64,000 nt of DNA, taken from Escherichia phage FP43. The notes beneath the pieces were generated by a model. The model searched no databases, was not told the origin of the DNA, and saw only the letters and a program-made list of their open reading frames with translations. The DNA lies in sequence record MN648445, one strand, 5' to 3'. Position 1 is the first letter of the stretch; the number at the start of each line of letters is the position of its first letter. A program made the translations under genes and the position numbers. This document shows, piece by piece, positions 1 through 64,000 of the stretch.

Positions 1-834
1 TGGGTTTGCGATAATTGATATCTGTCTAAAACCCTTGTTACCAGGCAAAGCTGCCTCAGGGAAATAAACAGAATCAAAATATGCTTTAAACCGCATCGTA
101 TTGGCTTTAACACGGTAAATCAAACCGTAGTCATCTTGTTGCCAAGTTAAGTTATTTTCATATCCCCAACGGGTGGGGTCTTCTTTAATTTCTTCCGGCC
201 ATGGAACTACAAGATATTCATTAGTGCAACGGTTAATTGACACATCGGCAGGAATCTCATAAAGATATTCCCAAATGTATCCATCACCGGTTTCGATAAC
301 CCCATTAGCATCGCCTCTACCTTCAGGAGGAGACATAGAACGAACAGACGGGGTCCATTTACCACCCAATTTAAGACATTCATCTTTATTATCTAAAGAT
401 TCTATTGAACAGAGCCCTACGTCAGGGACATCTAAACAACGGTAAATTAACCAACCGGCTCCAACTTCTGTCGCGTTGTACGGAGCAGTATTACATGCGA
501 CTATATCGTTAATTCTAAACGTGTAAGGGTCTGGATATCGCACATCTCCCCAATCACGTCTAGGAATAACAGAATCTAACATTGAAGGTAAAACTTTAAC
601 GGTACCCATCATATGGGTCCACATATCAGTAACACCAAGAACAGAATCTGTAGGATAAGGTGGGGCGAAGCCCACCTCATTTTCATTTGACGCCCAAGGC
701 TCTGAACGTCCAAACGTAATATAAATGGAGTTCTTATCATCTCCATCCCCAACTGAATTATAAAAATTCAGCATTTTCTCTGTTCTAAATTTTGATGTAA
801 CTATTGCACGATAGATAACACTTGAATCATTCAT
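1..834 (-). CDS. 8: Baseplate wedge protein gp8, N-terminal part (3' end lies beyond window start)
   Basis: Minus-strand ATG at 834 overlapping gp7 stop; N-terminus reads MNDSS...; immediately downstream of gp7 as in T4; no stop before window edge. Confidence 0.75.
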   Translation of the reverse strand, partial: MNDSSVIYRAIVTSKFRTEKMLNFYNSVGDGDDKNSIYITFGRSEPWASNENEVGFAPPYPTDSVLGVTDMWTHMMGTVKVLPSMLDSVIPRRDWGDVRYPDPYTFRINDIVACNTAPYNATEVGAGWLIYRCLDVPDVGLCSIESLDNKDECLKLGGKWTPSVRSMSPPEGRGDANGVIETGDGYIWEYLYEIPADVSINRCTNEYLVVPWPEEIKEDPTRWGYENNLTWQQDDYGLIYRVKANTMRFKAYFDSVYFPEAALPGNKGFRQISIIANP

Positions 835-3800
835 CTAATTTAACCTGTGGTGGATTCACGGGGTCTCTTGGATTTCCTACATTATCGATTAACCGTTGTT
901 CAACCAAATCTCTAAATCTAGAGAATGTTGTTCCGGACGCATCAAATAATGGGCTCATCAGTTTACGTCGTTCCGATGGAAGTTGACCTTGAAATATGGA
1001 GTTATTGTTTTCAGCGTTATAATCTTCAGGCAATGGATAATCTTGTCCAGCCATAGGGCCTATTTCATATATCGCTTTACCTGTAATAGGGTCAAACTCA
1101 ACATTTCCTTGTGGGTCTAATTTAGCCACTCGGTCTGCATATTTAGTCGGTAATCCAGAATCCCACTTATAGTTTTTGTATTTATTAATAATGGTTTCAA
1201 CATGTTTAAGTGTTAATCCGGTGTTAATAAACATTGTGAGAAGGGTAATTGCGATAAATCCAAATCCAACCGGATGAACAAAACGTAATACGTCTGATTT
1301 CCAACGAGATGATGGAAGTTTAGATTTAATCTTCATTACGTAGTATGCTCTACCACGATTTATGTAATCGATGTTGTTCTGAGAAAGCTCTTTACCTTTA
1401 ATACCACGAACAATTTCACCTTCAAAACCCGGGAGTCTTTCAGCTTTAACTTCCTGTCCTTGGATTAAACGACCTAAGAGGTTGTGAATTGTTACAGTCC
1501 ATTGTAATTTACCTTTAGAGTAACTTCTCTCGATATACGTCACATTACAACGTCCTGTAGCGGTGTATATGGTTTGTCCGACCAAATCTTCTGTCAACGA
1601 ATCAGATTCAATGATGATATCATATTCGGTCCCGGAACTAGATTCAATTTCAATTTCAACATCTTCGTTATAAAGCACTTTAAACAAGAATTTATATGAC
1701 GCTTCAGTTCCTTTAGTTGAATAGAAGTCATAACTTCTTGATTCAAAGAAACGAGACACTAAATCGCGTTTTTCGGCGTTTAAGTAAATGTTTCGTTTAT
1801 AAATCTCAGACCATAAATATTCCCACGCATGTTCTTCTCGCGGATATTGATTTTTAATAAGATTCAAAAGGTTGTTATAATGGGTCCCATAACCGTCAGA
1901 AAGATACTGAATATAAGCCTCGCAGAATGCTTCGAAGTTTGTATTATCTAAAAGATAAGACTCCGGCATCATTGTAGTGAGCAATGGTCGTAAATCTGGG
2001 TCCGCAATGCCGTTCTCTTCTACAGGAGCCCATGTGGTATCTTTTTCTTGGTTTTGTAACGATGCCGTTAAGAATATATTAGTAGGCTTCCAAATTATAG
2101 AAACATTATCTCTAACACGATAACTAAAATCATAATAAGAAATAATCTCACCTGATGATTTATAGAAAATCATGCCGGATGCATATTTTTTAAATCCGGT
2201 GAAATCCACGTTAGGCATCACTATTGTACAGTCACCGTCCTTCCAATATTCATGAACTTCACGGTCTGAAGAACTAAGTGGATGATTCTCAATAACCTTA
2301 GTGTAAAGTAAATCAGAATAAATTACAACGGCCTTGTCTGAGTTATTAATCCAACAACGAGTACCAGACTTTCTAGAATAACTAAAGAATGGCTCAGCAT
2401 AGTATTCCATCGGTTGAGGAGTGAACGATTCCCATTGAGAGTCTTCAGTTGAAATAAATGCCATCATATGATAATGTTTATCAGCCAACCATTCGCGAGG
2501 ATACTCATATTTAACAGCACCGATTAAACCGTACTTGATTTGTGTTTTTGGGTCATCAACAATATCCGATTCTAGAAATTTAAAATTACTAGATGAAATA
2601 GATAACTCAACACCATCAGTAGACATACTGGTGTACCCAGGTTCAATACGACGGCGTTCTTCTTCAGTATTACCAAACACACGTTTAAATGTGCCAGCAT
2701 CATGGTCTAGAACGTAAACGCCCTTATCAGCAGAATCAACAATAGGAGTGGTCCTCGGGTCGTCATTAAGATTAACAACTTCGCCGATAATCAGTGCAAA
2801 TATTTTACCGCCAACAGAATCCATTTTATAGCAAACTGCCTTAGGGTTACCTGTGATGTTAAATGTTTCTTGTTCAAACAAACGTTCGGAATATGTCGGA
2901 GATAACGGGTCTGAATCAATAGGGGCATTACTAGTTTTAATAAAACGAACTTTATCTCGAGCAGCAACGTATACATAATCGTCGTTGCAAACGATAGCTT
3001 CTGCAATACGTGATACGTTAGCAGGTAATGATGCGTAGTTACCAAATATTTCTACATCAAATCCTAAATTTAACTGGTCACCAATTTTAGCAAATGTTAT
3101 ATCTTGAGAACTAAATCTCACATCATCAGCAGACCAACGAACGTCAGTTGATTTACGGCCGTAAAATAATTTATCATACCCAAGAACATACGTGGTATAA
3201 CCTGTCTGGTAATACACTGTTCTTGATACAGGGTACCCTACACGGTCATTAAACAATTTAACCGATTTCCAGGTTTGTCCCTTATCATTAGAGACTTTAA
3301 CCACAGGCTGATACCGTTCAAACAAATAAAGAATTCCTTCAGATTCCATCAAATAAACACGGTTTATATCATGACACACCTGTTGAATCGAACCTTGAAT
3401 TTCATGATACTCATTTTCGCCAATAATGAAATTTTTAATAGATGAAATATCCGCATAAGCAGGGCTAAATTGGAACGATTCATTCATTAGAGCTGCCATT
3501 ATAGTGTCGTTATTAAAATCGACATAAGCCGTGTTGTTATTTGTAAATTTTTCTCTAATAAAAGTGTTAGCCAATTGCATTTCAATCATATGTTGAAATG
3601 TATACGCGTTAGTCTGAAATGATTCAAATATTTCGGTGTATACCCAATCGGATCTCTCGAAGCCTTCAGCGGCAGTTGATACACGAATAATATAAGAAGT
3701 TAATGGGTCTAAGCTACTTTCGAACCAGTTGCTATTAGGAGTATATCCTAAATTTATCCATCTGTAGCTGGCAGGAGGAATTATTTCCCCGTCTGCCGTT

Positions 3801-3925
3801 TTAGTCTCAGCGATTTCTACGAAATAGTAGAAATTAGCACCAACGTCATCCCAGCGTATTTGAACTTGGTTAGCGGACAACTTGGATATTCTGAGACTTG
3901 TGACTGCTGGCGCTTTTACTGTCAT
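827..3925 (-). CDS. 7: Baseplate wedge initiator gp7
   Basis: 1032-aa ORF, same length and map position as T4 gp7. Confidence 0.9.
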   Translation of the reverse strand: MTVKAPAVTSLRISKLSANQVQIRWDDVGANFYYFVEIAETKTADGEIIPPASYRWINLGYTPNSNWFESSLDPLTSYIIRVSTAAEGFERSDWVYTEIFESFQTNAYTFQHMIEMQLANTFIREKFTNNNTAYVDFNNDTIMAALMNESFQFSPAYADISSIKNFIIGENEYHEIQGSIQQVCHDINRVYLMESEGILYLFERYQPVVKVSNDKGQTWKSVKLFNDRVGYPVSRTVYYQTGYTTYVLGYDKLFYGRKSTDVRWSADDVRFSSQDITFAKIGDQLNLGFDVEIFGNYASLPANVSRIAEAIVCNDDYVYVAARDKVRFIKTSNAPIDSDPLSPTYSERLFEQETFNITGNPKAVCYKMDSVGGKIFALIIGEVVNLNDDPRTTPIVDSADKGVYVLDHDAGTFKRVFGNTEEERRRIEPGYTSMSTDGVELSISSSNFKFLESDIVDDPKTQIKYGLIGAVKYEYPREWLADKHYHMMAFISTEDSQWESFTPQPMEYYAEPFFSYSRKSGTRCWINNSDKAVVIYSDLLYTKVIENHPLSSSDREVHEYWKDGDCTIVMPNVDFTGFKKYASGMIFYKSSGEIISYYDFSYRVRDNVSIIWKPTNIFLTASLQNQEKDTTWAPVEENGIADPDLRPLLTTMMPESYLLDNTNFEAFCEAYIQYLSDGYGTHYNNLLNLIKNQYPREEHAWEYLWSEIYKRNIYLNAEKRDLVSRFFESRSYDFYSTKGTEASYKFLFKVLYNEDVEIEIESSSGTEYDIIIESDSLTEDLVGQTIYTATGRCNVTYIERSYSKGKLQWTVTIHNLLGRLIQGQEVKAERLPGFEGEIVRGIKGKELSQNNIDYINRGRAYYVMKIKSKLPSSRWKSDVLRFVHPVGFGFIAITLLTMFINTGLTLKHVETIINKYKNYKWDSGLPTKYADRVAKLDPQGNVEFDPITGKAIYEIGPMAGQDYPLPEDYNAENNNSIFQGQLPSERRKLMSPLFDASGTTFSRFRDLVEQRLIDNVGNPRDPVNPPQVKLDE

Positions 3926-5895
3926 TGTGAAATAGGCTCCAAATCTATAGTTAAGTACTGAGGACGTAAGTCATTTTCGAATACGATTAACGAACCATCC
4001 TTTGTAAAAATAATATCATCTGCAGGGTCGGAATAAAGTTCAATTGTTTGAACTTCAAAACGGTCTGAAGTGAGGTCAATTTTAGCAATGTTCCAATAAA
4101 TCGAATCGGCAGGATAATTCACTTCACCAATTGAATAGTATTTGTTTCGTCCGTCAGTAACAGTAAGTTTATTAAAATCATTACCTGTATAAGGTTGTAT
4201 ATTTTCGTTTTCAACAACATCACCGTCTGCAAATGGACCAATAATAACTTGACCTATGCCACGGTCATTACGGTCAGAAGATACTATGCGAACACCGTAT
4301 TTAATAGTTTCGTTTGCATTTTCTGGATTAGGTCTGTGCGAATCAAACGAGAATATATTAGATTCCATCGATCTATCTTTAATCTGATTATTGTATTTAA
4401 TACCGGCCTCAGGCGTTTTATAGAAGTTTTGTACTTCGCGAACCATTTGAATAGTAGCTGAAGAACCAATAATAGAAATATCTGCATCATCGACATAAGT
4501 TAGCATTTTAGATTTTGCAAACGATGAGTTAAAAATTTCTACATCTTCAATATAATATCGGTCAATTTTATTAATAATTTGCCCTTCAAGATATTGTTCT
4601 GATTCTTGGAGTTTATTCAACGCGTATGTAACTTTGATATTCATTTTGATAAACAAATAATCAGGCGAAATAACAACAGGTGTAATAGTCCCTAAGTTAT
4701 AATCATTTAAATAGTTTTTGATATCATCACGTTGAACAGAAGTCAAATACAATCCAGATTTAGGCTTAGCAGCAATATATGCGTACCCTGGTTTAGATGA
4801 ATCTGTGAATGTTTGAACCGCTTGAATAATAGAACCAAACCGCTCAGAAACGAATGTGTCATAGTCGGAAGCGGTTACACAACGTTGTTGAGTTTCGCGT
4901 TTAATTGTGCCTAATTCGCGGATACGTTCAATATCTTCAGGGTCACCACCGCCATCGGCCCCGACAAAGTCCGGGTTATTGCTAGGGTTCTCATTAATAC
5001 CGATTACAGTGATATTAGCTAATGTATCAGCATAAGAAAATCCTACAGCACCGTTAGCATCTGCGCCATTAGTAGAAATATACTCAATTACGATTTTAGA
5101 ACCCTGAACAGGTTTAAGACCACCAATATAGTTAGATGTTAATGCACCTTCTGATGTGTTAATAGAGATTTCGCCTTCACCAAAATAAAATTCGGTGTTC
5201 CCATCAACTGTTTCACGCATATAATAGATTGTTGACGTAGAACCAGCGTGAACCATCGACTTACGAGTCCAGTTAATCCATTCTGCTCCGTCAACATACA
5301 ACTTAACCAAATTACGGTCAATATTCTTATCACGAATAATGATAGGTTTTAATCTATCAAATGTTAATTCAGTGCGAACAATACGACCCTGAGCTAATCG
5401 AAGACGTGGGAAATATTGGTTATTTTTGTCTTTAACTACAATGACATCTTCAGTAGAAACAAAGTTATACGGGTTAACAGAAGTATCTTTAGCGTATGCT
5501 AAGAAACGAGTGCCACGTGGAATGGTGATATAGTTTCTATTTAATGCATCTGTACATGTGAGCATAATTTCTGTTTGTGCTGCTGATTTAGATGAAGGCA
5601 GATATCCGTTATCTTGAGCCGCTTGTACAACAGAACTACGCAAGTTTGCAGTACGCATAAAACTTTCATACACTGCACTATTACTGAACTGCTGGATGTA
5701 AAGAGTGTTATATGCTAAAAGGTCGCACAATACGTTTAAGCGTGAACCTTCAAAATCATAATCAAGAAATTCATTCTGTCCATTGAGCCATTCGATAATG
5801 TTTTGTTTTATTTCGGCAAATGTGCCCCCGATAAAAATCTCGGGAATAGCATTCGCTGTTCGTGTTAATTGATAATTTACAGGAGTGTTTGCCAT
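3922..5895 (-). CDS. 6: Baseplate wedge protein gp6
   Basis: ORF trimmed to internal ATG with AGGA RBS; N-terminus MANTPVNYQLTRTANAIPEIF... recognised as T4 gp6; about 658 aa. Confidence 0.88.
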   Translation of the reverse strand: MANTPVNYQLTRTANAIPEIFIGGTFAEIKQNIIEWLNGQNEFLDYDFEGSRLNVLCDLLAYNTLYIQQFSNSAVYESFMRTANLRSSVVQAAQDNGYLPSSKSAAQTEIMLTCTDALNRNYITIPRGTRFLAYAKDTSVNPYNFVSTEDVIVVKDKNNQYFPRLRLAQGRIVRTELTFDRLKPIIIRDKNIDRNLVKLYVDGAEWINWTRKSMVHAGSTSTIYYMRETVDGNTEFYFGEGEISINTSEGALTSNYIGGLKPVQGSKIVIEYISTNGADANGAVGFSYADTLANITVIGINENPSNNPDFVGADGGGDPEDIERIRELGTIKRETQQRCVTASDYDTFVSERFGSIIQAVQTFTDSSKPGYAYIAAKPKSGLYLTSVQRDDIKNYLNDYNLGTITPVVISPDYLFIKMNIKVTYALNKLQESEQYLEGQIINKIDRYYIEDVEIFNSSFAKSKMLTYVDDADISIIGSSATIQMVREVQNFYKTPEAGIKYNNQIKDRSMESNIFSFDSHRPNPENANETIKYGVRIVSSDRNDRGIGQVIIGPFADGDVVENENIQPYTGNDFNKLTVTDGRNKYYSIGEVNYPADSIYWNIAKIDLTSDRFEVQTIELYSDPADDIIFTKDGSLIVFENDLRPQYLTIDLEPISQ

Positions 5896-5903
5896 TTTAA
5901 TTC

Positions 5904-6197
5904 CTATTTTATAAAGACTTTTGACGAGGCCTGAGAAACAGTATCCCCGCATGAAATTGGGTCAGCCATTTGAACGGCCTTTTTACCGGTGACGTATACT
6001 TTAGATGTACGAGGTTCAGTAACACCTCCATGAGTCTCGTATGGTTTTTTAATTTCTGTATGAGGTGTTATTTGGTCTCCTGCCACAAGAACAGGAATAC
6101 CACCGGTGAATACTTTAGATTGAGAAGCGTTAATTACCGTAGGAGGCCATGCTTCATGACCTGTTGTAACGCACTGGTCGTAACTTAAGCCAGACAT
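5904..6197 (-). CDS. 5.4: gp5.4 PAAR-type tail-spike tip protein
   Basis: 97-aa product starting [17 protein letters not shown]...; size and position between gp5 and gp6 as in T4. Confidence 0.8.
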
Positions 6198-6199
6198 TT

Positions 6200-6715
6200 T
6201 TATGGCCTCATATAAACATAGTTTCGTAATTGTTGTGCCCATTTGCTCCAATTTCCTACTATAGTTTTTGTATAAACCTTAGTAAGAGTTTTTTGTACTG
6301 GAGCCGGTGGAGGTTCTGTACCAGAGTCACTTCCTGTGCCGCCTGATGAACTTTCTTCTTGGTAGTTATAAATCATTTCAACCGTATAACTAAACACTTT
6401 ACGAAGATTCTGAGGAGCTCTCCACAAATATAACTGTGTGGACTCATCTTTTGGTAAATCATCCCATGAAGATGCGGTTTCAAAATCATCATTTAATCGG
6501 TATTTCAATGCGTCCGAAGAAAAGCTAAACACACTTTCATATGTTCCATATAAACGATTACCATCTACCGTAATGCCTTGTGTCGGTTCATAATCTGTTA
6601 TATTTATTGACACTAAAGTTTCGGTTGTTTCTAACTGTGGAGTAAAAAGGACGTCAATAGACGCCCCTTCCATGTCTTCTCCTAAGTCGGTATTTAAAGG
6701 AAGTATTTGTGCCAT
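6200..6715 (-). CDS. 5.1: gp5.1-like conserved hypothetical protein
   Basis: 171-aa ORF between gp5 and gp5.4, syntenic with T4 5.1. Confidence 0.55.
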
Positions 6716-6718
6716 ATA

Positions 6719-8452
6719 TTACCCAATATCAATACGAGATCCGTCAACAGTGTATTGCCCTGAAGCTACTGAGCTCATTGTAGACATTGTTTCTGCCCAA
6801 TCCCCGGCAACAGTCATATCAACATTACCATTAACAGTCCATTTAACGTTTCCGTTGACGGTGTAATCATGATTCCCTTCGACCTGAGTTTTAGCATCAC
6901 CTTTAACAAGAATATCTGCATTTCCGTCAACAACTATTTTGATATTACCCTTAACGTAAAGAGTTCCATCGCCTTCAACAGTTTTAGATTGGTTACCACG
7001 AATAAAGATTGTGTCATTGCCGTCTATTTGATGGAGGCGGTCTGCCATGTTATAATATATTTCATTAGCACCAACGTTAACAAGCTTATCGCCAGAAATC
7101 AAAAAGTTCCCATCGCCATTAGTGATGTCAAAAAGGTCTTCTACAGTTTTACGAGTACGACGGCCGGATGGAGAAACTTCCTCATATGACCCTGTTGGAT
7201 GAACTAAGCGATAACGTTCATTACCTGGAGTATCGTCAAATTCTTGGATATGACCACTTTCTGTTTCCATAGCATGAACGTATGGATACTCACCACGATA
7301 ACTTGATTCCGGTTCTTTAAAAAGGATGCGTGAATCTAATGGAACAGGAGGACCAGCCGGGTCTTCTGGATCGGTATTTCTAGTAACTAAATCGGCACCA
7401 ACTCCTGGTGAAGGCGGCGTTTTAACAGGAACACCATATGATTCCATGTTACCGGTTAAAATAATTGTTGTTACACGTGAAGCGCGTCCTTTAGTCTGTT
7501 GGAACCATAATGAATCGCGTCCAGATTTGTATGCAGTTTTCCAATCGCCTGTGGCCATTGCTTTAAGCATAGTATTGAATTTTGCTACACCACCAACACC
7601 CATTTGGAAGCACATGTTTTCTAATGCCATTTGACGAGATCTGTTCATTTTAGCATAAACAGGACCTACTTTAGAATTAGAACGAATATCTTTCTGCATC
7701 TTAGCAAGGTCTTTCTCAAATAACGCTGTTGCTTCTTCTAATGTAATAGTTCCCGGATTTCCTGTTACTTCACGCCCTACTTGATCAGATAACAATTTAT
7801 TAATTCGAGACATATCTCGGGTTTTTTCCATTACGATAAGGTGTCCAATACCTACTGTAGGATACCCGAGATGGTCCCAATACACTTTATCACGAAGTCC
7901 TTCGTCACGACGTAACATTTCTGTTATTGTAAAATTAGGGTCATCATCTTCCGGAATATTTGCTAAATCTGTATCATCTGGGTTTATACCGTAATCCAAG
8001 TTGTTATCTTGAATTACGTTAGAGTTTGAATAATAACCAGCTTCACCGCCTTGGTTTAATACGTTCGTATCATTACCTAAACGCCGTGGATACTGGCCTG
8101 TCGGGTCTGAAAAACCTTCAAGTCTATTAGGCTTTTCACGTACAATCCCACCGTATGTACCAAGTACAATCCCATTTGTTTTCCATTTGTCTAAGAAATG
8201 ACCATATACTCGAGTTCCTTCAACAGGACCTGTAACAGAACCACCAATACCTGACATTGATGCAGACGTAATAGGTTGAATAACAGTCATCCATGGAAGT
8301 TTTTCTGTAGGAATACCTTGTACGTCACCTTGTGCTCTCTGTGCTGGATGAAGACCAACGACTCGAACTCGAACTCGCCCTTGTTTTAATGGGTCCATTC
8401 TGTCCTCGACAACACCCACGAACCAATTAAGGCTACTGCTAATCATTTCCAT
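6719..8452 (-). CDS. 5: Baseplate hub subunit and tail lysozyme gp5
   Basis: 577-aa ORF; internal T4-lysozyme-like segment (TVGIGHLIV..., ALENMCFQMGVGGVAKF) and C-terminal VxGxxxV beta-helix repeats. Confidence 0.9.
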   Translation of the reverse strand: MEMISSSLNWFVGVVEDRMDPLKQGRVRVRVVGLHPAQRAQGDVQGIPTEKLPWMTVIQPITSASMSGIGGSVTGPVEGTRVYGHFLDKWKTNGIVLGTYGGIVREKPNRLEGFSDPTGQYPRRLGNDTNVLNQGGEAGYYSNSNVIQDNNLDYGINPDDTDLANIPEDDDPNFTITEMLRRDEGLRDKVYWDHLGYPTVGIGHLIVMEKTRDMSRINKLLSDQVGREVTGNPGTITLEEATALFEKDLAKMQKDIRSNSKVGPVYAKMNRSRQMALENMCFQMGVGGVAKFNTMLKAMATGDWKTAYKSGRDSLWFQQTKGRASRVTTIILTGNMESYGVPVKTPPSPGVGADLVTRNTDPEDPAGPPVPLDSRILFKEPESSYRGEYPYVHAMETESGHIQEFDDTPGNERYRLVHPTGSYEEVSPSGRRTRKTVEDLFDITNGDGNFLISGDKLVNVGANEIYYNMADRLHQIDGNDTIFIRGNQSKTVEGDGTLYVKGNIKIVVDGNADILVKGDAKTQVEGNHDYTVNGNVKWTVNGNVDMTVAGDWAETMSTMSSVASGQYTVDGSRIDIG

Positions 8453-9027
8453 TATGCAATCTCCATCTCACGAATCAAATCAGTAATAAACGAGTTTATA
8501 TCTTCTTTTGCAACAATTTTTATTTTACGAAGTTTTTCATTATCTAATACTGCTGCTTCATAAGTATCTACTGCAGCTAAAGGACCTTTATATTGCGGAT
8601 ACTTACGAGCTTCATCACCTTTATCATACCACACTAAAGGCTCATCCGGATATGAAACTAAATTGTAAAATTTCTCACGGTTCTCGTTAATATGGTAAAG
8701 AATTTGGTCTCCGCCAGCATTTGCATATTTCTGAATAGAAGCTTGATACGCTGCTTCCTGAGATGTAATCCAACCATAATACGGGTCGTAGTTATCGTTG
8801 CACATCAAAAGAACCCAGTATAATTGCGGGTTGCCATAAATGATATTCGCTAGTTCTTCAGGACGCGGAGAGCCTTTAATGTAATAAGAACGTAATCTAT
8901 AATTGGCAGCAACACGCTTAAAGTACTCTTTATAGTTACGAAATATGTCTGTCATAGGAATAGTAGGTGCATTCTTATCAACTGTTTTAGCACTATATCC
9001 TATTGGGTCGAAGAATGTAAATAACAA
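8452..9027 (-). CDS. 53: Baseplate wedge protein gp53
   Basis: 191-aa ORF directly upstream of gp5 on same strand; size and synteny as T4 gp53. Confidence 0.75.
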   Translation of the reverse strand: MLFTFFDPIGYSAKTVDKNAPTIPMTDIFRNYKEYFKRVAANYRLRSYYIKGSPRPEELANIIYGNPQLYWVLLMCNDNYDPYYGWITSQEAAYQASIQKYANAGGDQILYHINENREKFYNLVSYPDEPLVWYDKGDEARKYPQYKGPLAAVDTYEAAVLDNEKLRKIKIVAKEDINSFITDLIREMEIA

Positions 9028-9054
9028 GATAGTCTCCTTCCAATATGAAATTGG

Positions 9055-9062
9055 TATAAATA
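9055..9062 (+). promoter_or_regulatory. Late promoter (TATAAATA) for gene 4
   Basis: Exact T4 late-promoter octamer 26 nt upstream of the gene 4 ATG. Confidence 0.65.
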
Positions 9063-9069
9063 ATAATAC

Positions 9070-9077
9070 TATTTATA
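9070..9077 (-). promoter_or_regulatory. Late promoter (TATAAATA) for gene 53 operon, divergent from the gene 4 promoter
   Basis: Reverse complement of TATTTATA at 9070..9077 is TATAAATA, about 43 nt upstream of the gp53 start. Confidence 0.6.
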
Positions 9078-9088
9078 AGGAGGACAAC

Positions 9089-9538
9089 ATGGCCTACTCT
9101 GGTAAATGGGTCCCAAAAAATTTAAAAAAATACCGTGGAGACCATACCAAAATAACGTATCGTTCAAACTGGGAAAAATTCTTTTTCGAATGGTTGGATA
9201 AAAATCCAGAAATTATTGCATGGGGTAGTGAAACAGCAGTAATTCCATATTTTTGTAATGCTGAAGGTAAGAAACGTCGATACTATATGGACATATGGAT
9301 GAAAGATGCATCAGGTCAAGAGTTCTTTGTAGAAATAAAACCAAAGAAAGAAACTCAGCCACCTATTAAACCGGTGAATCTTACAACTGCGGCTAAGAAA
9401 CGTTATATGAATGAAATCTACACATGGTCTGTGAACTGTGACAAATGGAAAGCTGCCTCAGCTGTTGCTGAAAAGAGAAATATAAAATTTCGAGTTCTAA
9501 CCGAAGATGGTCTTAGAAAACTCGGATACAAGGGGTAA
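9089..9538 (+). CDS. 4: Head completion protein gp4
   Basis: ATG at 9089 gives 150 aa ([15 protein letters not shown]...), the T4 gp4 size; GGAGG RBS. Confidence 0.85.
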
Positions 9539-9540
9539 TT

Positions 9541-10362
9541 ATGAGTATATTCCAAATTATATCTGAAGGCGTACAAGCCCCTAAGATTGCTCAGTCTATG
9601 AATGAAAGAAAATGGATTGAGATAGGATTAGAATACAAGAAAGCTAAAGAGAAAGGAATCACTGCAAAAGCATTTGCAGAATCAAAAGGAATAAAATACT
9701 CGTCGTTTACATCTGCAATGTCTAGATATGCATCATCTATTAAGACTGCACAGAAAATTGAAACGCTTGAATCTAAACCTAAAAATAAACTTAATAAGCA
9801 AGAACGTCAACTTCTGATGATAAACTCGTTTCGCAGTTCAATACGAGAAAAGATTAGAAATGAAGGCGCAGCAGTAAACAACAAATCATCTAAGTGGTTT
9901 GTTGAAACAATTAAGAAAAGTGTAAAAGGTCATAAAGTAGTCAAGCCTACGCCAGGCAAAATTTATACTTACGTGTATGATGCTAAACATAAAGATACTC
10001 TGCCGTATTGGGACAGATATCCTTTGATTATTTATTTAGGATTAGGTAAACATAATTTGATGTACGGGTTAAACTTGCACTATATCCCTCCTAAAGCACG
10101 TCAACAGTTTCTTGAAGAATTGCTGAAGCAATATGCTAGCACAACTACTATTACTAATAACACAAAGTTGAAGATAGACTGGAGCAAGGTGAAAGGATTT
10201 CAAGGTGCTGACAAAATGATTAAAGCATACCTACCAGGCCACATTAGAGGAACAATAACAGAAATCGCTCCTAAAGACTGGGCTAACATAATCATGTTAC
10301 CTACTCAGCAGTTTATGTCAAAAGGAAAACGTTTCTCTGCGAATACTGTTTGGAAATCTTAA
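9541..10362 (+). CDS. 2: DNA end protector protein gp2
   Basis: 273-aa ORF following gene 4; size and synteny as T4 gp2. Confidence 0.8.
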
Positions 10363-10458
10363 TTCTATTCTCTTCCGTTCTTCTGATATTCTGTTGAACC
10401 GGATTAATGGAAGAGACCTAAAACCATTATACTGCATTTTTATTAAAGCGTTTTTGAG

Positions 10459-11049
10459 GTGCTTATGACTCGTCCAGCGAGACAGATTTTTAACCAAACA
10501 AATATAACAAACTTTGTTGTGGATATCCCGGATAGTACACGAACTTCAGGTTTTGTGCTCAATGCCCAAACGGCTCCACTGCCAGGTGTGAGAATTCCTG
10601 TTGTTGAAACTGTGACAGGCACAATGGGGCTAGGTCGTGCAATGCGTGCAGGCACCACATTTGAATATGACCCTTTTATTGTACGATTTATAGTTGATGA
10701 AGACATGACGTCCTGGATGAACATGTATAAATGGATGCTCAGCACTAATAACTATATAACCGGACATAATACGGCACATGCCGATGGTCCTGAGTTTGTT
10801 ACTTTGCACATTTTAAACAACAATAAGACCGAAGTAGTTTTGACTGCGAATTTCTATAAACCATGGATTTCCGATCTGAGCGAAATTGAATTTAGTTACA
10901 CCGAAGACTCTGACCCTGCCGTTACGTGCGTAGCAACTATTCACTATGCGTATATGACGATAGAAAAGGATGGTGAAGTCATTGTATCTCAACAACCACG
11001 TCAAGCAGTCGAATCTAAATCCATTTCTAGACACCCTTCCTTGCGTTAA
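10459..11049 (+). CDS. 3: Tail completion and sheath stabiliser gp3 (start uncertain)
   Basis: 196-aa ORF in the 2-3-1 position of T4. Confidence 0.65.
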   Translation: MLMTRPARQIFNQTNITNFVVDIPDSTRTSGFVLNAQTAPLPGVRIPVVETVTGTMGLGRAMRAGTTFEYDPFIVRFIVDEDMTSWMNMYKWMLSTNNYITGHNTAHADGPEFVTLHILNNNKTEVVLTANFYKPWISDLSEIEFSYTEDSDPAVTCVATIHYAYMTIEKDGEVIVSQQPRQAVESKSISRHPSLR

Positions 11050-11102
11050 TCGCTTCTAGCTCCGTATGTTATAATCACTCATAAATTATATGAGGAAAAC
11101 CT

Positions 11103-11837
11103 ATGGAGCTAATCTTTTTAAGTGGCATCAAACGTAGTGGTAAAGACACTACTGCTGATTACATCAATTCAAACTTTAAATCCGTAAAATACCAATTAGC
11201 ATATCCAATTAAAGACGCTCTAGCAATAGCCTGGGGACGTAGGCATGCTGAAAATCCTGATGTATTCACAGAGTTGAAATACGAATACTTTGAAGGCATT
11301 GGATACGACCGTGAAACACCATTAAATCTCAATAAGTTGGATGTTATTGAATTATTGGAAGAAGCGCTAATTTATTTGCAAAGTCAATATTTACCGATTA
11401 ATAATGTTAAAGTATTATCATCGTTAGAAGGTGGATATTCATATCTAGATATTAAACCATATGAAGCCCTGCGTGAAGCTATAAATAATATCAACGACAC
11501 ATGGTCAATCCGCCGTCTTATGCAAGCCCTCGGTACGGATGTTGTCGTTAATTTATTTGACCGTATGTATTGGGTTAAGCTTTTTGCATTAAACTATATG
11601 GATTATATTGGAAGTGATTTCGATTACTATGTTGTAACAGATACACGTCAAGTCCATGAAATGGAAACCGCTAGAGCGATGGGTGCTACAGTTATTCATG
11701 TGGTTCGCTCTGGTACGGAATCCACCGATAAACATATTACAGAAGCTGGGTTGCCTATTGAAGAAGGCGATTTAGTTATTACAAACGACGGCTCTTTAGA
11801 AGAGCTTTATTCTAAAATTGAAACAATCTTAAGGTAA
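11103..11837 (+). CDS. 1: Deoxynucleoside monophosphate kinase
   Basis: 244-aa ORF with N-terminal P-loop-like GIKRSGKDT; synteny 3-1-57A. Confidence 0.85.
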   Translation: MELIFLSGIKRSGKDTTADYINSNFKSVKYQLAYPIKDALAIAWGRRHAENPDVFTELKYEYFEGIGYDRETPLNLNKLDVIELLEEALIYLQSQYLPINNVKVLSSLEGGYSYLDIKPYEALREAINNINDTWSIRRLMQALGTDVVVNLFDRMYWVKLFALNYMDYIGSDFDYYVVTDTRQVHEMETARAMGATVIHVVRSGTESTDKHITEAGLPIEEGDLVITNDGSLEELYSKIETILR

Positions 11838-11841
11838 TAAA

Positions 11842-12527
<686 letters not shown>

Positions 12528-12539
12528 TTTCACAAAACA

Positions 12540-12576
12540 GTTTACATAAGGATGATGGTGTGTTACTATCATCCTA
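12540..12576 (+). promoter_or_regulatory. Early-type promoter (GTTTAC -35, TACTAT -10) with flanking inverted repeat
   Basis: GTTTAC 12540..12545, -10 at 12564..12569, arms AGGATGAT/ATCATCCT. Confidence 0.6.
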
Positions 12577-12603
12577 TCAAATAAATGACCTCAAGGAAAT
12601 AAA

Positions 12604-12891
12604 ATGAAAACCTATAAAGAATTTATATCACCTGTTGCTAACGTTTCTACTCTGACTGAAGCAACCCTTACTTCCGAAGTTATTAAAGCAAATAAAGGAC
12701 GTGAGGGTAAACCAATGATTAGTCTGGTTGATGGTGAAGAAGTAAAAGGTACTGTTTACTTAGGGGATGGATGGTCTGCTAAGAAAGATGGCGCTACTGT
12801 TGTTATCTCTCCGGCCGAAGAGACCGCACTGTTTAAAGCTAAGCATATTTCTGTAGCTCAGCTTAAAATTATTGCAAAAACTCTTCTGTAA
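12604..12891 (+). CDS. Internal-protein-like capsid-targeted protein
   Basis: N-terminus MKTYKEFI matches the capsid-targeting leader of T4 internal proteins; ipI position after 57B. Confidence 0.6.
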   Translation: MKTYKEFISPVANVSTLTEATLTSEVIKANKGREGKPMISLVDGEEVKGTVYLGDGWSAKKDGATVVISPAEETALFKAKHISVAQLKIIAKTLL

Positions 12892-12894
12892 GTA

Positions 12895-12933
12895 GTTTAC
12901 ATGCTGATAGGACTATGTTATAGTAGTCCTATC
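12895..12933 (+). promoter_or_regulatory. Early promoter cassette with perfect 10-bp inverted repeat around -10
   Basis: GTTTAC 12895..12900; TATAGT 12919..12924; arms GATAGGACTA (12906..12915) and TAGTCCTATC (12924..12933). Confidence 0.65.
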
Positions 12934-12959
12934 AGATCAACAACCAAACGGAAAAACAA

Positions 12960-13223
12960 ATGAAAACCTATAAAGAATTTATCGCTGAATCTCAATCTTC
13001 TACTCTGTCAGAGAACTACGAATCATTCTCTTACAACAACGACCATGCAATGTTCTACGACCGAAACATCGGTACTTACGTCCATGTATGGGGTGTTAAA
13101 GATGGTAATGTAGTTGTTAAGAAAAACTCTAAAGAAGGCAACGGACGAGGCCAGGTAAAAATTACCAGCAAGAAAGCTATCCAAGCTTACGTCGATTATG
13201 TTAAACGCGAAGCTGGTATTTAA
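12960..13223 (+). CDS. Internal-protein-like capsid-targeted protein (second copy)
   Basis: N-terminus MKTYKEFIAE; tandem with 12604..12891. Confidence 0.6.
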   Translation: MKTYKEFIAESQSSTLSENYESFSYNNDHAMFYDRNIGTYVHVWGVKDGNVVVKKNSKEGNGRGQVKITSKKAIQAYVDYVKREAGI

Positions 13224-13225
13224 TA

Positions 13226-13264
13226 GTTTACATGCCGATAGGACTATGTTATAGTAGTCCTATC
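13226..13264 (+). promoter_or_regulatory. Early promoter cassette, same family as 12895
   Basis: GTTTAC 13226..13231, TATAGT 13250..13255, GATAGGACTA/TAGTCCTATC arms. Confidence 0.65.
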
Positions 13265-13293
13265 AAAACAAAATGATTAAATGGAGAAATAAA

Positions 13294-13479
13294 ATGAAAC
13301 GCGCTGAACTGATTCGTAATGTTGCTGTAGTAATTGCTTCAATGGCTTTTAGTTTTTCGATGTTTGTAGGATTCATTTGTGGACTACTGACAACAACTGA
13401 AAATTCTATCTCATTGGTAGTAGCATTTCTAATCGGTTTAATCGCTATTGTTATGGATAAAATTGCAAAAGGTGAGTAA
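13294..13479 (+). CDS. Small hydrophobic (membrane) protein
   Basis: 61-aa ORF with two hydrophobic stretches; RBS GGAG upstream. Confidence 0.4.
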   Translation: MKRAELIRNVAVVIASMAFSFSMFVGFICGLLTTTENSISLVVAFLIGLIAIVMDKIAKGE

Positions 13480-13480
13480 A

Positions 13481-13843
13481 ATGAAATATCACGTATATGC
13501 GGATTTTGAAGCAAATCCTTCTAAAGACCCGGATTGTCGTTTATTCCGTAATCCGTTTGATTCAGCAGCTCAAGCATGGGCCTGGATTAAAACTTGTACT
13601 CCTTCTTACACTTTCTTTGAAGTGGTAGATGATAACGGTGTTTTGCATCCAGAACCTACAGAAACTATTAATTTCCTTCTGTTTGCTGGTTACGACTGTT
13701 ATCCTCTTGGCGGTATTGATGATCTTGTTGCTACAGGAAAAACTGTTGAAGCTCTTCGCGAAATTTATAAAAACGCGGAAGAAAATTTTGACTGGTATCA
13801 TATTGTTGATGCTCATACCTTTGAAGTGGTGGAACATTCATGA
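13481..13843 (+). CDS. Hypothetical protein
   Basis: 120-aa ORF from ATG 13481 with RBS; no recognised motif. Confidence 0.45.
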   Translation: MKYHVYADFEANPSKDPDCRLFRNPFDSAAQAWAWIKTCTPSYTFFEVVDDNGVLHPEPTETINFLLFAGYDCYPLGGIDDLVATGKTVEALREIYKNAEENFDWYHIVDAHTFEVVEHS

Positions 13844-14130
13844 TTCTTTATGCTAAGGTAAAATCCGTTGAGAATGGATATGAAAGCGATCAACGTGCAG
13901 CTAAAGCACTAGTTGATGACTACGGTATTCTGACCCACTTTGAAGTTGAAAAGGTTTATATTGACCGTTCATCTTCACAGGTTAAATTACTCTGGGAAGA
14001 CCGTAAATTTAATAGCGTGAACTTTGATTTCTTTATTGAAACAGAAAAAGGCCCTCTTGAATATGATATTTTCAAGAATCCTTTGAAATTACGTTGCATT
14101 GAATATAATTACATTAATATGGTACGGTGA
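13840..14130 (+). CDS. Hypothetical protein
   Basis: 96-aa ORF with start overlapping upstream stop. Confidence 0.4.
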   Translation: MILYAKVKSVENGYESDQRAAKALVDDYGILTHFEVEKVYIDRSSSQVKLLWEDRKFNSVNFDFFIETEKGPLEYDIFKNPLKLRCIEYNYINMVR

Positions 14131-14134
14131 GTAA

Positions 14135-14650
14135 ATGAATATTTGTTTAGGCAGTACAATTCCTAAGGGTTACGTAATTGATGTCACTACTTGGGAAAAT
14201 GACGGCGACAACTATAAAACCAAAACATTATTTGGTGTGGAAGAGCATGAGCTCCAACAGTTTAAATATCTCTTGAAGAAATTTAAGAGTCGTCATTCCA
14301 GCACTAAAGCCGAACGTTACTGCGGTAATACGCCATTCGGTCGTTGCTCGCTTTTAATCTATGAATACTTGGTTGAAGGACTGTTCTCAGACCAACTCCA
14401 ACCGGAATTTATTAAAAAGGTCTTTGGCATCGAAGTAGACCTTGGTGATAAATCTGAAGAAGACGAAGCCCGCGTATTCGACCTGTTCTTTGTGAAAGGC
14501 GATGAGATATCTCAAGGACTTATTGATATTCTTGGCTATGCTTCTGAATACTATGATTACGATTTCTTGCGTGTAGTTGAACGTGTCGAATTTGCTTATA
14601 TTGAAGAAGAAATTGTTTTGCCAACTGTTAAAATGATTGATTTGCTTTAA
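14135..14650 (+). CDS. Hypothetical protein
   Basis: 171-aa ORF in same orientation as flanking genes. Confidence 0.45.
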   Translation: MNICLGSTIPKGYVIDVTTWENDGDNYKTKTLFGVEEHELQQFKYLLKKFKSRHSSTKAERYCGNTPFGRCSLLIYEYLVEGLFSDQLQPEFIKKVFGIEVDLGDKSEEDEARVFDLFFVKGDEISQGLIDILGYASEYYDYDFLRVVERVEFAYIEEEIVLPTVKMIDLL

Positions 14651-14729
14651 GAATTATGTGTTATTATTAATTCATACCCTCTATTACCAAAGGTGCTCTA
14701 AAGTGCCTTTCATAATAGAAAGTTATTAA

Positions 14730-14804
14730 GGCCCTGTAGCTCAATGGGAGAGCTGTCAGCTCATAACTGATAGGTAGCTGGATCGAAACCAGCCAGGGTC
14801 ACCA
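14730..14804 (+). tRNA. tRNA with CAU anticodon (elongator Met, or Ile2 if C34 is modified)
   Basis: Hand-folded cloverleaf: acceptor GGCCCTG/CAGGGTC, D-arm GCTC/GAGC, anticodon stem GTCAG/CTGAT with loop CTCATAA, T-arm GCTGG/CCAGC, encoded CCA. Confidence 0.7.
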
Positions 14805-14807
14805 ATT

Positions 14808-14884
<77 letters not shown>

Positions 14885-14902
14885 ACTTCAAGTGAGGAAA
14901 AT

Positions 14903-15247
14903 ATGAAAGGCAATGTTTATCTGGTAGTTCATGATTTAACGTTTTATTTTAACGAACGTGAAACAGTTATTTCCGATAGGTTAATTAATTCGCTGTATCA
15001 GCATGCTGATTATGTTTATTTTCAAAATGAATTCGGACATTGGAAGTTTCTTAAAAACCGTTCTGGGTTAACTAGTTTTGAATACTTTGACCGTAAAGAC
15101 CTTTTAAACGAAATTCCATTACAACATCGGTTCCAGAAACGCGAATCATTATATTATTGCCGTCATATACCAAACGCAGAATGTGCCTATGAAGCGATTA
15201 ATCTATGGCGTCGGCGTCGAGAGCAAATTGATGATATGCCAAAATAA
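14903..15247 (+). CDS. Hypothetical protein
   Basis: 114-aa ORF from ATG 14903 with GAGGAAAA RBS directly after tRNA-Arg. Confidence 0.45.
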   Translation: MKGNVYLVVHDLTFYFNERETVISDRLINSLYQHADYVYFQNEFGHWKFLKNRSGLTSFEYFDRKDLLNEIPLQHRFQKRESLYYCRHIPNAECAYEAINLWRRRREQIDDMPK

Positions 15248-15249
15248 GA

Positions 15250-15549
15250 AGCCGGGTCGCTACCGGCAAGTCGTCGGACTGATGTTCCCTGAGTAGGGAC
15301 TGGTCTTAATAAATCTTTATGATTCGTTAATATCCCCTTACATCACAGCAGAAACGGCGCACAGAATTATCGATTCGAGGAAATATCTTTGCCGTAAGCC
15401 GAGTAGCGTTTTTGACGGGACGTTCGGATATGGTAGAGATATGGCCTTTTAAAAATATTGAGTAGCGTCAACTGCTTAATAACCGGGTTCGAATCCCGGC
15501 GTTTCGTACAAACACTTACCTAGTAGGTGGAAACCCCGACAAGGTATAT
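15250..15549 (+). ncRNA. Candidate small stable RNA(s) downstream of the tRNAs
   Basis: About 300 nt without a convincing ORF; several hairpins and a T-arm-like GGGTTCGAATCCCGG; ends at a strong terminator; T4 has small RNAs C and D in its tRNA region. Confidence 0.3.
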
Positions 15550-15579
15550 AGCCCCTTCCGAAAGGTTGGGGCTTTTTTT
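15550..15579 (+). terminator. Rho-independent terminator
   Basis: AGCCCC-loop-GGGGCT stem followed by T7. Confidence 0.75.
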
Positions 15580-15580
15580 G

Positions 15581-15588
15581 TATAAATA
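15581..15588 (+). promoter_or_regulatory. Late promoter (TATAAATA)
   Basis: Exact octamer about 35 nt upstream of the 15624 ORF. Confidence 0.6.
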
Positions 15589-15623
15589 TAGTAAACAATA
15601 AACCTACTTTCTAAGGACCATCA

Positions 15624-16250
15624 ATGTATACTTTTAATGAATTTTTAGCCGAAACGGAAGTAATCACCGAAGCCGGTGTACGTATGACAAAAGAGAAATG
15701 GCAAGCTGCTTACGATGCTATTTCTGGTACAAAAACTAGTACAGAGTTTTTCAAAAACGTTCAAGCCATGTACGGTATCGACACTTCCAGCCAAAAAGAA
15801 TATTACAGAGCTTCTAAAGCATTCAAAGATATTGTTAGTGGTGGTGTTTCTGCTAAATCTGGTTCGCCTAAAGTAAAACCTGCTCCTACCACTCCTAAAC
15901 CTGCGACCCCTAAAGCAGTAGCAAAACCTGAGCCTAAGCCGGAAGTAAAAGCAACTCCTAAAGCTCCTGCTCTTAAGTTTGATACTTCTAGCCTGGAAAA
16001 AAAATATAAACAACTATCTTCGCTTGTTCGTGATATTGAATCTGATACATCTTCACTCGTTCGTGAATTCAATAGTCTTCGTAATGGCCAACATATCAAC
16101 AACCTTGATACCCCAGACCTTTATCGTCTTTATTTGACTATCGAAGGTTTGAAGTATACTCAACCACTTCATGATGAGATTAAAGAAAAACTTCGACAAG
16201 CAGGTCGTTTGGCTGCTGACGCTGCTCAGTATGCAAAAACTCGTAAGTAA
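15624..16250 (+). CDS. Internal-protein-like protein with Pro/Lys-rich linker
   Basis: N-terminus MYTFNEFLAE resembles the capsid-targeting leader; low-complexity PKVKPAPTTPKPATPKAVAKPEPKPEVKATPKAP; late promoter upstream. Confidence 0.55.
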   Translation: MYTFNEFLAETEVITEAGVRMTKEKWQAAYDAISGTKTSTEFFKNVQAMYGIDTSSQKEYYRASKAFKDIVSGGVSAKSGSPKVKPAPTTPKPATPKAVAKPEPKPEVKATPKAPALKFDTSSLEKKYKQLSSLVRDIESDTSSLVREFNSLRNGQHINNLDTPDLYRLYLTIEGLKYTQPLHDEIKEKLRQAGRLAADAAQYAKTRK

Positions 16251-16253
16251 AGA

Positions 16254-16273
16254 ATGGGGACTTCGGTCCCCAT
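16254..16273 (+). terminator. UUCG-tetraloop hairpin at gene end (terminator or stability element; no U-tract)
   Basis: ATGGGGAC-TTCG-GTCCCCAT perfect 8-bp stem. Confidence 0.4.
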
Positions 16274-16302
16274 TAGGGGGTCTATAACTTACTGAAAAAG
16301 TT

Positions 16303-16340
16303 GTTTACTTCTTCCCTAGATGTGTTACTATAGAACCTAT
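16303..16340 (+). promoter_or_regulatory. Early-type promoter
   Basis: GTTTAC 16303..16308, spacer, TACTAT. Confidence 0.5.
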
Positions 16341-16361
16341 CAACAACATGAGGAAAATGTT

Positions 16362-16865
16362 ATGAGTCTTTACACTGAACTGAATAAAAAATCTGAAGAA
16401 TCTGCTGAAACTATTTTTAAAAACGTGCAAAAGCGTATTTTAGAAAAGATGTATAACGCTGCATCTAAAGGTGAAAAATCTTGCCAGTTTCCGATGAGGT
16501 GTTCTTCTGATTTATGCGCAAATACTATTGAATGGTTGGAAAGTGAAGGTCTTACAGTAGAGAAAAACCCGGCGACTTCTATTGACAGTGAATCATATAT
16601 TAGTATTTCTTGGGATAAATCAAGGGTAGAAGAGAAAGATGGTGATTGGGTTGTAGATGTTAAAACTTCTGATGGTGGACGTTCTGTTGAAGTTTCAGCT
16701 GTAGTTAAAGGTACCCACGAACAAAGGACTTGGGGTTGGGGTGGTGAAGAAAAAGAAATTGTTCTTAGTGTGATTGCCAGGTCAACTAGTAATAAAATTG
16801 CACAAAGCATCATTGACGCTGCAATTGCTGAAGCAGAAAAAATTTGCAAAATTAAAAATAAATGA
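16362..16865 (+). CDS. Hypothetical protein
   Basis: 167-aa ORF from ATG 16362 with GAGGAAAA RBS. Confidence 0.45.
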   Translation: MSLYTELNKKSEESAETIFKNVQKRILEKMYNAASKGEKSCQFPMRCSSDLCANTIEWLESEGLTVEKNPATSIDSESYISISWDKSRVEEKDGDWVVDVKTSDGGRSVEVSAVVKGTHEQRTWGWGGEEKEIVLSVIARSTSNKIAQSIIDAAIAEAEKICKIKNK

Positions 16866-16924
16866 TGTACAAACACCAAGGACGGTGTTACTATAGACTT
16901 ATCAACTACAGAGGAGTAAACAAA

Positions 16925-17089
16925 ATGACTACTTTAATTATTTGGTTCGATGAAAATGAAGAAACATACTGTGTGAATATTGGTGAAAGTCCAATGCCTG
17001 AATTTGAATCCTCGGATAAAAACTCTGTTGTATCTTGGGCTGAAGGTTATAAAGCAGCTAAAGGTGACGTTGAAATAATTTACATCTAA
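16925..17089 (+). CDS. Small hypothetical protein
   Basis: 54-aa ORF with GAGGAG RBS. Confidence 0.35.
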   Translation: MTTLIIWFDENEETYCVNIGESPMPEFESSDKNSVVSWAEGYKAAKGDVEIIYI

Positions 17090-17135
17090 GTAAGTTTATG
17101 TTATAGTAATCACATCAAATAAAGAGGAAAACAAA

Positions 17136-17363
17136 ATGGCTAAAGTTAGTATTGATGTAGTTGATTATGAATACACCGAAGAAGTTATTCGCAACCGACA
17201 CCCTGAAGTTCGTATCGATTCAGTCCAAGATTCCAAGTTCTGGACAACTGAGCTTAATCTGAGTGGTCCTTATGAAGCTGTTAAGAAGTTCATGGTTGAA
17301 GAATACTGTGAAGGCATGCACCCCGAAGACGCAAAGTTTTATGTCAATTTGATTAAAAAATAA
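17136..17363 (+). CDS. Hypothetical protein
   Basis: 75-aa ORF with GAGGAAAA RBS. Confidence 0.4.
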   Translation: MAKVSIDVVDYEYTEEVIRNRHPEVRIDSVQDSKFWTTELNLSGPYEAVKKFMVEEYCEGMHPEDAKFYVNLIKK

Positions 17364-17399
17364 TTTACAAACTCTTGAGAGCAGAGTATAATGCTCTCG
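17363..17399 (+). promoter_or_regulatory. Early promoter cassette (TATAAT flanked by GAGAGCA/TGCTCTC); near-identical copy at 47266
   Basis: ATTTAC -35, TATAAT 17387..17392; the 45-bp cassette recurs at 47266..47312. Confidence 0.6.
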
Positions 17400-17433
17400 T
17401 TGGATAATAAACCACCAATTGAAAGGTAATAAT

Positions 17434-18027
17434 ATGAACACATTGAAGAAACTTGTTGAATTCATCCGCACTAAACTGGGTACTGCTATGGCTAAAAATC
17501 TGACTGTAGAAGAACAGTATAACGCAGCTGCAGATAAGTTGATTACCCAAATCAAAGAACTAAAAACGGCTTCTGTTAAATCTATTAACGAAGAAAAACG
17601 TATTCGCGAACTTGTTAATGAAAAGAACAAGCAAGCCGCTTCTAAGGAACGTGAAATTCGTAAGCTCCTGGCTGAAGGACAAGATGTTACCATGCATGCT
17701 AAGCTTGGACTTCTGTATCGTCGAACTGCCGAACAACTTAATACAAAAGCTGACGGGTATGCCGCTATGCGAATTGAAATTGCTCGTAAGGTGGTTGAAC
17801 TTGACGATGCTCGTCAGAACCTGGCAATCAAACTCGAATACATTCGTGAAACTCGAGCAGCCAATGCCCTTGGTATCTCTACCGCTGACGATGTAATTGA
17901 AATCGCTGCACTGACTAAGGTTGATATCGAAGACACTCTGACTCGTGTTGAAACGTTCAATGGCACTCCAGCTGGTGTCGAAACCACTTCTGCTGATGTA
18001 CAAGAATATATTAACTCTTTGAAATAA
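17434..18027 (+). CDS. Coiled-coil protein, function unknown
   Basis: 197-aa ORF, Ala/Glu/Lys-rich heptad-like sequence. Confidence 0.45.
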
Positions 18028-18036
18028 AATAATACG

Positions 18037-18059
18037 GAGGACTCCGGTCCTCCTTTTGG
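18037..18059 (+). terminator. Rho-independent terminator
   Basis: GGAGGAC-TCCG-GTCCTCC stem followed by TTTTGG. Confidence 0.7.
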
Positions 18060-18076
18060 ATAATAAAGGAGTTAAC

Positions 18077-18679
18077 ATGCGAAACCAAAATAATGATATT
18101 GACTCAATGTTCGAAGAGTTCCGAGATAAGGTAAATCCACCTACGTCTTTAGTTGATTCATTACGATATGTTGCAACCGGACGTAAATGGTACTGGTCGT
18201 CTTCTTATGAGACCACCGAGAAAACGGCTAGCCATAGCAGAAAATCTTTATTAGCCCCAGGTATTATGATTCATGATATCGGAGCTATTGCTAAACTAGT
18301 TGCAGACCATGATATTAGATTCACTGATTTCGTTGCTCCTACGTGGTCTGTTTGTTGTTTAAACACTGAATGGGAATATATCAGCGAACGCTCTGAAGAT
18401 TATTATGGTTTTAGAGATAAGCTTCTGAGGTCTAATATGTTTTATATCGATACAGAAGTTCTAGTCGATAATAAAAAATATTACTTTACGTTAATCATCG
18501 ATTCTGAAACTATGTATGAAGGCAAGCCTTTGCTTAAAAGAGTTGATGCTTTAAGTGCTATTGATGCGCTTTATGAAACTATGGTTGTTAGTCCTAATTT
18601 CACTAACAATTTAATCCTTGAGCAATTTATTATGGAATGTAGAGAATATGTCAAAGCCAACCCTATACATGCCAAGTAA
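18077..18679 (+). CDS. Hypothetical protein with EQFIMECR motif near C-terminus
   Basis: About 200 aa from ATG 18077 with AAAGGAG RBS. Confidence 0.45.
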   Translation: MRNQNNDIDSMFEEFRDKVNPPTSLVDSLRYVATGRKWYWSSSYETTEKTASHSRKSLLAPGIMIHDIGAIAKLVADHDIRFTDFVAPTWSVCCLNTEWEYISERSEDYYGFRDKLLRSNMFYIDTEVLVDNKKYYFTLIIDSETMYEGKPLLKRVDALSAIDALYETMVVSPNFTNNLILEQFIMECREYVKANPIHAK

Positions 18680-19043
18680 GCCCTGGGCGTATGAATACAA
18701 GCGTAAATTAATCCCAAATGAAGTACTATTTGGCCCTATTTTAGCTTTAGCATTTTTAATCTTTATGATTATAGGAGCTGTTTTAGATTCTAGTGAAGTT
18801 ATATCGTCTGATGCAGCATTTTCATTAATGTTCGTCGCACCACTTATTGTACCGTTTTTATTAATGCCTATTAATTGGGTGGGATATTGGCACCAAGGCC
18901 GTCATCACAGAGCCCGATTAAGAGAATGGAAAGTTCAGTGCGCAAAAGCCCAAGCTCAGTATGATGAAGCTGTTAAAAAGTATGAATATGAAGAAGCTAT
19001 GGAATTCGTTAAGGAAATAAGATGCAAAAGCCTCAACTCTTAA
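18648..19043 (+). CDS. Membrane protein (start uncertain)
   Basis: Two hydrophobic helices (ILALAFLIFMIIGAVL, LMFVAPLIVPFLLMPI). Confidence 0.4.
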   Translation: MSKPTLYMPSKPWAYEYKRKLIPNEVLFGPILALAFLIFMIIGAVLDSSEVISSDAAFSLMFVAPLIVPFLLMPINWVGYWHQGRHHRARLREWKVQCAKAQAQYDEAVKKYEYEEAMEFVKEIRCKSLNS

Positions 19044-19381
19044 CCGTATGGCCTTCTCTTGGTGAGAACATTCTAATTTTTATTATGAGTATTGGCATGG
19101 GATTTGCCTTTGGATTAGTTGGATTTCTTATTGACGGCGTTGTGTTAGGATTTATAGGGAACACTGGTGGATTCACAGACCAATGGCAGGACTTACGGTA
19201 TACCCAAGCCTTTGCATCCATCGCATCATTTTGTACTGTAGTCTATTTTTACTACGATTTTATAAACCACAACAAGAAAAATAAAAAGGTTTACGCTTCT
19301 CAAATGATTAGTTATAATGAACTCCTAGCTAGACGTGAAAATGAAACAATCGAAAACTTTATTAAGGAATGTAGAAAATGA
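19022..19381 (+). CDS. Membrane protein, C-terminal NFIKECR motif
   Basis: 119 aa, hydrophobic N-terminal half, C-terminus ...NETIENFIKECRK. Confidence 0.45.
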   Translation: MQKPQLLTVWPSLGENILIFIMSIGMGFAFGLVGFLIDGVVLGFIGNTGGFTDQWQDLRYTQAFASIASFCTVVYFYYDFINHNKKNKKVYASQMISYNELLARRENETIENFIKECRK

Positions 19382-19683
19382 GTAAGATTATTGAAATTAA
19401 AGTACCAGAGTTTAATGATGCCAAATCCGCTTCAGATGCAATTTATAAACTTCTGAATCAAGCTGAACGTATCGAAGAAGAAGCAACAAAGATCGCAGAC
19501 CAATATGCCGTATCATTTTCTGTAGGTGATTATGGTAGCGGTCGTACTTATTATCCTAAGGGTGAAATCGTATCCCAGTGGATGAAAGATGAAATTGAAA
19601 ATAATGGCGGCGATGTTAAGCGTGAAGGTAATGGATACGTTATTACTGAAGGTGCTTGGGTTTCGTCTTCTGCGTTGTGCTAA
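19378..19683 (+). CDS. Small protein, WVSSS-Cys C-terminal family, copy 1
   Basis: 101 aa ending ...GAWVSSSALC. Confidence 0.5.
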   Translation: MSKIIEIKVPEFNDAKSASDAIYKLLNQAERIEEEATKIADQYAVSFSVGDYGSGRTYYPKGEIVSQWMKDEIENNGGDVKREGNGYVITEGAWVSSSALC

Positions 19684-19692
19684 GGAATCATT

Positions 19693-19965
19693 ATGTCTAA
19701 AGAACAAACCGAACTGGCTGAAGCTGTAGCAAAAATCTATGCCGCTATTGAGGCTGCCAAAGAAATTGCTGATAAACAAAACACAACATTCAACTTGTAC
19801 CCAGCTTATGGTATGGGTGGAACCTATCATTCACCCGGACATCTTAAAGCCGATCTTGAACGTTGTACAAAAAACGGTTATGCCGAATGGGCTGACGTTT
19901 ACCAATACGACTACAACCTGAGCCTCGAAACTGGTGGTTGGGTCGCATCTTCTCACACTTGCTAA
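19693..19965 (+). CDS. Small protein, WVSSS-Cys C-terminal family, copy 2
   Basis: 90 aa ending ...GGWVASSHTC. Confidence 0.5.
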   Translation: MSKEQTELAEAVAKIYAAIEAAKEIADKQNTTFNLYPAYGMGGTYHSPGHLKADLERCTKNGYAEWADVYQYDYNLSLETGGWVASSHTC

Positions 19966-19974
19966 GGAAACAAT

Positions 19975-20172
19975 ATGTCTCGTGAATTAGATTGTGCTGT
20001 ACGTACGGCAGTAGCTGCTCTGGAAAACCTGTTCCAAATTGCAACAGAAGAACGCGAAGAAGTTACATTATGGATTGAAGATAACGCAGGTCTGAATCTC
20101 CAGGACGCGATCTCATTATCCCACAATAGTATCACTGTTCAAGGCTGGGTATCATCTAGTTATTCTTGCTAA
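19975..20172 (+). CDS. Small protein, WVSSS-Cys C-terminal family, copy 3
   Basis: 65 aa ending ...QGWVSSSYSC. Confidence 0.5.
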   Translation: MSRELDCAVRTAVAALENLFQIATEEREEVTLWIEDNAGLNLQDAISLSHNSITVQGWVSSSYSC

Positions 20173-20176
20173 AACA

Positions 20177-20214
20177 GTTTACAACAAGATAGGGCTATGT
20201 TATAGTAGTCCTAT
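20177..20214 (+). promoter_or_regulatory. Early promoter cassette (GATAGG.CTA / TAGTCCTATC family)
   Basis: GTTTAC 20177..20182, TATAGT 20201..20206. Confidence 0.6.
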
Positions 20215-20234
20215 CAAAACAAATGGAGTCCACA

Positions 20235-20474
20235 ATGATTTATTACGAAAGTATCGGAACCAAAGTGGTTGGTAAAACCATTACTCGTGAAAAGTTTGCA
20301 AAGATATTCGATATGCGTTATAAAAAATCTGAACACAAAGGCATCCGATTCGAAGATGCGCACTGTACAATTTGCCCTTATAATGAAGACATAAACGGTA
20401 CAATCGTTCCATTGGTAGAGGCTTCACATGATGACCTCTGGGATGAATATAATATCGCATGTCGTGAAATTTAA
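20235..20474 (+). CDS. Hypothetical protein
   Basis: 79-aa ORF from ATG 20235 with GGAG RBS. Confidence 0.4.
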   Translation: MIYYESIGTKVVGKTITREKFAKIFDMRYKKSEHKGIRFEDAHCTICPYNEDINGTIVPLVEASHDDLWDEYNIACREI

Positions 20475-20502
20475 GTTAATGAATTAATCCGAGGAAAATA
20501 TT

Positions 20503-21459
20503 ATGATGTTAGTTATTGGTTCTCGTGCACTTCACTATCACGGTCTTATTGATTCTAGCGCTATTAAAAATAGTGATTGGGACTTTATTGCGGACCAAGG
20601 TTCTTGGAATGCATTCAAAAATCAAATGATGGGTGTATATGTTCACCAAGATAACCCTGATGTCCAAGTTTTCAAATGCTTCCATAATGGACGCGAAACT
20701 CATTTTGAAGCATACATCGTTCCGGCTATCACTAACGTTCGCGAACTAGTCGGTGAACTCACTCCTGAAGATTTCACGTCTTCTTATGACCTTTTAAAAT
20801 ACGCCAAGAAAAATTTGACTAAAGACCGTTTGAACGGGTTTTACTGGGCAACTCCTGAGATATGTCTTGCAATTAAGATGTCTCATCGTTTCAAGAAAAA
20901 TAATCCATTCTTTTTAAAGACTATGAACCATATTCAGTATCTTCGTGGTAAAGGTGTTACACTGAACGATGAACTTACTGAAATTATGCTGAAACGCCAG
21001 AAAGAAACCTTGAATTATGCTCACCCAGTTCTTGACACTTCTAAAAGTGCGTTCTTTAAAGATGACATCTATACATATGACCATGATACTATTCATGAAG
21101 CCATTGCACTAACAGACCGTCCAGCGTATACATTTTATATGAAAGATGGTTCTGAAGTCATGACCTCACGCGAGAAGTTCGAATCATTACCAGAAATGGT
21201 CAAATTGGCCGGCGTATACGAAGAATCATGTGTACTAGCGTTAGAACGTTCTCAGATTCCTAATAACTTTGAAATCCATCCACGTGATAGTTTTATGATG
21301 GCCCTTGAAAAGGTCTGTACATCAATCACATCAGGATGGTTCCGTGAGTTCGCTTGGGAAAATTATAGCAAAGTAGTAAGTATGTACCAAAGCTTAGGAC
21401 ACGACGATTACGTCAAGCGTTTCAAACAAAACTTTCATATGGTAAAACCTTTCAAATAA
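20503..21459 (+). CDS. Hypothetical protein, possible nucleotidyltransferase fold
   Basis: 318 aa; N-terminal VIGSRALHYHGLIDSSAIKNSDWDF resembles the GS...D-x-D minimal NTase motif (weak). Confidence 0.45.
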   Translation: MMLVIGSRALHYHGLIDSSAIKNSDWDFIADQGSWNAFKNQMMGVYVHQDNPDVQVFKCFHNGRETHFEAYIVPAITNVRELVGELTPEDFTSSYDLLKYAKKNLTKDRLNGFYWATPEICLAIKMSHRFKKNNPFFLKTMNHIQYLRGKGVTLNDELTEIMLKRQKETLNYAHPVLDTSKSAFFKDDIYTYDHDTIHEAIALTDRPAYTFYMKDGSEVMTSREKFESLPEMVKLAGVYEESCVLALERSQIPNNFEIHPRDSFMMALEKVCTSITSGWFREFAWENYSKVVSMYQSLGHDDYVKRFKQNFHMVKPFK

Positions 21460-21471
21460 TTTCACAAAACA

Positions 21472-21510
21472 GTTTACAAGGTCTGTAGTTGTTGATACTA
21501 TAGACCTATC
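21472..21510 (+). promoter_or_regulatory. Early-type promoter cassette
   Basis: GTTTAC 21472..21477, TACTATAGACCTATC downstream. Confidence 0.5.
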
Positions 21511-21539
21511 AAAACAAATGAGTGAATGGAGATATAAAA

Positions 21540-21740
21540 ATGACTACTTTGAATAAACGTTTCGGTAAAGCTAAACCTGGTTGTGCAGCAGAACGTCGTT
21601 ATGTTTTCGCTCAGTTAGAAGATGTAGAGTATCAGATTAATCAAGTTCACATTACTGGTATCGAGCCTATGTGTGGCCTTGAAGCTCTTCGTGAAGTTCG
21701 TGATGGGTATCGTCGTGACATCGAAGAAATGTCAAAATAA
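21540..21740 (+). CDS. Small hypothetical protein
   Basis: 66-aa ORF. Confidence 0.35.
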   Translation: MTTLNKRFGKAKPGCAAERRYVFAQLEDVEYQINQVHITGIEPMCGLEALREVRDGYRRDIEEMSK

Positions 21741-21741
21741 G

Positions 21742-21779
21742 TGTACAAACTGATAGGACTATGTTATAGTAGTCCTATT
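21742..21779 (+). promoter_or_regulatory. Early promoter cassette (TGTACA -35 variant, GATAGGACTA/TAGTCCTAT arms)
   Basis: TGTACA 21742..21747, TATAGT 21765..21770. Confidence 0.55.
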
Positions 21780-21798
21780 AAAACATGAGGAGAATATT

Positions 21799-22104
21799 AT
21801 GAAATTAGGCGAAACCAACCGAATTGGTCTTTTAACAATATTTGTATCACTTTTTTACGCAGCTCTTTCTGTTGCAGTATTACAAAAGGCTTACAGTATG
21901 GATGGTGTTCCTGGTTTTGTATTCTTATCGCCGTTTTTGCTATTCGTTGGAGCATTGTTATTATATGCCACGACTAGTTTCGACCATAACGTCTGGGTCA
22001 ATTATAAATGTAAATTGTCTGAAGAAGAACACGCAGAAGCTCGTAAAAAAGCTATTGAATCTACCAATCTAGAAAATTTCATTAAAGAATGTCGAGGAAA
22101 ATAA
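21799..22104 (+). CDS. Membrane protein, C-terminal NFIKECR motif
   Basis: 101 aa, two hydrophobic helices, ends ...STNLENFIKECRGK. Confidence 0.5.
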   Translation: MKLGETNRIGLLTIFVSLFYAALSVAVLQKAYSMDGVPGFVFLSPFLLFVGALLLYATTSFDHNVWVNYKCKLSEEEHAEARKKAIESTNLENFIKECRGK

Positions 22105-22105
22105 T

Positions 22106-22792
22106 ATGAATAGTTCTAAAGTGTTTAATAGTCAAGCTCGTGCAGTAGGTGGTTTTGCTCATGCGATTAAAAATGACCAGATTAAAAACGAGCCTATGTT
22201 CTTTAATTGCGATTTGAATTTTGCTTTTGATAACGGCGGTCCAATTACTCGTAGCTTTATCCAAAATCTCCCTGACGATTGGAAAGACTCAGATGTAGTA
22301 TTTGATTCACGAGTCCATATGCTGATGCCTGGTTGGTACCCTGCTATCCCAGGTTATCACCATGATGATGTACCACGCCCGGATATTCCGGTTGGTCAAC
22401 ATTTTATTACTGCAGGACAACCTGACTATGACAATCCTCGCTATTTGTCTGAACATATTCTTGGTCTTGTTAACGCTGATGTGTGTCCTACTCATTTTGC
22501 AACAGGAACTGCAGAGTTCAGTCAGATTCCTGATGGCGAACTTATCTATCGCCAGTGGCACAAAGAAGTCCTCGAAAAAATTGAAAAAGGTGAACTAGAG
22601 AAATGGGAAGCTCCAGATCGTACTCTTCTTCAGTTTGATTGGCAAACATGGCACACTGGTTCTCGTGCAATTAGTAATGGATGGCGTTGGTTCGGACGTG
22701 TATCTCGTAATACAGACCGAGTTAAAAAGATTACCAATGAAATTCGTGTCAATGCTCAAGTTTATCTGGAATTCCCTATGGAAGGCTGGTAA
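22106..22792 (+). CDS. Hypothetical protein (very tentative 2OG-Fe(II)-oxygenase-like motifs)
   Basis: 228 aa; HHDD ... H ... R-x-S pattern only. Confidence 0.4.
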   Translation: MNSSKVFNSQARAVGGFAHAIKNDQIKNEPMFFNCDLNFAFDNGGPITRSFIQNLPDDWKDSDVVFDSRVHMLMPGWYPAIPGYHHDDVPRPDIPVGQHFITAGQPDYDNPRYLSEHILGLVNADVCPTHFATGTAEFSQIPDGELIYRQWHKEVLEKIEKGELEKWEAPDRTLLQFDWQTWHTGSRAISNGWRWFGRVSRNTDRVKKITNEIRVNAQVYLEFPMEGW

Positions 22793-23283
22793 TGATTAAC
22801 AAAACATATTGGTCTAATATAGACGATGGCAACGAAGGTATTTCGTACTATTCAGTGGATTGGACAGGATGTCCATCCTACTTAGTGAAACGTATTTGCC
22901 AAGAATTTAAAATCGACCAGCCAGCAGGTATTATCGTGAACAGATACATTAATGGATATCAACCTATCGATGAAGTAATACGAACAACTCAAGCTGAGCT
23001 TGAAAAGTTTTTCAATAAGTGCCAATGGATAACAGGATGGATTATATTTGTACCGTCGGTATGGTTTTTCAGTACTAAGGTGAGTTCTTTCGGTTTTGTT
23101 GATATTATTGCTATCTTATTAGCATCTAGTATCGTAAGTGTTGTTGGTGGCATCATTGGCGGCGGTACCGCCGCCATCATTATTAATCTTATTAAAAGTA
23201 GTTTACAAGAACATAAAGACAAGATAAAAGCCAAGAATAATGAAGTTGAACGTTTTATTACCGAATGCAGGAATTTGAGATGA
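22792..23283 (+). CDS. Membrane protein, C-terminal RFITECR motif
   Basis: 163 aa, Gly-rich hydrophobic segment, ends ...NNEVERFITECRNLR. Confidence 0.5.
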   Translation: MINKTYWSNIDDGNEGISYYSVDWTGCPSYLVKRICQEFKIDQPAGIIVNRYINGYQPIDEVIRTTQAELEKFFNKCQWITGWIIFVPSVWFFSTKVSSFGFVDIIAILLASSIVSVVGGIIGGGTAAIIINLIKSSLQEHKDKIKAKNNEVERFITECRNLR

Positions 23284-23516
23284 GTATAGCAATTTACATT
23301 AAATCAGAATCATGTGATAGTTATCTGTACACATATGATAAAGATGTGTCAGAAGAAAAAATCAAAGACGACCTTAATACGGACCTTGATATGTTCTGTC
23401 CTATTGCAGATTACAAACTTGCGGTCTCTAATAGTGAAAGTCCATCTAAAGAAACGCGCATTGAAGAATTTATGTCTGAATTAATGGCCAAATCATGGGA
23501 CCGAGATGATGAGTAA
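23280..23516 (+). CDS. Small acidic hypothetical protein
   Basis: 78-aa ORF with ATGA overlap to upstream stop. Confidence 0.4.
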   Translation: MSIAIYIKSESCDSYLYTYDKDVSEEKIKDDLNTDLDMFCPIADYKLAVSNSESPSKETRIEEFMSELMAKSWDRDDE

Positions 23517-23964
23517 GAAAAATAAAGTGAAAGAGCTATCAGCCGGTATTATTTTCCTTACCGAAGATAAAGAATTATTCATGGGGCGTGTAACTGGTTC
23601 TCGTCCTAAAGGTGCATTAACTCATCGGTGGGATATTCCTAAAGGCCGTGTCGAACCTGGCGAATCTCCTATTGAAGCCGCTATTCGTGAATGCGAAGAA
23701 GAAACTGGGTTTACACAATATGACCCTGCCTTCCTGAAAGACCTAGGTGAACATCATTACTCAGACAATAAGAATATTCATCTGTTCCTATATACCATCC
23801 CTGTAGAGCACGAGCAATTCAGAAACAGTGTTTGTAATTCCTATCATACATTCCAAGACGGACGACATATTCCTGAATTTGATGCATTCGCTTTAATTAA
23901 ACCTTCTCAATGGGAATATGTAATGGGCAAATCGTTATATAAGGTGCTCACTACCCTCCTATAA
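23506..23964 (+). CDS. nudE: Nudix hydrolase NudE
   Basis: 152 aa with Nudix box GRVEPGESPIEAAIRECEEETG; directly upstream of e as in T4. Confidence 0.8.
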   Translation: MMSKKNKVKELSAGIIFLTEDKELFMGRVTGSRPKGALTHRWDIPKGRVEPGESPIEAAIRECEEETGFTQYDPAFLKDLGEHHYSDNKNIHLFLYTIPVEHEQFRNSVCNSYHTFQDGRHIPEFDAFALIKPSQWEYVMGKSLYKVLTTLL

Positions 23965-23970
23965 GTAATA

Positions 23971-23998
23971 AATACCTCCTATAAACGTGGGAGGTATT
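23971..23998 (+). promoter_or_regulatory. Stem-loop sequestering the Shine-Dalgarno of gene e
   Basis: 9-bp stem AATACCTCC / GGAGGTATT with 10-nt loop TATAAACGTG; ATG at 23999 follows immediately. Confidence 0.65.
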
Positions 23999-24487
23999 AT
24001 GAATATATTTGAAATGCTTCGTAATGACGAAGGTCTTAGACTGACTTTATACAAAGACACTGAAGGCTTTTGGACGATTGGCATAGGCCATTTAGTAACA
24101 AAGAACCCGTCTTTAGCCGTAGCTAAAGCTGAACTTGACAGAATGATCGGTCGTAAATGCAACGGTACAATTACCCTTGATGAGGCTGAAAAGCTATTTA
24201 ATGAAGACGTTGATAAAGCTGTCCGCGGAATCTTGGGTAATGCTAAACTTAAACCGGTATATGATTCTTTAGATGCAGTTCGTCGGTGTGCATTGGTCAA
24301 TATGGTCTTCCAAATGGGTGTAGCAGGAGTCGCCGGTTTTACTAATTCTCTTCGTATGCTTAAACAGAAACGTTGGGATGAAGCGGCAGTAAATCTAGCT
24401 CAATCTAAATGGTATCGTCAGACACCTAATCGCGCGAAACGCGTAATCTCAACATTTAAAACAGGAACTTGGAAAGCGTATATATGA
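23999..24487 (+). CDS. e: Endolysin (T4-type lysozyme)
   Basis: [32 protein letters not shown]...; near-identical in pattern to T4 lysozyme as recalled. Confidence 0.92.
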
Positions 24488-24765
24488 AAACATATAGTGA
24501 ATTTTTATCAGAATCTATTCTTAACGAAGCTACTGACACATTTGCAACTAAGCTAGGTGCAGCTTTGGTTGAAGCTGAAAGTCTATTAGCACGTATTTCT
24601 GAACTTGCTAGTAAGATAGATACTCGCAAATTTGAACGTACCAGCGATATCGCTAAGCTTGAAGCCTTGTTGCGTATGTGCGATAAACCAGAAGAAATCG
24701 CTAAGAACGGCTCGCTGATGAAACAACGTCTTGAAAAATATATTTCAGGCGCTTCAGAAAAATAG
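24484..24765 (+). CDS. Internal-protein-like capsid-targeted protein
   Basis: N-terminus [10 protein letters not shown]; ATGA overlap with e stop; ipII/ipIII neighbourhood of T4. Confidence 0.6.
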
Positions 24766-24766
24766 T

Positions 24767-24818
24767 GTTTACTTCCTCCAAGGGTTTTGATACTATACAT
24801 TCATCAACTACTTGGAGG
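24767..24818 (+). promoter_or_regulatory. Early promoter cassette whose 3' arm contains the denV Shine-Dalgarno
   Basis: GTTTAC 24767..24772, TACTAT 24791..24796; perfect 8-bp arms CCTCCAAG (24775..24782) and CTTGGAGG (24811..24818). Confidence 0.6.
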
Positions 24819-24823
24819 AAATT

Positions 24824-25237
24824 ATGACTCGTATCAATTTAACACTTGTTTCTGAACTGTCCGACCAACATCTTATGGCTGAGTATCGTGAATTACCACG
24901 CGTATTTGGTGCAGTCCGTAAACATGTTCAAAACGGTAAACGTGTAAAGGATTTTAAAATCTCTCCAACATTTATCTTAGGCACAGGTCACGTAACATTC
25001 TTTTACGACAAACTCGAATTTTTACGTTTACGTCAAATCGAGCTAATCGTTGAATGTTTGAAACGTGGTTTCAAAATCAAGGACACGACAGTCCAGGATA
25101 TTTCCGACATCCCTGCCGAATTTCGTAATAATTATGTCCCGTCCGAAGCGTCCATTGCGATAAGTCAAGCACGCTTAGATGAAAAAATTGCTCAACGTCC
25201 GACTTGGTACAAATACTATGGTAAATCAATTTACTAA
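24824..25237 (+). CDS. denV: Endonuclease V (pyrimidine-dimer DNA glycosylase)
   Basis: [35 protein letters not shown]...; 137 aa; recognised T4 denV pattern. Confidence 0.9.
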
Positions 25238-25244
25238 GGAAAAA

Positions 25245-25574
25245 ATGAAAACATATCAAGAGTTTATCACTGAAGTTACATTATCTGCGGAACAGAAAGC
25301 TGCTATCGAAGAAAGTAAAAATCCCAAAGTAACATATAAAGTAAATAGTAAAGGCGTTTTTGATGGCTTGGTTCAAGACCCTGAATTGAAAAAAGCTCTT
25401 TCTAAAACTAATGCGTACTTTGCTCCTAAATTTAACACAGCAGGTGTACTTATTGGATTGGATGTATTCAACTCTAAAGGTGTTCTATCTAATGCCTTTG
25501 GCTATGCCGCTAACAAAATTACCAAAGCCGCATGGGAATCCAATACCAAACAAGCTCAAAAGCCTAGAGTATAA
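25245..25574 (+). CDS. Internal-protein-like capsid-targeted protein
   Basis: N-terminus MKTYQEFITE, exact match to the recalled T4 leader MKTYQEFIAE with one substitution. Confidence 0.65.
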   Translation: MKTYQEFITEVTLSAEQKAAIEESKNPKVTYKVNSKGVFDGLVQDPELKKALSKTNAYFAPKFNTAGVLIGLDVFNSKGVLSNAFGYAANKITKAAWESNTKQAQKPRV

Positions 25575-25746
25575 TTCTTGTCTAATAAAGGGAAACGCAA
25601 CCTCTCCTTATGAACGTCGAGTCCTCTGAGTGATGTACCTTTTCCAACCTGTAATAAGGTCGAGCGCAATGCGGTAATGGGTTTACATAGCGAGTCGAAG
25701 GACCTAACATGTGCCACGGAATGGCCCAAACCTTAAGAGAAATAAT

Positions 25747-26286
25747 ATGAGAACATTTTTAACTGGACCTTATCTATCCCTGATGAATGCTTTTACACAC
25801 CATTCTGATGCTAGAGTAGAAGAAATTTGTAAGAACGGTTATATCCCACCATTTGAAGACGTACTCAAGCAGTACTGTACACTTCGTTTAGACGGCGGCA
25901 GACAATCAGGTAAATCAATTGCTGTGACTAACTTTGCTGCTAATTGGCTGTATGATGGTGGAACAGTTATTGTTCTTTCTAATACTTCAGCTTATGCTAA
26001 AATTTCTGCTGGCAACATTGAAAAAGAATTTTCTCGTTATTCTAGCGACAATATTCGATTCCGTTTATTTACTGATTCTGTCCGTAGTTTTATTGGCAAT
26101 GAAGGTTCTAAATTCCGTGGATTAACGCTTTCTCGTATTCTGTATATAATTGACGAGCCTATTAAAGCTCCTGATATGGATAAGATTTACAATGTCCATA
26201 TTAAAACAGTACAGTACTGCTGCAAAAGCAAATATTGCATCGGCGGTAATGCTCGTCCTCAATTTTTTGTGATTGGAATGCAATGA
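25747..26286 (+). CDS. Hypothetical protein
   Basis: 179-aa ORF; weak P-loop-like GGRQSGKS. Confidence 0.45.
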   Translation: MRTFLTGPYLSLMNAFTHHSDARVEEICKNGYIPPFEDVLKQYCTLRLDGGRQSGKSIAVTNFAANWLYDGGTVIVLSNTSAYAKISAGNIEKEFSRYSSDNIRFRLFTDSVRSFIGNEGSKFRGLTLSRILYIIDEPIKAPDMDKIYNVHIKTVQYCCKSKYCIGGNARPQFFVIGMQ

Positions 26287-26591
26287 TGACCACTATTGAA
26301 GTTTTTGAATATTGTTATAACAGCCCAGTATGCAATAAAAGGGCTCTTGTAGAAAATTACGAGATTTACCATTTTAAACCTAAACGATACCGTTTGACTA
26401 AAGGTCCGTTCGCAGGGCAGCAGGTTCTTTGTACTGCTCCTAATGCACGGTTGATGACTAGTATTCCGCATTTCAAAATGGAATTTATTGATGGGCCATT
26501 TAAGGGATTAATCACTCAAAGTTTAATGGCGTTTAATTCTGACCCATTTTTGATTAAAGAAAAAACTTGGATAAATTTATTTTCTAATTGA
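26283..26591 (+). CDS. Hypothetical protein
   Basis: 102-aa ORF with ATGA overlap. Confidence 0.4.
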   Translation: MMTTIEVFEYCYNSPVCNKRALVENYEIYHFKPKRYRLTKGPFAGQQVLCTAPNARLMTSIPHFKMEFIDGPFKGLITQSLMAFNSDPFLIKEKTWINLFSN

Positions 26592-26597
26592 GGTTAT

Positions 26598-26960
26598 ATG
26601 AAAGCATATCAAATTCTTGAAGGTGCACATAAAGGCACTATTTATTTTGAAGACGGTACTCAAGCCCGGATTATCGTCTCTAAGACTTTTAAAGAAGACG
26701 CTATTGTAGACCCGGAAATTTTCTACGGTTTGAATGCCCGTGAAATTGAAATTGAACATCAACCTAAAGTTAAAATTGAAGGTGGTCAACACCTGAACGT
26801 TAATGTTCTGCGTCGTGAAACTCTGGAAGATGCAGTTAAGCATCCAGAAAAATATCCGCAGTTGACCATTCGTGTATCCGGTTATGCAGTTCGCTTTAAC
26901 TCTCTGACTCCAGAACAGCAGCGCGACGTTATCGCTCGTACCTTTACTGAGAGTCTATAA
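26598..26960 (+). CDS. Autonomous glycyl-radical cofactor (GrcA/YfiD-like; T4 Y06I-like)
   Basis: 120 aa; C-terminus [28 protein letters not shown] carries the RVSGY glycyl-radical motif. Confidence 0.75.
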
Positions 26961-27184
26961 TGGCTAAATTGATTATAGAAGGGTCTAAAGATGTGCTAAA
27001 TGCTTTCGCAGAATGGTTTAGTAATTCAGGCGAGCAATCATTCACTGAAGCATTTAGAATGGGTGATATTACTGGAAAATATCCGACAACCGATATCACT
27101 GTACGTGGATATGGTATTAATGAGCCTATCCAATTGGTCGAATATGACCTTGCCACCGATGAGGAAATTCCTTATGTCGATTGA
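26960..27184 (+). CDS. Small hypothetical protein
   Basis: 74-aa ORF with ATGA overlap. Confidence 0.4.
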   Translation: MAKLIIEGSKDVLNAFAEWFSNSGEQSFTEAFRMGDITGKYPTTDITVRGYGINEPIQLVEYDLATDEEIPYVD

Positions 27185-27419
27185 AGACATCAAAGGCTAC
27201 AAGCCGCATACCGATGATAAAATCGGTAAAGTGAACGCTATTAAAGATGCAGAAGTTCGATTAGGGCTTATTTTCGATGCCTTGGCGGAAGAAGCGTTGT
27301 CTGCGAATACTCCTGAAGCTTTGACAGCTTTGTCCCAATTGAACTGTGCTAAAGAACGCCTAAAGGAAGCTAGTATGTGGGCTTGTCGTGCGGTATTTCA
27401 ACCAGAGGAAAAATACTAA
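27174..27419 (+). CDS. Small hypothetical protein
   Basis: 81-aa ORF from internal ATG 27174. Confidence 0.4.
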
Positions 27420-27718
27420 TGGCTCAAATCCTATCAGGCTTTGGAACTCATTATGAAGCATCTCGACGCATAACTGAAAACAATCCTTTTGGCCTTGTTC
27501 CGAAGCACAAGAAAATTCAAAGCCTTGATGACTTTGAGAACCGCCTATGGGCCCTCTTTAATGAGTACAAGGCATATCTGAAAGAAGACGCTGACGATTG
27601 TCTTGAAGAAGATGAGATTGCGTATTACGAACAACGCCTTGAACAGCTCAAGAACTTCCACCAGGTTCGTGACGAAGTATCTAAAGCAGTTAAAAAGTTA
27701 ATTCCTTTCAAAGAGTAG
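27419..27718 (+). CDS. Hypothetical protein
   Basis: 99-aa ORF; denV-regB interval where T4 carries the vs.x genes. Confidence 0.45.
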
Positions 27719-27766
27719 TTTACTTCTCCTCTAGTTGTGTTACTATAGACCTGTCAACTAGAGGAG
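27718..27766 (+). promoter_or_regulatory. Early promoter cassette with perfect 12-bp inverted repeat; 3' arm contains the regB Shine-Dalgarno
   Basis: GTTTAC 27718..27723, TACTAT 27741..27746, arms CTCCTCTAGTTG (27726..27737) and CAACTAGAGGAG (27755..27766). Confidence 0.65.
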
Positions 27767-27774
27767 AAATCAAA

Positions 27775-28233
27775 ATGACTATCAATTCGGAAGTTTTTAT
27801 CCGCCGTAATAAACTCCGTCGAATCTTTGAAACGGAGTTCCGCAAAATAAATGCCGGTATAAAAGATGCTGCAAAGTCTCTTGGACTACCAGGCTTTCAT
27901 ATCAAGTATTCTCAACATCTCTTAGATCGTGCCATCCAGAGAGAAATAGATGAGAATTACGTTTTTGAATTATTTCATAAAGTAAAAAATCATGTTAAAG
28001 AAGTTGCAGAATTTTTATCAATGCCGGCACGTCCAGATGTTGATGAAGATTTTGTCGAAGGTGTCGAATATCGCCCAGGCCGTTTAGAAATAACTGACGG
28101 AAATCTTTGGTTAGGACTTACAGTCTGTCGCGAAAATCCAGCATTCAAAATGAAGACTCTTCAATGCAGAATGGCTATTATTAACAGTAAACGACTACCA
28201 GGAAAAGCTTCTAAAGCAGTGATTAAAATCTAG
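27775..28233 (+). CDS. regB: Endoribonuclease RegB
   Basis: 152 aa, MTINSEVFIRRNKLRR...; recognised T4 RegB pattern. Confidence 0.85.
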   Translation: MTINSEVFIRRNKLRRIFETEFRKINAGIKDAAKSLGLPGFHIKYSQHLLDRAIQREIDENYVFELFHKVKNHVKEVAEFLSMPARPDVDEDFVEGVEYRPGRLEITDGNLWLGLTVCRENPAFKMKTLQCRMAIINSKRLPGKASKAVIKI

Positions 28234-28241
28234 AGGTAAAC

Positions 28242-28784
28242 ATGAGAAAAGCACTACTCGCTGGTCTATTTGCTCTTTCGTTATCAGCACATAGCTCCGA
28301 GCATACTTTTAGTAATGTCCAACTCGATAACTTGAATTATGCTTATCAGTTTGGGGAACAGTTTTCTAAGGACGGAAAATTTAAAACGCATGAAAATATG
28401 CATAAGAAAGGACTTGGATACATAATGGCCGCAATACTATGGCAAGAATCTTCCGCCGGTATTAATCTTAAAGATAAGAAAGGTCACCATGCGTATGGAA
28501 TGTTCCAAAACTATCTACCAACAATGAGGGCAAGAATTAACCAGCTTGGTTATAATATGACTGATGCCCAAATTAAGAAAATGCTATCTAAGCGGTCTAA
28601 TTCAGCAAGATGGGCTTATATCGAATTTTCTTATTGGTTAAATATACATAACGGGGATATAAGAAAAGCTATATCCTCATATAATGCGGGATGGAAGACA
28701 AGTGCTGGAAGTAAATATGCTTCTGAAGTCCTAGAAAAGGCTAATTACCTTAAATCAAATAAACTACTGGAAATAAAAGAATGA
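28242..28784 (+). CDS. Secreted protein (vs.1 position), possible transglycosylase-like
   Basis: 180 aa with signal peptide MRKALLAGLFALSLSAHS; weak E-S motif LWQESSAG. Confidence 0.45.
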   Translation: MRKALLAGLFALSLSAHSSEHTFSNVQLDNLNYAYQFGEQFSKDGKFKTHENMHKKGLGYIMAAILWQESSAGINLKDKKGHHAYGMFQNYLPTMRARINQLGYNMTDAQIKKMLSKRSNSARWAYIEFSYWLNIHNGDIRKAISSYNAGWKTSAGSKYASEVLEKANYLKSNKLLEIKE

Positions 28785-29128
28785 CCAAAATGTTAGCTTT
28801 AATAGTTGGCTTGGTTTCATTTAACGCTCTTGCTAATACTACATATACTGATGTAACGGAGTATACAAACAGAACGGCGTCTGATTATTGTGGTAAAAGT
28901 CAAGAGTGTAAAGTAGATTTTTCACAAAAATTGTTATATGCGTATAAAGACGGAGAAAAAGATGGGGCGTCTAGTAGGTTCAAGGCGTCTACCTTAATTA
29001 AAAGATACTATAAAAAATGGCAAATATTAGAATGCTCGGTGGCGGAACCTAAAGATAAGGCAGCATGCAATTCTATGGTGGACCGTCTAGTTGACTCTTA
29101 TACTAGAGGACTTGTAGCAAGTGATTAA
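28781..29128 (+). CDS. vs: Vs-like secreted protein
   Basis: 115 aa with signal peptide MTKMLALIVGLVSFNALA; size and position as T4 vs. Confidence 0.5.
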   Translation: MTKMLALIVGLVSFNALANTTYTDVTEYTNRTASDYCGKSQECKVDFSQKLLYAYKDGEKDGASSRFKASTLIKRYYKKWQILECSVAEPKDKAACNSMVDRLVDSYTRGLVASD

Positions 29129-29588
29129 AAACTATATCAAGGGCGATATTGTCGCCCTGTTTTCTAAAGGTAATAATATTGCTCATGGGTGCAATTGTTT
29201 TCATACAATGGGTGCCGGTGTAGCAGGTCAATTGGCAAAGGCTTATCCAAAAATTTTAGAAGCCGATAAACTTCAAACCGAATTCGGAGACGAGTCTAAA
29301 CTCGGGACTTATTCGGTTTATGAAAAATATTTTAAGACCCATAAAGCTTATTGCTTTAATCTTTATACACAGTTTGAGCCGGGACCTAATTTTGAGTACT
29401 CTGCTTTAATGAATTGTATAATAGAATTAAATGAATTCGGAAAAAATAAGATAACAAAGCCTGTAATTTATATGCCAAGAATTGGTGCAGGTATTGGTGG
29501 TGGAAACTGGGATGTCATCGAAGAGATTTTAGATACGTATTCCACTAAACTAGAAATTGTGATTGTTGATTGGGAACCATTGTTATGA
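29121..29588 (+). CDS. Hypothetical protein (weak macro-domain-like Gly motif)
   Basis: 155 aa; GCNCFHTMGAGVAGQLA and later GAGIGGGNW. Confidence 0.35.
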   Translation: MIKNYIKGDIVALFSKGNNIAHGCNCFHTMGAGVAGQLAKAYPKILEADKLQTEFGDESKLGTYSVYEKYFKTHKAYCFNLYTQFEPGPNFEYSALMNCIIELNEFGKNKITKPVIYMPRIGAGIGGGNWDVIEEILDTYSTKLEIVIVDWEPLL

Positions 29589-29797
29589 ATGTGCATTATC
29601 CTCACCCGTATGACCCAAAGAATAAAGCAGTTATTATTCGTGAATGGGAAGAAATTCGTCAGACTAAGTGTCCTATTAACACCCCTCACGATGTTGAACG
29701 TCGTTATCATGGACGCTTTATGGAATATACCTTTATTGATAAGAAAGGTCGTAAAAAGCATGTCGAAGAATATTGCATGCAGGTCAAATGGTTATGA
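29585..29797 (+). CDS. Small hypothetical protein
   Basis: 70-aa ORF from ATG 29585. Confidence 0.35.
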   Translation: MNVHYPHPYDPKNKAVIIREWEEIRQTKCPINTPHDVERRYHGRFMEYTFIDKKGRKKHVEEYCMQVKWL

Positions 29798-30000
29798 GTC
29801 AAACAAAAATTATTAAAGGCGCTAAATGCGAAAAGTGTGAATGGCCTGTAGTATTTGCTCTATGCAATGACGAAATGGCCTGTGATTTTGATTATTGGTG
29901 TTACTGTTCAAACAAAGGTTGTAGCAATCATAAAGGTGAAGGGTTTTACTCAGGATTTTACCCTTACCCAGATTTCGTTAAAGAAGGTGAACCTAAATGA
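29794..30000 (+). CDS. Small Cys-rich hypothetical protein
   Basis: 68 aa with CEKCEW...CDFDYWCYCSNKGC. Confidence 0.4.
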   Translation: MSQTKIIKGAKCEKCEWPVVFALCNDEMACDFDYWCYCSNKGCSNHKGEGFYSGFYPYPDFVKEGEPK

Positions 30001-30179
30001 AATTGACTAAAGAAGAGAAAACTAAACTGTTCGAACTTATCCATGACCTATTGGATGAGCAAGCAGCCACCAATGCGTACGATGAATATGCTCCTTTAAC
30101 AGATGAAGAATATCAAGCATTGTTGGAATCATTTGACAGGAAAGAACAAGAACTCATTGACTACGTGAATTCACTATAA
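29997..30179 (+). CDS. Small acidic hypothetical protein
   Basis: 60-aa ORF with ATGA overlap. Confidence 0.35.
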   Translation: MKLTKEEKTKLFELIHDLLDEQAATNAYDEYAPLTDEEYQALLESFDRKEQELIDYVNSL

Positions 30180-30188
30180 GGGACTCTT

Positions 30189-30770
30189 ATGGCTAGTTTA
30201 ATTTTTACCTATGCCGCTATGAACGCTGGTAAGTCTGCTTCATTACTTACTGCCGCACATAACTATAAAGAACGTGGCATGGGTGTATTAGTTCTTAAAC
30301 CGGCTATTGATACTCGTGATTCAAAAGGTGAAATAGTCTCTCGTATTGGTATTCGTCAGGATGCCAATATAATTACAAAAGACATGGATATCTTTGAATT
30401 CTATAAATGGGCTGCAGCACAAAAGGATATTCACTGCGTATTTGTTGACGAAGCTCAGTTCTTAACTACTGAAAAGGTGTATCAACTTAGTCGTATTGTT
30501 GACGTATACAATGTGCCGGTAATGGCATATGGACTACGAACAGATTTTAAAGGTAATCTATTTGAAGGTTCTCAAGCATTAATGGCTATTGCCGATAAGC
30601 TTGTTGAACTTAAAGGTGTCTGTCATTGTGGTAAAAAAGCCACGATGGTAGCTAGAGTCACGGAAGATGGACTTCCAATTACAGATGGCAGTCAAATTGA
30701 AATTGGTGATACCGATAGATATGTGTCATTATGCCGGAAGCATTGGAATGATTTGACAGGGTTGTTATAA
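30189..30770 (+). CDS. tk: Thymidine kinase
   Basis: 193 aa; P-loop AAMNAGKSASLL; C-terminal Cys cluster; T4 Tk size. Confidence 0.88.
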   Translation: MASLIFTYAAMNAGKSASLLTAAHNYKERGMGVLVLKPAIDTRDSKGEIVSRIGIRQDANIITKDMDIFEFYKWAAAQKDIHCVFVDEAQFLTTEKVYQLSRIVDVYNVPVMAYGLRTDFKGNLFEGSQALMAIADKLVELKGVCHCGKKATMVARVTEDGLPITDGSQIEIGDTDRYVSLCRKHWNDLTGLL

Positions 30771-30797
30771 ATACTAATATCTAACCAAGAGGTATAT

Positions 30798-31010
30798 ATG
30801 CAGCAATTAAACGAAAGACAACTTCGTAATCTTACTGTAACCCAATTGGATGAAATCCGAAGAGAATTAGGACATTCTATTTCTCATTTAAACGAGGATA
30901 TCCGTCAAACTGGTTCTAAAGCTGATTATACACGCAAGCGCAAGCTGGAAAAATACCTCACAGATGTTAAGGCCGTCCAAAGGCGAAAAATAAATACTGG
31001 CCAAAATTAA
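30798..31010 (+). CDS. Hypothetical protein (tk-rI interval)
   Basis: 70-aa basic ORF. Confidence 0.45.
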
Positions 31011-31022
31011 CAGGAGGCCTAT

Positions 31023-31325
31023 ATGGCCTTAAGAGCGATAGCTGTCATAGCGATGCTGGGGTTTTTTGCAGCAACAACTCCTATCGTTGGTACTGCACAT
31101 ATTGACCCATATTTTGATAACTTTATGGAATCAGGGATTAAAAACGTATATACTTTGTTTGAAATTCAAAATGTCGAGAATTCTGAAAAATTCTATAAGT
31201 ATATGGCAAAGCATTACAAAAATAGCCCCTGTGATGATGCATTTGAATGTCATGAACAAGGCATAAAAACTGCCAGACAATTTGCTGAGTTCATGAAAAT
31301 AAAATTAGAGCCTACATCTATCTAA
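31023..31325 (+). CDS. rI: Lysis-inhibition regulator RI
   Basis: 100 aa with signal-anchor MALRAIAVIAMLGFFA; pattern matches recalled T4 RI. Confidence 0.8.
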   Translation: MALRAIAVIAMLGFFAATTPIVGTAHIDPYFDNFMESGIKNVYTLFEIQNVENSEKFYKYMAKHYKNSPCDDAFECHEQGIKTARQFAEFMKIKLEPTSI

Positions 31326-31331
31326 TTTACT

Positions 31332-31360
31332 AGCCCCTTCCTTATGGTTGGGGCTTTTTG
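31332..31360 (+). terminator. Rho-independent terminator
   Basis: AGCCCC-loop-GGGGCT followed by TTTTT. Confidence 0.75.
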
Positions 31361-31370
31361 GCGTCTATCA

Positions 31371-31420
31371 GTTTACTTCTCCTCAGGTTGTGTTATAGTA
31401 GTCCTTACTTACTAGAGGAG
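31371..31420 (+). promoter_or_regulatory. Early promoter cassette; CTCCTC near -35 pairs with GAGGAG RBS downstream
   Basis: GTTTAC 31371..31376, TATAGT 31394..31399. Confidence 0.55.
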
Positions 31421-31426
31421 AACGTT

Positions 31427-31606
31427 ATGACACGTAAAGAAAAGATTTCTAAGTTGATGTTTTTGATTGAAGAGTACGCTAATGCGGTATCTGATTGGGA
31501 AAATGCTCATGGTTGCGAAGATGGAGACATCGACATTAACAGAGCTATGAAAAAGATGGCCGACGCCCACACTGAATTGCAAATGTATGTTAACGAGATT
31601 ATGTGA
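31427..31606 (+). CDS. Small hypothetical protein
   Basis: 59-aa ORF from ATG 31427. Confidence 0.4.
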   Translation: MTRKEKISKLMFLIEEYANAVSDWENAHGCEDGDIDINRAMKKMADAHTELQMYVNEIM

Positions 31607-31613
31607 GGATATT

Positions 31614-31820
31614 ATGCTTTACGATTATACTGGAAAATCTGAAGACGGTGTGCTTGAACTTTTACCTGAAAGCGCTGAAGATGATGATATGGTGGCAATG
31701 TTTTGTAAAAATGGTCCTGGGGATAAGGGATGGATTTATCTTCGCCAAGAAAATGACCTAATTGTTTTAGACCCAAAACAAGTTGAAGAACTTTATCAAC
31801 ATTTAAAACACAATCGGTAG
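31614..31820 (+). CDS. Small acidic hypothetical protein
   Basis: 68-aa ORF. Confidence 0.4.
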   Translation: MLYDYTGKSEDGVLELLPESAEDDDMVAMFCKNGPGDKGWIYLRQENDLIVLDPKQVEELYQHLKHNR

Positions 31821-31858
31821 TTTACATCTCGGTAGGATTATGTTATAGTAGTCCTACC
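31820..31858 (+). promoter_or_regulatory. Early promoter cassette (GGTAGGATTA / TAGTCCTACC arms)
   Basis: GTTTAC 31820..31825, TATAGT 31844..31849. Confidence 0.6.
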
Positions 31859-31877
31859 AAAACAAACGGAGAACAAA

Positions 31878-31988
31878 ATGAAACTTTTGCTTATCGCTTA
31901 TGTTGTAGTACAATACAATTATCCGATGTTTACTTATAACATGGTAAACGGCATAGTGAATCTTATTGAAACGAGTATGGTAAAATGA
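31878..31988 (+). CDS. Small hydrophobic peptide
   Basis: 36-aa ORF MKLLLIAYVVVQ... with GGAG RBS; below the ORF-track size cutoff. Confidence 0.3.
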   Translation: MKLLLIAYVVVQYNYPMFTYNMVNGIVNLIETSMVK

Positions 31989-32164
31989 CCCGTGAACAAG
32001 CTAATAAATTGATGGACCTTATCCGTGACTTGCGTGAAGCCGATACTGATTTAAATGATGTAGCTTATCACGCAGTAAATGATAGCGGAGACTTCTATGA
32101 AAAGCAAGTTGATGCTCGTCAGAACGATTTGGTGAATTTTGTTGAAACTTTAATTGGTGAATAA
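31985..32164 (+). CDS. Small hypothetical protein
   Basis: 59-aa ORF with ATGA overlap; below the ORF-track size cutoff. Confidence 0.35.
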   Translation: MTREQANKLMDLIRDLREADTDLNDVAYHAVNDSGDFYEKQVDARQNDLVNFVETLIGE

Positions 32165-32165
32165 T

Positions 32166-32702
32166 ATGAAAACTGTAATTGAAACAACTGAAATGTTCGG
32201 TGACTTGACTATCGAAAAACTCGGTAATACCTATCTTTTCACTCAAGAAGATGATAGTATTACTATTCTTCCTATGGAACTGGAAGAGATTTTATCTTAT
32301 GCTCCTTCAGGATTTAATAGCGTAACTAGTATTGGCAACGAGCTACAAGTTCATTTTTATCGCGGGGAACGTGGTGCTAATATCGAAACTGAAGATATGT
32401 GTCTTTCTATTGATAATTGGAAAACATTCGTTGATAAGGTTAAAGAATTCTTGAATTCTGAAACACCTGAAACACCCGAAAAGGCTAAACTTCAATGGGG
32501 TAAAGGACGTGGTGCTTTTATTATTAATCCGGTAGCTCTAAACTATACCACGACGTTGGATGTACGGAATTCTTATGAAGATGGTGATGTCGTAACTATT
32601 CGTCAAATTGATGATTTACGTTCACATATTACTACGTTTACCAAAGACGAAGCTGTTGCTCTTAAAGCTTATCTTGATTCTGTTATCCCGACTTTGAAAT
32701 AA
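32166..32702 (+). CDS. Hypothetical protein
   Basis: 178-aa ORF from ATG 32166. Confidence 0.45.
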   Translation: MKTVIETTEMFGDLTIEKLGNTYLFTQEDDSITILPMELEEILSYAPSGFNSVTSIGNELQVHFYRGERGANIETEDMCLSIDNWKTFVDKVKEFLNSETPETPEKAKLQWGKGRGAFIINPVALNYTTTLDVRNSYEDGDVVTIRQIDDLRSHITTFTKDEAVALKAYLDSVIPTLK

Positions 32703-32711
32703 GGAATTATT

Positions 32712-33185
32712 ATGATTATCAATGAAAACTCTTGGCACTTTAAAATTTATGCCGCGTTCAATAGTACATGGAATCGTCCGAAAACGTTGTGTGCTTATTT
32801 TTGGAAAACGTTAATCCCGGTATTGGCTGTTTCAATTATTGGATTTGCGATTTTAGCAGCAGTCACAATCATTGGCCAGGAAATTTTAACTAAATTCTTT
32901 GTTTTTAGCAGTCTATGGACATTAGTTCCAACCTCAATTGGTGTAGGCATTTTAATTGTAGCAGTCATGGCTTTTATTGCTACCGGGTTAGTAATTGGTC
33001 CGTCTTGGTTGTTAGACAAATATAACGACAGAAAATATTATAAAGAAATTGAGCTCATTGCGCAAAACCAAGAACGAATTAAAAATGGACTTGAGCCTAT
33101 TGAACGTAAGAAATCATTAATAGGTGAATACCTTAAAGCTCGTAAAGAAAAAGTCTGTCCTACTCTTGAATATAAGGCTAAATGA
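32712..33185 (+). CDS. Membrane protein
   Basis: 157 aa with about three hydrophobic helices. Confidence 0.5.
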   Translation: MIINENSWHFKIYAAFNSTWNRPKTLCAYFWKTLIPVLAVSIIGFAILAAVTIIGQEILTKFFVFSSLWTLVPTSIGVGILIVAVMAFIATGLVIGPSWLLDKYNDRKYYKEIELIAQNQERIKNGLEPIERKKSLIGEYLKARKEKVCPTLEYKAK

Positions 33186-34171
33186 TGAAAACAATTATGA
33201 AAGGCTACTTTGGTAGCCACCTTTATGGAACGTCTACTCCTGAATCTGACGTCGATTTTAAAGAAATTTATGTCCCTCATGCTCGTGATATCTTGACCGG
33301 TAACGTTAAAGAACACATGAGCAAGAACACGAATAACACATCTTCTAAGAACACAAAGGACGACGTGGACCATGAGTTATATAGTCTCAAATATTTCTTT
33401 AAACTAGCTGCAGATGGTGAAACCGTCGCATTAGATATGCTTCACACTCCACAAAGTCTAGTAGTTAAATCTGATTTGCCTGATGTATGGAAGTATATTC
33501 AAGATAACAGGTCTCGTTTCTATACCACTAACATGAAATCTTATTTAGGGTATGTCCGTAAGCAAGCTTCTAAATACGGTGTCAAGGGTTCTCGACTGGC
33601 TGTTCTTCGTCAAGCCCTTAAACGTTCTAATGAATGGGGACAATACTTTGATAATGGTGCAGTAATTCGTTTATCACATATGAAGAATGTTCTGCCTGTG
33701 GGTGAATTTGCTTCATGGGTTGAAACCGAAAACGAGAAAACAGGTAAGCAAACATTCTATAATCTGTTAGACCGTAAATTCCAAGATACGTTAACCAATA
33801 AAGAGTTCAATGCCATCCTGGTTAAACTGGAAGAGAACTACGGTGAACGTGCTCGTAAGGCAGAAGCCAACGAAGGTATTGACTGGAAAGCATTGAGTCA
33901 TGCATGTCGTGGTGGACTTCAATTATTGGAAATTTACAAAACCGGCGACCTGGTTTACCCACTTCAGGATGCTCCATTTATTCTCGATGTTAAGCTTGGT
34001 AAACATACGTTTAAAACTGTACAAGAATTCCTAGAAGATATTGTTGACCAAGTTGAACATGCGTCAGAACAAGCTGCCAAGAATGGTATGCAACAAAAAG
34101 TAGATATGAGTTTCTGGGATGATTTCCTTGAGCAAGTCTATCTCGAAAATCATAATTCTTACTATAAATAA
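33182..34171 (+). CDS. Putative nucleotidyltransferase-fold protein
   Basis: 329 aa; N-terminal GSHLYGTSTPESDVDF fits the GS...D-x-D minimal NTase motif. Confidence 0.5.
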   Translation: MMKTIMKGYFGSHLYGTSTPESDVDFKEIYVPHARDILTGNVKEHMSKNTNNTSSKNTKDDVDHELYSLKYFFKLAADGETVALDMLHTPQSLVVKSDLPDVWKYIQDNRSRFYTTNMKSYLGYVRKQASKYGVKGSRLAVLRQALKRSNEWGQYFDNGAVIRLSHMKNVLPVGEFASWVETENEKTGKQTFYNLLDRKFQDTLTNKEFNAILVKLEENYGERARKAEANEGIDWKALSHACRGGLQLLEIYKTGDLVYPLQDAPFILDVKLGKHTFKTVQEFLEDIVDQVEHASEQAAKNGMQQKVDMSFWDDFLEQVYLENHNSYYK

Positions 34172-34202
34172 GTAGATAAATAACCCTTAACTTGAGGTAA
34201 AT

Positions 34203-34463
34203 ATGAAAAAATTAGCAATTGGTTTATTCGCAGTAATGATGGCATTCTCTGTTGGTGCTACCACAGGAGCTGGTGGTGACCAGTCTTCTGGGCCTTCCAA
34301 TGGTTCGGTAAATGCATCACATTCTCAGGGTATTGAGAACATTAAATCAAGCTATATTAATAGCACAGCCGGACAAGCAACTGAAGCATGGTCAAAGGGT
34401 CGAGTAGTTACACGCTCCGTATTCTGTGATATGCCTAATTATGTTGCTAAGTGCGATAAGTAA
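34203..34463 (+). CDS. Small secreted protein
   Basis: 86 aa with signal peptide MKKLAIGLFAVMMAFSVGA; Gly/Ser-rich; followed by hairpin. Confidence 0.5.
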   Translation: MKKLAIGLFAVMMAFSVGATTGAGGDQSSGPSNGSVNASHSQGIENIKSSYINSTAGQATEAWSKGRVVTRSVFCDMPNYVAKCDK

Positions 34464-34467
34464 ATGT

Positions 34468-34487
34468 GGGGACCTTCGGGTCCCTTT
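34468..34487 (+). terminator. UUCG-tetraloop terminator hairpin
   Basis: GGGACC-TTCG-GGTCCC followed by TTT. Confidence 0.6.
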
Positions 34488-34515
34488 AGGGGGTCAAAAT
34501 ATTTTTAAAAAGTAG

Positions 34516-34552
34516 TGTACATGCTTTTAGGATATGTTATTATAGACCTATC
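34516..34552 (+). promoter_or_regulatory. Early-type promoter cassette
   Basis: TGTACA -35 variant, TATTAT -10, TAGACCTATC downstream. Confidence 0.5.
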
Positions 34553-34571
34553 AAAACAAGAGGAGAATAAA

Positions 34572-35552
34572 ATGTTCAACGTTCAAATCAAAAAAGGTAT
34601 CTATCGTAATAACGAAATCTCTGGTTCTTATGTTGCCACAAAGACCTGGTTCCCGGCAAAGCTTAATCCTGAATGTTCCCACTTAGGTGATGGTAAAATT
34701 TTCGTTATGATTGATGGTTCTGAACGTGGAGTATGGGTCTTCAAATCAGACATCGTAATGGAAGGAGTTGAGACATCACCAGTTGCAGTTGTTGAAAGCA
34801 CTGAAGATATGAAAACTCGTATCAACAAACGCTTTAAAGTAATGAACATGATGACGAATGGCATTATCGATGGCAAAATTCGTTCACTCATTATTTCAGG
34901 TGCAGCTGGTATTGGTAAGACGTATTCTCTGGATAAAGCACTTAATAATGCTAATGATAATGGTTTCATCAAATACAAAAGCATTAATGGTAAAATCTCT
35001 GGTATTGGCCTTTACGAACAACTTTGGCTCAACCGTGATGCAGACAGCGTTCTCTTAATCGACGACGTTGACGTATTCTCAGATATGGACATCCTGAACC
35101 TTCTTAAAGCAGCATTAGATACCGGTGATAAACGCAAAGTTTGTTGGAGCACTGCATCATCTTATCTTGATGATAAGGGTATCGATAAAGAATTTGAGTT
35201 TGAAGGTACTATCGTTTTCATTACAAACGTTGATATCGATAAAGAGTTAGAACGTGGTTCGAAACTTGCTCCTCACCTTCAAGCTTTAGTATCTCGTTCA
35301 GTATATCTCGATCTTGGAGTACACTCTAATGAAGAGATTATGGTTCGAGTTGAAGATGTAATATTATCTACTGACATGATGCAGAAACGTGGCTTGACTG
35401 ATGCTGAAACGTATAAAGCATTGTCCTGGATGAAGGCTAATGTATCTCGTCTTCGCAATGTATCATTACGTACGGCTCTTTATGTAGCAGATTTTATTTC
35501 AACCGATAAAGATGGTTGGGAGGAAATCTCCGAAGTAACTTTACTGAAATAA
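34572..35552 (+). CDS. P-loop ATPase (AAA-like), function unknown
   Basis: 326 aa; Walker A GAAGIGKTYS and Walker-B-like VLLIDDVD. Confidence 0.55.
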   Translation: MFNVQIKKGIYRNNEISGSYVATKTWFPAKLNPECSHLGDGKIFVMIDGSERGVWVFKSDIVMEGVETSPVAVVESTEDMKTRINKRFKVMNMMTNGIIDGKIRSLIISGAAGIGKTYSLDKALNNANDNGFIKYKSINGKISGIGLYEQLWLNRDADSVLLIDDVDVFSDMDILNLLKAALDTGDKRKVCWSTASSYLDDKGIDKEFEFEGTIVFITNVDIDKELERGSKLAPHLQALVSRSVYLDLGVHSNEEIMVRVEDVILSTDMMQKRGLTDAETYKALSWMKANVSRLRNVSLRTALYVADFISTDKDGWEEISEVTLLK

Positions 35553-35690
35553 GCTTATAGGAAGTCCTGAGGTAACAAAAGCCATAAAGATGAATAATCA
35601 TATGGCTTACCTCAAAGAAGGACACCAGGAACTTACTGAGGGCATAGAAATATTTAAAAATAATGATGTACAAATCAAAGAGGATATGTT

Positions 35691-35978
35691 ATGGATTTTA
35701 TGCAAAAAATTAAAGCCGCAGTCGAACTCTATGCTCATCGTATGGTTAGTTCTACAATGCAATATAGCGAGGAGGTTCGCCAGGACTCTTCCTTGAAAGG
35801 AAAAACTAAAGCCTTAATTACCTTAGATCGTTTGCAAAAGAATGCCATAGAGATGCTCCAGTACGACAAGGGTGTATATAAGAAAGAACAGGAAGAGAAA
35901 CTTAAATCTGAAAAATTACAAAAAATCCCGAAGTCTGTTTGGTTCAGTGGAAAAAATACCGAAAAAAGTTTCTTTTAG
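35691..35978 (+). CDS. Hypothetical protein
   Basis: 95-aa ORF with GAGGA RBS; overlaps a short upstream ORF. Confidence 0.4.
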   Translation: MDFMQKIKAAVELYAHRMVSSTMQYSEEVRQDSSLKGKTKALITLDRLQKNAIEMLQYDKGVYKKEQEEKLKSEKLQKIPKSVWFSGKNTEKSFF

Positions 35979-35980
35979 TT

Positions 35981-36020
35981 GTTTACAAGGTCTATGGTTG
36001 TGTTATTATAGACCTATCAA
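35981..36020 (+). promoter_or_regulatory. Early promoter cassette (AGGTCTAT / ATAGACCT arms)
   Basis: GTTTAC 35981..35986, TATTAT 36004..36009. Confidence 0.55.
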
Positions 36021-36036
36021 CTACTGGAGGTAAAAC

Positions 36037-36564
36037 ATGAACGCTAAAGATATTTTCAACCTGGTAAATTATAACGACGGTAAATTTAAATCTGAAGCAC
36101 AAAGCAAGTTCTTTAATGACGTTGCTTATGGTAATGAGATTACCGTGGACGGAGGTCAGATTTTCAAATCTCGCTGGAATTGGATTGTTATCATAGATTC
36201 AGTTGGAATTGTGGAAGTCTACAAAAACACTAACAAAAAACGTACATTATTCTGGTCTCGTGAAACTAACGAACAGTACAAAAAGGATAAAGCATCTCGT
36301 TTATCCAAAGTAACCCAGGAAGATATCGAGTTTATCAAGAAAAATATCGAGATGTACGAAAATTTAATCGCTGAAGACCAGGCAGTACTCGATAAGTTTG
36401 ATGAAATTAAAGCTTCTCGTGAAATCCCTGACTTCATGAAAGAAACAGTAAACGAACGATACGCTCTCACTTCAGAACGTATTGCAAACTATACAAAACA
36501 GAAAGCAGAACGTATTAGTACTCTTCGGAAATTTGAAGAACGTTTAAAGACGGTTCACGCATAA
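36037..36564 (+). CDS. Hypothetical protein
   Basis: 175-aa ORF with GGAGG RBS. Confidence 0.45.
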   Translation: MNAKDIFNLVNYNDGKFKSEAQSKFFNDVAYGNEITVDGGQIFKSRWNWIVIIDSVGIVEVYKNTNKKRTLFWSRETNEQYKKDKASRLSKVTQEDIEFIKKNIEMYENLIAEDQAVLDKFDEIKASREIPDFMKETVNERYALTSERIANYTKQKAERISTLRKFEERLKTVHA

Positions 36565-36566
36565 AC

Positions 36567-36591
36567 GCTTTACCCAAGGACGGGTTATAAT
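36567..36591 (+). promoter_or_regulatory. Middle-type promoter (MotA-box-like GCTTTA about 13 nt upstream of TATAAT)
   Basis: GCTTTA 36567..36572, TATAAT 36586..36591. Confidence 0.45.
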
Positions 36592-36626
36592 GGTTTTGAG
36601 TTCCAATTCAATCTGAGGAAATAGTT

Positions 36627-37622
36627 ATGAGCATTACATCTGATGCGGTAAAACATGAAATTAACGGTTTATGTGCTTCACAGATTAAAGTGTGGTTTAA
36701 AGACCATAACGATCGCAGAGCACTTAATTATGAGCAAATTGCTATCCAAGTTCATCAATTACTGACTAGTAAATTTGATTTTCATATGCCGTCTGAAATC
36801 TATACTAATCTGCCGCGAGCACTTATTAAAGCGTGTAAAGGTTATGGAAAATCAATGGCTGATGGAATCTTCAGCGCGCTGAATAAACTTAACGTTCTGT
36901 CGATGATTAACTCTAACAATATCCTGCGTAATCTAGGACGTACTGATTTGTTCGGTCGTGAACAGTGTAAAATGCCTTTGAAATGGATTGTTGCTCATCT
37001 TAACGAGAACCAAACACGTTTTATGGCCGTAACAGCACGTTTACAAATGGGCCTAGATCGTCAGATGAACTTTAAAACTCATCCACGTTATTCAGGTTCA
37101 ACAGACTTTTATAAATGTGAGCTTCAAAAGGTTGGTGGTAAAACTGTCTTAGTAGTTCGTGTAACGTTTGAAGGACGACGTCAAGGATATTTTGACATAA
37201 TCGGCTCTGGTCTTAAACATTGTGGATTTATCGACGAAGTTGATATCAAGCGAGACGGCATTGGATACCGTATTGGGTATGTTTGTACTCTTAAAGAAGA
37301 GATTTCAGGACCAGCTCCAGGTCTAAAAGACGTTAGATATAAAGACGAGCTCGTTGAAGAAATAAAAGAAGTTGAATATGATATCAACCAAGAAGATGCT
37401 CTTAAAGACCTTATTGATGAACTGAACCAAGATGTTATTCCTGTTCAGAAATTTGAATCAAAACATGCTGAGCAAATCAAATACTTTGAAGCTTTGATTA
37501 ACGAACTTAATGTAACTATTCAACAGACTGACGATGAAATCTCACGATTAGCAGGCTTAAACGGTAAAAATAAAACAGAACGAGCTAATCTTATTCAAGT
37601 AGTAAAACTTCTTAAGGAATGA
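36627..37622 (+). CDS. Hypothetical protein with C-terminal coiled coil (member 1 of three tandem genes of similar size)
   Basis: 331-aa ORF; C-terminal heptad-like helix. Confidence 0.5.
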   Translation: MSITSDAVKHEINGLCASQIKVWFKDHNDRRALNYEQIAIQVHQLLTSKFDFHMPSEIYTNLPRALIKACKGYGKSMADGIFSALNKLNVLSMINSNNILRNLGRTDLFGREQCKMPLKWIVAHLNENQTRFMAVTARLQMGLDRQMNFKTHPRYSGSTDFYKCELQKVGGKTVLVVRVTFEGRRQGYFDIIGSGLKHCGFIDEVDIKRDGIGYRIGYVCTLKEEISGPAPGLKDVRYKDELVEEIKEVEYDINQEDALKDLIDELNQDVIPVQKFESKHAEQIKYFEALINELNVTIQQTDDEISRLAGLNGKNKTERANLIQVVKLLKE

Positions 37623-37651
37623 TGTACAACCAAGGATGGTTGGAGTATAAT
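37623..37651 (+). promoter_or_regulatory. Early promoter cassette CAACCAAGGATGGTTGGAGTATAAT
   Basis: TGTACA -35, hairpin CAACCA-AGGA-TGGTTG in spacer, TATAAT 37646..37651; near-identical copy at 38643. Confidence 0.6.
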
Positions 37652-37677
37652 AAATTTTTCAACATGAGGAATATAAA

Positions 37678-38637
37678 ATGGCTTTTATTACACGTAGAGA
37701 ACTTATCAAAGAATTTACCTCGAACGCATATACTCCAGGACCTAATCCTATCCGTATGCCTGTAAAGACTCCTGAAGAGATTGAGGAAATCTGTTCATAT
37801 TATGGGATTACTTCTCGTATGTTTACCCAATTTGAATGCGTTACTAACACACCCGTTAAAGAGTTCATTAAAAATGGTGAGTTCAGCCGTTTATTGGCCA
37901 AACAGAAACTTCGTAATTTTTGTATTGGCGGTGAAGGTCAATATTTCGCTAAGCAGTTCCGGAATAACCTTAACAATCTGATGGCCATTGCTTCTCGTAT
38001 TCGTCCTCAAGCAATTAACATGAAACATTTGAAATATACTTACGATAAGTTAGAAATCATGGTTATCAGTGAGAACGAGTTCACTCTTACGTATAAACCT
38101 AAGAATGATAACGTTGCTCGTGTATTCCACCAAGCGTTGGAAGTTTTAGGTGATAATATCCACCAGATTAAAGCAATTTATTCTCGTGAGCTTAATATTA
38201 TCGACCCTATCAAGAATAAGGGCCATATCGCTATCCAGGCTCGTGTATCTATTAGTAAAAAGGTTCCTGCACCATGGTGGCACAAAGACTCTGAATATTA
38301 TCAAAATCTTAAAAAGGAAAATGCATTGTTTGAAGGCAATATTACAGCAACACCAGTCGGTAATGCAGAGGTTCTAGGCGCATATTCTCCAGCACAATCT
38401 GGTATGTTTAAAGGTTTGCCAAATGTGTGCAAACTGTCGACAGTAAAACTAAACGTTTCTAATGACCTTCTTCCTGCCGAAGACTACCATTATAATCAAA
38501 TCAAGGCCACTGTAGACCAACTATCCGTTGAACTTGATAAAGCACAAGCTAAGCTTCGTGATGCTCAACAGGTGGTGACCAATCTCCAGTTGCAGTACTC
38601 TAAACTTTTTAACGCAATGAATGCATTAAAATCATAA
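37678..38637 (+). CDS. Hypothetical protein with C-terminal coiled coil (member 2)
   Basis: 319-aa ORF. Confidence 0.5.
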   Translation: MAFITRRELIKEFTSNAYTPGPNPIRMPVKTPEEIEEICSYYGITSRMFTQFECVTNTPVKEFIKNGEFSRLLAKQKLRNFCIGGEGQYFAKQFRNNLNNLMAIASRIRPQAINMKHLKYTYDKLEIMVISENEFTLTYKPKNDNVARVFHQALEVLGDNIHQIKAIYSRELNIIDPIKNKGHIAIQARVSISKKVPAPWWHKDSEYYQNLKKENALFEGNITATPVGNAEVLGAYSPAQSGMFKGLPNVCKLSTVKLNVSNDLLPAEDYHYNQIKATVDQLSVELDKAQAKLRDAQQVVTNLQLQYSKLFNAMNALKS

Positions 38638-38642
38638 ATCAG

Positions 38643-38671
38643 TTTACAACCAAGGATGGTTGGAGTATAAT
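38643..38671 (+). promoter_or_regulatory. Early promoter cassette, duplicate of 37623
   Basis: GTTTAC 38643..38648, identical spacer hairpin, TATAAT 38666..38671. Confidence 0.6.
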
Positions 38672-38699
38672 GAACCTATCTTAACGAGAGGAAAATATT

Positions 38700-39647
38700 A
38701 TGACACGTTCACATTACATTGAATACTTTGCCGGTCTTATCGCTAACGCTCACGCTCAACGTGCTATTGGTGCTTGGACTGATGTTCCACATAAAGGTGT
38801 GGTTTATAGTATTCTTCGTGATTTTCTTACATACACAGGCCAAGAAAATCATATCTGTAAAGATACTCAGAATGCGTATTCTCATTCATTAGGGACCCTG
38901 CTTCAATGGTTCAAACGTTCTCGTTTATTATCTTCTACTGTAGCTCGTGATAACATCAAAAACTTTATGAAGCCGAGCTTTATTAAATCTGTGACATCTA
39001 AAACCGATTTGGTTGAATTCACTATTGTTAATGATGTTAAAAAGACTCATTTGGCTGATTGGTTATCTACCATTCCTGAAACTAAATTTGCTGATAAATT
39101 TGCTTATGAATTCAATAACCAAGTGAATATGCTTTTTAAACATTCTCGTAAATTATTCACGGGCGGTGATGGTCGTACAAATAAAGTTCATGTTAAAGAT
39201 TGGGTTACTGCAGTATTCAAACCAACAGGTAATGGTAACGCATCATTGTCAATTGATATCCAGGTTCCTTATTACTACTCACGTAATCTCGGTACCATGA
39301 AAGCCGAAGAAATTAATAAGCACAACAAAACTATTCGTTCGTTGTCTTATAAACTTATTACATTGTTAGAGACTATGGATGTTGTTGAAACGTTCGACGA
39401 ATCCGAAGATAACGGTTCAATGTTATACAGTTCTCGCACCCGAATTAAGCTGAAGAACCCTAACGAGTATAAACTTAAGACTATTAAAGAACCTAAAGTA
39501 GAAAAAGTTGACAACTTGAGCGAAGAACGTGAATATCTCAAATCTCGTCTGAAAGAAGTCGAAGCCCAGATTAAAGAACAGACTAAATCGTTAAAAGCTC
39601 TGAATGCGAAAGCGGACGGTTTACGAAATGCCATTGAGGTGTTATAA
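38700..39647 (+). CDS. Hypothetical protein with C-terminal coiled coil (member 3)
   Basis: 315-aa ORF. Confidence 0.5.
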   Translation: MTRSHYIEYFAGLIANAHAQRAIGAWTDVPHKGVVYSILRDFLTYTGQENHICKDTQNAYSHSLGTLLQWFKRSRLLSSTVARDNIKNFMKPSFIKSVTSKTDLVEFTIVNDVKKTHLADWLSTIPETKFADKFAYEFNNQVNMLFKHSRKLFTGGDGRTNKVHVKDWVTAVFKPTGNGNASLSIDIQVPYYYSRNLGTMKAEEINKHNKTIRSLSYKLITLLETMDVVETFDESEDNGSMLYSSRTRIKLKNPNEYKLKTIKEPKVEKVDNLSEEREYLKSRLKEVEAQIKEQTKSLKALNAKADGLRNAIEVL

Positions 39648-39952
39648 TGAACCTACGTCTTCTAGAGGATATTGATATGAGCACTAATCATGGCTTAGTT
39701 AAGTTTATTGATGATAGTTCAAAGATTGAATTTGTCCAGCGAGATAAAATTCATGGTGAAGAAGAGTTCGTTCCTCCAGCATGGAACGAAATAATGAAAA
39801 TGGTTGAACGACGTGAAAATGCTGCCAAATCGGCAGCAAAACATCCGTGTCCGGAATGTGGAACTATCCAAGTCCAACTGGTTAACTGGACCAGTGATAA
39901 CTTGAAATTGAAATGCCGTAAATGCTTCCACAAATTTGAGAGAACATTATAA
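39647..39952 (+). CDS. Small zinc-ribbon protein
   Basis: 101 aa with CPECG ... CRKC. Confidence 0.45.
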   Translation: MNLRLLEDIDMSTNHGLVKFIDDSSKIEFVQRDKIHGEEEFVPPAWNEIMKMVERRENAAKSAAKHPCPECGTIQVQLVNWTSDNLKLKCRKCFHKFERTL

Positions 39953-40365
39953 TGAGATATAGCCTTCGTTGTTTTATTGCAGCTTTAGTTTTTGCCATTA
40001 TTCCATTCATTTGGAACAGCCAGAATACTTACATGGAAACTAAAGTAATTCCTGTGGAGGTAGTGGAATTAATCTCAGGCCAATCTACAGGAAAATATTC
40101 TAAATTAGAATTTATTGCAGTCTATAAAGACGAGCAAGGACGAGTTTTTGACAGACGTGTATCACCGTCGTTTTATACGCTTCTGAATAAAGGTGATACG
40201 ATAGCTATAGAAATTCGTGAGATGGATATCAAACAAACTACTAAAGATAACTTGATTTGGTTCTTTGGTACAGTGTTGTTGGTTTCTATCTGTATCACAG
40301 GTTTTATTACATGTATTGTATTTGGCATTGCATATTTAATCGATGAAAGGAAAAATAATGTTTAA
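39952..40365 (+). CDS. Membrane protein
   Basis: 137 aa with N- and C-terminal hydrophobic helices. Confidence 0.45.
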   Translation: MRYSLRCFIAALVFAIIPFIWNSQNTYMETKVIPVEVVELISGQSTGKYSKLEFIAVYKDEQGRVFDRRVSPSFYTLLNKGDTIAIEIREMDIKQTTKDNLIWFFGTVLLVSICITGFITCIVFGIAYLIDERKNNV

Positions 40366-40621
40366 AGTGTACGGGTATGACTCTACTATTCATAAATGCA
40401 TTTATTGTGATAATGCGAAACGATTGCTGACTGTTAAGAAACAGCCGTTCGAATTCATTAATGTTATGCCAGAAAAAGGTGTTTTTGATGATGAGAAAAT
40501 TGCTGAGCTTCTGGTTAAGCTTGGACGTGAATCACAAGTTGGATTGACTATGCCTCAAGTATTTGCTCCTGATGGAAGTCACATTGGTGGATTTGACCAA
40601 CTGCGAGAATATTTTAAATGA
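40358..40621 (+). CDS. nrdC: Glutaredoxin/thioredoxin NrdC
   Basis: 87 aa MFKVYGYDSTIHKCIYCDNAKRLL...; CxxC active site; recognised T4 NrdC pattern. Confidence 0.85.
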   Translation: MFKVYGYDSTIHKCIYCDNAKRLLTVKKQPFEFINVMPEKGVFDDEKIAELLVKLGRESQVGLTMPQVFAPDGSHIGGFDQLREYFK

Positions 40622-40914
40622 GTATTGATTTAACTTTCCCTGGCCCTTATGACCAGGGTGAATTAGAAGCTTTATTATATCAAGAAATGTGCTCTCGTGC
40701 CAAGAACGATATTCAGTATGCTATCGATAATCCATGGGGCGAATTTCGAGTAATGATGGGTAATCGAATCATCGGTGTCCAATGGCGATTCGTTGGCCTT
40801 GAGCCTGAGGACTATGAAGAAAACGAGCACGGTGACTGGATTCCTGTTGGTGAATATCACTGGGAATACGGTGGTCCTGATTTTGAAGTCTCTTGTTCAT
40901 GGGTAGAACAATAA
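40618..40914 (+). CDS. Hypothetical protein
   Basis: 98-aa ORF. Confidence 0.4.
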   Translation: MSIDLTFPGPYDQGELEALLYQEMCSRAKNDIQYAIDNPWGEFRVMMGNRIIGVQWRFVGLEPEDYEENEHGDWIPVGEYHWEYGGPDFEVSCSWVEQ

Positions 40915-40932
40915 CCTGCGAGAAAATTTTAA

Positions 40933-41289
40933 ATGACATATTCATTAAATCTTAAAGATTTCCAGGATGTATACGAAGTTTGTGCCAATGAACTTGGTCC
41001 TGATGCTCCAACTATTATTGAAGTTTTAAATGTGCTCCCTTCATCATTAGCTTACGAAGCCAAATCATGGGGTTGGAACGACACTGTAGTTCGTGATGAC
41101 CTTTACGTCCTGATGAACGATATGATGGTTAAAAAGGCAGAACCGGTTGCACCAATGGTTACCATTACCGTTGAAGAATATAATCGCCTGCAAGCCATTG
41201 AAGAGCTTCTGTGGAACATTGAATGTGACCTGCCGTCAGGGCTAGAATCCTGGATTGATTATGAAGAGCTCAATAAACTCCGGGGTTAA
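40933..41289 (+). CDS. Hypothetical protein
   Basis: 118-aa ORF. Confidence 0.4.
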   Translation: MTYSLNLKDFQDVYEVCANELGPDAPTIIEVLNVLPSSLAYEAKSWGWNDTVVRDDLYVLMNDMMVKKAEPVAPMVTITVEEYNRLQAIEELLWNIECDLPSGLESWIDYEELNKLRG

Positions 41290-41417
41290 ACCGTGGTATT
41301 CTGCTCGATGGGAGACTGTCGAGCCAGACGTCGAAACGGTTTACAACGACGAAGAACCATGTTATGATGAACCTTCAATAAATGAATTAATTGATATGGA
41401 AATGGGAAGAGATTATT

Positions 41418-41588
41418 ATGCAAGTTAAATTATTGTACCGTTTATTAAAAAATGGCAAGCATGATTGGTATTTGCTTATTAAAACCGATCCGAATTTTTT
41501 CTCTGGACAACCGTTTACAGTTCGTCCTACTAAACGTCAGCTTCGCAAAGCTAAACGTTCTCATCGTAACTTTTATAGAGAATATTGA
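41418..41588 (+). CDS. Small basic hypothetical protein
   Basis: 56-aa ORF from ATG 41418. Confidence 0.35.
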   Translation: MQVKLLYRLLKNGKHDWYLLIKTDPNFFSGQPFTVRPTKRQLRKAKRSHRNFYREY

Positions 41589-41589
41589 T

Positions 41590-42003
41590 ATGAATATTTC
41601 TGAAACTCGCGGTAAATGGTTCAAGATTGTTAAAGAAGACGAAGAACTACAAGTCAAGTTTCCTGAATTAAAGAAAGGAACAATCATCAAGGTAATTGGT
41701 ACTACTACCGAAGATGGTTATGGCGACCATGGCATTATCGAAGTGATGTTGAACACAGGTGAGAAACTTTGCATCTATGACCGTGATACTTCTCTTTGGT
41801 GCTTCTGGGAATCCCATTCAATAGATGAACTCGAAGAAATTGACCAAGTAGTTTGTGATGGTGGACTTGGTGAATTCGAAGGTGAACGTATTTCTTATGC
41901 TTTAGCTAAATTAGCTTGTCAAGAAAATAATGACGGTTATGAAGGTAATCTGATGCAAGCCGCAGCGGAATACATTGAATATTTAGAAAGACGTTTAAGT
42001 TAA
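41590..42003 (+). CDS. Hypothetical protein (T4 pin position; not verified)
   Basis: 137-aa ORF from ATG 41590; followed by weak hairpin. Confidence 0.4.
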   Translation: MNISETRGKWFKIVKEDEELQVKFPELKKGTIIKVIGTTTEDGYGDHGIIEVMLNTGEKLCIYDRDTSLWCFWESHSIDELEEIDQVVCDGGLGEFEGERISYALAKLACQENNDGYEGNLMQAAAEYIEYLERRLS

Positions 42004-42038
42004 TAAATACCCTTATCTATTTAAGGTAAGGGTTTATT

Positions 42039-42512
42039 ATGTTATTATCTGGCAAATTATACAAAGAAGAAAAACAAAAATTTTATGATGCACAGAACGG
42101 TAAGTGTCCTATTTGCCACCGTGAATTAGACCCTGATGTTCAAGGTAACCATCTTGACCACGACCATGAATTAAACGGGCCAAAAGCTGGTAAGGTTCGT
42201 GGTTTACTATGTAACCTGTGCAATGCAGCAGAAGGTCAAATGAAGCATAAGTTCAACCGTTCTGGTCTTAAAGGTCAAAACGTTGATTACCTCGAATGGC
42301 TTGAAGCTCTTCTTGCTTATTTGAAACAAGACTATTCTGATAATAATGTCCATCCTAATTTTGTTCCAGACAAAACTAAAGAGTTCTCAAGACTAGGTAA
42401 AGAGGAAATGATGACCGAGATGCTTCAAAGAGGATTTGAATATAATGAATCTGATACTAAAACACAATTAATAGCTTCATTCAAAAAGCAGCTTAGAAAG
42501 AGTTTAAAATGA
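42039..42512 (+). CDS. 49: Endonuclease VII (Holliday-junction resolvase)
   Basis: 157 aa MLLSGKLYKEEKQKFYDAQNGKCPICHREL...HLDHDH...; recognised T4 gp49 pattern. Confidence 0.88.
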   Translation: MLLSGKLYKEEKQKFYDAQNGKCPICHRELDPDVQGNHLDHDHELNGPKAGKVRGLLCNLCNAAEGQMKHKFNRSGLKGQNVDYLEWLEALLAYLKQDYSDNNVHPNFVPDKTKEFSRLGKEEMMTEMLQRGFEYNESDTKTQLIASFKKQLRKSLK

Positions 42513-44326
42513 AAATTGAAAAAGAAATTGAAGGATTAATTTATAAAACTAATAAAGATCTTTTGAACGAGAATGCTAATAAAGATTCTCGTGTTTTTCC
42601 AACTCAACGGGACCTTATGGCTGGTATTGTGTCTAAGCACATTGCCAAAAATATGGTCCCGTCTTTTATTATGAATGCGCATGAAAGCGGAATCATTCAT
42701 ATGCATGATATTGATTATTCTCCTGCTCTTCCATTTACTAATTGTTGTTTAGTCGATTTAAAGGGGATGCTTGAGAACGGATTTAAATTAGGCAATGCTC
42801 AAATTGAAACGCCTAAATCGATTGGTGTTGCTACTGCAATTATGGCACAAATTACTGCACAGGTTGCTTCACATCAATACGGCGGAACGACTTTTGCTAA
42901 TGTAGATAAAGTACTTTCTCCTTATGTTAAACGTACATACGCTAAACATGTTGAAGATGCAGAAAAATGGCAAATCGCTGATGCGTTGAATTATGCTCAA
43001 TCTAAAACAGAAAAAGACGTATACGATGCATTCCAAGCTTATGAATATGAAGTAAATACTCTTTTTAGTTCAAACGGGCAAACGCCTTTTGTAACAATTA
43101 CATTTGGTACGGGAACCGATTGGACCGAACGAATGATTCAGAAGGCAATTCTTAAAAACCGCATTAAAGGTCTTGGTCGTGATGGAATAACTCCTATTTT
43201 TCCTAAACTTGTTATGTTTGTTGAAGAAGGTGTTAATCTTTATAAAGATGATCCAAACTATGATATTAAACAACTTGCGTTAGAATGTGCAAGCAAAAGA
43301 ATGTATCCTGACATTATTTCGGTTAAGAATAATAAAGCTATTACCGGTTCTTCAGTTCCGGTTTCTCCAATGGGTTGCCGTAGTTTCTTGAGCGTATGGA
43401 AAGATTCGACTGGTAATGAAATTCTTGATGGACGTAATAATCTTGGTGTTGTAACACTGAATCTTCCTCGCATCGCGTTAGATTCTTATATTGGAACACA
43501 GTTCAATGAACAGAAATTTGTTGAGCTATTTAATGAACGAATGGATCTGTGCTTTGAAGCCTTGATGTGCAGAATTAGTTCTTTAAAGGGCGTTAAAGCG
43601 ACTGTTGCTCCTATTCTTTACCAAGAAGGTGCATTCGGGGTTCGTCTTAAACCTGACGACGATATAATTGAGATATTTAAAAACGGTAGAAGTTCAGTGT
43701 CTTTAGGATACATTGGTATTCATGAATTGAATATTCTTGTTGGTCGTGATATTGGACAAGAAATTTTAACTAAAATGAATGCTCATCTTAAACAGTGGAC
43801 CGAAAGAACTGGATTTGCTTTTAGCTTATATTCTACTCCTGCTGAAAACCTTTGTTATCGCTTCTGTAAACTTGATACAGAAAAATATGGAAGTGTAAAA
43901 GATGTCACTGATAAAGGCTGGTACACTAACAGTTTCCATGTTTCAGTAGAAGAAAATATTACTCCGTTTGAAAAAATTTCTCGTGAAGCGCCATATCATT
44001 TCATTGCGACAGGTGGTCACATTTCTTATGTTGAACTTCCTGATATGAAAAATAACTTAAAAGGACTTGAGGCTGTCTGGGATTATGCTGCACAACATTT
44101 AGATTATTTTGGTGTTAATATGCCAGTGGATAAATGTTTTACATGCGGAAGTACTCATGAAATGACTCCTACTGAAAACGGATTTGTTTGTTCAGTTTGT
44201 GGAGAAACTGATCCTAAAAAGATGAACACCATAAGAAGAACATGCGGTTATTTGGGAAATCCGAACGAGCGCGGATTTAATCTAGGCAAAAATAAAGAAA
44301 TCATGCATAGGGTTAAACACCAATGA
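42509..44326 (+). CDS. nrdD: Anaerobic ribonucleoside-triphosphate reductase NrdD
   Basis: 605 aa, contiguous with no intron; C-terminal glycyl-radical motif RRTCGY. Confidence 0.88.
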   Translation: MKIEKEIEGLIYKTNKDLLNENANKDSRVFPTQRDLMAGIVSKHIAKNMVPSFIMNAHESGIIHMHDIDYSPALPFTNCCLVDLKGMLENGFKLGNAQIETPKSIGVATAIMAQITAQVASHQYGGTTFANVDKVLSPYVKRTYAKHVEDAEKWQIADALNYAQSKTEKDVYDAFQAYEYEVNTLFSSNGQTPFVTITFGTGTDWTERMIQKAILKNRIKGLGRDGITPIFPKLVMFVEEGVNLYKDDPNYDIKQLALECASKRMYPDIISVKNNKAITGSSVPVSPMGCRSFLSVWKDSTGNEILDGRNNLGVVTLNLPRIALDSYIGTQFNEQKFVELFNERMDLCFEALMCRISSLKGVKATVAPILYQEGAFGVRLKPDDDIIEIFKNGRSSVSLGYIGIHELNILVGRDIGQEILTKMNAHLKQWTERTGFAFSLYSTPAENLCYRFCKLDTEKYGSVKDVTDKGWYTNSFHVSVEENITPFEKISREAPYHFIATGGHISYVELPDMKNNLKGLEAVWDYAAQHLDYFGVNMPVDKCFTCGSTHEMTPTENGFVCSVCGETDPKKMNTIRRTCGYLGNPNERGFNLGKNKEIMHRVKHQ

Positions 44327-44793
44327 ATTATGATAGATTTTATCCTTGCGATTTTGTGAATGGCCCTGGTTGTAGGGTCGTTCTTTTCGTTACAGGGTGT
44401 TTGCATAAATGCGAAGGGTGTTATAATAAATCAACATGGAATGCTAGAAATGGTGTTCCATTCACTGGTGAAACACTAGAACAATTAATTGAATGTTTGA
44501 ATAATGATTATATAGAAGGATTGACTATAACTGGAGGAGACCCTCTCTATCCTGATAACCGAGATGTTATTCATTGCATTGTCCAAACAGTAAAAAATCT
44601 TTATCCCAGTAAAAGCATTTGGTTGTGGACAGGATACAAGTTTGAAGATATTAAACAACTAGAAATGCTTAAATATGTTGATGTTATTATTGATGGGAAG
44701 TATGAGAAAAATCTTCCGACCAAAAAGCTGTGGCGAGGATCAGATAATCAGCGACTTTGGTCAAATACCGATGGGGTGTGGAAACATGATTAA
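44323..44793 (+). CDS. nrdG: Anaerobic RNR activating radical-SAM protein NrdG
   Basis: 156 aa with CLHKCEGC (Cx3Cx2C) motif. Confidence 0.85.
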   Translation: MNYDRFYPCDFVNGPGCRVVLFVTGCLHKCEGCYNKSTWNARNGVPFTGETLEQLIECLNNDYIEGLTITGGDPLYPDNRDVIHCIVQTVKNLYPSKSIWLWTGYKFEDIKQLEMLKYVDVIIDGKYEKNLPTKKLWRGSDNQRLWSNTDGVWKHD

Positions 44794-44903
44794 ATTGAAT
44801 TACATTATGGATACTATAAATGATATGATTTTTCGTTTTGGTCCAGAATTTTATTCACAATATAGTTTAATGATTATCAATGCTTAGTTAATTAAGGGTA
44901 AAT

Positions 44904-45119
44904 ATGTACAAATTTCGTAAAGGTTTAGCTGATTTTCTTACAACTGTAACGTTCTTTTTGTTTATGGCAGTTGGAGCTATTTTTCTTATTCCTTTTACTG
45001 GTGTATTTTTCGTGATTAGTTTAATTTCTCCAGAAAAAGGTTTATCCTCCAGCGAATTCAATGAACGTTTGGACAAAATTACTAATAAACTGAATTCTGT
45101 TCTTGATAAAAAGGCTTAA
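44904..45119 (+). CDS. Small membrane protein
   Basis: 71 aa with two hydrophobic helices. Confidence 0.4.
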   Translation: MYKFRKGLADFLTTVTFFLFMAVGAIFLIPFTGVFFVISLISPEKGLSSSEFNERLDKITNKLNSVLDKKA

Positions 45120-45121
45120 TT

Positions 45122-45439
45122 ATGATTAGTTTTGAGCGGTATGTGGTAGAGAGTTGGAAGGGTTTTGATATGTTCGGTAATGACTATTATTTTTACGAAT
45201 GTAATCTAAATCCTAGTTTTTGGGCTGGACGTGAACGAGATCTAGAAGAAATTAATGCTCGTGCCGAATTGTTAGGTGAATTGCCTACGGTTTATTTTAC
45301 CTTTGATGCATCTGGATTTGTTATCCAGGTTTATTTTCCTGAAGAAAACTCTGGTGAGGATTCTGTTAATCCTCCTTATTGGGCTTACCAAGGAATTATT
45401 TCTCGTGGAACAAAACTCGAACTTAAAGAACAAGATTGA
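45122..45439 (+). CDS. Hypothetical protein
   Basis: 105-aa ORF. Confidence 0.45.
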   Translation: MISFERYVVESWKGFDMFGNDYYFYECNLNPSFWAGRERDLEEINARAELLGELPTVYFTFDASGFVIQVYFPEENSGEDSVNPPYWAYQGIISRGTKLELKEQD

Positions 45440-45728
45440 AATCTATGGCATCCCTGAAGAAGTAGGACGTTGTCCAGGATGTTATGCTGTTACAAAACTT
45501 TTAAAGGATCTCAATGCTCCTTATACATTTTATAAAGTCCTCACTAATAATGGTAAGATTGAATATGACCGTCCTTTAATCGTATCTCTTGCTAAACGTG
45601 CAGGATTCACTTCACTTAATATTCGTTATCCTGTCATATTTTTAAATGATAAGAAACAAAAGAATATTGCAGAGTTTAAAAAGTCCTTGATTTCATTAGG
45701 ATATGACTCTGATATCATAGAAGATTGA
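45405..45728 (+). CDS. nrdH: Glutaredoxin-like protein (nrdH-like); start codon uncertain (GTG at 45405 assumed)
   Basis: CPGC thioredoxin-fold motif in ...KIEIYGIPEEVGRCPGCYAV...; no in-frame ATG near the N-terminus. Confidence 0.55.
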   Translation: MEQNSNLKNKIEIYGIPEEVGRCPGCYAVTKLLKDLNAPYTFYKVLTNNGKIEYDRPLIVSLAKRAGFTSLNIRYPVIFLNDKKQKNIAEFKKSLISLGYDSDIIED

Positions 45729-45837
45729 CCAGGTGCCGCCTGGTCTTCTTTATCTCATTTCTAATATAATCCATTGGAATCTTCACTTCACTATCTCCTT
45801 GTGCCCCTCTCAACTCAAAAATATTTTTCATAAAACA

Positions 45838-45866
45838 GTTTACATCCTCGATAGATATGTTAAGAT
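45838..45866 (+). promoter_or_regulatory. Early-type promoter
   Basis: GTTTAC 45838..45843, TAAGAT at 17-nt spacing. Confidence 0.4.
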
Positions 45867-45894
45867 TAAACCATCTGCTATAGAGGAAAACAAA

Positions 45895-46077
45895 ATGACA
45901 ATTGAAGATAAAGAAATTAAGGTTGACCAGTACTATTCTGTCAACGGTAATGCAGTACAGATAACCAGAGTTTCAAGCCTGGATGTTTGGTACCGTTCAA
46001 TCAAATATTCGGAAATTGGTGAAATGCTTTGTGACCGTGGTATCTTCTGTTCAATTGCAAAGGAAATTAAACCATGA
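45895..46077 (+). CDS. Small hypothetical protein
   Basis: 60-aa ORF with GAGGAAAA RBS. Confidence 0.4.
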   Translation: MTIEDKEIKVDQYYSVNGNAVQITRVSSLDVWYRSIKYSEIGEMLCDRGIFCSIAKEIKP

Positions 46078-46322
46078 TTAGTTTAGACTCAAAGAAAGTT
46101 GTTCTAACCCTTAAAGTTAATGACGAGCGACTGGTATTCATTACCATTTCCGATTTGCATGTTGAAATTGCTAATGGCGTTCGTACTTATCAAACGTCTA
46201 AAACTCATTGGGACTATATCCCAATGTTGACGCTTACTCAGCGTTTAGAATCAATCGGACTTAAAGACCTTTCAGTAAGTGAAGTGAATTTTATCAAACG
46301 CATTGTATCAATCAACCTCTGA
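46074..46322 (+). CDS. Hypothetical protein
   Basis: 82-aa ORF with ATGA overlap. Confidence 0.4.
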   Translation: MISLDSKKVVLTLKVNDERLVFITISDLHVEIANGVRTYQTSKTHWDYIPMLTLTQRLESIGLKDLSVSEVNFIKRIVSINL

Positions 46323-46329
46323 GGTACTT

Positions 46330-46623
46330 ATGGGTAAAACATATCGTCGTAAAGATTTGAAAGTTCGCGATTACGACTATTTTGGTAAGCGTAAAGCTCC
46401 TGACGGTGTTAGCCACAAAGACATGGTTGAAAACATCTTCCGCTCAGATAAATGGAAACGTATGAAAGGTGTTGATTCTGAAGTCAAGAATGAAATGAAT
46501 CGACAACTCCGCAAAGAAGTTCGTAAGTTGAAAAAAGATGTTTACAGTAAAGAAGAGTATGATTATAATACTTCTCATACTGAAGCCAAACGTAAAGCTA
46601 ACGAATGTTATCGTTACAGTTGA
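46330..46623 (+). CDS. Basic hypothetical protein
   Basis: 97-aa Lys/Arg-rich ORF. Confidence 0.4.
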   Translation: MGKTYRRKDLKVRDYDYFGKRKAPDGVSHKDMVENIFRSDKWKRMKGVDSEVKNEMNRQLRKEVRKLKKDVYSKEEYDYNTSHTEAKRKANECYRYS

Positions 46624-46630
46624 GGAAATT

Positions 46631-46765
46631 ATGAATATTAAACGAATGCTTTTTAAGCAAGGATTATATACTTTAAATGTTAATCCAAAGGGTGATACAA
46701 CTAAATGGTCTGTAAATGACTGGATTAAGTTCATCGATGAAAATGGGGCGTGGAACACAAAATGA
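46631..46765 (+). CDS. Small hypothetical protein
   Basis: 44-aa ORF with GAGGAAA RBS. Confidence 0.3.
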   Translation: MNIKRMLFKQGLYTLNVNPKGDTTKWSVNDWIKFIDENGAWNTK

Positions 46766-46962
46766 ATCCTGAATCTATGTTATCGCAAAAGCTTCGTGAA
46801 GAACGTGCAGAATTCTTTGCCAATATGAAACTCAACGGCGTTGAGGATGAAGACTTCTTACGCTGGTTCTGGATTTACAAATACAAAGAATGCCAGCACG
46901 CTGTACTATTGACTTGTGCAGCTATGTACGAAGGCTGGAAAGGCGCTAAAAAGTTCGGTTAA
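46762..46962 (+). CDS. Small hypothetical protein
   Basis: 66-aa ORF with ATGA overlap. Confidence 0.35.
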   Translation: MNPESMLSQKLREERAEFFANMKLNGVEDEDFLRWFWIYKYKECQHAVLLTCAAMYEGWKGAKKFG

Positions 46963-46965
46963 TAA

Positions 46966-47003
46966 TGTACAACGATAGGAAGACATGTTATTATCTTCCT
47001 ATC
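46966..47003 (+). promoter_or_regulatory. Early promoter cassette (GATAGGAAGA / TCTTCCTATC arms)
   Basis: TGTACA 46966..46971, TATTAT 46989..46994. Confidence 0.55.
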
Positions 47004-47025
47004 GTCTTAAAATGAGGAAAATATC

Positions 47026-47265
47026 ATGGCCCAAGAATTAGATTTTATCAAATTCAAAAAACACCTCGACGTTAAAATTGGGAATTCAATTGTTAGGATT
47101 GAGTATGACATTTTAACAGATGCTATTACTGTTAGTTGTGATGGAAATAGTTTCAGCTTCGATACAACCGAAAACAAATACCCAATCTATAAAGGCATCT
47201 TTGATATGGGTGTTGATATTACTCCACGTGATACAAATTACTTACTTTTCATGCTTAAAAAATAA
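47026..47265 (+). CDS. Hypothetical protein
   Basis: 79-aa ORF with GAGGAAAA RBS. Confidence 0.4.
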   Translation: MAQELDFIKFKKHLDVKIGNSIVRIEYDILTDAITVSCDGNSFSFDTTENKYPIYKGIFDMGVDITPRDTNYLLFMLKK

Positions 47266-47301
47266 TATACAAACTCTTGAGAGATGAGTATAATTCTCTC
47301 G
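47266..47301 (+). promoter_or_regulatory. Early promoter cassette, near-identical to 17363..17399
   Basis: ACAAACTCTTGAGAG..GAGTATAAT..CTCTCGTTGGATAATAA shared with 17363 copy; TATAAT 47289..47294. Confidence 0.6.
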
Positions 47302-47331
47302 TTGGATAATAAAATAACCGAGGAAAATAAT

Positions 47332-47664
47332 ATGTCTACTAAAATCAAAAACGTAGTTAATTCTTTCGCTTTCGATAAAGTTGTTGCTCTTCTGGAATCC
47401 GGCAATATTGTTACTCCTCAAGTTCTTGACGCGTGGGAATTCCGTCTTTATGAAATCATGCAAAAACACGACCAGAAAATTGGACGTAATTCTATTCGTG
47501 AAATTCTAGTACAATATATTCTTTCTGAATTTGACGTTGCTGCATTTGGTGTTGAATCTAAAGCTTATCAGAAACATGAAATCTCTGAAAAGACTATCCG
47601 TCGTATGAAAAATCAACGTAAGAAAAAATTCGTTGACCTTAAAATTGTTAAGGCGGTAAAATGA
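47332..47664 (+). CDS. Hypothetical protein
   Basis: 110-aa ORF from ATG 47332. Confidence 0.45.
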   Translation: MSTKIKNVVNSFAFDKVVALLESGNIVTPQVLDAWEFRLYEIMQKHDQKIGRNSIREILVQYILSEFDVAAFGVESKAYQKHEISEKTIRRMKNQRKKKFVDLKIVKAVK

Positions 47665-47888
47665 GCGTATTAACAGAAACTTTGATTAATGACCTGCGTC
47701 TAGCTGGTTACGAAGTTGGTACAAATAGCCTAGGTCTTCCTCAGATTGAAGGTCCTGGATTTATTCTAGAATACGAATTCAAACAATGGTGGTTATATGC
47801 TACGGTTGACGATGCGTTGAATATTGATTTCGTTGACCAATTTGATTCGCTGGATGCTGCCTTATTTGCAGCAAAGGAACTAGAATGA
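47661..47888 (+). CDS. Hypothetical protein
   Basis: 75-aa ORF with ATGA overlap. Confidence 0.4.
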   Translation: MSVLTETLINDLRLAGYEVGTNSLGLPQIEGPGFILEYEFKQWWLYATVDDALNIDFVDQFDSLDAALFAAKELE

Positions 47889-48154
47889 AATTAACTCGAA
47901 TCAGTATAACTGAAGAAAAGCTGGGCGAATTTTACGTCGACAACTTTATGAAAGTTACGTATTTTCCATTTGTTAAAGGTGTCGGTTTTTGGGAACCTCA
48001 TGTATCTCAATTAAACGAAGGCGACTATAACGAAACACATGAGAACTTTTTAGATTTTCTTTATGGAGCTGGATTAACCGAGCTTTATATTGATATACAT
48101 GAGTTCAAACGTTTAATGGAAAAAGTATTCCAGGCGTATTGTTTGCTCCGATAG
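47885..48154 (+). CDS. Hypothetical protein
   Basis: 89-aa ORF with ATGA overlap. Confidence 0.4.
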   Translation: MKLTRISITEEKLGEFYVDNFMKVTYFPFVKGVGFWEPHVSQLNEGDYNETHENFLDFLYGAGLTELYIDIHEFKRLMEKVFQAYCLLR

Positions 48155-48161
48155 TATCTCG

Positions 48162-48206
48162 TGCTTTAAGATAGGTCTCTAAATATTATGATATAATAGA
48201 CCTATG
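48162..48206 (+). promoter_or_regulatory. Promoter region for gene 55 (MotA-box-like TGCTTTA plus TATTAT/TATAAT, with ATAGGTCT / AGACCTAT inverted repeat)
   Basis: TGCTTTA 48162..48168; A/T-rich -10 candidates 48184..48198. Confidence 0.45.
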
Positions 48207-48226
48207 AATTGAGCCAAGAGGTACTT

Positions 48227-48784
48227 ATGACTGAACAAAAACCTAAAAATAACTATGTGAATAATAAAGAGCTTCTCGCCGCTATAATCGAGTGGAAAAA
48301 GGAGCTCTTAAATAATAAAGACCCAAACAAAATTATTCGTCAGAATGATACCATCGGTTTAGCAATTATGCTTATCGCCGAAGGCCTGTCCAAACGTTTC
48401 AACTTTTCAGGATATACCCAGTCTTGGAAGCAGGAGATGATTGCAGATGGGATTGAAGCCTCTATTAAGGGACTTCATAATTTCGACGAAACTAAGTACA
48501 ATAACCCACATGCATACATAACTCGAGCTTGTTTTAATGCTTTTGTCCAACGTATCAAAAAAGAACGTAAGGAAGTTGCAAAGAAATATAGTTACTTCGT
48601 TCATAATGTCTACGACAGTCATGACGATGATATGGTAGCGTTGGTAGATGAAACGTTTATTCAAGACATCTACGATAAAATGACGCATTATGAAGAATCC
48701 GCTTATAAAGCTCCTGGGGCTGAAAAGAAGGAAGTTGTTAGCGATTCGCCTAGTTTGGATTTTTTATATGAGGATGACAATTGA
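48227..48784 (+). CDS. 55: Late-transcription sigma factor gp55
   Basis: 185 aa, [27 protein letters not shown]...; recognised T4 gp55 pattern. Confidence 0.88.
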
Positions 48785-48983
48785 CATCTCTAACTACTTA
48801 GAAGAACCTTTTGACGAAGCAATCCCTTATTTGGTAAAACTGTTGGGTCGTGAATTTAAAATTAATTTTGACATCGACCCTTTGAACCCACATGACGTGT
48901 CATTTTCGATAAATGGGACTCCAGTTGAGTACGAGTTCTGTATTGAAGAGGATGGACGTTTTTATTTTAATTTAATGAGATAA
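48768..48983 (+). CDS. Small hypothetical protein
   Basis: 71-aa ORF overlapping the end of gene 55. Confidence 0.35.
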
Positions 48984-48984
48984 T

Positions 48985-49308
48985 ATGACTACCGAGATTA
49001 TTGAAAATAAAGAAGCAGAAGATGCAGTAGCTAAAATGCTACAAGAAATCCAAAAGAAAAATGAAGCTGAAGCACGTAAAAAATCCGAAAAGATTCTTAA
49101 AAAGAATCGTTTTGAACTAAACCGTCTTTATGCACATGCTCAAGAAGCAGCAATTCAAAACAACTTCGAAGCTTACGAATATGCTATTAAGAAATCTCGG
49201 GATATTCTACGACAACCATATAATGACAAGTTAATTAAAATCCAGTGGATTACTACTCGTCAGGCTATTGAGGACATCATTAATGGCGCTAGTTCAAACA
49301 AAGTTTAA
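48985..49308 (+). CDS. Hypothetical protein
   Basis: 107-aa Lys/Glu-rich ORF. Confidence 0.4.
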   Translation: MTTEIIENKEAEDAVAKMLQEIQKKNEAEARKKSEKILKKNRFELNRLYAHAQEAAIQNNFEAYEYAIKKSRDILRQPYNDKLIKIQWITTRQAIEDIINGASSNKV

Positions 49309-49489
49309 ACGTCTGAAGCTGAACGCAGGGTTCTCCCTTAAATTGGGAGGTCCTCTTTGTGTTAAAATTTCTGAAAAGGAATATCACGACGGTTCTATTA
49401 CAGAAATTTGTCCGCCTATTGTAAAGGCAGACCCAAAACAACTCGTGTGGGTCGATTCATTTCAAGTTAAGAAATGGTGGAAACGATGA
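49283..49489 (+). CDS. Small hypothetical protein
   Basis: 68-aa ORF from ATG 49283. Confidence 0.35.
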   Translation: MALVQTKFKRLKLNAGFSLKLGGPLCVKISEKEYHDGSITEICPPIVKADPKQLVWVDSFQVKKWWKR

Positions 49490-49528
49490 GAGAAATTGAT
49501 TTAGGCATTTTCTGAGAGGTGCTTATGC

Positions 49529-49702
49529 ATGACGAACATCCCGACTTCTGAAAATTTCGATAAAATCCGTAAAGGCAAAGCAGAAAGAATGAGACGTTTT
49601 AAAGAGTCTTATGATAAAGCTAAAGCCGAAGGAACTATTACATACAAGCCCATTCGATTTAAAAGTTCAAATGAGCCTCTGTACGGTGTACTATGTGGAT
49701 AG
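49529..49702 (+). CDS. Small basic hypothetical protein
   Basis: 57-aa ORF (MTNIPTSENFDKIRKGK...) with GAGAGG RBS, ending at a strong terminator; below the ORF-track cutoff. Confidence 0.4.
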   Translation: MTNIPTSENFDKIRKGKAERMRRFKESYDKAKAEGTITYKPIRFKSSNEPLYGVLCG

Positions 49703-49727
49703 GAACTCTTCGGAGTTCCTTTTTTTG
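49702..49727 (+). terminator. Rho-independent terminator
   Basis: GGAACTC-TTCG-GAGTTCC followed by T7. Confidence 0.8.
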
Positions 49728-49772
49728 CTTTATAAACGGATGATAAAATGAATTAACTAATGAGGAAATAAT

Positions 49773-50792
49773 ATGAAAATTTTGCACTTAGGCGACTTCC
49801 ATATCGGAGTCAAACAAGACGACCCATGGGTTCAAGATATTCAACGTGATGGTATTCGACAAGCAATTGAATACTCTAAGAAACACGGGATTAAAACTTG
49901 GATTCAGTACGGTGATTGGTTTGACGTCCGTAAAGCAATAACACATCGTACAATGGAATTCAATCGTGAAATCGTTGATATGATTTCTAAAGCAGGCATT
50001 CACGTTCATGTCACGATAGGAAACCATGACATGGCGTTTAAGAATACAATAACACCTAACACTGTTTCTGAATTGTTAACTCAATTTGAAAACTTTACTA
50101 TTTACGAGCATCCAACTACTGTAGATTTTGACGGATGTCTGATTGATATCGTTCCATGGATGTGTGAAGAAAATACAGGTGAAATCTTAGAGCACATCAA
50201 GACTTCTTCTGCTGCGTATTGTGTTGGTCACTGGGAACTGAACGGTTTTTATTTCTATAAAGGAATGAAGTCCCATGGGCTTGAACCTGATTTCTTAAAG
50301 ACCTATAAACAAGTCTGGTCCGGCCACTTCCACACAATCTCTGAAGCTGCTAACGTCAAATATATTGGGACACCATGGACCCTTACTGCAGGTGACGAGA
50401 ACGACCCACGTGGATTCTGGGTATTCGACACTGATGTTGAACGTATGGAATTTATTCCTAATGAAACAACATGGCATCGACGAATCACTTATCCGTTTAA
50501 AGGCAAAATCAATTATTCTGATTATACTAATCTAGCCGTACGTGTTATAGTATCAGAAATTGATTCAGAGTTGACTAAATTTGAATCTGAACTTGAAAAA
50601 GTAGTTCACTCTCTTCGTATGGTTTCTAAAGTTGATAACAGTGTTGAATCTGATGACGACCAGGAAATCGAGATTAAATCACTTCAAGATATCATTAAAG
50701 AATATATTGACGCGATTCCAGATATCTCAGACGAAGACAGAGAAGCGCTGGTCAAATATTCCAACGAACTTTATATTGAGGCAACACAATGA
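49773..50792 (+). CDS. 47: Recombination endonuclease subunit gp47 (Mre11-like)
   Basis: 339 aa; phosphoesterase motifs GDFH and GNHD; T4 gp47 size. Confidence 0.88.
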   Translation: MKILHLGDFHIGVKQDDPWVQDIQRDGIRQAIEYSKKHGIKTWIQYGDWFDVRKAITHRTMEFNREIVDMISKAGIHVHVTIGNHDMAFKNTITPNTVSELLTQFENFTIYEHPTTVDFDGCLIDIVPWMCEENTGEILEHIKTSSAAYCVGHWELNGFYFYKGMKSHGLEPDFLKTYKQVWSGHFHTISEAANVKYIGTPWTLTAGDENDPRGFWVFDTDVERMEFIPNETTWHRRITYPFKGKINYSDYTNLAVRVIVSEIDSELTKFESELEKVVHSLRMVSKVDNSVESDDDQEIEIKSLQDIIKEYIDAIPDISDEDREALVKYSNELYIEATQ

Positions 50793-51046
50793 CTTTAGAT
50801 GAATTTAACAATGCTGGGCTAGGGCTTGAAGTTGAAATAGACGTTAAAGATGATGATGGATTCGAGAACACTATCAAGTATTGGATTGAGCCATTACGCG
50901 TTGAAGGCAATGAAGTTAAAGCCGTTCATGTCTGTACCGACTGGGCTATTGAATTTAGCTTTAATATAATGGACAACGATACTCCTAGCTCTATTCTTAA
51001 AATGGCTGAAGCGTGTATTGAGGATGCGTATAATGACGAAGACTGA
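50789..51046 (+). CDS. Hypothetical acidic protein
   Basis: 85-aa ORF between 47 and 46. Confidence 0.4.
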   Translation: MTLDEFNNAGLGLEVEIDVKDDDGFENTIKYWIEPLRVEGNEVKAVHVCTDWAIEFSFNIMDNDTPSSILKMAEACIEDAYNDED

Positions 51047-51272
51047 CTATGAAATCCATCGTCACGAATTTAGTATTGGCGACGGTTATATTGGTATCGT
51101 TGAATGGACTGAGAATTACGAGGAATCAACTCCTCGTTTCTTTGGAACAATGTATGTTATCTGTGAGTACGCACCAGGTGTTGTTATGTATGCAGAACTA
51201 GATGAATATTTTGCTGATAGGGATGACATGTTAAAATATGTAGAGGACTTCATTCGAAGAGAATACATATGA
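51033..51272 (+). CDS. Hypothetical protein
   Basis: 79-aa ORF from ATG 51033. Confidence 0.4.
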   Translation: MTKTDYEIHRHEFSIGDGYIGIVEWTENYEESTPRFFGTMYVICEYAPGVVMYAELDEYFADRDDMLKYVEDFIRREYI

Positions 51273-52957
51273 AATCATTTAAATTAAATCGTGTTCGTTA
51301 TCAAAACATCATGTCGGTAGGTGGGAATCCTATTGATATCCAATTAGATAAAGTCCAAAAGACATTAATCACTGGTAAAAATGGTGGTGGTAAATCTACG
51401 ATGTTAGAAGCCATTACTTTCGGACTTTTCGGTAAACCATTTCGTGATGTTAAGAAAGGACAAATCATTAATAGCACGAACAAGAAAGAGCTCTTAGTTG
51501 AGCTTTGGATGGAATTCGATGATAAAAAATACTTCATTAAACGAGGCCAAAAGCCCAATATTTTCGAAATCTCCGTTGACGGTGTTCGTCTTGATGAATC
51601 TGCCAGCAGTCGCGACTTCCAAGAAGAATTTGAACGTAGCATCGGAATGTCATACGCGTCTTTTAAACAGATCGTTGTGCTTGGGACGGCAGGGTATACC
51701 CCTTTCATGGCTCTTAGCACCCCTGCTCGTAGAAAACTTGTCGAAGACCTTTTAGAAGTAGGCACACTCGCTGAAATGGATAAAATCAATAAGTCTCAAG
51801 TTCGAGAACTTAATTCCCAGGGACAAGTTCTCGATGCTAAGAAAGATGGTGTTATCCAACAAATTAAGATTTATAACGAGAATATCGAACGTCAAAAGAA
51901 ATTATCTGGCGATAATGTAGCGCGTCTACAGAATATGTATGACGACCTGGCTAAAGAAGCTCGGTCATTAAAAGCAGAAATCGAAGAAGCTAATGAGCGA
52001 CTACTTAATATCGTTCTTGATGAAGACCCTACTGAGGCATTCAATAAGATAGGACAAGAAGCATTCTTGATTAAATCTAAAATTGACTCATATAACAAAG
52101 TTATTAAGATGTATCATGATGGCGGTACATGTCCTACTTGCGCATCACAGTTGCACCAGGGTGATCCTATTGTCTCTAAGATTACCGATAAGCTTCATGA
52201 ATGTAATCACTCATTCGAGCAACTTACCTGCCACAGAGATAATCTGAGTGTCCTAGTGGACGAATATAGAGCTAATGTTAAGACTAAGCAGGACCTTGCA
52301 TCTGATATTCGTACCAAGAAACAAGCAATGATTGCCACTATTGATAAAGCTAAGAAAGTTAAAGCTGCAATAGAGCAAGCCTCGGCAGAATTTATCGACC
52401 ATGCCGATGAGATAGCTTTGCTTCAAAAAGAACTTGATAAAATCATTAAAACAAAATCAGATATCGTTCTTGAAAAATACCATCGTGGTATTATCACAGA
52501 TATGTTAAAAGATTCTGGTATTAAAGGTGCTATCATTAAAAAATATGTGCCTCTGTTCAACAAGCAGATTAACCATTATCTTAAAATCATGGAAGCCGAT
52601 TACGTGTTTTCTATTGATGAAGAATTCAATGAATCTATAAAATCACGTGGTCGTGAAGAGTTCAGTTATGCTTCATTTAGTCAAGGTGAAAAAGCACGTA
52701 TCGATATTGCACTGTTGTTTACATGGCGAGATATTGCTGAAAAGGTCTCTGGTGTTAAAATCAACACGTTGATTCTTGATGAGGTTTTTGACGGCGCTGT
52801 AGATTCTGAAGCTGTTAAGGCTATAGATACCATTCTTGGAAGTTTACAAAATACTAACGTGTTCATTATCTCTCATCGAGACCATGACCCTCAACGTTAT
52901 GGACAACATCTTCAGATGAGTAAAGTTGGACGATTTACTGTAATGACTGTTTCATAA
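51269..52957 (+). CDS. 46: Recombination endonuclease subunit gp46 (Rad50-like ATPase)
   Basis: 562 aa; Walker A GKNGGGKST; central coiled coil; T4 gp46 size. Confidence 0.88.
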   Translation: MKSFKLNRVRYQNIMSVGGNPIDIQLDKVQKTLITGKNGGGKSTMLEAITFGLFGKPFRDVKKGQIINSTNKKELLVELWMEFDDKKYFIKRGQKPNIFEISVDGVRLDESASSRDFQEEFERSIGMSYASFKQIVVLGTAGYTPFMALSTPARRKLVEDLLEVGTLAEMDKINKSQVRELNSQGQVLDAKKDGVIQQIKIYNENIERQKKLSGDNVARLQNMYDDLAKEARSLKAEIEEANERLLNIVLDEDPTEAFNKIGQEAFLIKSKIDSYNKVIKMYHDGGTCPTCASQLHQGDPIVSKITDKLHECNHSFEQLTCHRDNLSVLVDEYRANVKTKQDLASDIRTKKQAMIATIDKAKKVKAAIEQASAEFIDHADEIALLQKELDKIIKTKSDIVLEKYHRGIITDMLKDSGIKGAIIKKYVPLFNKQINHYLKIMEADYVFSIDEEFNESIKSRGREEFSYASFSQGEKARIDIALLFTWRDIAEKVSGVKINTLILDEVFDGAVDSEAVKAIDTILGSLQNTNVFIISHRDHDPQRYGQHLQMSKVGRFTVMTVS

Positions 52958-52959
52958 AC

Positions 52960-52983
52960 GCTTTAACACGATGTGGTTATAAT
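52960..52983 (+). promoter_or_regulatory. Middle-type promoter (MotA-box-like GCTTTA, 12 nt, TATAAT) with GATGTGGT / ACCACATC repeat
   Basis: GCTTTA 52960..52965, TATAAT 52978..52983. Confidence 0.5.
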
Positions 52984-53011
52984 GACCACATCAAATTAAA
53001 TGGAGAACAAC

Positions 53012-53200
53012 ATGGAGTATTCAACCGGACAACATCTTCTTGTTGTCCCTGAAATTAAAAAATATGTTTTGACCAATACGTTTTCAGGTGAAGAACATAT
53101 TGTTACTGAACAAATGCTCAAATCTGCTTTTAAAGATGAGTATAATAAAATAATGTCTAATCGCAATTCCGCATGGACAGTTACTGACTTCTACGAATAA
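53012..53200 (+). CDS. 45.2: gp45.2-like small protein
   Basis: 62-aa ORF from second ATG, in the T4 45.2 position. Confidence 0.55.
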   Translation: MEYSTGQHLLVVPEIKKYVLTNTFSGEEHIVTEQMLKSAFKDEYNKIMSNRNSAWTVTDFYE

Positions 53201-53212
53201 GAGAGAAATAAT

Positions 53213-53629
53213 ATGTTTACTACTGCTAAAGGTTTCACTGCTGCTGATCTGAAAGTTACTTCTATCCGTACTGACGCTAACCCGCATAACCATAATCGTG
53301 TTCGTAAAGCATGGGTCCTGCATTGTGATGACGCAAGTGCTAAAAAGCTTCAATCTTTGCCACAAGAAACTCGTTTTATGATTTATGGTTTTATTGATAA
53401 CGATGTATCTGATATGTGGATTCATCTGATGCGTAAGCACTATAAAGATTCTATTGAAGCCGGTGGAAAAATCGTTCTTGATAAAGATGGTTCTGAGCGT
53501 CTGGAAGATTTCTACTGTGTTGATGCCGACGAACAATTAATTGCAGCTGGCGAAATTGTTGCTTCTAAAATTCCAGAATATATTGAATCACTGCCTGAAG
53601 CTATTAAAAAGCAGATGGTTGCTGCATAA
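53213..53629 (+). CDS. rpbA: RNA-polymerase-binding protein RpbA
   Basis: 138-aa ORF directly upstream of gene 45 as in T4. Confidence 0.6.
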   Translation: MFTTAKGFTAADLKVTSIRTDANPHNHNRVRKAWVLHCDDASAKKLQSLPQETRFMIYGFIDNDVSDMWIHLMRKHYKDSIEAGGKIVLDKDGSERLEDFYCVDADEQLIAAGEIVASKIPEYIESLPEAIKKQMVAA

Positions 53630-53671
53630 TAAATTTGTTATAAACTTTGAATTGTCTTGAAAGGAAATAAA

Positions 53672-54358
53672 ATGAAACTGTCTAAAGATACTATCGCTAT
53701 TCTGAAAAACTTTGCCTCTATTAACTCCGGTATTCTGCTGAGTCAAGGTAAATTTATTATGACCCGTGCAGTTAATGGCACCACTTATGCGGAAGCAAAT
53801 ATCTCTGATGAAATTGATTTTGACGTAGCACTTTATGATTTGAATAGCTTCTTAAGCATTTTGAGTCTAGTGTCTGACGATGCTGAAATTTCAATGCACA
53901 CTGATGGCAATATTAAAATTGCAGATACACGTTCCACAGTTTATTGGCCTGCTGCCGACAAGAGCACTATTGTTTTTCCTAATAAGCCAATTCAATTCCC
54001 GGTGGCTTCTGTGATTACTGAAATTAAAGCTGAAGACCTTCAACAATTGCTTCGAGTTTCACGTGGTCTCCAGATTGATACAATTGCTATTACAAATAAA
54101 GATGGTAAAATTGTTATCAATGGTTACAATAAAGTTGAAGATTCTGGACTAACTCGTCCTAAGTATTCTTTGACTCTTACCGATTATGACGGTTCTAACA
54201 ACTTTAACTTCGTAATCAATATGGCTAATATGAAAATCCAGCCAGGTAACTATAAAGTAATGTTGTGGGGAGCTGGTGATAAAGTTGCAGCCAAGTTTGA
54301 AAGCTCTCAAGTAAGTTATGTTATTGCGATGGAAGCCGATTCTACTCACGACTTCTAA
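53672..54358 (+). CDS. 45: Sliding clamp gp45
   Basis: 228 aa, MKLSKDTIAILKNFASINSGILLSQGKFIM...; matches RB69/T4 gp45 as recalled. Confidence 0.9.
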   Translation: MKLSKDTIAILKNFASINSGILLSQGKFIMTRAVNGTTYAEANISDEIDFDVALYDLNSFLSILSLVSDDAEISMHTDGNIKIADTRSTVYWPAADKSTIVFPNKPIQFPVASVITEIKAEDLQQLLRVSRGLQIDTIAITNKDGKIVINGYNKVEDSGLTRPKYSLTLTDYDGSNNFNFVINMANMKIQPGNYKVMLWGAGDKVAAKFESSQVSYVIAMEADSTHDF

Positions 54359-54364
54359 GTCAAA

Positions 54365-54388
54365 GCTTTACGTTTAATGTAGTACGAT
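54365..54388 (+). promoter_or_regulatory. Middle-type promoter upstream of gene 44
   Basis: GCTTTA 54365..54370, 12 nt, TACGAT. Confidence 0.45.
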
Positions 54389-54433
54389 TATGGAGGAGAA
54401 ATCCTCCAGTTTAATGATAATGAGGAAAATTAC

Positions 54434-55396
54434 ATGATTACTATCAATTCCAAAGAGCACATTCTAGAACAGAAATATCGTCCTTCTTCCATTGACGAAT
54501 GTATTCTGCCTGCGTATGACCATGAAACATTCAAGTCTTTAGTATCTAAAGGAAAACTTCCTCATATTATTTTACACTCTCCATCTCCTGGTACCGGTAA
54601 AACAACCGTGGCAAAAGCATTATGTAATGATATCAATGCCGAAATGATGTTCGTCAACGGTTCTGATTGTAAGATTGATTTTGTGCGTGGTCCGTTAACT
54701 GCATTCGCTCGTTCAGTCTCAATGGAAGGCAAGCCTAAAGTTATTGTTATTGATGAATTTGACCGTAGTGGCCTCGCCGAATCACAACGTCACCTTCGTA
54801 CATTCATGGAAGAATTCTCTAGTAACTGCTCTATTATTATCACTGCTAACAATATTGATGGAATTATTGAACCATTACGTAGCCGTTGTCGAGTTATCGA
54901 ATTCGGACGTCCGACTGAAGAAGATAAAATCTCGATGATGAAGAAAATGATTCATCGTATGGTTGAAATCTGTAAGAACGAAAATATCGAAATCGCTGAT
55001 ATGAAAGTTGTTGCAGCTCTGGTTAAAAAGAATTTCCCGGACTTTCGTCGTACAATTGGCCAATTAGACCAGTACTCGTCTAAAGGTGTTCTTGATGCAG
55101 GTATTCTGTCTATCGTAACTAATGACCGTGGCACAGTCTCTGATGTTATCGAAGCAATGAAGAACAAAGATATCAAACAACTTCGTGCATTAGCTCCAAA
55201 ATATGCTGCAGATTATTCATGGTTCATCGATAAATTAGTTTCAGAATGTTATGACCAAGTTGCACCTGGTAAAAGTATTATTTCGCTTTACGAAATTGCA
55301 GGCGAAAATAATAAGTTTCATGGACTAGCAAGTAATATTGAATTACATGTTATGTATATGCTTCTTCAACTGACCTGCGAACTGACTTGGAAATAA
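54434..55396 (+). CDS. 44: Clamp-loader ATPase subunit gp44
   Basis: 320 aa; Walker [10 protein letters not shown]; T4 gp44 size. Confidence 0.9.
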
Positions 55397-55397
55397 T

Positions 55398-55961
55398 ATG
55401 AACTTATTCGATGATGACGTCCAGCTTAACGAGCACCAAATTGCATGGAAGTCTAATGACGCTGATGCGATTCAAAAATGTGCTGATATGTTTAAAGAAA
55501 AACCTGAGAATGAATTCTTTAAAATCATTAATGCTATTAATGAAAAGAAATCTATGTCAATTGCTCAGGTCGACTACTCAAAATTTATGGTTGAGAACTC
55601 ATTATCCCAGTTCCCAGAATGTATGCCAGCCGTTTACATGATGAACTTAGTCGGTTCTGAATTAAGTGATGAAGCGCACTTCAACTATATGATGGCGGCA
55701 ATTCCGCGTGGTCGTCGATTCTCTAAATGGGCTAAACTAGTCGAAGACACTTCAGAGTTACTAGTTATCAAACTGTTGATGAAACATTACACAATCAACA
55801 TGAATGATGCTACCGAGTATAAGCGGCTCCTTGAAAAAAATAACAAGTTGCCAATAGTCCTTAAAGAACTGAAGGCCATGGTCACTGATGAATTTCTCAA
55901 AGAAGTTACTAAAAACGTAAAAGAACAAAAACAATTTAAAAAATTAGCATTGGAATGGTAA
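55398..55961 (+). CDS. 62: Clamp-loader subunit gp62
   Basis: 187 aa; size and position as T4 gp62. Confidence 0.85.
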
Positions 55962-55963
55962 AA

Positions 55964-56332
55964 ATGATTGAAATTAAATTGAAGAACCCTGAAGATTTTC
56001 TGAAAGTCAAAGAGACTTTGACCCGTATGGGCATCGCTAATAACAAGGATAAAGTCCTTTACCAGTCTTGTCATATCCTCCAAAAGCAAGGTAAATATTA
56101 CATCGTCCACTTTAAAGAAATGCTGCGTATGGACGGACGTCAGGTTGATATTGATGGTGAAGACTATCAGCGACGTGATTCGATTGCTCAGTTGCTTGAA
56201 GACTGGGGATTAATTGTTATTGAAGACTCTGCTCGTGAAGATCTGTTTGGCCTGACTAATAACTTCCGTGTTATCTCTTTTAAACAGAAAGATGACTGGA
56301 CTTTGAAAGCAAAATATACAATTGGTAATTAA
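55964..56332 (+). CDS. regA: Translational repressor RegA
   Basis: 122 aa from ATG 55964, MIEIKLKNPEDFLKVKETLTRMGIANNKD... Confidence 0.85.
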   Translation: MIEIKLKNPEDFLKVKETLTRMGIANNKDKVLYQSCHILQKQGKYYIVHFKEMLRMDGRQVDIDGEDYQRRDSIAQLLEDWGLIVIEDSAREDLFGLTNNFRVISFKQKDDWTLKAKYTIGN

Positions 56333-56335
56333 AGC

Positions 56336-56355
56336 AATGGGACTTCGGTCCCATT
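56336..56355 (+). promoter_or_regulatory. UUCG-tetraloop hairpin between regA and gene 43
   Basis: AATGGGAC-TTCG-GTCCCATT 8-bp stem, followed by TATAAT at 56361..56366. Confidence 0.5.
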
Positions 56356-56413
56356 TGGAGTATAATAAGTTCATCAACAAACAAAAGACAATAACTCGTC
56401 TAAAGGAAATTAA

Positions 56414-59125
56414 ATGAAAGAATTTTACTTAACGGTTGAACAGATTGGTGATTCAATTTTTGAACGTTACATCGATTCTAATGGCCGTGAACGTACTCGT
56501 GAAGTAGAGTATAAGCCATCGTTGTTTGCACATTGTCCTGAAAGTCAGGCTACGAAATATTACGATATCTATGGTAAACCTTGTACTCGTAAATTATTCG
56601 CTAACATGCGTGATGCCTCCCAATGGATTAAACGCATGGAAGATATCGGACTTGAAGCACTTGGCATGGACGATTTCAAATTGGCGTATTTGTCTGACAC
56701 TTATAACTATGAAATCAAATACGACCATACAAAAATTCGTGTGGCTAACTTCGACATCGAAGTAACATCTCCGGACGGGTTCCCTGAGCCGTCACAAGCA
56801 AAACATCCGATTGATGCTATCACCCATTATGACTCAATTGATGACAGGTTTTATGTATTTGACCTTTTGAATTCTCCATACGGTAATGTAGAAGAATGGT
56901 CTATCGAAATTGCGGCTAAGCTTCAAGAACAAGGTGGTGATGAAGTTCCATCCGAAATTATCGATAAAATCATTTATATGCCGTTCGATAACGAAAAAGA
57001 ATTGTTAATGGAATATCTCAACTTCTGGCAACAGAAAACTCCTGTCATTTTGACTGGATGGAACGTTGAGTCATTTGATATTCCATATGTGTATAACAGA
57101 ATCAAGAATATTTTTGGTGAATCTACTGCGAAACGTTTATCACCACATCGTAAAACTCGTGTTAAAGTTATCGAAAACATGTATGGTTCTCGTGAAATCA
57201 TTACATTGTTCGGTATCTCTGTTCTTGATTACATTGACCTTTACAAAAAATTCTCTTTTACCAATCAACCGTCGTATTCTCTGGATTACATTTCAGAATT
57301 TGAATTGAACGTTGGTAAACTGAAATATGACGGCCCTATTTCTAAGCTTCGTGAAAGCAATCACCAACGATATATTTCTTATAACATCATCGACGTGTAT
57401 CGTGTATTGCAAATTGATGCTAAGCGCCAGTTCATCAACTTGAGTTTGGACATGGGTTATTATGCTAAGATACAGATTCAATCTGTGTTCAGCCCAATTA
57501 AAACATGGGATGCTATTATTTTTAATAGCCTTAAAGAGCAGAACAAGGTGATTCCACAAGGTCGTTCTCACCCGGTTCAACCTTATCCCGGTGCTTTTGT
57601 TAAGGAACCTATTCCAAATCGATACAAATATGTAATGAGTTTCGACCTTACATCTCTGTATCCAAGTATTATTCGCCAAGTGAATATTAGCCCAGAAACA
57701 ATAGCAGGAACGTTTAAAGTAGCTCCACTGCATGATTATATTAACGCAATCGCTGAACGTCCTTCAGATGTGTACAGTTGTTCTCCTAACGGCATGATGT
57801 ATTATAAAGACCGTGATGGTGTAGTTCCAACTGAAATCACTAAGGTCTTTAATCAACGTAAAGAACATAAAGGTTACATGCTTGCGGCTCAACGTAATGG
57901 TGAAATAATTAAAGAGGCGTTGCATAATCCTAATCTTTCTGTTGACGAACCATTAGATGTTGATTATCGTTTCGACTTCAGCGATGAGATTAAAGAAAAG
58001 ATTAAAAAGTTGTCTGCTAAATCTCTTAATGAAATGTTGTTTAGAGCTCAACGTACTGAAGTTGCAGGTATGACTGCACAAATTAACCGTAAATTGCTCA
58101 TCAACTCGCTTTATGGTGCACTTGGAAACGTTTGGTTCCGTTATTACGATTTGCGTAATGCTACTGCAATCACAACATTTGGTCAAATGGCTTTACAGTG
58201 GATTGAACGTAAAGTTAATGAATACCTGAATGAAGTTTGTGGTACAGAAGGCGAAGCTTTCGTTCTTTATGGTGATACAGACTCTATTTACGTATCTGCT
58301 GATAAAATTATCGATAAGGTTGGTGAATCTAAATTCCGTGATACCAACCATTGGGTAGACTTCTTAGATAAGTTTGCTCGTGAACGTATGGAACCGGCTA
58401 TTGATAGAGGTTTCCGTGAAATGTGTGAATACATGAATAATAAGCAACATTTGATGTTCATGGACCGAGAAGCTATTGCTGGTCCTCCGCTCGGTTCTAA
58501 AGGTATTGGTGGATTCTGGACTGGTAAGAAACGTTATGCATTAAACGTGTGGGATATGGAAGGAACTAGATACGCTGAGCCTAAACTCAAAATCATGGGT
58601 CTAGAGACTCAGAAATCTTCGACCCCTAAAGCAGTACAGAAAGCTCTTAAAGAATGTATTCGTCGTATGCTTCAAGAAGGTGAAGAATCATTACAAGAAT
58701 ATTTTAAAGAGTTTGAAAAAGAATTCCGTCAATTGAATTATATTAGCATCGCGTCAGTATCTTCTGCGAATAACATTGCTAAATACGACGTTGGTGGATT
58801 CCCTGGTCCTAAATGCCCGTTCCATATTCGTGGAATTCTGACATATAACAGAGCTATCAAAGGTAATATTGATGCTCCACAAGTTGTAGAAGGCGAAAAG
58901 GTATACGTTCTGCCTTTACGTGATGGAAACCCGTTCGGTGATAAATGTATCGCATGGCCTTCTGGTACTGAAATCACAGATTTAATTAAAGACGACGTAC
59001 TTCATTGGATGGACTACACTGTTCTCCTTGAGAAGACATTTATTAAACCACTTGAAGGATTCACATCAGCAGCGAAACTCGATTACGAGAAGAAAGCATC
59101 TCTGTTCGATATGTTCGATTTTTGA
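56414..59125 (+). CDS. 43: DNA polymerase gp43 (family B)
   Basis: 903 aa; exo motif FDIEV, polymerase motif YGDTDS; N-terminus MKEFYLTVEQIGDSIFERYIDSNGRERT... matches RB69 gp43 as recalled. Confidence 0.93.
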   Translation: MKEFYLTVEQIGDSIFERYIDSNGRERTREVEYKPSLFAHCPESQATKYYDIYGKPCTRKLFANMRDASQWIKRMEDIGLEALGMDDFKLAYLSDTYNYEIKYDHTKIRVANFDIEVTSPDGFPEPSQAKHPIDAITHYDSIDDRFYVFDLLNSPYGNVEEWSIEIAAKLQEQGGDEVPSEIIDKIIYMPFDNEKELLMEYLNFWQQKTPVILTGWNVESFDIPYVYNRIKNIFGESTAKRLSPHRKTRVKVIENMYGSREIITLFGISVLDYIDLYKKFSFTNQPSYSLDYISEFELNVGKLKYDGPISKLRESNHQRYISYNIIDVYRVLQIDAKRQFINLSLDMGYYAKIQIQSVFSPIKTWDAIIFNSLKEQNKVIPQGRSHPVQPYPGAFVKEPIPNRYKYVMSFDLTSLYPSIIRQVNISPETIAGTFKVAPLHDYINAIAERPSDVYSCSPNGMMYYKDRDGVVPTEITKVFNQRKEHKGYMLAAQRNGEIIKEALHNPNLSVDEPLDVDYRFDFSDEIKEKIKKLSAKSLNEMLFRAQRTEVAGMTAQINRKLLINSLYGALGNVWFRYYDLRNATAITTFGQMALQWIERKVNEYLNEVCGTEGEAFVLYGDTDSIYVSADKIIDKVGESKFRDTNHWVDFLDKFARERMEPAIDRGFREMCEYMNNKQHLMFMDREAIAGPPLGSKGIGGFWTGKKRYALNVWDMEGTRYAEPKLKIMGLETQKSSTPKAVQKALKECIRRMLQEGEESLQEYFKEFEKEFRQLNYISIASVSSANNIAKYDVGGFPGPKCPFHIRGILTYNRAIKGNIDAPQVVEGEKVYVLPLRDGNPFGDKCIAWPSGTEITDLIKDDVLHWMDYTVLLEKTFIKPLEGFTSAAKLDYEKKASLFDMFDF

Positions 59126-59165
59126 TATAATGCCATGGACGGTAAACTAATTAAATGAGAGAAAT

Positions 59166-59801
59166 ATGAAAACTACACCAATCACTATCGCTATTGACGC
59201 AATCGTAAAACAAGCTTCATCTCTTGCCACTATGGCTAAAGTAATTAGTCAAAACTCTGCCCGATATAATGCTATTCTTGAAACTCTTCGTCGCCCTGGA
59301 CTGAGTAATTATGAAAGCCGAGTAATTATTACAGGTGTTGGTAAGAACGCTAATATCGCAACTAAAGCTTCCGAGACTTTTGCTTCACTAGGTATTCCTA
59401 GCATGTATTTGAACACCGGGCATTATTCTCATGGCGACGCAGGATTTATTGCACCTAATGATGTATTAGTTCACATCAGTCGTTCTGGTAAGACTGAAGA
59501 AATGATAGGTGTTGCTAAACATCTTCGTATGATTCGTCCTCAGGTTAAACAGATTCTGTTACATTGTAACCCTGACATTCCGCAAGAATACGAAGCTCTT
59601 TTTGATTATACGTTCTGTACAGGCATCGCGGTAGAGGTTGATGAGAATTCTCTGGCTCCGACCATGTCCACTACATTGTTGTTAGCGCTTATCGATACGT
59701 TTGCTATCAACCTTTCGTCTGAACGTGGATTTACCTCTAATGACTTCCTTAAGTTCCACCCTGGTGGTGCACTAGGTGCCATGTTACGAGGCGAACAATG
59801 A
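59166..59801 (+). CDS. SIS-domain sugar-phosphate isomerase (GmhA/KdsD-like)
   Basis: 211 aa; GVGKNANIATKASETF and C-terminal HPGGALG typical of SIS isomerases. Confidence 0.65.
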   Translation: MKTTPITIAIDAIVKQASSLATMAKVISQNSARYNAILETLRRPGLSNYESRVIITGVGKNANIATKASETFASLGIPSMYLNTGHYSHGDAGFIAPNDVLVHISRSGKTEEMIGVAKHLRMIRPQVKQILLHCNPDIPQEYEALFDYTFCTGIAVEVDENSLAPTMSTTLLLALIDTFAINLSSERGFTSNDFLKFHPGGALGAMLRGEQ

Positions 59802-59941
59802 AAGCAATAACAATAGGACTTTTACTATTGATGCTTGTCATGACTATCTACTGGAGCTTAACGGCTCCAGTAATGATTCCGACTCTTATAATCGGATGGA
59901 TTATGATTGGACTACAAGCAAAGTATGAATGCTTTAACTAG
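59798..59941 (+). CDS. 47-aa two-helix membrane peptide
   Basis: MKAITIGLLLLMLVMTIYWSLTAPVMIPTLIIGWIMIGL...; ATGA overlap with isomerase stop; below ORF-track cutoff. Confidence 0.35.
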   Translation: MKAITIGLLLLMLVMTIYWSLTAPVMIPTLIIGWIMIGLQAKYECFN

Positions 59942-59982
59942 AATAGTGTACGATACACCTACTTACCAATGAGGACCACAAC

Positions 59983-61668
59983 ATGAAAAAAGCTGTTATT
60001 CTTGGTGCTGGACTGGCAACTCGTTTGTATCCAATAACGCACCATATTCCTAAGGTGCTTGTTAACTATAAACAAGACACTATTCTGAGCAATTTGTATA
60101 CAATTTATTCTGACCTTGGCGCAGATGAAATTATTGTAGTAGTTCATTCAAAATTTGCTGAAACTGTTCGAGCTTATTGCGAGCAAGAAGGGTTCAATGT
60201 GACTATTCGTACAGTTGATGAAGCGTATGGTTCTGCTTATGCTCTTGCTAAATTATACAAAGATTTAGATGGCCATAACGTAATTGTTAACTGGTGTGAT
60301 ATTATTCCTGACTTTGGTTCATGGTCTTGGAATGTTAACGCAATCTATGTTAAGGGTGATGAATGTCGATATAATTTCGATGGTGAAAATATCACTAACG
60401 TAGGTTCAACAGGTGGTAATGTTGTAGGAATTTATCAGTTCAAAGACTGGGAATTCTACATGGGTTCTACTGATGAGGAAATTCACGAATACTGCAAAGG
60501 TCGTGATTTCGTAGAATTCCTTTACGGCAGTGCATTCAATAAATCAGAGCTTATGAATCTAATTGATTTAGGTGATATGCCTAAACTTGAAAAGGCTCAT
60601 GAAGTTCGTGAACTGAATCGTAGTTTTAATGCAGTTGAAATTGGCGAAGAAACTGTAACTAAATTCGCGTTAACCGAACAAGGTCGAGCTCTTCAAAAAG
60701 ATGAGATTTCATGGTATTTGAAAGTGAAATCAGATTCAGTTCCTCAGTTAGTTTCGGTAAATGAAAATAATTTTGAAATGGAACGTATTAAAGGTAAGCC
60801 GGCATTTGAATATATTAAATCCAAATCAAGTCTTGCTCGTCCACAAATTGTTGATGCAATTTTAGATGCACTGAAATTCAGCACGGACACTTATTTTGTA
60901 AGTCCTGAAACTGTTCGCCGTGATTTCACTAAAGAGTTCTATACGAAAGTTATTGATCGTTGTGAAAGCATTCAGCCATTGATTGATTCATTTGGTAAAA
61001 TCACACATGTGAACTACACTAAGATTGGACGTCTGAAGCCAATGTTGAAACAAGCTTTAGAACATCTTATTCGTTATCATAACCGTTCTCAGGGACAGTA
61101 CTCTGTTATTCATGGTGACCCGAACTTCAGTAATACTATGATTACCGATAACGGCGAAGTCAAGTTTATCGACCCTCGTGGATATTTTGGTGAAACCAAG
61201 ATTTACGGGCCAAAATTGTATGATGAAGCTAAAGTGCTTTATGCTGTTTCAGGTTATGATGAATTCAATGCTAATCCGACCTGGGGTCAGTTTACTATTG
61301 ATGAAACAACTTGTAATGTGACTATTAACATCAATCCATTAGTTTACAAATATGGAAAGATGAGTTCGTTTAACGAGTATCATCATTTGGCAGTAGCAAT
61401 TATCTGGATTGCATTAGGTGGTTATTTCAAGAATAATCCACTTAAAGCGGTTGCCGCATATTATAAAGGTATGGAACTTCTGACTAAGCAATTACGTAAC
61501 ATGGGCCGTGTACTTCAAGACGGCTCTATTAGTTATGACGTAGCAGAACCTGTAACGGCTACTCTGATTACAAAAAATCCTGGTAAATGGGTACTAACTG
61601 ATAAAGAAACTGGTGTTTCCTATCGTCCAATCGGCGGCGATATCACTCATCAATGGGAACGAATCTAA
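59983..61668 (+). CDS. Bifunctional sugar-1-phosphate nucleotidyltransferase / sugar kinase
   Basis: 561 aa; N-terminal MKKAVILGAGLATRLYP (RmlA/GlmU-like); C-terminal HGDPNFSN ... IDPRG (APH/choline-kinase-like). Confidence 0.65.
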   Translation: MKKAVILGAGLATRLYPITHHIPKVLVNYKQDTILSNLYTIYSDLGADEIIVVVHSKFAETVRAYCEQEGFNVTIRTVDEAYGSAYALAKLYKDLDGHNVIVNWCDIIPDFGSWSWNVNAIYVKGDECRYNFDGENITNVGSTGGNVVGIYQFKDWEFYMGSTDEEIHEYCKGRDFVEFLYGSAFNKSELMNLIDLGDMPKLEKAHEVRELNRSFNAVEIGEETVTKFALTEQGRALQKDEISWYLKVKSDSVPQLVSVNENNFEMERIKGKPAFEYIKSKSSLARPQIVDAILDALKFSTDTYFVSPETVRRDFTKEFYTKVIDRCESIQPLIDSFGKITHVNYTKIGRLKPMLKQALEHLIRYHNRSQGQYSVIHGDPNFSNTMITDNGEVKFIDPRGYFGETKIYGPKLYDEAKVLYAVSGYDEFNANPTWGQFTIDETTCNVTININPLVYKYGKMSSFNEYHHLAVAIIWIALGGYFKNNPLKAVAAYYKGMELLTKQLRNMGRVLQDGSISYDVAEPVTATLITKNPGKWVLTDKETGVSYRPIGGDITHQWERI

Positions 61669-62054
61669 TGCACCGTGTAGAAAACATGCTTAATCTTTGT
61701 TTTGATGTCGATGATTGTATAACAGAGTGGAATAACAATCGTGATTACGTGAACTTCAAACCAGACGTCGAAATGGTGTCTGCCATTAATGCCCTGTATG
61801 ATGCAGGGCATACCATAACGCTTTACACTGCCCGTGGTATGAAGTCGGTAGGTCCTGGTCGTATAGCAATTGACATTCTCCCAAGTCTGATTCAGAACTT
61901 GGAAAACATTGGTTTGAAGTACCATAATTTGCTAACACATAAACCAGTATATGATTGGATTATCGACGACAAAGCTATGCGTCCTGACGAATTCAAAGCT
62001 CTTATGAATAAAGGCGAATTCGAAACATTTAAATCATATAAACCAAATCTATAA
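61668..62054 (+). CDS. HAD-superfamily phosphatase (small, KdsC/GmhB-like)
   Basis: 128 aa; motif I FDVDDCIT, motif II ITLYTAR, Lys in HKP, motif IV IIDD. Confidence 0.6.
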   Translation: MHRVENMLNLCFDVDDCITEWNNNRDYVNFKPDVEMVSAINALYDAGHTITLYTARGMKSVGPGRIAIDILPSLIQNLENIGLKYHNLLTHKPVYDWIIDDKAMRPDEFKALMNKGEFETFKSYKPNL

Positions 62055-62100
62055 TAATTTAAGTAAGACCTGCAAAAACCATCGCATCAATTAACGCGAG

Positions 62101-63273
62101 ATGCAAAAAAAAATGAATACTTTTAAAATCGGAACGAATTTTGATTTAGCTCTTCTTGATAAAATCGTAGAGCTCAATAAAACCTATCCTAATAGCTTGA
62201 TAAACGAAGTATATGGCTCTACAAGAGAAATGGCTTTTGTAGCAGCCAGACCTGATTTTAGGCTTCCTGACGTTGACAAAAAGATGTTAGAAGATTACGT
62301 TAAACGTTGTAACGAATTAGGTATTTGCTTTAACTATACACTCAACACGATAAATCCTGGTTCAAAAAGAGAACTAGTTGAGTGGAAGAAGAAAGCTATT
62401 CAGGATTATGTTCAGTATCTTTGGTCAATAGGCGTATGGCGTATTACTATCGCTAACCCTGTTGTTATGGAAATTGTTCGTGAAGTCAATAAAGATATTG
62501 AGATTGAAGTTTCAACAATTCTACATGTTGATGCTGTAACTCAAATCAAATACTTGCATGACCAATATAACATCAAAAAGGTCTGTTGCGGAATTCATAA
62601 GAACCGTTCAGTTTCTTTCCTGAAGCGTGCAGCAGAGTTTTGCAATAAGAACAATATAATATTTGAAGTTCTTGTAAATGAGTTCTGTTCTAATGCTGGT
62701 AAAGGGTATACAACACATTGTAGCTATCGTGACTCTTGCTATATTTTCCATAGTACTGATGTTACCGCTGATGATGCTAAATCCTTAAATGGATATCCTA
62801 TGCAGCACTGTATTAAAGCTCGTGATACAGACCCATTTAACTGGTTGAGAACTCGTTTTGTTCGTCCTCAAGATTTGAAACTTTATAATGATATTGGTAT
62901 CACTCAATTTAAAGTTTCAGGACGTACAGGTAGCACAGACTACATTTTGAAAGTTCTTGAAGCATACGCTTCTGAAAAGTTTGAAGGTAATTTGTTAGAA
63001 CTGTGGAAGCCTTTAGAGACTATTTTCACTCTTGAAAATGAGACTGAGTTTTCACATACAGTAAATATTGAAACCTCTTTGTTAGATGGCTTTTTAGAAA
63101 AAAGGTGGTTCAGACATCCAGATTTTGATTGTGCTAATGAAATCTGTGGGTCAACGTGTACATATTGTGAAAGGTATTATAAACGTCAATTATCTAAAAA
63201 CGGGTTAGCAGAAAACTCCATATCTATTATTGATATAACTAACTCTGATGACGCTTTGAGGTACCCGGAATGA
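62101..63273 (+). CDS. U32-family protein (peptidase U32 / prephenate-dependent hydroxylase fold)
   Basis: 390 aa; blocks align by eye to U32 proteins: IANPVVMEIVRE, IIFEVLVNEFC, KVSGRTGSTDY (cf. KIEGRTKSFYY), plus C-terminal Cys cluster. Confidence 0.6.
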   Translation: MQKKMNTFKIGTNFDLALLDKIVELNKTYPNSLINEVYGSTREMAFVAARPDFRLPDVDKKMLEDYVKRCNELGICFNYTLNTINPGSKRELVEWKKKAIQDYVQYLWSIGVWRITIANPVVMEIVREVNKDIEIEVSTILHVDAVTQIKYLHDQYNIKKVCCGIHKNRSVSFLKRAAEFCNKNNIIFEVLVNEFCSNAGKGYTTHCSYRDSCYIFHSTDVTADDAKSLNGYPMQHCIKARDTDPFNWLRTRFVRPQDLKLYNDIGITQFKVSGRTGSTDYILKVLEAYASEKFEGNLLELWKPLETIFTLENETEFSHTVNIETSLLDGFLEKRWFRHPDFDCANEICGSTCTYCERYYKRQLSKNGLAENSISIIDITNSDDALRYPE

Positions 63274-63509
63274 TTTCTAGAAAAAGTTTTAATTATAAAC
63301 TTAACGAAGAGATTTTGACTATGAAACTGAACACTAACGAACAAATTCTTAAAAAGGCCCTTATGGGCCTGTTTGAAACCAAAGCGGCTAAAGTGATTAA
63401 AGAACCTGTTCAATTGGAATACTACACTGATGCATTCCTTCATAGTGTTCTTGGAAGTATAGATTCTGAAGCTTTACGTTATATCAACATTGTCAAGAAA
63501 TTCAAATAA
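63270..63509 (+). CDS. Hypothetical protein
   Basis: 79-aa ORF with ATGA overlap. Confidence 0.4.
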   Translation: MISRKSFNYKLNEEILTMKLNTNEQILKKALMGLFETKAAKVIKEPVQLEYYTDAFLHSVLGSIDSEALRYINIVKKFK

Positions 63510-63532
63510 GCTTTACGAATTGAGTATATAAT
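63510..63532 (+). promoter_or_regulatory. Middle-type promoter upstream of the TS-family gene
   Basis: GCTTTA 63510..63515, 11 nt, TATAAT 63527..63532. Confidence 0.45.
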
Positions 63533-63568
63533 AAATTGTATTGAGGTAAACATGGAAAATATAACACA

Positions 63569-64000
63569 ATGAAATATATCAAAGCCGCAGATTTTCAAGC
63601 CGCATTTAAAGCAGTCAATCGTGAAATTTTAGAAAACCCCGAATTCGTAACTGATTCTCGTATTGGACGTTGTAATGAAATCGGGTCCATGACAGTAGTT
63701 GTTGACAATCCATCATCATTCAAAATGACCGACCCACGTATTAACCGCATCTCTTATGAATATGCCGAAGACTTCTGGAAGTTTATGATTTCTGGTGGTA
63801 CTGATGCAGAAGAAGCGTTTAAGGCATATCCTAATGTCGCTAAATTCATTTCTAAACCAAAATCAGATGCTTTGCCTGCGAACTTCAACACTTTCTACGG
63901 TCCTCGCATTGTGGCCCAATTACCAGCTCTTCTAAAAGAACTTAAAGAGAAACCTAACTCTCGAAGAGTTGTGTTCCAAATTCTAGAAAGTTCTGATCAG
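63569..64000 (+). CDS. 42: Thymidylate-synthase-family pyrimidine hydroxymethylase (gene 42 position), N-terminal part; 3' end beyond window
   Basis: TS-like blocks AEDFWKFMISGG and KPNSRRVV (cf. PDSRR); position next to gene 43 as for T4 gene 42; N-terminus diverges from T4 gp42 as recalled. Confidence 0.55.
   Translation, partial: MKYIKAADFQAAFKAVNREILENPEFVTDSRIGRCNEIGSMTVVVDNPSSFKMTDPRINRISYEYAEDFWKFMISGGTDAEEAFKAYPNVAKFISKPKSDALPANFNTFYGPRIVAQLPALLKELKEKPNSRRVVFQILESSDQ

Follow-up and report, generated by a model that had tools for sequence, protein, structure and literature searches.

In T4-like phages, the PeSL element has been described as a "mobile regulatory cassette", and recombination between such cassettes is central to the published PeSL model (PMC2839356, PMC4122927). 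For the PeSLs of phage RB49, a role in attenuating or insulating transcriptional read-through has been proposed and partly tested. We analyzed a 64,000-nt stretch of Escherichia phage FP43 (record MN648445), hereafter the window, to which all coordinates refer. The window is 96-99% identical to Mosigviruses and its genes map one-to-one onto those of RB69; it is the early, hyperplastic gene region of an RB69-like phage (Mosigvirus). A sequence-only reading had singled out two pairs of near-identical promoter cassettes at distant sites and proposed that they are potential substrates for homologous recombination that would delete or swap the gene modules between them. The recombination idea itself is not new, since it is the PeSL model, and the two pairs are ordinary, well-supported new examples of a mechanism already known. 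The explanation as a whole is very probable: both pairs are four members of a T4-type early-promoter cassette family of the PeSL type that is at least 24 strong, and cassettes of one sub-type offer homology for recombination.

Layout and promoter character of the cassette family

The window contains at least 24 cassettes with a common layout; these cassettes, and the genes flanking the two pairs, all lie on the + strand. Each cassette consists, in order, of an A-rich upstream part, a GTTTAC-type -35 element, a gap of 17-18 nt, a TAnnnT -10 element, and a short leader, which contains the ribosome-binding site and runs up to the start codon (ATG) of a small early gene. In most there is also an inverted repeat, whose folding either leaves the -10 element in the loop of a hairpin or base-pairs spacer and ribosome-binding site. 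This is the layout of the published PeSL elements.

The cassettes include the best sigma-70 matches of their regions, and the description of the repeats as promoter cassettes is borne out for all four paired copies. They are top-scoring sigma-70-like sites, matching 10-11 of the 12 hexamer positions with a 17-nt spacer, and each lies directly 5' of a ribosome-binding site and ATG. Their RB69 counterparts were predicted to be early promoters in 2006 (Pe:72069 and Pe:42515 for the copies of the first pair, 1A and 1B, and Pe:52042 and Pe:51019 for those of the second, 2A and 2B; PMC1524935 supplement 3), and promoters are annotated at equivalent sites in SA79RD (including that of 2B) and fPS-90. 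Host sigma-70 RNA polymerase would be expected to start approximately 7 nt past the -10 element, directly after infection.

Both repeat pairs are present far beyond chance expectation, with two window matches to each pattern compared to 0.00 expected from 100 dinucleotide-preserving shuffles. When 24 cassettes are compared over 56 nt anchored at the -10 element (276 pairwise comparisons), the median identity is 48%. The first pair is the most similar of the 276 (91%), while the second, at 68%, ranks only 15th because its identity is limited to the core.

The two repeat pairs and their recombination products

Cassette 2A (37622..37651) lies between the homologs of nrdC.6 (36627..37622) and nrdC.5 (37678..38637; 319 aa), and cassette 2B (38642..38671) lies between nrdC.5 and the nrdC.3 homolog (38700..39647). 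The -35 element of 2A, ATGTAC, overlaps the nrdC.6 stop codon; its -10 element, TATAAT, is at 37646-37651, its spacer forms an AACCA/TGGTT hairpin, and the nrdC.5 ATG is at 37678. In 2B, the -35 element is GTTTAC, the -10 element, TATAAT, is at 38666-38671, and the nrdC.3 ATG is at 38700. The recurrence of 37623-37651 at 38643-38671 is confirmed, with one position that differs, and the core TACAACCAAGGATGGTTGGAGTATAAT is identical over 27 nt (37625-37651 and 38645-38671).

The proposal that these repeats serve as recombination substrates holds for this pair. The nrdC.5 homolog is absent from 21 Mosigvirus records (19 phages), in which one chimeric cassette joins nrdC.6 to nrdC.3, exactly the product expected from recombination between the two copies; by comparison, 142 records match at least 80% of a query spanning cassette 2A at the nrdC.6|nrdC.5 boundary (37612-37680). 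The junction in the nrdC.5-less records lies inside the common 27-bp core, and a synthetic nrdC.6/nrdC.3 junction is one continuous match in all 21. Likewise, homology of the window to AV114, ESCO47 and p000v stops at 37651 or 37675 and restarts at 38645, with 27-53 nt of the relative covered by both alignment segments. Cassettes 2A and 2B are the left and right crossover sites of a natural nrdC.5 deletion. The event could instead have been an insertion; the presence of an nrdC.5 homolog in T4 favours the deletion direction, although it is no proof. The 19 nrdC.5-less phages may represent just two events, one in a p000v-like group and one in ESCO47.

Cassette 1A (17350..17411) lies between homologs of frd.3 (17136..17363; in T4 this position is held by e.7) and e.6 (17434..18027), which it serves. 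Its -35 element is ATTTAC at 17363-17368 in the T4 register (sigma-70 hexamer TTTACA, 17364-17369), and its stem arms, GAGAGC (17377-17382) and GCTCTC (17393-17398), enclose a loop that holds the -10 element TATAAT (17387-17392); the e.6 ATG is at 17434. Cassette 1B (47252..47313) lies 29.9 kb away, between homologs of RB69ORF075c (47026..47265) and 55.2 (47332..47664), the latter being the gene it serves, with a -35 element ATATAC at 47265-47270, a -10 element TATAAT at 47289-47294, stem arms GAGAGA (47279-47284) and TCTCTC (47295-47300), and the 55.2 ATG at 47332. The intervals first assigned to this repeat were unequal in length (43 and 47 nt) and offset by 1, and the repeat is longer. In register, 17363-17411 and 47265-47313 differ by four substitutions in 49 nt, not three, and the full repeat (17350-17411 and 47252-47313) is identical at 57 of 62 positions, with its left end within the final codons of the genes 5' of it (...AAAAAATAA) and its right end 19 nt past the -10 element.

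For this pair the recombination proposal does not hold in the form in which it was made. Neither the 30-kb deletion joint nor the reciprocal joint was found among 50,697 records. The interval between the copies contains e and 49, which are essential genes in T4; such a deletion should therefore not be viable. The pair is not a deletion substrate. What it shows is copying and exchange of a cassette between loci and module turnover beside copy B, not deletion or swapping of the interval.

The pair belongs to one widespread promoter type, here type 1, that serves different genes in different genera: type-1 cassettes are also found before motB in T4, before e.6 in KIT03 and slur14, and before other genes in Dhakavirus and a Klebsiella phage. 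In T4, by contrast, e.6 is preceded by a different promoter, and there is no promoter between 55.3 and 55.2. The 55.2 leader of T4, GGATAATAAAAT, is nevertheless a shared one. The leader of the type-1 cassette at e.6, GGATAATAAA, is of the 55.2 type and occurs in T4 at 55.2 and not at e.6; this cassette was probably copied from the 55.2 locus. Copy A differs by 0 or 1 mismatch in 10 other Mosigviruses, and A-type patches occur within the B copies of EP02SG and TH12. Copies A and B agree at the base that follows the stem in 9 of 10 genomes (Fisher p about 0.03, calculated by hand). This gene-conversion signal, drawn from two chimeric copies and ten genomes, suggests that in some genomes copy B still exchanges patches of sequence with its partner, copy A. 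Copy B also marks the right-hand end of the small ORF075c module. ESCO47 and T4 lack this module and TH12 has a divergent allele of it (about 75% identical); the module undergoes gain, loss or replacement next to the cassette.

Cassettes at module boundaries

Coincidence of module boundaries with cassettes in related genomes, on which the sequence-only reading had staked its proposal, is found at five further places. The ORF075c module is bounded on its left by a cassette at 46965..47025 (stem GATAGGAAG/CTTCCTATC, folding z = -3.7; RB69 counterpart Pe:42816, PMC1524935 supplement 3), which with 47265 delimits the indel 46972|47265. Cassettes at 12895..12959 (z = -7.2) and 13226..13293 (z = -4.8) flank an ORF (12960-13220) that is absent in JK42, RB69, phiEC1, mar005p1 and LNA2 (12965|13224); relatives carry one cassette, and two alignment segments overlap by 75 nt there. 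Cassettes at 21472..21525 and 21741..21798 (both z = -4.4) flank an ORF (21522-21740) that is absent in seven relatives, with a junction, 21478|21741, in or at the -35 element. The interval between the cassettes at 31371..31426 and 31820..31877 (the latter z = -4.7) is absent in ESCO47 (31405|31819, 37-nt overlap). The cassette before nrdC.10 (34515..34574; CUUCGG hairpin 5' of it at 34467-34485) is present in two copies in RB69 and LNA2, where they flank the extra ORF RB69ORF102c (34522-34574 duplication).

Single cassettes also lie at homology breakpoints. These include the cassettes before an internal-protein-like gene (12540..12603; z = -3.3; breakpoint at 12572-12626), at 16303..16361 (CUUCGG hairpin 5' at 16253-16274; breakpoints 16297 and 16348), at 16865..16924 (breakpoint 16840 in the A-rich upstream region, seven relatives) and before frd.3 (17078..17135; ESCO47 breakpoint 17114). 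TH12 homology restarts exactly at a probable cassette within an ORF end (19289..19377), and ESCO47 homology restarts exactly at 24767, the start of a cassette (24767..24823; z = -5.0) whose spacer pairs with its ribosome-binding site (TTCCTCCAAG/CTTGGAGGAA). In five relatives, a replacement (27424|27714, 26554|27718) ends on its right at a cassette with the same kind of pairing (27718..27774; z = -5.0). Further members are at 20177..20234 (z = -4.1), before nrdC.8 at 35981..36036 (z = -2.3), within the nrdC.3 end at 39619..39676, at 41339..41417 (probable) and, with partial spacer/ribosome-binding-site pairing, at 45838..45894; those at 35981, 39619 and 41339 carry early promoter annotations in SA79RD.

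Counting phylogenetically non-independent breakpoints, 21 of 70 unique ones fall inside cassette intervals, which make up 5.9% of the region (p = 3e-10), and under a stricter gene-junction null a breakpoint occurs at 16 of 23 cassette junctions and 26 of 58 others (one-sided p = 0.038). Homology breakpoints are thus enriched at cassettes, modestly so against the gene-junction null. Many indels occur at cassette-free junctions (for example 29578|29989, 23283|23503 and 42003); another, 40633|40916, lies at a 21-nt non-promoter repeat, and a homing-endonuclease insertion lies at 42513, also cassette-free. The products of cassette recombination are present in the relatives; as to the pathway, cassettes of the same sub-type, identical over 27-60 nt, would act as portable homology patches for the phage's very active recombination system.

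Conserved hairpins and rival explanations

Folding gives z < -2 for 13 of 24 cassettes, with a mean z of -2.4. The 6-bp type-1 stem, which surrounds the -10 element, is kept in 98.7% of cells across 13 sequences from four T4-like groups (Mosigvirus, Tequatrovirus, Dhakavirus and a Klebsiella phage). Four of its six pairs change on both sides in a compensatory manner, and its covariation score was reached by 0 of 500 shuffles.

One rival reading is that selection for promoter function alone, convergent or purifying, accounts for the near-identity, leaving the cassettes without a recombination role and the indels coincidental. The consensus-like -35 and -10 elements, the near invariance of copy A in Mosigviruses and the modest gene-junction p value are all consistent with this reading, which we nonetheless consider improbable. 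The identity extends over the spacer and across 20 nt of leader, neither of which is read by sigma-70, and covariation shows a constraint on stem pairing alone, yet the stems of paired copies agree base for base. Furthermore, what stands at the junctions in relatives is one chimeric cassette, and the overlap of 27-75 nt falls precisely on the repeats. The cassette type before an orthologous gene also differs between genera, as with motB, which is served by type 1 in T4 but by a type-2 variant in RB69.

Similarly improbable is a reading in which recombination is set off by the hairpins themselves, perhaps when a structure-specific nuclease such as endonuclease VII cuts them as cruciforms or hairpins, making the cassettes dedicated sites instead of passive homology. 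The PeSL authors raised this possibility, and both the covariation and the defined place of several junctions (-35 or core) agree with it. However, crossovers occur wherever identity lies, be it 75 nt at 12.9/13.2 kb or 7-8 nt at the -35 element (21478|21741, 46972|47265), and the G-U pairs speak for a structure of one strand rather than a cruciform of both. Repeats outside cassettes, namely the 21-nt gene-start repeat and the leader of the internal-protein genes, which we take to encode their capsid-targeting signal, yield the same kind of indel.

It is quite unlikely that the inverted repeats are operators of a dimeric phage regulator and that the identical cassettes mark a co-regulated gene set. 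The repeats do overlap the -10 element, a classical repressor position, and the type-1 cassette is conserved before several genes, but the stem sequence varies freely while pairing is kept, including by sense-strand G-U pairs, and stems of different cassettes are unrelated; these features point to a nucleic-acid structure and not a sequence-specific protein site. Even so, ACAAACTCTTG, GAGTATAAT and GGAT.ATAAA, which are constant, could bind a factor.

Returning to the hairpins as nucleic-acid structures, a terminator scan did not flag those of type 1 or type 2, and they have no T-run behind them, making a classical terminator role unlikely for the four paired cassettes. Since the 5' arm lies upstream of the inferred start, the hairpin would form only in transcripts that extend from the gene 5' of it or in single-stranded DNA. 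Its role there would most likely be to attenuate or insulate read-through, the same as proposed for RB49.

Finally, by blastp the proteins flanking the repeats are not paralogs of one another (no match below E = 0.018); the repeats are therefore no relics of duplicated genes. That the second pair remains from tandem duplication of a roughly 1-kb unit, nrdC.5 and nrdC.3 (319 and 315 aa) being similarly sized paralogs with cassettes 1,020 bp apart, is hardly credible, given that nrdC.6, nrdC.5 and nrdC.3 lack significant blastp similarity (best E = 1.6-8.7), that DNA identity ends at the cassette edges, and that the same core is also found elsewhere, between dexA and motB.1 in RB69 and in phiE142-like contigs.

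Promoter cassettes of the early region

The window (G+C ~37.5%) is 96-99% identical to phages of the genus Mosigvirus, the RB69-like T4-type phages (JK42, APCEc01, ATK47 and SA79RD), and its genes from approximately 12.5 kb on lie on the + strand. These genes correspond one to one to those of the early region of RB69: the internal-protein genes come first, then e, tk and nrdC, and gene 55 last. Four repeated cassettes, all on the + strand, are found between + strand ORFs of this region. Promoter-early stem-loops (PeSLs), the published mobile promoter elements of T4-type phages, have a like location, between genes of the plastic early region and directly before an often small ORF of the same strand. 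Cassette 1A (17350..17411, -35 starting at 17363) lies between the frd.3 homolog and e.6, and cassette 1B (47252..47313, -35 starting at 47265) lies between ORF075c, the RB69ORF075c homolog (47026..47265), and 55.2. Cassette 2A (37622..37651, -35 starting at 37622) separates nrdC.6 from nrdC.5 (37678..38637), and cassette 2B (38642..38671, -35 starting at 38642) separates nrdC.5 from nrdC.3. A scan of the whole window at the Rfam gathering thresholds returned two tRNAs as the only known RNA families. The two tRNA genes at 14730-14884 (Met-CAT and Arg-TCT) are also found in RB69, and in ESCO47 a third, for tRNA-Asn, lies between the two.

Both repeat pairs that had been noticed in a sequence-only reading are present in the window. 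The members of pair 1 (1A and 1B) are identical at 57 of 62 positions (17350-17411 versus 47252-47313), and from the -35 onward they differ by four substitutions in 49 nt rather than by the three originally counted. Pair 2 (2A and 2B) has an exact common core of 27 nt, TACAACCAAGGATGGTTGGAGTATAAT. Neither pattern occurred in 100 shuffles of the window. Since the proteins flanking the repeats have no similarity to one another by blastp, the repeats are confined to regulatory DNA and are not remnants of gene duplication; the same comparison rules out a tandem duplication as the origin of pair 2. The exact pair-2 core was found in only four stretches of IMG/VR, which are too few for population analysis, and a third copy of the core was seen downstream of dexA.

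The description of these repeats as promoter cassettes is borne out by a pattern scan and a repeat finder, which place all four in a larger promoter family. At least 24 + strand sites between 12.5 and 47.3 kb have one common layout, in which an A-rich stretch precedes a GTTTAC-like hexamer and TAnnnT follows after 17-19 nt; AG(A/T)CCTATCAA often comes next, and a ribosome-binding site and ATG complete the cassette. The four cassettes carry TTTACA, TGTACA or TATACA followed by N17 and TATAAT, matching sigma-70 at 10-11 of 12 positions. An AT-rich stretch precedes 1A and 1B (AAAAAATAA) and 2B (AAAATCATAAATCA), and the sequence upstream of 2A is the coding end of nrdC.6. At their 3' ends all four have a ribosome-binding site and a start codon, as PeSLs do. 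They are among the best sigma-70-like matches of their regions. Because the total number of sigma-70-like sites in this AT-rich DNA is not above that of shuffles in two of three scanned regions, and is about twice the shuffle mean in the third, we did not take a consensus match alone as evidence; recurrence and conservation carry the argument.

According to Nolan et al. 2006 (PMC1524935), a T4-type early promoter has a GTTTAC-like hexamer at -36 to -31, TAnnnT at -12 to -7 and A-rich sequence at -40 to -44, and 58 such promoters are predicted in RB69. The family cassettes have these features. The RB69 counterparts of all four cassettes are predicted early promoters (Pe:72069, Pe:42515, Pe:52042 and Pe:51019), as is that of another family member, cassette 46965 (Pe:42816), these Pe entries being predictions and not mapped transcript starts (PMC1524935, supplement 3). 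Equivalent sites are annotated as T4-type early promoters in related genome records. Most cassettes have the AG(A/T)CCTATCAA motif where the transcript presumably starts, roughly +1 to +12 past the -10 (e.g., 12925-12936, 21502-21513 and 38672-38680). Frequently the 3' arm of the hairpin is made up of this motif, which also lengthens the homology common to the cassettes.

nrdC.5 and the borders of insertions and deletions

A 69-nt query containing cassette 2A is matched over its full length in most Mosigviruses (142 records match at least 80% of it at the nrdC.6/nrdC.5 boundary), and in a subset the match stops at the last base of the -10. In the three phages of this subset that we examined, AV114, ESCO47 and p000v, nrdC.6 is followed by a single gene of ~950 bp. 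These phages align with the window up to 37651 (p000v up to 37675) and again from 38645. In the relative, the two segments have 27-53 nt in common, the mark of a single cassette that belongs to both. This cassette is chimeric: it has the ATGTAC -35 of copy A, the common core, and the leader of copy B with the start of nrdC.3. The joint that deletion of nrdC.5 would be predicted to produce reads ...GGAATGATGTACAACCAAGGATGGTTGGAGTATAATGAACCTATC..., and a synthetic 600-nt deletion joint gives one continuous match in 21 records, which represent 19 phages once two RefSeq duplicates are subtracted. Pair 2 was thus rightly proposed as a recombination substrate, with nrdC.6, one chimeric cassette and nrdC.3 in succession in these records. 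The difference could also be read as an insertion of nrdC.5, but RB69 nrdC.5 is annotated as similar to a T4 protein and loss is therefore the more economical reading. ESCO47 is far more divergent than the p000v-like group and its junction sequence differs, which suggests that there were at least two events.

We aligned the window to 14 stretches from 12 relatives and found other indels with both borders in cassettes and a single cassette in the phage without the insert. The window-specific ORF 12960-13220 (borders at 12965 and 13224) is absent in five relatives with an overlap of 75 nt, ORF 21522-21740 (21478 and 21741) is absent in seven with an overlap of 7-8 nt, and a 413-nt interval (31405 and 31819) is absent in ESCO47 with an overlap of 37 nt. 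ESCO47 also lacks the spacer of cassette 46965 together with ORF075c (46972 and 47265), with an 8-nt overlap and a junction in the -35 hexamers. Conversely, the cassette at 34522-34574 is doubled around an extra ORF in RB69 and LNA2 (overlap 53 nt). Replacements end exactly at cassette starts at 27714/27718, 24767, 19289, 16297 and 16840.

The sequence-only reading had called for module boundaries in relatives to be compared with the cassettes. Of 70 unique borders, 21 fall in cassette intervals, which make up 5.9% of the region (binomial p = 3e-10). With gene junctions as a fairer null, the odds ratio is 2.8 (one-sided p = 0.038): borders occur at 16 of 23 junctions with a cassette and at 26 of the 58 without, so cassettes are preferred, but not exclusive, border sites. 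The recombination interpretation stands for pair 2 and for the family generally, and fails in its literal form for pair 1.

Repeats other than cassettes also give rise to indels, namely the internal-protein-like leader (25237-25275) and a 21-nt gene-start repeat (40602-40622 and 40916-40936). Some indels are insertions of homing endonucleases (42513, JK42), and others have an overlap of only 5-10 nt. Passive exchange that depends on homology and is carried out by the recombination system of the phage agrees better with this pattern than a dedicated site-specific mechanism does.

The 21-nt direct repeat, CTGCGAGAA(T/A)ATTTTAAATGA, consists of a gene end, a ribosome-binding site and a start codon and contains no promoter. 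It flanks ORF 40618-40914, which is absent in RB69, SA79RD, phiEC1, mar005p1, EP02SG and an IMG/VR contig with a junction overlap of 34 nt. Five genes (12604, 12960, 15624, 24484 and 25245) begin with the leader ATGAAAAC.TAT.AAGA.TTTAT (MKTY.EF.; repeat families D9, D11 and D12), which we take to be a capsid-targeting leader of internal-protein-like genes, and insertion or replacement borders of relatives lie inside this coding repeat at 25237-25275, 12626 and 24482. Between pin and gene 49, an extra ORF of 192 nt (RB69ORF087c) is present at 42003 in RB69, SA79RD, ESCO47, EP02SG and an IMG/VR contig. In JK42, an inserted gene for a SegG-type homing endonuclease separates gene 49 from nrdD (window 42513-42568). 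BEU50 (OM632671) has an apparent 4.2-kb gap between 18376 and 22602 with an 8-nt overlap; we left it out of the evidence because the record is flagged unverified, and the gap may be an assembly artefact.

Where promoter cassettes share a few dozen identical bases, they serve as crossover points, and nrdC.5 is a clean natural example of the gain and loss of a small early gene in T4-like phages, in a group that is widely isolated for therapy. This predicts which accessory genes should be unstable, namely those between cassettes of the same type, such as nrdC.5, and points to sites where engineered inserts could be lost.

Movement and exchange of type-1 cassettes

Pair 1 had been put forward as a substrate for deleting or swapping the intervening genes. 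We dropped this reading because a search of 50,697 phage records found neither synthetic joint, that of the 30-kb deletion or its reciprocal, as one uninterrupted match. The interval between the two copies includes e and 49, which are essential genes in T4.

Comparison among genomes shows instead that copies of the cassette move and exchange sequence. The T4 early promoter before e.6 is an ordinary one but differs from type 1, the kind to which 1A and 1B belong, and between 55.3 and 55.2 T4 lacks a promoter altogether. Even so, T4 has the leader GGATAATAAAAT ahead of 55.2, as does ESCO47. The e.6 copy in the window carries GGATAATAAA, which suggests that the 55.2 locus was the source of the cassette now at e.6. 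Copy A has 0-1 mismatch in ten other Mosigviruses, whereas copy B varies. The copy B of EP02SG combines an A-type left arm and loop with a B-type right arm and, after the stem, the A-type allele of its own genome; that of TH12 is mostly A-type. The post-stem site is the same in copies A and B in 9 of 10 genomes (p ~0.03 by a hand-computed Fisher test that is uncorrected for shared ancestry). In TH12, the ORF075c allele is ~75% identical, and its divergence extends from within cassette 46965 to the -35 of the cassette at 47265. Copy B, in whose -35 hexamer the ESCO47 junction also falls, is a module border as well.

The type-1 cassette is found well beyond these two loci. It precedes motB in T4, T6, fPS-90 and FelixPlatter, e.6 in KIT03 and slur14 (as in the window), a gene after pseT.2 in a Dhakavirus, and other genes elsewhere. 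In RB69, motB is preceded by a variant of the pair-2 type, and the pair-2 core occurs in exact form between dexA and motB.1. We compared 13 versions of type 1, taken from Mosigvirus, Dhakavirus, a Klebsiella phage and Tequatrovirus, the last of these with the T4 motB promoter among its members. Pairing in the 6-bp stem around AGAGTATAAT holds in 98.7% of cells; the few G-U pairs are on the sense strand, and four of the six pairs have two-sided changes (variants GAGAGC/GCTCTC, GAGAGA/TCTCTC, GGGAGT/ACTCCC, GGGACC/GGTCCC and GAGGAC/GTCCTC). None of 500 shuffles reached the observed covariation, and all slid registers collapse. Compensatory changes have kept a hairpin that encloses the -10 in four T4-like phage groups, before non-orthologous genes; one promoter type moves among loci and genera and retains its hairpin through such changes.

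A leader, GGAT(A/T)ATAAA or GGAGTATAAAAT, lies 2-4 nt past the type-1 stem and is conserved across genera and loci (17399-17411 and 47301-47313 in the window; stretches L013 and L023-L030 from related phages). By eye, we set aside a MotA box or a late promoter as explanations of GGAT(A/T)ATAAA because the distance to a TGCT-like motif is too short and TATAAATA is unmatched.

Hairpins and comparison with known elements

Segments from just after the -35 to just before the ATG were folded and compared with dinucleotide shuffles. Thirteen of the 24 cassettes are significantly more stable than shuffles (z < -2; mean z = -2.4), and the hairpins follow two designs. In one, the arms lie on either side of the -10, the 5' arm within the spacer, and the loop contains the -10 (12895, 13226, 20177, 21741, 46965 and type 1). 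In the other, it is the ribosome-binding site with which the spacer pairs (24767-24823, 27718-27774, 31371-31426 and 45838-45894), for example as TTCTCCTCTAGTTG/CAACTAGAGGAGAA; the ribosome-binding site would be sequestered in read-through RNA but not in RNA started at the cassette. T4 has this second design too, between dexA and motB.2 (L030 2560-2620). Type-2 cassettes, the kind of 2A and 2B, have a weak AACCA/TGGTT stem in the spacer (z = -1.2 and -0.05) with one compensatory variant in RB69. All four cassettes thus have a stem-loop in or beside the promoter. Transcripts started at a type-1 cassette would be expected to begin in or after the 3' arm of its stem, which could therefore form only in upstream read-through RNA or in single-stranded DNA. 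A terminator scan flagged none of the four, whose stems are followed by GTTGGATAA or GAGTATAAT and no T-run; the type-1 stem is therefore not a classical terminator, and a rho-independent terminator role is unsupported for any of the four hairpins.

PeSLs were described in RB49/phi1 by Arbiol et al. 2010 (PMC2839356) and in PST/T4 and nt-1/KVP40 by Comeau et al. 2014 (PMC4122927), with the stem-loop mostly between the -35 and -10 or overlapping the -10 (PMC2839356). The window elements resemble them in the AT-rich stretch, the sigma-70-like promoter, a stem-loop in that position, the ribosome-binding site and the ATG. Likewise, they are dense in a plastic early region, before small ORFs, and an ORF between two cassettes in one phage corresponds to a single chimeric cassette in a close relative. 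Their -35/-10 consensus is that of the PST/T4 pair (TTTACW N17 TAYWAT). The window stems differ in that they are not of the RB49 G-run/C-run type, and the four cassettes lack a terminator-like T-run. At the level of sequence, the elements have every feature that defines a PeSL, and they agree with T4-type early promoters too. RB49 and phi1 are the only phages for which promoter activity, terminator activity and mini-circles have been demonstrated, and reporter assays of promoter and terminator/attenuator activity concerned RB49 elements only (PMC2839356). We found no description of PeSLs in RB69-like phages: "RB69" is absent from the 2010 paper (PMC2839356), and the 2014 analyses, whose authors consider the mechanism probably valid for all T4-like phages, concern PST/T4 and nt-1/KVP40 (PMC4122927). 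Our results extend the PeSL picture to RB69-like phages.

T4 early promoters (GTTTAC ... TAtaAT with an upstream A-rich element) and the RB69 list agree with the cassettes in consensus, orientation and position 5' of early genes. The passages of PMC1524935 consulted treat these promoters as transcription signals only and note no sub-families identical beyond the consensus, no hairpins and no link to indels. Integron cassettes and lambdoid morons are likewise small genes that travel with their own expression signals, and in integron attC sites, as in the type-1 stem, structure is conserved more than sequence. However, no integrase or site-specific recombinase is implicated here, where exchange looks homology-dependent, and, unlike in morons, the regulatory sequence itself is the exchange site. 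The internal-protein-like leader (25237-25275, 12604 and 24484), within which window indels and replacements are bordered, differs from the cassettes in being coding sequence, taken as a capsid-targeting leader, and no promoter. It resembles the repeats behind the shuffling at the T4 internal-protein locus (Repoila et al. 1994, as cited in PMC4122927). These results add new examples and no new principle: the case of nrdC.5, the type-1 cassette that spans genera and has a covarying stem, and the patch exchange between copies A and B; no new kind of system is revealed.

It is also conceivable, though we think it quite unlikely, that the hairpin enclosing the -10 is a functional element in itself and no by-product, acting either as an expression gate or as a structure-specific target that actively stimulates cassette exchange. 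As a gate, the hairpin would restrict translation or stability to RNA started at the gene's own promoter, to the exclusion of read-through RNA. As an exchange target, it would define a system of gene cassettes that recalls integron attC sites, with general recombination as the driving force.

Two near-identical CUUCGG-tetraloop hairpins (16253-16290 and 34465-34495), each followed by TTAGGGGGTC, lie just upstream of cassettes 16303 and 34515, and more CUUCGG hairpins occur at 49700 and 56335. The stretch 15560-15623 contains a terminator-like hairpin that has a T-run (AAAGGTTGGGGCTTTTTTT) and, after it, a late-promoter-like TATAAATA, both ahead of the internal-protein-like gene at 15624; a replacement border in RB69, phiEC1 and EP02SG falls within this stretch at 15577-15585.

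Follow-up and report, generated by a model that had tools for sequence, protein, structure and literature searches.

In phage FP43, a Mosigvirus (RB69-like T4-type phage), five proteins encoded in one block of accessory early genes share a short C-terminal tail. The comparison presented here supports this tail as a genuine protein-level signature, carried by bodies whose sequences appear otherwise unrelated or unrecognisably diverged. One carrier is soluble (e.5) and four are membrane proteins (e.4, e.3, C and e.2, here also called D). The block adjoins nudE and the lysozyme gene e, and starts directly 3' of e.6, a gene for a predicted PspA-like protein. We tentatively propose that the tail is a shared cytoplasmic docking (or co-assembly) helix engaging one common partner, with e.6 as the best candidate, and that the block may constitute a phage-encoded Psp-like module. 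Both the role of the tail as a binding element and that of e.6 as its partner are inferred here.

The tail motif and its carriers in phage FP43

A sequence-only reading of the window (the whole 64 kb stretch of DNA that was analysed) had reported a motif of the type E-x-F-I-x-E-C-R in four ORFs. All four occurrences are indeed present, in frame and on the + strand, and the six frames of the window contain no further match to E.FI.EC. The motif was recovered neither from 200 nucleotide shuffles of the window nor from 1000 residue shuffles of its 121 + strand ORFs; four occurrences against none in 1200 shuffles cannot be chance. The four ORFs correspond to T4 e.5, e.3 and e.2, together with a Mosigvirus-specific gene named C. 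The set of four was nevertheless incomplete, as a fifth carrier, e.4, had been overlooked.

The first carrier is the e.5 orthologue (protein A, 200 aa, 18077..18679; 47% identity to T4 e.5; phrog_2607 and, as a precomputed assignment, PF26876), a soluble protein in which neither a TM segment nor a signal sequence was found. Its motif EQFIMECR (18620..18643) is located 11 residues before the stop and hence not at the extreme C-terminus. The e.4 orthologue (131 aa, 18648..19043, + strand; two TM segments, predicted N-in/C-in; 54% identity to T4 e.4) has the C-terminus MEFVKEIRCKSLNS, with a variant motif, MEFVKEIR(C) (18999..19022), that has Ile at the Cys position and Cys after the Arg. In the e.3 orthologue (protein B, 119 aa, 19022..19381), again a membrane protein, the motif ENFIKECR (19352..19375) belongs to a tail ending one residue before the stop. 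The same eight residues recur at 22072..22095 in protein C (101 aa, 21799..22104; two TM segments; phrog_9798), which among the loci compared is present in Mosigvirus only. Finally, protein D (163 aa, 22792..23283; phrog_2203) carries ERFITECR (23248..23271) and is a full-length e.2 orthologue, whereas the e.2 copy of T4 itself is disrupted. The N-terminal TM helices previously ascribed to three of the proteins are wrong for D: here, a soluble N-terminal domain of approximately 78 aa precedes hydrophobic segments at about residues 79-135, which are followed by the tail. A degenerate internal look-alike in D, EKFFNKCQ (23002..23025, + strand), just before the first TM segment, lacks conservation among e.2 orthologues and probably arose by chance or is a relic.

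An HMM of the tails retrieves from the FP43 window only e.5 (16.6 bits), e.4 (15.0 bits), e.3 (18.2 bits), C (19.6 bits) and D (17.7 bits), the best non-member reaching 5.4 bits. Searched against the whole T4 genome, it retrieves only the four contiguous ORFs e.2-e.5 (14.6-19.3 bits; next 8.5 bits).

The topology of the membrane members was assessed by a crude hydropathy and positive-inside analysis, which predicts an N-in/two TM/C-in arrangement with an acidic loop devoid of Lys and Arg and a basic tail. The tail is predicted to be cytoplasmic in every member, in agreement with the shared cytoplasmic tail claimed before, and in none was it placed on the other side of the membrane. That the tail sits on different membrane anchors holds in part, since weak BLAST matches raise the possibility of distant paralogy among the two-TM bodies of C, e.3, e.4 and e.2 (C-terminal half). 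The tail is predicted to be helical, its motif being the core of an amphipathic helix at the C-terminus that is short (about two heptads) and has the hydrophobic positions -3, 0, +1 and +4 on one face.

Conservation of the tail across genera

Across 29 tails from eight genera the consensus reads hydrophobic(-3)-[E/D](-2)-x-[F/W](0)-[I/V](+1)-x-x-C(+4)-[R/K](+5), with F in 27 tails and W in two, I in 20 and V in eight, and R in 26 and K in three. The Cys is near-invariant (23/29), e.4-type members having I, V, M or S in its place. The glutamates, earlier regarded as the core of the motif, were not borne out as such: the second Glu position is variable (E in 14 of 29 tails; also Y, G, M, S and D), and the residues invariant across relatives are F/W, I/V, C and R/K. 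The distance from tail to stop is 0-13 residues in all tails except one, where it amounts to 25.

The motif is conserved in orthologues. A motif-bearing e.5-like gene immediately follows e.6 in nine genera (Mosig-, Tequatro-, Dhaka-, Kanagawa-, Jiaoda-, Winkler-, Biquarta-, Pseudoteven- and Muldoonvirus), which infect Enterobacterales and Aeromonas. The e.5-like bodies of these genera still chain together by BLAST, with e.5 orthologues going down to 16-22% identity and F, C and R being among the few invariant columns. With the tail HMM, two Muldoonvirus tails that had been held out reach 15.7 and 12.8 bits. Pairwise comparison of the members limits the similarity between families to the tail, and soluble proteins with unrelated bodies in Kanagawavirus (92 aa) and Jiaodavirus (102 aa) carry the motif as well. 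The tail thus behaves as a short linear motif, with amino-acid conservation beyond chance in proteins whose remainder is unrelated or diverged. The carrier families, all of unknown function, are catalogued separately as PF26876 (e.5), PF26873 (e.4), PF26896 (e.2) and PHROGs 2607, 2604, 2330, 9798 and 2203; in the catalogues and literature searched, no record of a common C-terminal motif or of a PspA-like linkage was found for them.

The conserved residues are encoded in many ways. The Arg is specified by five codons (AGA, AGG, CGA, CGC and CGT), the Cys by TGT or TGC, the Phe by TTT or TTC, and the I/V position by ATT, ATC, GTT, GTG or GTA. Between e.3 and C, the identical eight residues differ by four synonymous and no non-synonymous nucleotides. 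Because the residues persist despite many synonymous changes, selection on the tail acts at the amino-acid level.

The neighbouring gene e.6 and the likeness to Psp systems

The e.6 orthologue (197 aa, 17434..18027, + strand) is highly conserved and shares 88, 73 and 64% identity with e.6 of T4, Dhakavirus and Kanagawavirus, respectively. By consensus match only, a sigma-70-type promoter-like site (TTTACA-17-TATAAT, 11/12; 17364..17392, + strand) is located just 5' of the gene, and a terminator-like GC-rich hairpin followed by a T-run (18036..18053, + strand) between e.6 and e.5. An AF2 model based on 45 sequences predicts helices at residues 2-15, 25-80, 86-145, 151-171 and 186-196, with a pLDDT of 85-98 for the hairpin formed by the second and third; the model has the ESCRT-III layout (alpha0, alpha1/alpha2-3 hairpin, alpha4, alpha5). 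A Foldseek search of the PDB with this model returned Vipp1/PspA at ranks 1-8 (probability ~1.0), and a PDB profile search aligned Vipp1 chains co-linearly with e.6. The Pfam profile PspA_IM30 (PF04012) was the top and co-linear match in five divergent e.6 members (E 7e-5 to 0.27), the best alignment pairing e.6 residues 1-147 with profile positions 1-147, yet this match remains below the gathering score (best 23.0 bits at E 7e-5; cut-off 33.9) and the e.6 of the window itself gives no PF04012 match. One e.6 homologue has been named 'phage shock protein A' by JGI. We therefore predict that e.6 is a PspA/IM30/Vipp1 (ESCRT-III)-like protein, on evidence that is consistent but under formal thresholds.

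The tail is protein-level, predicted to be cytoplasmic and conserved across nine genera, so a common binding partner, as put forward in the sequence-only reading, is the most economical explanation. The host factor, superinfection exclusion and lysis timing suggested at the same time have no specific pointer in the data. Instead, the genomic evidence directs attention first to a partner encoded by the phage itself, namely the neighbouring PspA-like e.6. Genes for PspA homologues typically lie beside those for small TM partners (PspB/C, LiaI/F, PspM) or for the small soluble PspAA (PMC11237479), and the membrane members described here resemble such partners in their adjacency to e.6 and their predicted cytoplasmic tails, binding itself being putative. 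According to the proposed mechanism, the tails of the soluble, fast-evolving e.5 and of the two-TM inner-membrane proteins e.4, e.3, e.2/D and C would dock onto a common partner. This may be e.6, which would polymerise on the cytoplasmic side of the inner membrane to maintain it and would be recruited or regulated there by the small membrane proteins and the soluble adaptor, by analogy with PspA and PspB/PspC or LiaH and LiaI. If so, the block would amount to a membrane-maintenance kit made by the phage, with parts that dock via the tail helix.

The likeness to the Psp system of E. coli and Yersinia lies in a PspA-like hairpin gene directly 5' of small inner-membrane proteins with predicted cytoplasmic helical tails, and in the gene order from effector to small membrane proteins (PMC11237479). 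In addition to the sub-threshold score of e.6 with PspA_IM30, several features differ. The phage block lacks a PspF-like regulator and its most conserved tail bearer is the soluble e.5. In a Pfam search, no PspB, PspC or LiaI-LiaF-TM domain was found in the phage membrane proteins; e.4, e.3 and D match no Pfam family at E<=0.1, and the only match of C is a sub-threshold one to PcfK (E 0.005). Nor is there a match between the tail and MERY[VI]TSDTF, the invariant C-terminal sequence of PspC, which the tail HMM scores at -3.8 bits. Similar to what is proposed for the phage membrane proteins, LiaI of Bacillus is a small TM protein that serves as membrane anchor for the PspA homologue LiaH (PMC11237479), whereas LiaI-LiaF-TM has four TM segments and the putative phage anchors two. 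The invariant e.6-e.5 pair is reminiscent of the actinobacterial and archaeal PspA-PspAA system, in which PspA and a small soluble alpha/beta partner form a two-gene cluster (PMC11237479). The predicted model of e.5 is alpha/beta, at low confidence.

Short C-terminal docking elements are also established outside the Psp systems. MIM helices of ESCRT-III proteins bind MIT domains, and the C-termini of T4 gp43, gp33 and gp55 bind the sliding clamp. In these cases too, a short conserved C-terminal helix or peptide is present on unrelated proteins that have one partner in common or compete for it; the signature of the phage tail (F-[IV]-x-x-C-R) is different, however, and its partner only a candidate.

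Alternative readings of the tail

The tail could instead dock onto a host protein (of the envelope or division machinery, a protease or a Psp component) and, with no involvement of e.6, serve in the takeover of the host, in superinfection exclusion or in lysis timing. We consider this unlikely, though a serious contender, as a common, protein-level motif with predicted cytoplasmic location would also suit a host partner. The position of the genes among accessory early genes next to nudE and e fits such a role, Enterobacterales and Aeromonas hosts have many conserved cytoplasmic proteins in common, and in Ackermannviridae e.6 is present and the motif absent. Yet, no candidate host partner emerges, E. 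coli PspA, PspB, PspC, PspD and PspF receive no meaningful score from the tail HMM, and the strict linkage to e.6 in nine genera, with the motif confined to this block in T4, is better accommodated by a partner within the module.

Rather improbable in our view is that the tails bind each other, in homo- or hetero-oligomeric bundles of e.5, e.4, e.3, e.2 and C with a Cys core, possibly involving metal or redox chemistry, to give a membrane complex tethering e.5. The hydrophobic i, i+3, i+4, i+7 pattern with the near-invariant Cys on the apolar face would allow such bundles, and Tevenvirinae always encode several tail bearers together. However, Aeromonas phages and Pseudotevenvirus encode a single motif-bearing protein within 7 kb, a helix of about two heptads is short, and it is difficult to see how the Cys could ligate metal or form a disulphide when e.4-type tails have I, V, M or S instead. 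Moreover, the cytoplasm is a reducing environment.

There is a slim chance that the motif is a leftover from shared descent or from the shuffling of modules in a hyperplastic region, duplication or recombination having distributed it among proteins that retain it without sharing a partner. Signs of such turnover are evident: e.2 (C-terminal half), e.3 and e.4 show weak full-length similarity, C cross-matches the PHROG family of D, phages p000v and phiE142 have lost e.3 apart from its last 30 codons, phage OLB35 has a chimeric e.3/e.4 protein, and e.2 is disrupted in T4. Nevertheless, the persistence of F, I/V, C and R across nine genera, despite diverged bodies and many synonymous changes, indicates purifying selection, and the soluble, unrelated Kanagawavirus and Jiaodavirus proteins carry the motif too.

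It is very improbable that the conservation acts at the nucleotide or RNA level, with gene 3' ends providing ribosome binding or translational coupling for the gene that follows, or a recombination linker. In the window, each motif copy does end 2-12 nt ahead of the following start codon. In addition, GAA-TGY contains an ATG in the +2 frame, e.3 starts at the ATG inside AGA-TGC of e.4, the annotated T4 nudE start falls inside the E-C codons of the e.2 remnant, and tail remnants outlast deletions. But the spacing to the next start is variable, no gene immediately follows one of the motif copies (L010:9139), 11 further codons follow the motif in e.5, and third positions vary freely at the Arg, Cys, Phe and I/V codons. 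With no excess third-position conservation, the codon analysis effectively refutes such an element.

The T4 internal proteins carry the capsid-targeting sequence MKTYQEFIAE, in which the prohead protease gp21 cuts after I/L-x-E. That the tail mimics this targeting or cleavage signal is hardly conceivable and not supported, despite the superficial E-F-I-x-E likeness and the internal-protein genes flanking the block (window positions 12960, 15624, 24484 and 25215): the targeting sequence (MKTY-x-EF-[IL]-x-E with a conserved Glu) is N-terminal, lacks the conserved C-R and functions in prohead targeting and gp21 cleavage, the tail is C-terminal with an unconserved Glu, its HMM scores no internal-protein gene of the window or T4, and packaging is incompatible with membrane anchoring.

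The shared C-terminal tail and its carriers

The region 17400-24500 shares 99.6 % identity with Enterobacteria phage ATK47 and other Mosigvirus genomes (RB69-like, T4-type). Based on comparison with the annotated T4 record and with phage mobillu, it comprises the orthologues of e.6 (17434-18027), e.5 (protein A, 18077-18679), e.4 (18648-19043), e.3 (protein B, 19022-19381) and full-length e.2 (protein D, 22792-23283), after which nudE and the lysozyme gene e follow. Protein C (21799-22104; phrog_9798) has no T4 counterpart and is seen in Mosigvirus loci only. Neither e.6 nor e.4 figured in the sequence-only reading, which had described an E-x-F-I-x-E-C-R motif in proteins A to D. These four instances lie exactly where they were reported and are the only E.FI.EC matches in six frames of the 64 kb; shuffling the nucleotides of the window 200 times, or the residues of its 121 plus-strand ORFs 1000 times, never produced the pattern. 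The finding is real and reaches far beyond the four ORFs. A fifth carrier had been missed, e.4, which ends in MEFVKEIRCKSLNS (MKFVKESRCKSQS in T4). A profile built from 29 aligned tails (the tail HMM) sets five window proteins apart from all other ORFs: its scores for protein C, e.3, D, e.5 and e.4 are 15.0-19.6 bits, against 5.4 bits for the next best ORF. Two details were revised: the hydrophobic segments of D are central to C-terminal instead of N-terminal, and the motif of e.5 lies 11 residues from the end instead of at the extreme C-terminus.

The carriers have been catalogued as separate families of unknown function. Precomputed Pfam labels on fragments are of the DUF type (PF26876 for e.5, PF26873 for e.4, PF26896 for e.2), and a Pfam search of the carrier proteins gave no significant match. 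The label 'sulfurtransferase' given to e.4 in several records is without support in any search and looks like a propagated mis-annotation.

Tails recur across genera. T4 (Tequatrovirus) carries EKFVKECR (e.5), KEFVIDCR (e.3) and KFVKESRC (e.4), and full-length, 162-codon e.2 of other Tequatroviruses ends in NNFITECRKLK*. Related endings are found in Dhakavirus (FIAECR, FIKECK, FIEECR, FLEYCR), Kanagawavirus (FVDQCR, FIKNVR, FIQMCR, FIKGCR), Jiaodavirus (FIKYCR, FIKEVR, WIRSCR, WIKEMK, FIAKCR), Winklervirus (FVKMCR, FIKECR, FIKGCR, FIRGIR), Biquartavirus (FVDYCR), Pseudotevenvirus (FIHSCK) and Muldoonvirus (YIDQCR, FLKSCK, FIKYCK). Two transmembrane (TM) proteins of the latter, which is outside the training set, score 12.8 and 15.7 bits. 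Searching 5.8 billion proteins with the tail alignment brought up nothing but fragments of these families. Numbered from the motif Phe as position 0, the 29 tails have a hydrophobic residue at -3, E/D/N at -2, Phe (27) or Trp (2) at 0, Ile (20), Val (8) or Leu (1) at +1, often Lys at +2 and Glu at +3, Cys (23) or otherwise V, I, M or S at +4, and Arg (26) or Lys (3) at +5. The stop codon follows after 0-13 residues, with a single exception of 25. The hydrophobic positions -3, 0, +1 and +4 are spaced i, i+3, i+4, i+7, as expected for residues that line one side of an amphipathic helix, and a low-confidence AF2 model of e.5 (pLDDT 43) likewise predicts the motif inside a helix. Some members have V, I or M in place of Cys, which suggests that the residue serves packing rather than chemistry.

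Since the motif always lies a few bases upstream of the next gene's start, and its GAA-TGY yields a +2-frame ATG that in e.4 is the true start of e.3, a nucleotide-level explanation was tested. A ribosome-binding or coupling site, the +2-frame ATG and a recombination linker are all rejected, on four grounds. Across 20 copies, Arg is encoded by AGA, AGG, CGA, CGC and CGT, Cys by TGT/TGC, Phe by TTT/TTC and Ile/Val by ATT/ATC/GTT/GTG/GTA. The identical eight residues of e.3 and C differ by four synonymous and zero non-synonymous changes, one Dhakavirus copy (L010:9139) has no gene after it, and the distance to the following start codon is not constant. The motif is conserved, and under selection, at the amino-acid level.

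Orthology within each carrier family is clear: Mosigvirus and T4 share 47 % identity in e.5, 54 % in e.4 and 35 % in e.3, with 25-33 % in e.2. Between families, BLAST similarity is essentially confined to 9-30 residues around the motif. Distant paralogy of the two-TM bodies of e.3, e.4, C and the C-terminal half of e.2 is hinted at only weakly; soluble carriers, i.e., e.5, a Kanagawavirus 92-aa protein and a Jiaodavirus 102-aa protein, have unrelated bodies. When e.5 proteins from four genera are aligned (identity down to 16 %), the motif F, C and R are among nine invariant columns; the tail is more tightly constrained than the remainder of the protein.

Topology was assessed by crude hydropathy and positive-inside analysis. 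Most membrane members have a short N-terminus, often with several K/R, then TM1, a net negative TM1-TM2 loop of 4-19 residues with 0-1 K/R, TM2, and a tail with 8-15 K/R, a distribution that predicts both ends to be inside (N-in/C-in). In the e.2 type, the hydrophobic hairpin comes after a large N-terminal domain that lacks a signal sequence, and no hydrophobic segment was found in e.5. All tails are thus predicted to be cytoplasmic, none on a different side of the membrane, and the common cytoplasmic tail of the sequence-only reading holds up at this level of analysis.

Linkage to e.6 and the predicted fold of e.6

The block starts directly after e.6, an unusually conserved gene (88, 73 and 64 % identity to T4, Dhakavirus and Kanagawavirus, respectively) present in about 1,100 phage records. 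Its 'host specificity protein' label in many GenBank records was unsupported in our searches and looks like a propagated mis-annotation. Nine Straboviridae-type genera were inspected, and in each of them e.6 is immediately followed by a gene for a soluble, e.5-like protein (180-323 aa) in which the motif is retained. Deprived of their tails, these proteins still chain together by BLAST (Mosigvirus-T4 6e-56, Jiaodavirus-Kanagawavirus 2e-8, Jiaodavirus-Winklervirus 4e-8, Biquartavirus-Jiaodavirus 2e-5, Kanagawavirus-Winklervirus 8e-4, Pseudotevenvirus-T4 2e-3; E-values that are optimistic given a very small database), by which e.5 qualifies as a single, very fast-evolving family. Single-sequence and profile searches with e.5 recovered Mosigvirus and Tequatrovirus relatives only, HMMER from a Mosigvirus e.5 profile was blind beyond Tequatrovirus, and an IMG/VR scan gave 6 loci only.

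The tail is specific to the block. The complete T4 genome has 2,387 stop-to-stop ORFs of 30 codons or more, counting both strands, and only the contiguous e.5, e.4, e.3 and e.2 remnant match the tail HMM (14.6-19.3 bits; next ORF 8.5); these four are training-set members, and the informative part is that no other ORF scores. A strong promoter-like site precedes e.6 (17364-17392; 11/12) and a terminator-like hairpin separates it from e.5 (18036-18053), both consensus matches only, which would fit an abundant e.6 and scarcer downstream products.

From a 45-sequence alignment, AF2 models e.6 as a short N-terminal helix, a long and confidently predicted hairpin (H25-80/H86-145; pLDDT 85-98) and, at the C-terminal end, two to three further helices. 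In a Foldseek search against the PDB, ranks 1-8 are Vipp1/PspA (probability about 1.0, E 6e-3 to 3e-2, 13-20 % identity over about 180 columns), followed by the archaeal ESCRT-III protein CdvB2. Pfam PspA_IM30 is the top, co-linear match (residues 1-147 to profile 1-147) in five divergent e.6 members with E-values of 7e-5, 1.5e-4, 6.9e-4, 0.019 and 0.27, all under the 33.9-bit gathering score, so that e.6 is not formally assignable to the PspA family by sequence. A PDB profile search gave co-linear Vipp1 chains at E 0.4-0.75, PDB sequence searches with e.5 and e.6 nothing significant, and hhalign matched e.6 only weakly to PspA, whether that of E. coli or a set of 77 enterobacterial sequences. 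One homologue has been named 'phage shock protein A' by JGI. Taken together, e.6 is probably a divergent member of the PspA/Vipp1/ESCRT-III superfamily. We found no paper describing e.6 as PspA/Vipp1-like, and phage homologues are undiscussed in a large survey of PSP systems across the three domains of life (PMC11237479). Homologues of e.6 with about 30 % identity also occur in another phage family, Ackermannviridae, e.g., in Salmonella Kuttervirus ISTP3 (locus L102, 4986-6374) and Klebsiella Taipeivirus cp21 (locus L103, 4986-6196).

Candidate partners of the tail

PspA homologues are characteristically encoded with small TM partners that recruit or regulate PspA, such as PspB/PspC, LiaI/LiaF and PspM, and sometimes with a small soluble partner, PspAA (PMC11237479). 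The phage block is built alike: after a PspA-like gene come a soluble protein and several small two-TM proteins. Its distinctive trait is that one cytoplasmic C-terminal helix is common to all of these. In kind, the arrangement would vary familiar themes, namely a PspA-family effector accompanied by small membrane proteins and a C-terminal docking peptide common to several carriers.

We consider it likely that the tail helix serves as a shared docking element. The simplest explanation, in which it would be a common docking element with e.6 as its partner, is put forward tentatively, and the specific assignment of e.6 as the partner is in itself doubtful. What is observed is the motif with its selection and specificity, and the synteny; topology, helix and e.6 fold are predictions, and binding and the partner's identity are inferences. 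Against it, the e.6 homologues of Kuttervirus and Taipeivirus precede a conserved protein of ~190 aa with an N-terminal TM anchor, which has no tail motif and ends in KYGF-x-W, and in Aeromonas and Pseudotevenvirus loci the motif is found on the e.5-like protein only. In addition, profile scores show no resemblance of the tail to the PspC C-terminus or to the helices at the two ends of e.6. In E. coli PspC, the C-terminus that binds PspA (MERYVTSD, invariant in 77 Enterobacterales) scores -3.8 bits, with matches at -3, -2, 0 and +1 only, and mimicry of it is unsupported. The e.6 N-terminal helix (LVEFIRTK) scores -3.9 bits and the C-terminal helix -1.8 to +1.4 bits; mimicry of these helices is kept as a lead only, and the loose pattern also matches unrelated ORFs (7 of 121 versus 0.46 expected).

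A host protein as the common partner, as the sequence-only reading proposed, is possible, yet no candidate emerges. The tails may instead oligomerise with each other, for which the heptad-like pattern and the conserved Cys are suitable; this is a poor fit where a single carrier exists or where Cys is replaced. That the tail is a pure evolutionary relic is contradicted by its selective retention, and mimicry of a capsid-targeting sequence or gp21 site is ruled out by tail position, the non-conserved Glu and the tail HMM.

On a further proposal, which we regard as rather unlikely, T4-type phages, including T4 itself (e.6 to e.2), would encode a Psp/ESCRT-III-like membrane-maintenance system of their own. 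Here, e.6 would be a divergent PspA/Vipp1 homologue to which a soluble adaptor that evolves fast (e.5) and a varying complement of small two-TM proteins of the inner membrane (e.4, e.3, e.2, C) would dock through one common C-terminal F-[IV]-x-x-C-R helix; alternatively, the carriers may cap or nucleate an e.6 polymer. In this way the infecting phage would govern the integrity of the inner membrane and the proton-motive force, and hence the timing or inhibition of lysis, or its resistance to defences that target membranes.

Among lytic phages, T4 is the reference. Our searches of the literature on T4 e.3/e.4/e.5 and phage PspA found nothing relevant, and the searchable literature yielded no mention of the common tail or of its link to a PspA-like gene. 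Because five adjacent proteins share the tail, the tail is confined to the block in T4 and the block is tied to e.6 in nine genera, a row of 'hypothetical proteins' becomes a testable module, and the function of T4 e.2-e.6 is directly testable. If true, the proposal would mean that a classical model phage encodes a member of the PspA/ESCRT-III membrane-remodelling superfamily together with an adaptor code specific to it. This would be relevant to the question of how the inner membrane stays energised in infected cells until the holin triggers, and would offer a compact peptide-partner pair for studying the recruitment of ESCRT-III-like polymers in bacteria. If the partner is a host protein instead, the tail is a ready bait to find it.

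Rearrangements and neighboring genes

The block is recombinationally active. The annotated T4 e.2 (102 aa) is a truncated copy; on the minus strand of T4 (locus L002, 3485-3652 = T4 67472-67633) an unannotated 53-codon 3' remnant of e.2 also ends in NNFITECRKLK*, and the annotated nudE start is an ATG within its GAA-TGC (Glu-Cys) codons. Natural deletion variants keep only the last ~30 codons of e.3 (phage p000v, L011 4001-4090; a phiE142-like contig, L004 9037-9054); the leftover is a 33-codon ORF that ends in ENFIKECRK* and sits immediately upstream of the following gene. In a chimera of phage OLB35 (P0010), e.3 fragments are joined to the e.4 tail. Within the coding region of D, a perfect GC-rich palindrome (TGGCGGCGGTACCGCCGCCA, 23157-23176) encodes the Gly-rich part of the hydrophobic segment and is flagged by a terminator scan, with no T-run after it.

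Two larger conserved genes between e.3 and e.2 are missing from T4. One encodes a 318-aa DUF7277+DUF7275 protein (20503-21459; Pfam E 1e-27 and 3e-79), the other a 228-aa protein (22106-22792; phrog_1843) named '2OG-Fe(II) oxygenase' in one GenBank record. Both also occur in Dhakavirus and Kanagawavirus, and the DUF7277/DUF7275 gene in Winklervirus too. At least four internal-protein-like genes that open with the T4 capsid-targeting sequence pattern border the e-block on both sides (12960-13223, 15624-16250, ~24484-24765, ~25215-25574).

A second C-terminus-defined family in the block consists of tandem small soluble proteins of 65-101 aa (phrog_899; 19378-19683, 19693-19965 and 19975-20172, plus strand), which all end in W-[VI]-S-S-S-x-x-C* (GAWVSSSALC*, GGWVASSHTC*, QGWVSSSYSC*). 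Kanagawavirus and Dhakavirus have up to five copies, and such proteins were located in comparison loci L009 (2960-4026, 4356-4553), L010 (7351-8593) and L013 (8832-9391). The N-terminus of e.5 contains YWSSSYE, similar to the phrog_899 ending.

What the first reader, a model, noticed from the sequence alone, without database searches (positions are those of the whole stretch)
19378..20172. Tandem triplication of small proteins sharing a C-terminal G-x-W-V-S-S-S-x-x-C tail
Three consecutive genes (101, 90 and 65 aa) end in GAWVSSSALC, GGWVASSHTC and QGWVSSSYSC while their N-terminal parts have diverged. This pattern suggests a conserved C-terminal targeting, modification or interaction tag on diversifying effector heads. 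I do not recognise the family.
Basis: seen in the sequence. Interest (0 to 1): 0.6.

Follow-up and report, generated by a model that had tools for sequence, protein, structure and literature searches.

The report
Phage small proteins with cysteine tail
Three neighbouring small phage genes belong to a large, unstudied family of acidic proteins that nearly all end in the same Trp-x-Ser-Ser-Ser-x-x-Cys tail and are almost always encoded just upstream of one nucleotide-transferring enzyme, which points to an undescribed two-part phage system.

Summary
ORFs 19378-19683, 19693-19965 and 19975-20172 (+ strand) end in GAWVSSSALC, GGWVASSHTC and QGWVSSSYSC, and nothing else in the 64-kb window does. 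The window is an RB69-like (Mosigvirus) phage; these are RB69 ORF139c/138c, 137c and 136c, all 'hypothetical'.

They are not a recent triplication. They are three old subfamilies of a phage-only superfamily, with at least 230 clusters at 50% identity. About 94-98% of homologues retrieved by profile end in W-x-S-S-S-x(0-3)-C. Substitutions within the genus are mostly synonymous. The proteins are acidic and confidently folded, and they have no relative in Pfam or the PDB.

The key new fact is gene linkage. In 72 of 80 loci fetched through the downstream 318-aa protein (20503-21459, DUF7277+DUF7275), 1-5 such ORFs lie upstream on the same strand and none on the other strand. That protein models as a MenT/ANT-like nucleotidyltransferase. 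T4 lacks both at the syntenic site.

My best reading is inferred, not shown: the small proteins are partners of this enzyme, and W-x-S-S-x-C is its contact or modification site. The function is unknown and I found no literature on it.

The parts
19378..19683 (+). W1, 101 aa, subfamily A (helix, G-D-Y-G-x-G-R-T-Y-Y-P, tail GAWVSSSALC); orthologue of RB69 ORF139c/138c
   Evidence: PHROG 899, E 1.3e-22; AF2 pLDDT 92; pN/pS about 0
19693..19965 (+). W2, 90 aa, subfamily B (helix, P-A-Y-G-M-G-G-T-Y, tail GGWVASSHTC); orthologue of RB69 ORF137c; the most widespread subfamily
   Evidence: PHROG 899, E 5e-19; subfamily B in 45 of 80 loci
19975..20172 (+). W3, 65 aa, subfamily C (MSRELDCAVRTA..., tail QGWVSSSYSC); orthologue of RB69 ORF136c
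   Evidence: (PHROG 4882, E 7.7e-37)
19657..19680 (+). tail of W1: W-V-S-S-S-A-L-C, followed directly by the stop codon
19939..19962 (+). tail of W2: W-V-A-S-S-H-T-C, followed directly by the stop codon
20146..20169 (+). tail of W3: W-V-S-S-S-Y-S-C, followed directly by the stop codon
20503..21459 (+). 318-aa predicted nucleotidyltransferase (Pfam DUF7277 + DUF7275, PHROG 2141; RB69 ORF134c), the constant downstream neighbour of the tail proteins
20223..20474 (+). intervening small ORF (RB69 ORF135c-like, PHROG 3723); not a detectable family member; relation to the module unknown
19290..19318 (+). sigma-70/T4-early-like promoter match (TTTACG-17-TATAAT) just upstream of W1; consensus match only
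20178..20206 (+). promoter-like match (TTTACA-17-TATAGT, TG-extended) between W3 and the next ORF; consensus match only. No terminator-like site on the + strand between 19378 and 21459

Best explanation
W1, W2 and W3 are three anciently diverged members of a phage-specific superfamily of small (about 50-150 aa), strongly acidic, folded proteins. The family signature is G-x-W-x-S-S-S-x(0-3)-C at or within one residue of the C-terminus. They form a conserved two-component module with the Pol-beta-type nucleotidyltransferase (NTase) encoded just downstream (20503-21459), probably as early genes. I propose, as inference, that the small proteins are protein partners of this enzyme, and that the W-x-S-S-x-C unit is the element the enzyme binds and most likely modifies on a serine hydroxyl (O-nucleotidylylation or a related phospho-group transfer). 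Several paralogous 'heads' would then be served by one enzyme. Shown: the family, its tail, purifying selection, the fold prediction, the NTase fold and intact catalytic motifs, and the gene linkage. Inferred: physical or enzymatic coupling, the modified residue, and any role in host takeover or counter-defence.
For: Linkage: all 10 loci fetched through W1 homologues carry 2-7 tail ORFs followed within about 1 kb by the ~300-aa DUF7277/DUF7275 gene. These include Aeromonas phages where the pair sits next to nrdD, and a non-T4-like Klebsiella phage. In the opposite direction, 72 of 80 viral loci fetched through the NTase carry 1-5 tail ORFs, and 2 more have variant tails. All 205 are on the NTase strand, all but one lie upstream of the NTase, and none is on the opposite strand. 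Pooled over all loci held, 270 such ORFs (201 distinct sequences) are all on that strand. The 5 hits in 185,579 species genomes are MAG contigs that also carry tail ORFs. T4 lacks both at the syntenic e.3-e.2 junction. No other neighbour is conserved across the loci. Enzyme: the AF2 model has pLDDT 90.6. Its closest folds are MenT1, ANT(2''), TglT, MenT4 and LnuA, enzymes that add nucleotides to hydroxyl groups of tRNA 3' ends or antibiotics. hG-S, D-x-D and E are invariant in 36 diverse homologues. Tail chemistry: the invariant positions are W, S, S and C, plus a preceding G; three of these are nucleophiles. The unit occurs two or three times inside some members, for example ...DWLSSSCYGEG...VWMSSSC and P0233. 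This behaves like a repeated recognition site rather than a single structural plug. There are several paralogues per single enzyme gene.
Against: There is no experimental or structural evidence of contact or modification; the link is gene neighbourhood only. AF2 packs the tail into the fold (strand plus terminal turn, pLDDT about 87), so the serines may be structural N-caps and poorly accessible. Six to eight of the 80 NTase loci, including one ~140-150 kb phage clade, show no tail ORF within 4 kb, so the enzyme can exist without them nearby. In the window, an unrelated ORF and a promoter-like site lie between W3 and the NTase. The structural neighbours of the NTase act on RNA or small molecules, not proteins. 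In some jumbo phages the NTase lies near RNA-repair genes (Rnl1, PNKP), which hints at an RNA substrate.
Confidence: 0.45

Rival explanations
1. Toxin-antitoxin-like regulation. The NTase is a MenT/AbiEii-like enzyme that is toxic or must be kept in check, and the upstream small acidic proteins are its inhibitors or regulators. The tail would plug or occlude the active site without being a substrate.
For: The closest folds are the MenT1, TglT and MenT4 toxins. In those systems a small antitoxin gene lies upstream of the toxin gene; MenT1 is inhibited by antitoxin binding (PMC10435456, abstract). Here the small acidic genes (median pI 4.4) also lie upstream on the same strand.
Against: One inhibitor would be enough, yet genomes keep up to 5-7 divergent paralogues. 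The small proteins have no DNA-binding or known antitoxin domain. The NTase does not match the AbiEii Pfam model. The module is confined to virulent phage genomes rather than bacterial chromosomes or plasmids. Some NTase loci lack the small genes.
Confidence: 0.2
2. Independent small host-takeover or anti-defence proteins. The tail is only the structural signature of a tiny fold (Trp in the core, Ser N-caps, Cys packing on Trp). Adjacency to the NTase would reflect shared early expression and co-inheritance in a hyperplastic region, not joint function.
For: AF2 predicts the tail as an integral strand and turn with high confidence. W68, W94, G92 and A40 look like core positions. The proteins are small, acidic and probably early, like many phage host-interference proteins. 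The region between e.3 and e.2 is variable between T4 and RB69-like phages.
Against: The adjacency survives in quite different neighbourhoods and phage lineages: next to nrdD in Aeromonas phages, next to DnaB in Acinetobacter phages, and in jumbo and phi92-like phages. No other neighbour is conserved. Structure alone does not easily explain a near-invariant terminal Cys and Ser-Ser in more than 200 distinct sequences with both Ser codon families. It also does not explain internal repeats of the unit in acidic loops.
Confidence: 0.2
3. RiPP-like maturation. The NTase activates a tail serine, which is eliminated or displaced by the C-terminal cysteine thiol. This would give a lanthionine or AviCys-like thioether ring (S-x-x-C), that is, several 'precursors' served by one enzyme.
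For: The architecture is several paralogous small genes followed by one enzyme gene. S-x-x-C-COOH is present in 75% of tails. Established knowledge: lanthipeptide dehydratases activate Ser by phosphorylation or glutamylation before elimination, and AviCys rings form between a Ser-derived Dha and a C-terminal Cys.
Against: No LanB/LanC/LanM/LanKC/LanD-type domain occurs among the neighbours. The Ser-to-Cys spacing varies from 0 to 3 residues. The region is predicted to be folded, not a free core peptide. The conserved part is the putative core while the 'leader' varies, the reverse of RiPPs. There is no export or protease gene.
Confidence: 0.06
4. Artefact of DNA-level processes. The shared tail would be maintained by gene conversion between tandem copies, or by an overlapping RNA or ribosome-binding signal, not by protein function.
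For: W1 and W2 end with the same TGC TAA GGA A, where the stop codon plus GGA forms the next gene's Shine-Dalgarno sequence.
Against: The codons of the W-x-S-S-S part differ between copies. W3 lacks the downstream SD context yet keeps the tail. The motif is kept in very distant phages with all six Ser codons. The RNA around the W1 tail folds no better than shuffles (z = +1.1).
Confidence: 0.02

Closest known systems
MenAT / AbiE nucleotidyltransferase toxin-antitoxin systems (DUF1814 NTase with an upstream small partner)
   Different: There is no sequence-level match to the AbiEii Pfam model. The partners have no wHTH or known antitoxin fold. There are 1-7 paralogous partners with an invariant C-terminal W-x-S-S-S-x-x-C. 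The module occurs in virulent phages, not cellular genomes. Toxicity and a tRNA substrate are untested.
NTases that nucleotidylylate a small partner protein (MntA-HepT of MNT-HEPN systems; GlnD-PII). This comparison comes from my general knowledge and was not tested here.
   Same: They are a conceptual precedent for a Pol-beta-fold NTase modifying a hydroxyl side chain of a small protein encoded next to it or working with it.
   Different: Those enzymes modify Tyr, not Ser. The partners are HEPN or PII folds. No HEPN or PII signature is found here. There is no homology beyond the NTase superfamily.
Lanthipeptide / AviCys RiPP clusters
   Same: Several small paralogous genes sit next to one enzyme gene. 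The C-terminus is Ser-rich and ends in Cys, and S-x-x-C is common.
   Different: There are no Lan-type enzymes. The 'core' is conserved and the N-terminal part varies. The protein is folded and acidic. The Ser-Cys spacing is variable.
PHROG 899, PHROG 4882 (small proteins) and PHROG 2141 / Pfam DUF7277 + DUF7275 (enzyme)
   Same: The window proteins are clear members by HMM (E 1e-22, 5e-19, 8e-37, 2e-150; Pfam 3e-79 and 1e-27).
   Different: These are catalogue entries of unknown function. Neither the tail motif nor the linkage between the two families appears in any paper I could find.
Small acidic phage early proteins that mimic nucleic acid (Ocr, Arn, ArdA-like)
   Same: They are small, strongly acidic and probably early-expressed.

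Membership tests
W-x-S-S-S-x-x-C tail superfamily (defined here; PHROG 899 and 4882) | HMM match to the PHROG profiles | tested here: met
   W1 E 1.3e-22 and W2 E 5e-19 to PHROG 899; W3 E 7.7e-37 to PHROG 4882
W-x-S-S-S-x-x-C tail superfamily (defined here; PHROG 899 and 4882) | C-terminal G-x-W-x-[SAP]-S-S-x(0-3)-C followed by the stop codon | tested here: met
   All three window ORFs; 90/92 and 135/143 of profile-retrieved homologues
W-x-S-S-S-x-x-C tail superfamily (defined here; PHROG 899 and 4882) | Encoded upstream of, and on the same strand as, a DUF7277/DUF7275 nucleotidyltransferase gene | tested here: met
   In the window the NTase starts 331 nt after W3; the same holds in 10/10 and 72-74/80 related loci
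W-x-S-S-S-x-x-C tail superfamily (defined here; PHROG 899 and 4882) | Head homology independent of the tail | tested here: inconclusive
   A versus B heads: hhalign 95%, E 3.5e-8. The C head versus A or B is not significant: 2.5% and 0.8%
MenT / AbiEii (DUF1814) NTase toxins (for the neighbour 20503-21459) | Pol-beta NTase fold with a MenT-like helical domain | tested here: met
MenT / AbiEii (DUF1814) NTase toxins (for the neighbour 20503-21459) | Catalytic hG[GS] ... D-x-D ... E motifs | tested here: met
   G6, S7, D25, D27 and E69 are invariant in 36 homologues
MenT / AbiEii (DUF1814) NTase toxins (for the neighbour 20503-21459) | Sequence membership (Pfam AbiEii model or a PADLOC defence model) | tested here: not met
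   Only DUF7275/DUF7277 at E <= 0.1 in Pfam; nothing relevant in NCBIfam or PADLOC; no PDB sequence hit
MenT / AbiEii (DUF1814) NTase toxins (for the neighbour 20503-21459) | Toxicity through tRNA 3'-end nucleotidylation, neutralised by the upstream gene product | not testable with these tools
   Needs expression and tRNA-seq experiments
Known antitoxins of NTase toxins (AbiEi, MenA) | wHTH/AbiEi fold or similarity to MenA | tested here: not met
Lanthipeptide / RiPP precursor | A Lan-type dehydratase or cyclase (LanB/C/M/KC/L) or LanD encoded in the cluster | tested here: not met
   Pfam scans of 11 neighbouring ORFs found none
Lanthipeptide / RiPP precursor | An unstructured core peptide with Ser/Thr and Cys behind a conserved leader | tested here: not met
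   Ser and Cys are present, but the tail is predicted to be part of a folded domain, and it is the tail, not the N-terminus, that is conserved
MNT-HEPN systems | A HEPN partner with an R-x(4-6)-H motif | tested here: not met
   No HEPN Pfam hit in the small proteins or their neighbours
Acidic DNA-mimic anti-restriction proteins | Fold or sequence similarity to Ocr/ArdA/Arn | tested here: not met
   Acidic (pI 4.2-5.0), but no structural match in the PDB or BFVD other than the family itself

The most novel reading that the evidence does not exclude
W-x-S-S-x(0-3)-C is a sequon for a phage-specific post-translational modification system. A MenT-like nucleotidyltransferase would transfer a nucleotide or phospho-group onto a tail serine of an expandable family of small acidic effector proteins. 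The terminal cysteine might then use that activated serine, for example to close a thioether ring or to form a covalent link to a target. This would be a new protein-modification pathway found in more than 2,000 phage protein clusters, including T4-like, phi92-like and jumbo phages.
Probability: 0.2. Interest if true: 0.85.

Novelty: categorically new. Interest (0 to 1): 0.62.

Why it matters
If the linkage is functional, this is a widespread, phage-exclusive two-component system that nobody has described. The NTase family has 2,242 clusters at 90% identity, and the tail family has at least 230 clusters at 50% identity. The system would consist of one highly conserved enzyme and a diversifying set of small acidic proteins, all carrying the same reactive Trp/Ser/Cys motif.

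It offers a concrete, cheap entry point into early-gene 'dark matter' of therapeutic phages that infect E. coli, Klebsiella, Acinetobacter, Aeromonas and Pseudomonas: three small proteins, one enzyme and three point mutants. It could reveal new protein chemistry, such as serine nucleotidylylation by a MenT-like enzyme, or a new way for phages to control host RNA or defence systems.

Even if the tail turns out to be purely structural, the family defines a new small fold, and the NTase becomes a candidate tRNA- or RNA-end-modifying enzyme of phages.

Tried and rejected
1. DNA repeat, gene conversion or an RNA element as the cause of the tail. Rejected: the codons differ between copies, all Ser codon families are used, and the RNA fold z-score is +1.1.
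2. A fourth hidden member in the window, either the 83-aa ORF 20223-20474 or another ORF. Family HMMs find only the three.
3. T4 e.2 as the T4 counterpart of W1 (same position, 102 aa). It is unrelated; T4 e.2 corresponds to window 22792-23283, and T4 has neither the tail proteins nor the NTase in this region.
5. Known domains in the longer heads (125-172 aa members). None found in Pfam.
7. A reverse test through subfamily E in IMG/VR gave only 10 loci, all already known.
9. Literature searches returned nothing relevant for DUF7275/DUF7277, the RB69 ORF names, and phage NTase / C-terminal cysteine terms.
10. Other conserved module genes. The 228-aa ORF 22106-22792 co-occurs in only 23 of 80 loci, and the rest occur less often.

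Full report
**What is there.** The window is a Mosigvirus (RB69-like T-even phage); bases 18000-22000 are 99.8% identical to phages ATK47 and ATK48. On the + strand, three back-to-back ORFs end in GAWVSSSALC, GGWVASSHTC and QGWVSSSYSC, each followed directly by a stop codon:
- 19378-19683 (101 aa, here W1)
- 19693-19965 (90 aa, W2)
- 19975-20172 (65 aa, W3)

A six-frame scan of all 64 kb finds this tail nowhere else, and family HMMs find no further member. In annotated relatives the three are 'hypothetical protein'. In RB69 they are ORF139c/138c (split by a frameshift in that record), ORF137c and ORF136c, located between e.3 and nudE/e.

**Are they real genes?** Each has a TAAGGA-type ribosome-binding site 6-8 nt before its ATG. 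For W2 and W3 it is built from the stop codon of the preceding gene. Promoter-like T4-early-type matches lie at 19290-19318 and 20178-20206. No terminator-like site occurs on the + strand before the end of the 318-aa gene. Within Mosigvirus, substitutions are almost all synonymous: against L013 the counts are W1 8 synonymous / 0 non-synonymous, W2 10/4 and W3 14/1. The tail codons differ between the three copies, and the RNA around the W1 tail has no unusual structure (z = +1.1). The tail is therefore selected at the protein level.

**The family.**
- W1 and W2 match PHROG 899 and W3 matches PHROG 4882. There is no hit in Pfam, NCBIfam or PADLOC.
- tblastn finds W1-like genes in 394 phage records and W3-like genes in 251, all unannotated. 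Hosts include Escherichia, Shigella, Klebsiella, Enterobacter, Citrobacter, Serratia, Yersinia, Edwardsiella and Aeromonas.
- Reading the ORFs in ten such loci showed 2-7 tandem small ORFs per phage with the same ending. They fall into recognisable subfamilies:
  - A: G-D-Y-G-x-G-R-T-Y-Y-P (W1)
  - B: P-A-Y-G-M-G-G-T-Y (W2)
  - C: MSRELDCA... (W3)
  - D: E-E-Y-I-P ... F-W-Y-S-S-S-M
  - E: D-W-L-S-S-S-C-Y-G-E-G ... V-W-x-S-S-C, which carries the unit twice
- The order A-B-...-C recurs in Dhakavirus, Klebsiella T4-likes and phage PEi20. The window therefore holds three of at least five old paralogues, not a fresh triplication.
- An exhaustive profile search of 1.84 billion representative proteins gave 230 clusters at E <= 1e-3. 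Of the 143 new ones listed, 135 end exactly in the motif, and most exceptions carry one extra residue after the Cys. Of 92 homologues from the indexed search, 90 end in it; the two exceptions are truncated.
- The motif is W-[VLIMFQ]-[SAP]-S-S-x-x-C in 75% of cases, W-x-[SP]-S-[SN]-C in 21%, and one residue longer in 4%. A Gly usually sits two positions before the Trp, and both TCN and AGY serine codons are used.
- The proteins are acidic: median pI 4.4 and net charge -9; W1-W3 have pI 4.2-5.0.

**The constant neighbour.** In every locus the tail ORFs are followed by a gene of about 300 aa, which in the window is 20503-21459 (318 aa; Pfam DUF7277 + DUF7275; PHROG 2141).
- This family is large, with 2,242 clusters at 90% identity, and is highly conserved: 45% identity between very different phages, with about 60 invariant positions including G6-S7, D25-x-D27 and E69.
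- It has no sequence-level match to known families or to PDB chains.
- I tested the linkage in the other direction. Of 80 IMG/VR loci fetched through this enzyme, 72 carry 1-5 tail ORFs and 2 more have variant tails. All 205 ORFs are on the enzyme's strand, all but one lie upstream of it, and none is on the opposite strand. Pooled over all loci held, 270 such ORFs (201 distinct sequences) are all on that strand.
- The loci include T4-like, phi92-like (~150 kb) and jumbo (>340 kb) phages. The enzyme also occurs in Acinetobacter, Pseudomonas and Stenotrophomonas phages.
- A scan of one genome from each of 185,579 bacterial and archaeal species found only 5 hits. All are MAG contigs, and all also carry tail ORFs.
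- T4 has neither component. There e.3 is followed directly by e.2 and nudE, so the RB69-like phages carry the small genes and the enzyme together as an insertion relative to T4.
- No other neighbouring gene is conserved with the pair.

**Interpretation.** What is shown is a phage-only, two-component gene module: one nucleotidyltransferase plus a variable number of small acidic proteins that share an almost invariant Trp/Ser/Ser/Cys ending. How it works is inference. I favour a direct partnership in which the W-x-S-S-x-C unit is the element the enzyme recognises and probably modifies on a serine hydroxyl (confidence about 0.45 for the partnership as stated, about 0.2 for serine modification specifically). 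My reasons:
- The linkage holds regardless of genomic neighbourhood.
- The enzyme's catalytic motifs are intact.
- Its structural relatives are O-nucleotidyl transferases.
- The invariant tail residues are nucleophiles.
- The unit can occur two or three times within one protein, like a sequon.
- Several paralogues share one enzyme gene.

Against this reading:
- There are no binding or chemistry data.
- The tail is predicted to be packed into the fold.
- A few enzyme loci lack tail ORFs nearby.
- In the window another ORF and a promoter-like site separate W3 from the enzyme.
- The closest structural relatives act on tRNA or antibiotics. In some jumbo phages the enzyme lies near Rnl1, PNKP and Metallophos genes, which hints at an RNA substrate.

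The rivals are a toxin-antitoxin-like inhibitor role (0.2), independent effectors with a purely structural tail (0.2), RiPP-like thioether formation (0.06) and a DNA-level artefact (0.02).

**Comparison with known systems.**
- The enzyme works like, and folds like, MenT/AbiEii/ANT nucleotidyltransferases, but it fails the sequence-membership test. Its partners are unlike AbiEi or MenA antitoxins.
- MNT-HEPN and GlnD-PII are precedents for NTases that modify a small partner protein (my general knowledge, not tested here), but no HEPN or PII feature is present.
- Lanthipeptide clusters share the 'many small genes, one enzyme' layout and a Ser/Cys C-terminus, but no Lan-type enzyme is present and the conservation logic is reversed.
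- The families are already catalogued as PHROG 899, 4882 and 2141 and as Pfam DUF7277/DUF7275, all of unknown function.
- Four literature searches found nothing on the motif, the ORFs or the DUFs.

**Verdict.** The 'tag on diversifying heads' and 'triplication' wording needs correcting. The module appears to be undescribed and unlike any characterised system, and its function remains to be determined experimentally.

Noticed in passing
window 18056-18679, 19022-19381, 21799-22104, 22792-23283 (+ strand): Four other proteins of the region (e.5-like, e.3-like membrane protein, a 101-aa membrane protein, e.2-like) share a second C-terminal motif, [EQ]-x-F-I-x-E-C-R (ENFIKECRK*, ENFIKECRGK*, ERFITECRNLR*, EQFIMECREYV...). 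In each case the motif's codons (…AAG GAA TGT AGA…) lie just upstream of, or overlap, the start of the next gene. It may therefore be a translational-coupling or RBS element rather than, or as well as, a protein motif.
   Followed up: partly
L003 (RB69, AY303349) 2501-2807: The RB69 reference record has the W1 orthologue split by a 1-nt frameshift into ORF139c and ORF138c. All other Mosigvirus records examined have the intact 101-aa gene, so this is either a sequencing error or a lab-strain pseudogene.
   Followed up: partly
window 19378-22792 versus T4 (L109 3653-4320): Relative to T4, where e.3 is followed directly by e.2, the RB69-like phage carries an insertion of about 3.4 kb. It contains W1-W3, ORF135c, the NTase, a 72-aa ORF, a 101-aa membrane protein and a 228-aa protein.
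   Followed up: yes
window 22106-22792 (+): A 228-aa protein with no Pfam hit, rich in His/Asp/Trp, is found near the NTase in 23 of 80 related loci. It may be an accessory part of the module in T4-like phages.
   Followed up: partly
L110 1-2367 and 7195-11134; also L045, L048, L052, L071: In some jumbo phages the DUF7277/DUF7275 NTase lies within 5 kb of T4-type RNA ligase 1, PNKP, Metallophos phosphoesterases and a DNA ligase. This is a weak hint that the enzyme may act on nucleic-acid ends.
   Followed up: partly
P0233, P0235, subfamily E members (alignment A5): Some family members carry two or three internal copies of the unit inside acidic loops, for example QWVSSDCEGEDGWSDSGCSDGDYDGGWSASSQSC. 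The W-x-S-S-x-C element therefore behaves as a repeatable module and does not need a free C-terminus in every copy.
   Followed up: partly
window 20503-21459, residues 272-279 of the NTase: The invariant NTase segment C-T-S-I-T-S-G-W, read backwards, resembles the tail W-x-S-S-S-x-x-C. This is probably coincidence; it was not testable without a model of the complex.
   Followed up: no
L093 (Acinetobacter phage phi1_092060) 2662-3615; NC_049492 (phage Kimel): Two depositors labelled homologues of the NTase 'DefenseFinder protein' and 'putative nucleotidyltransferase'. A Klebsiella phage record calls one 'prohead assembly scaffold protein', which looks like a mis-annotation.
   Followed up: no
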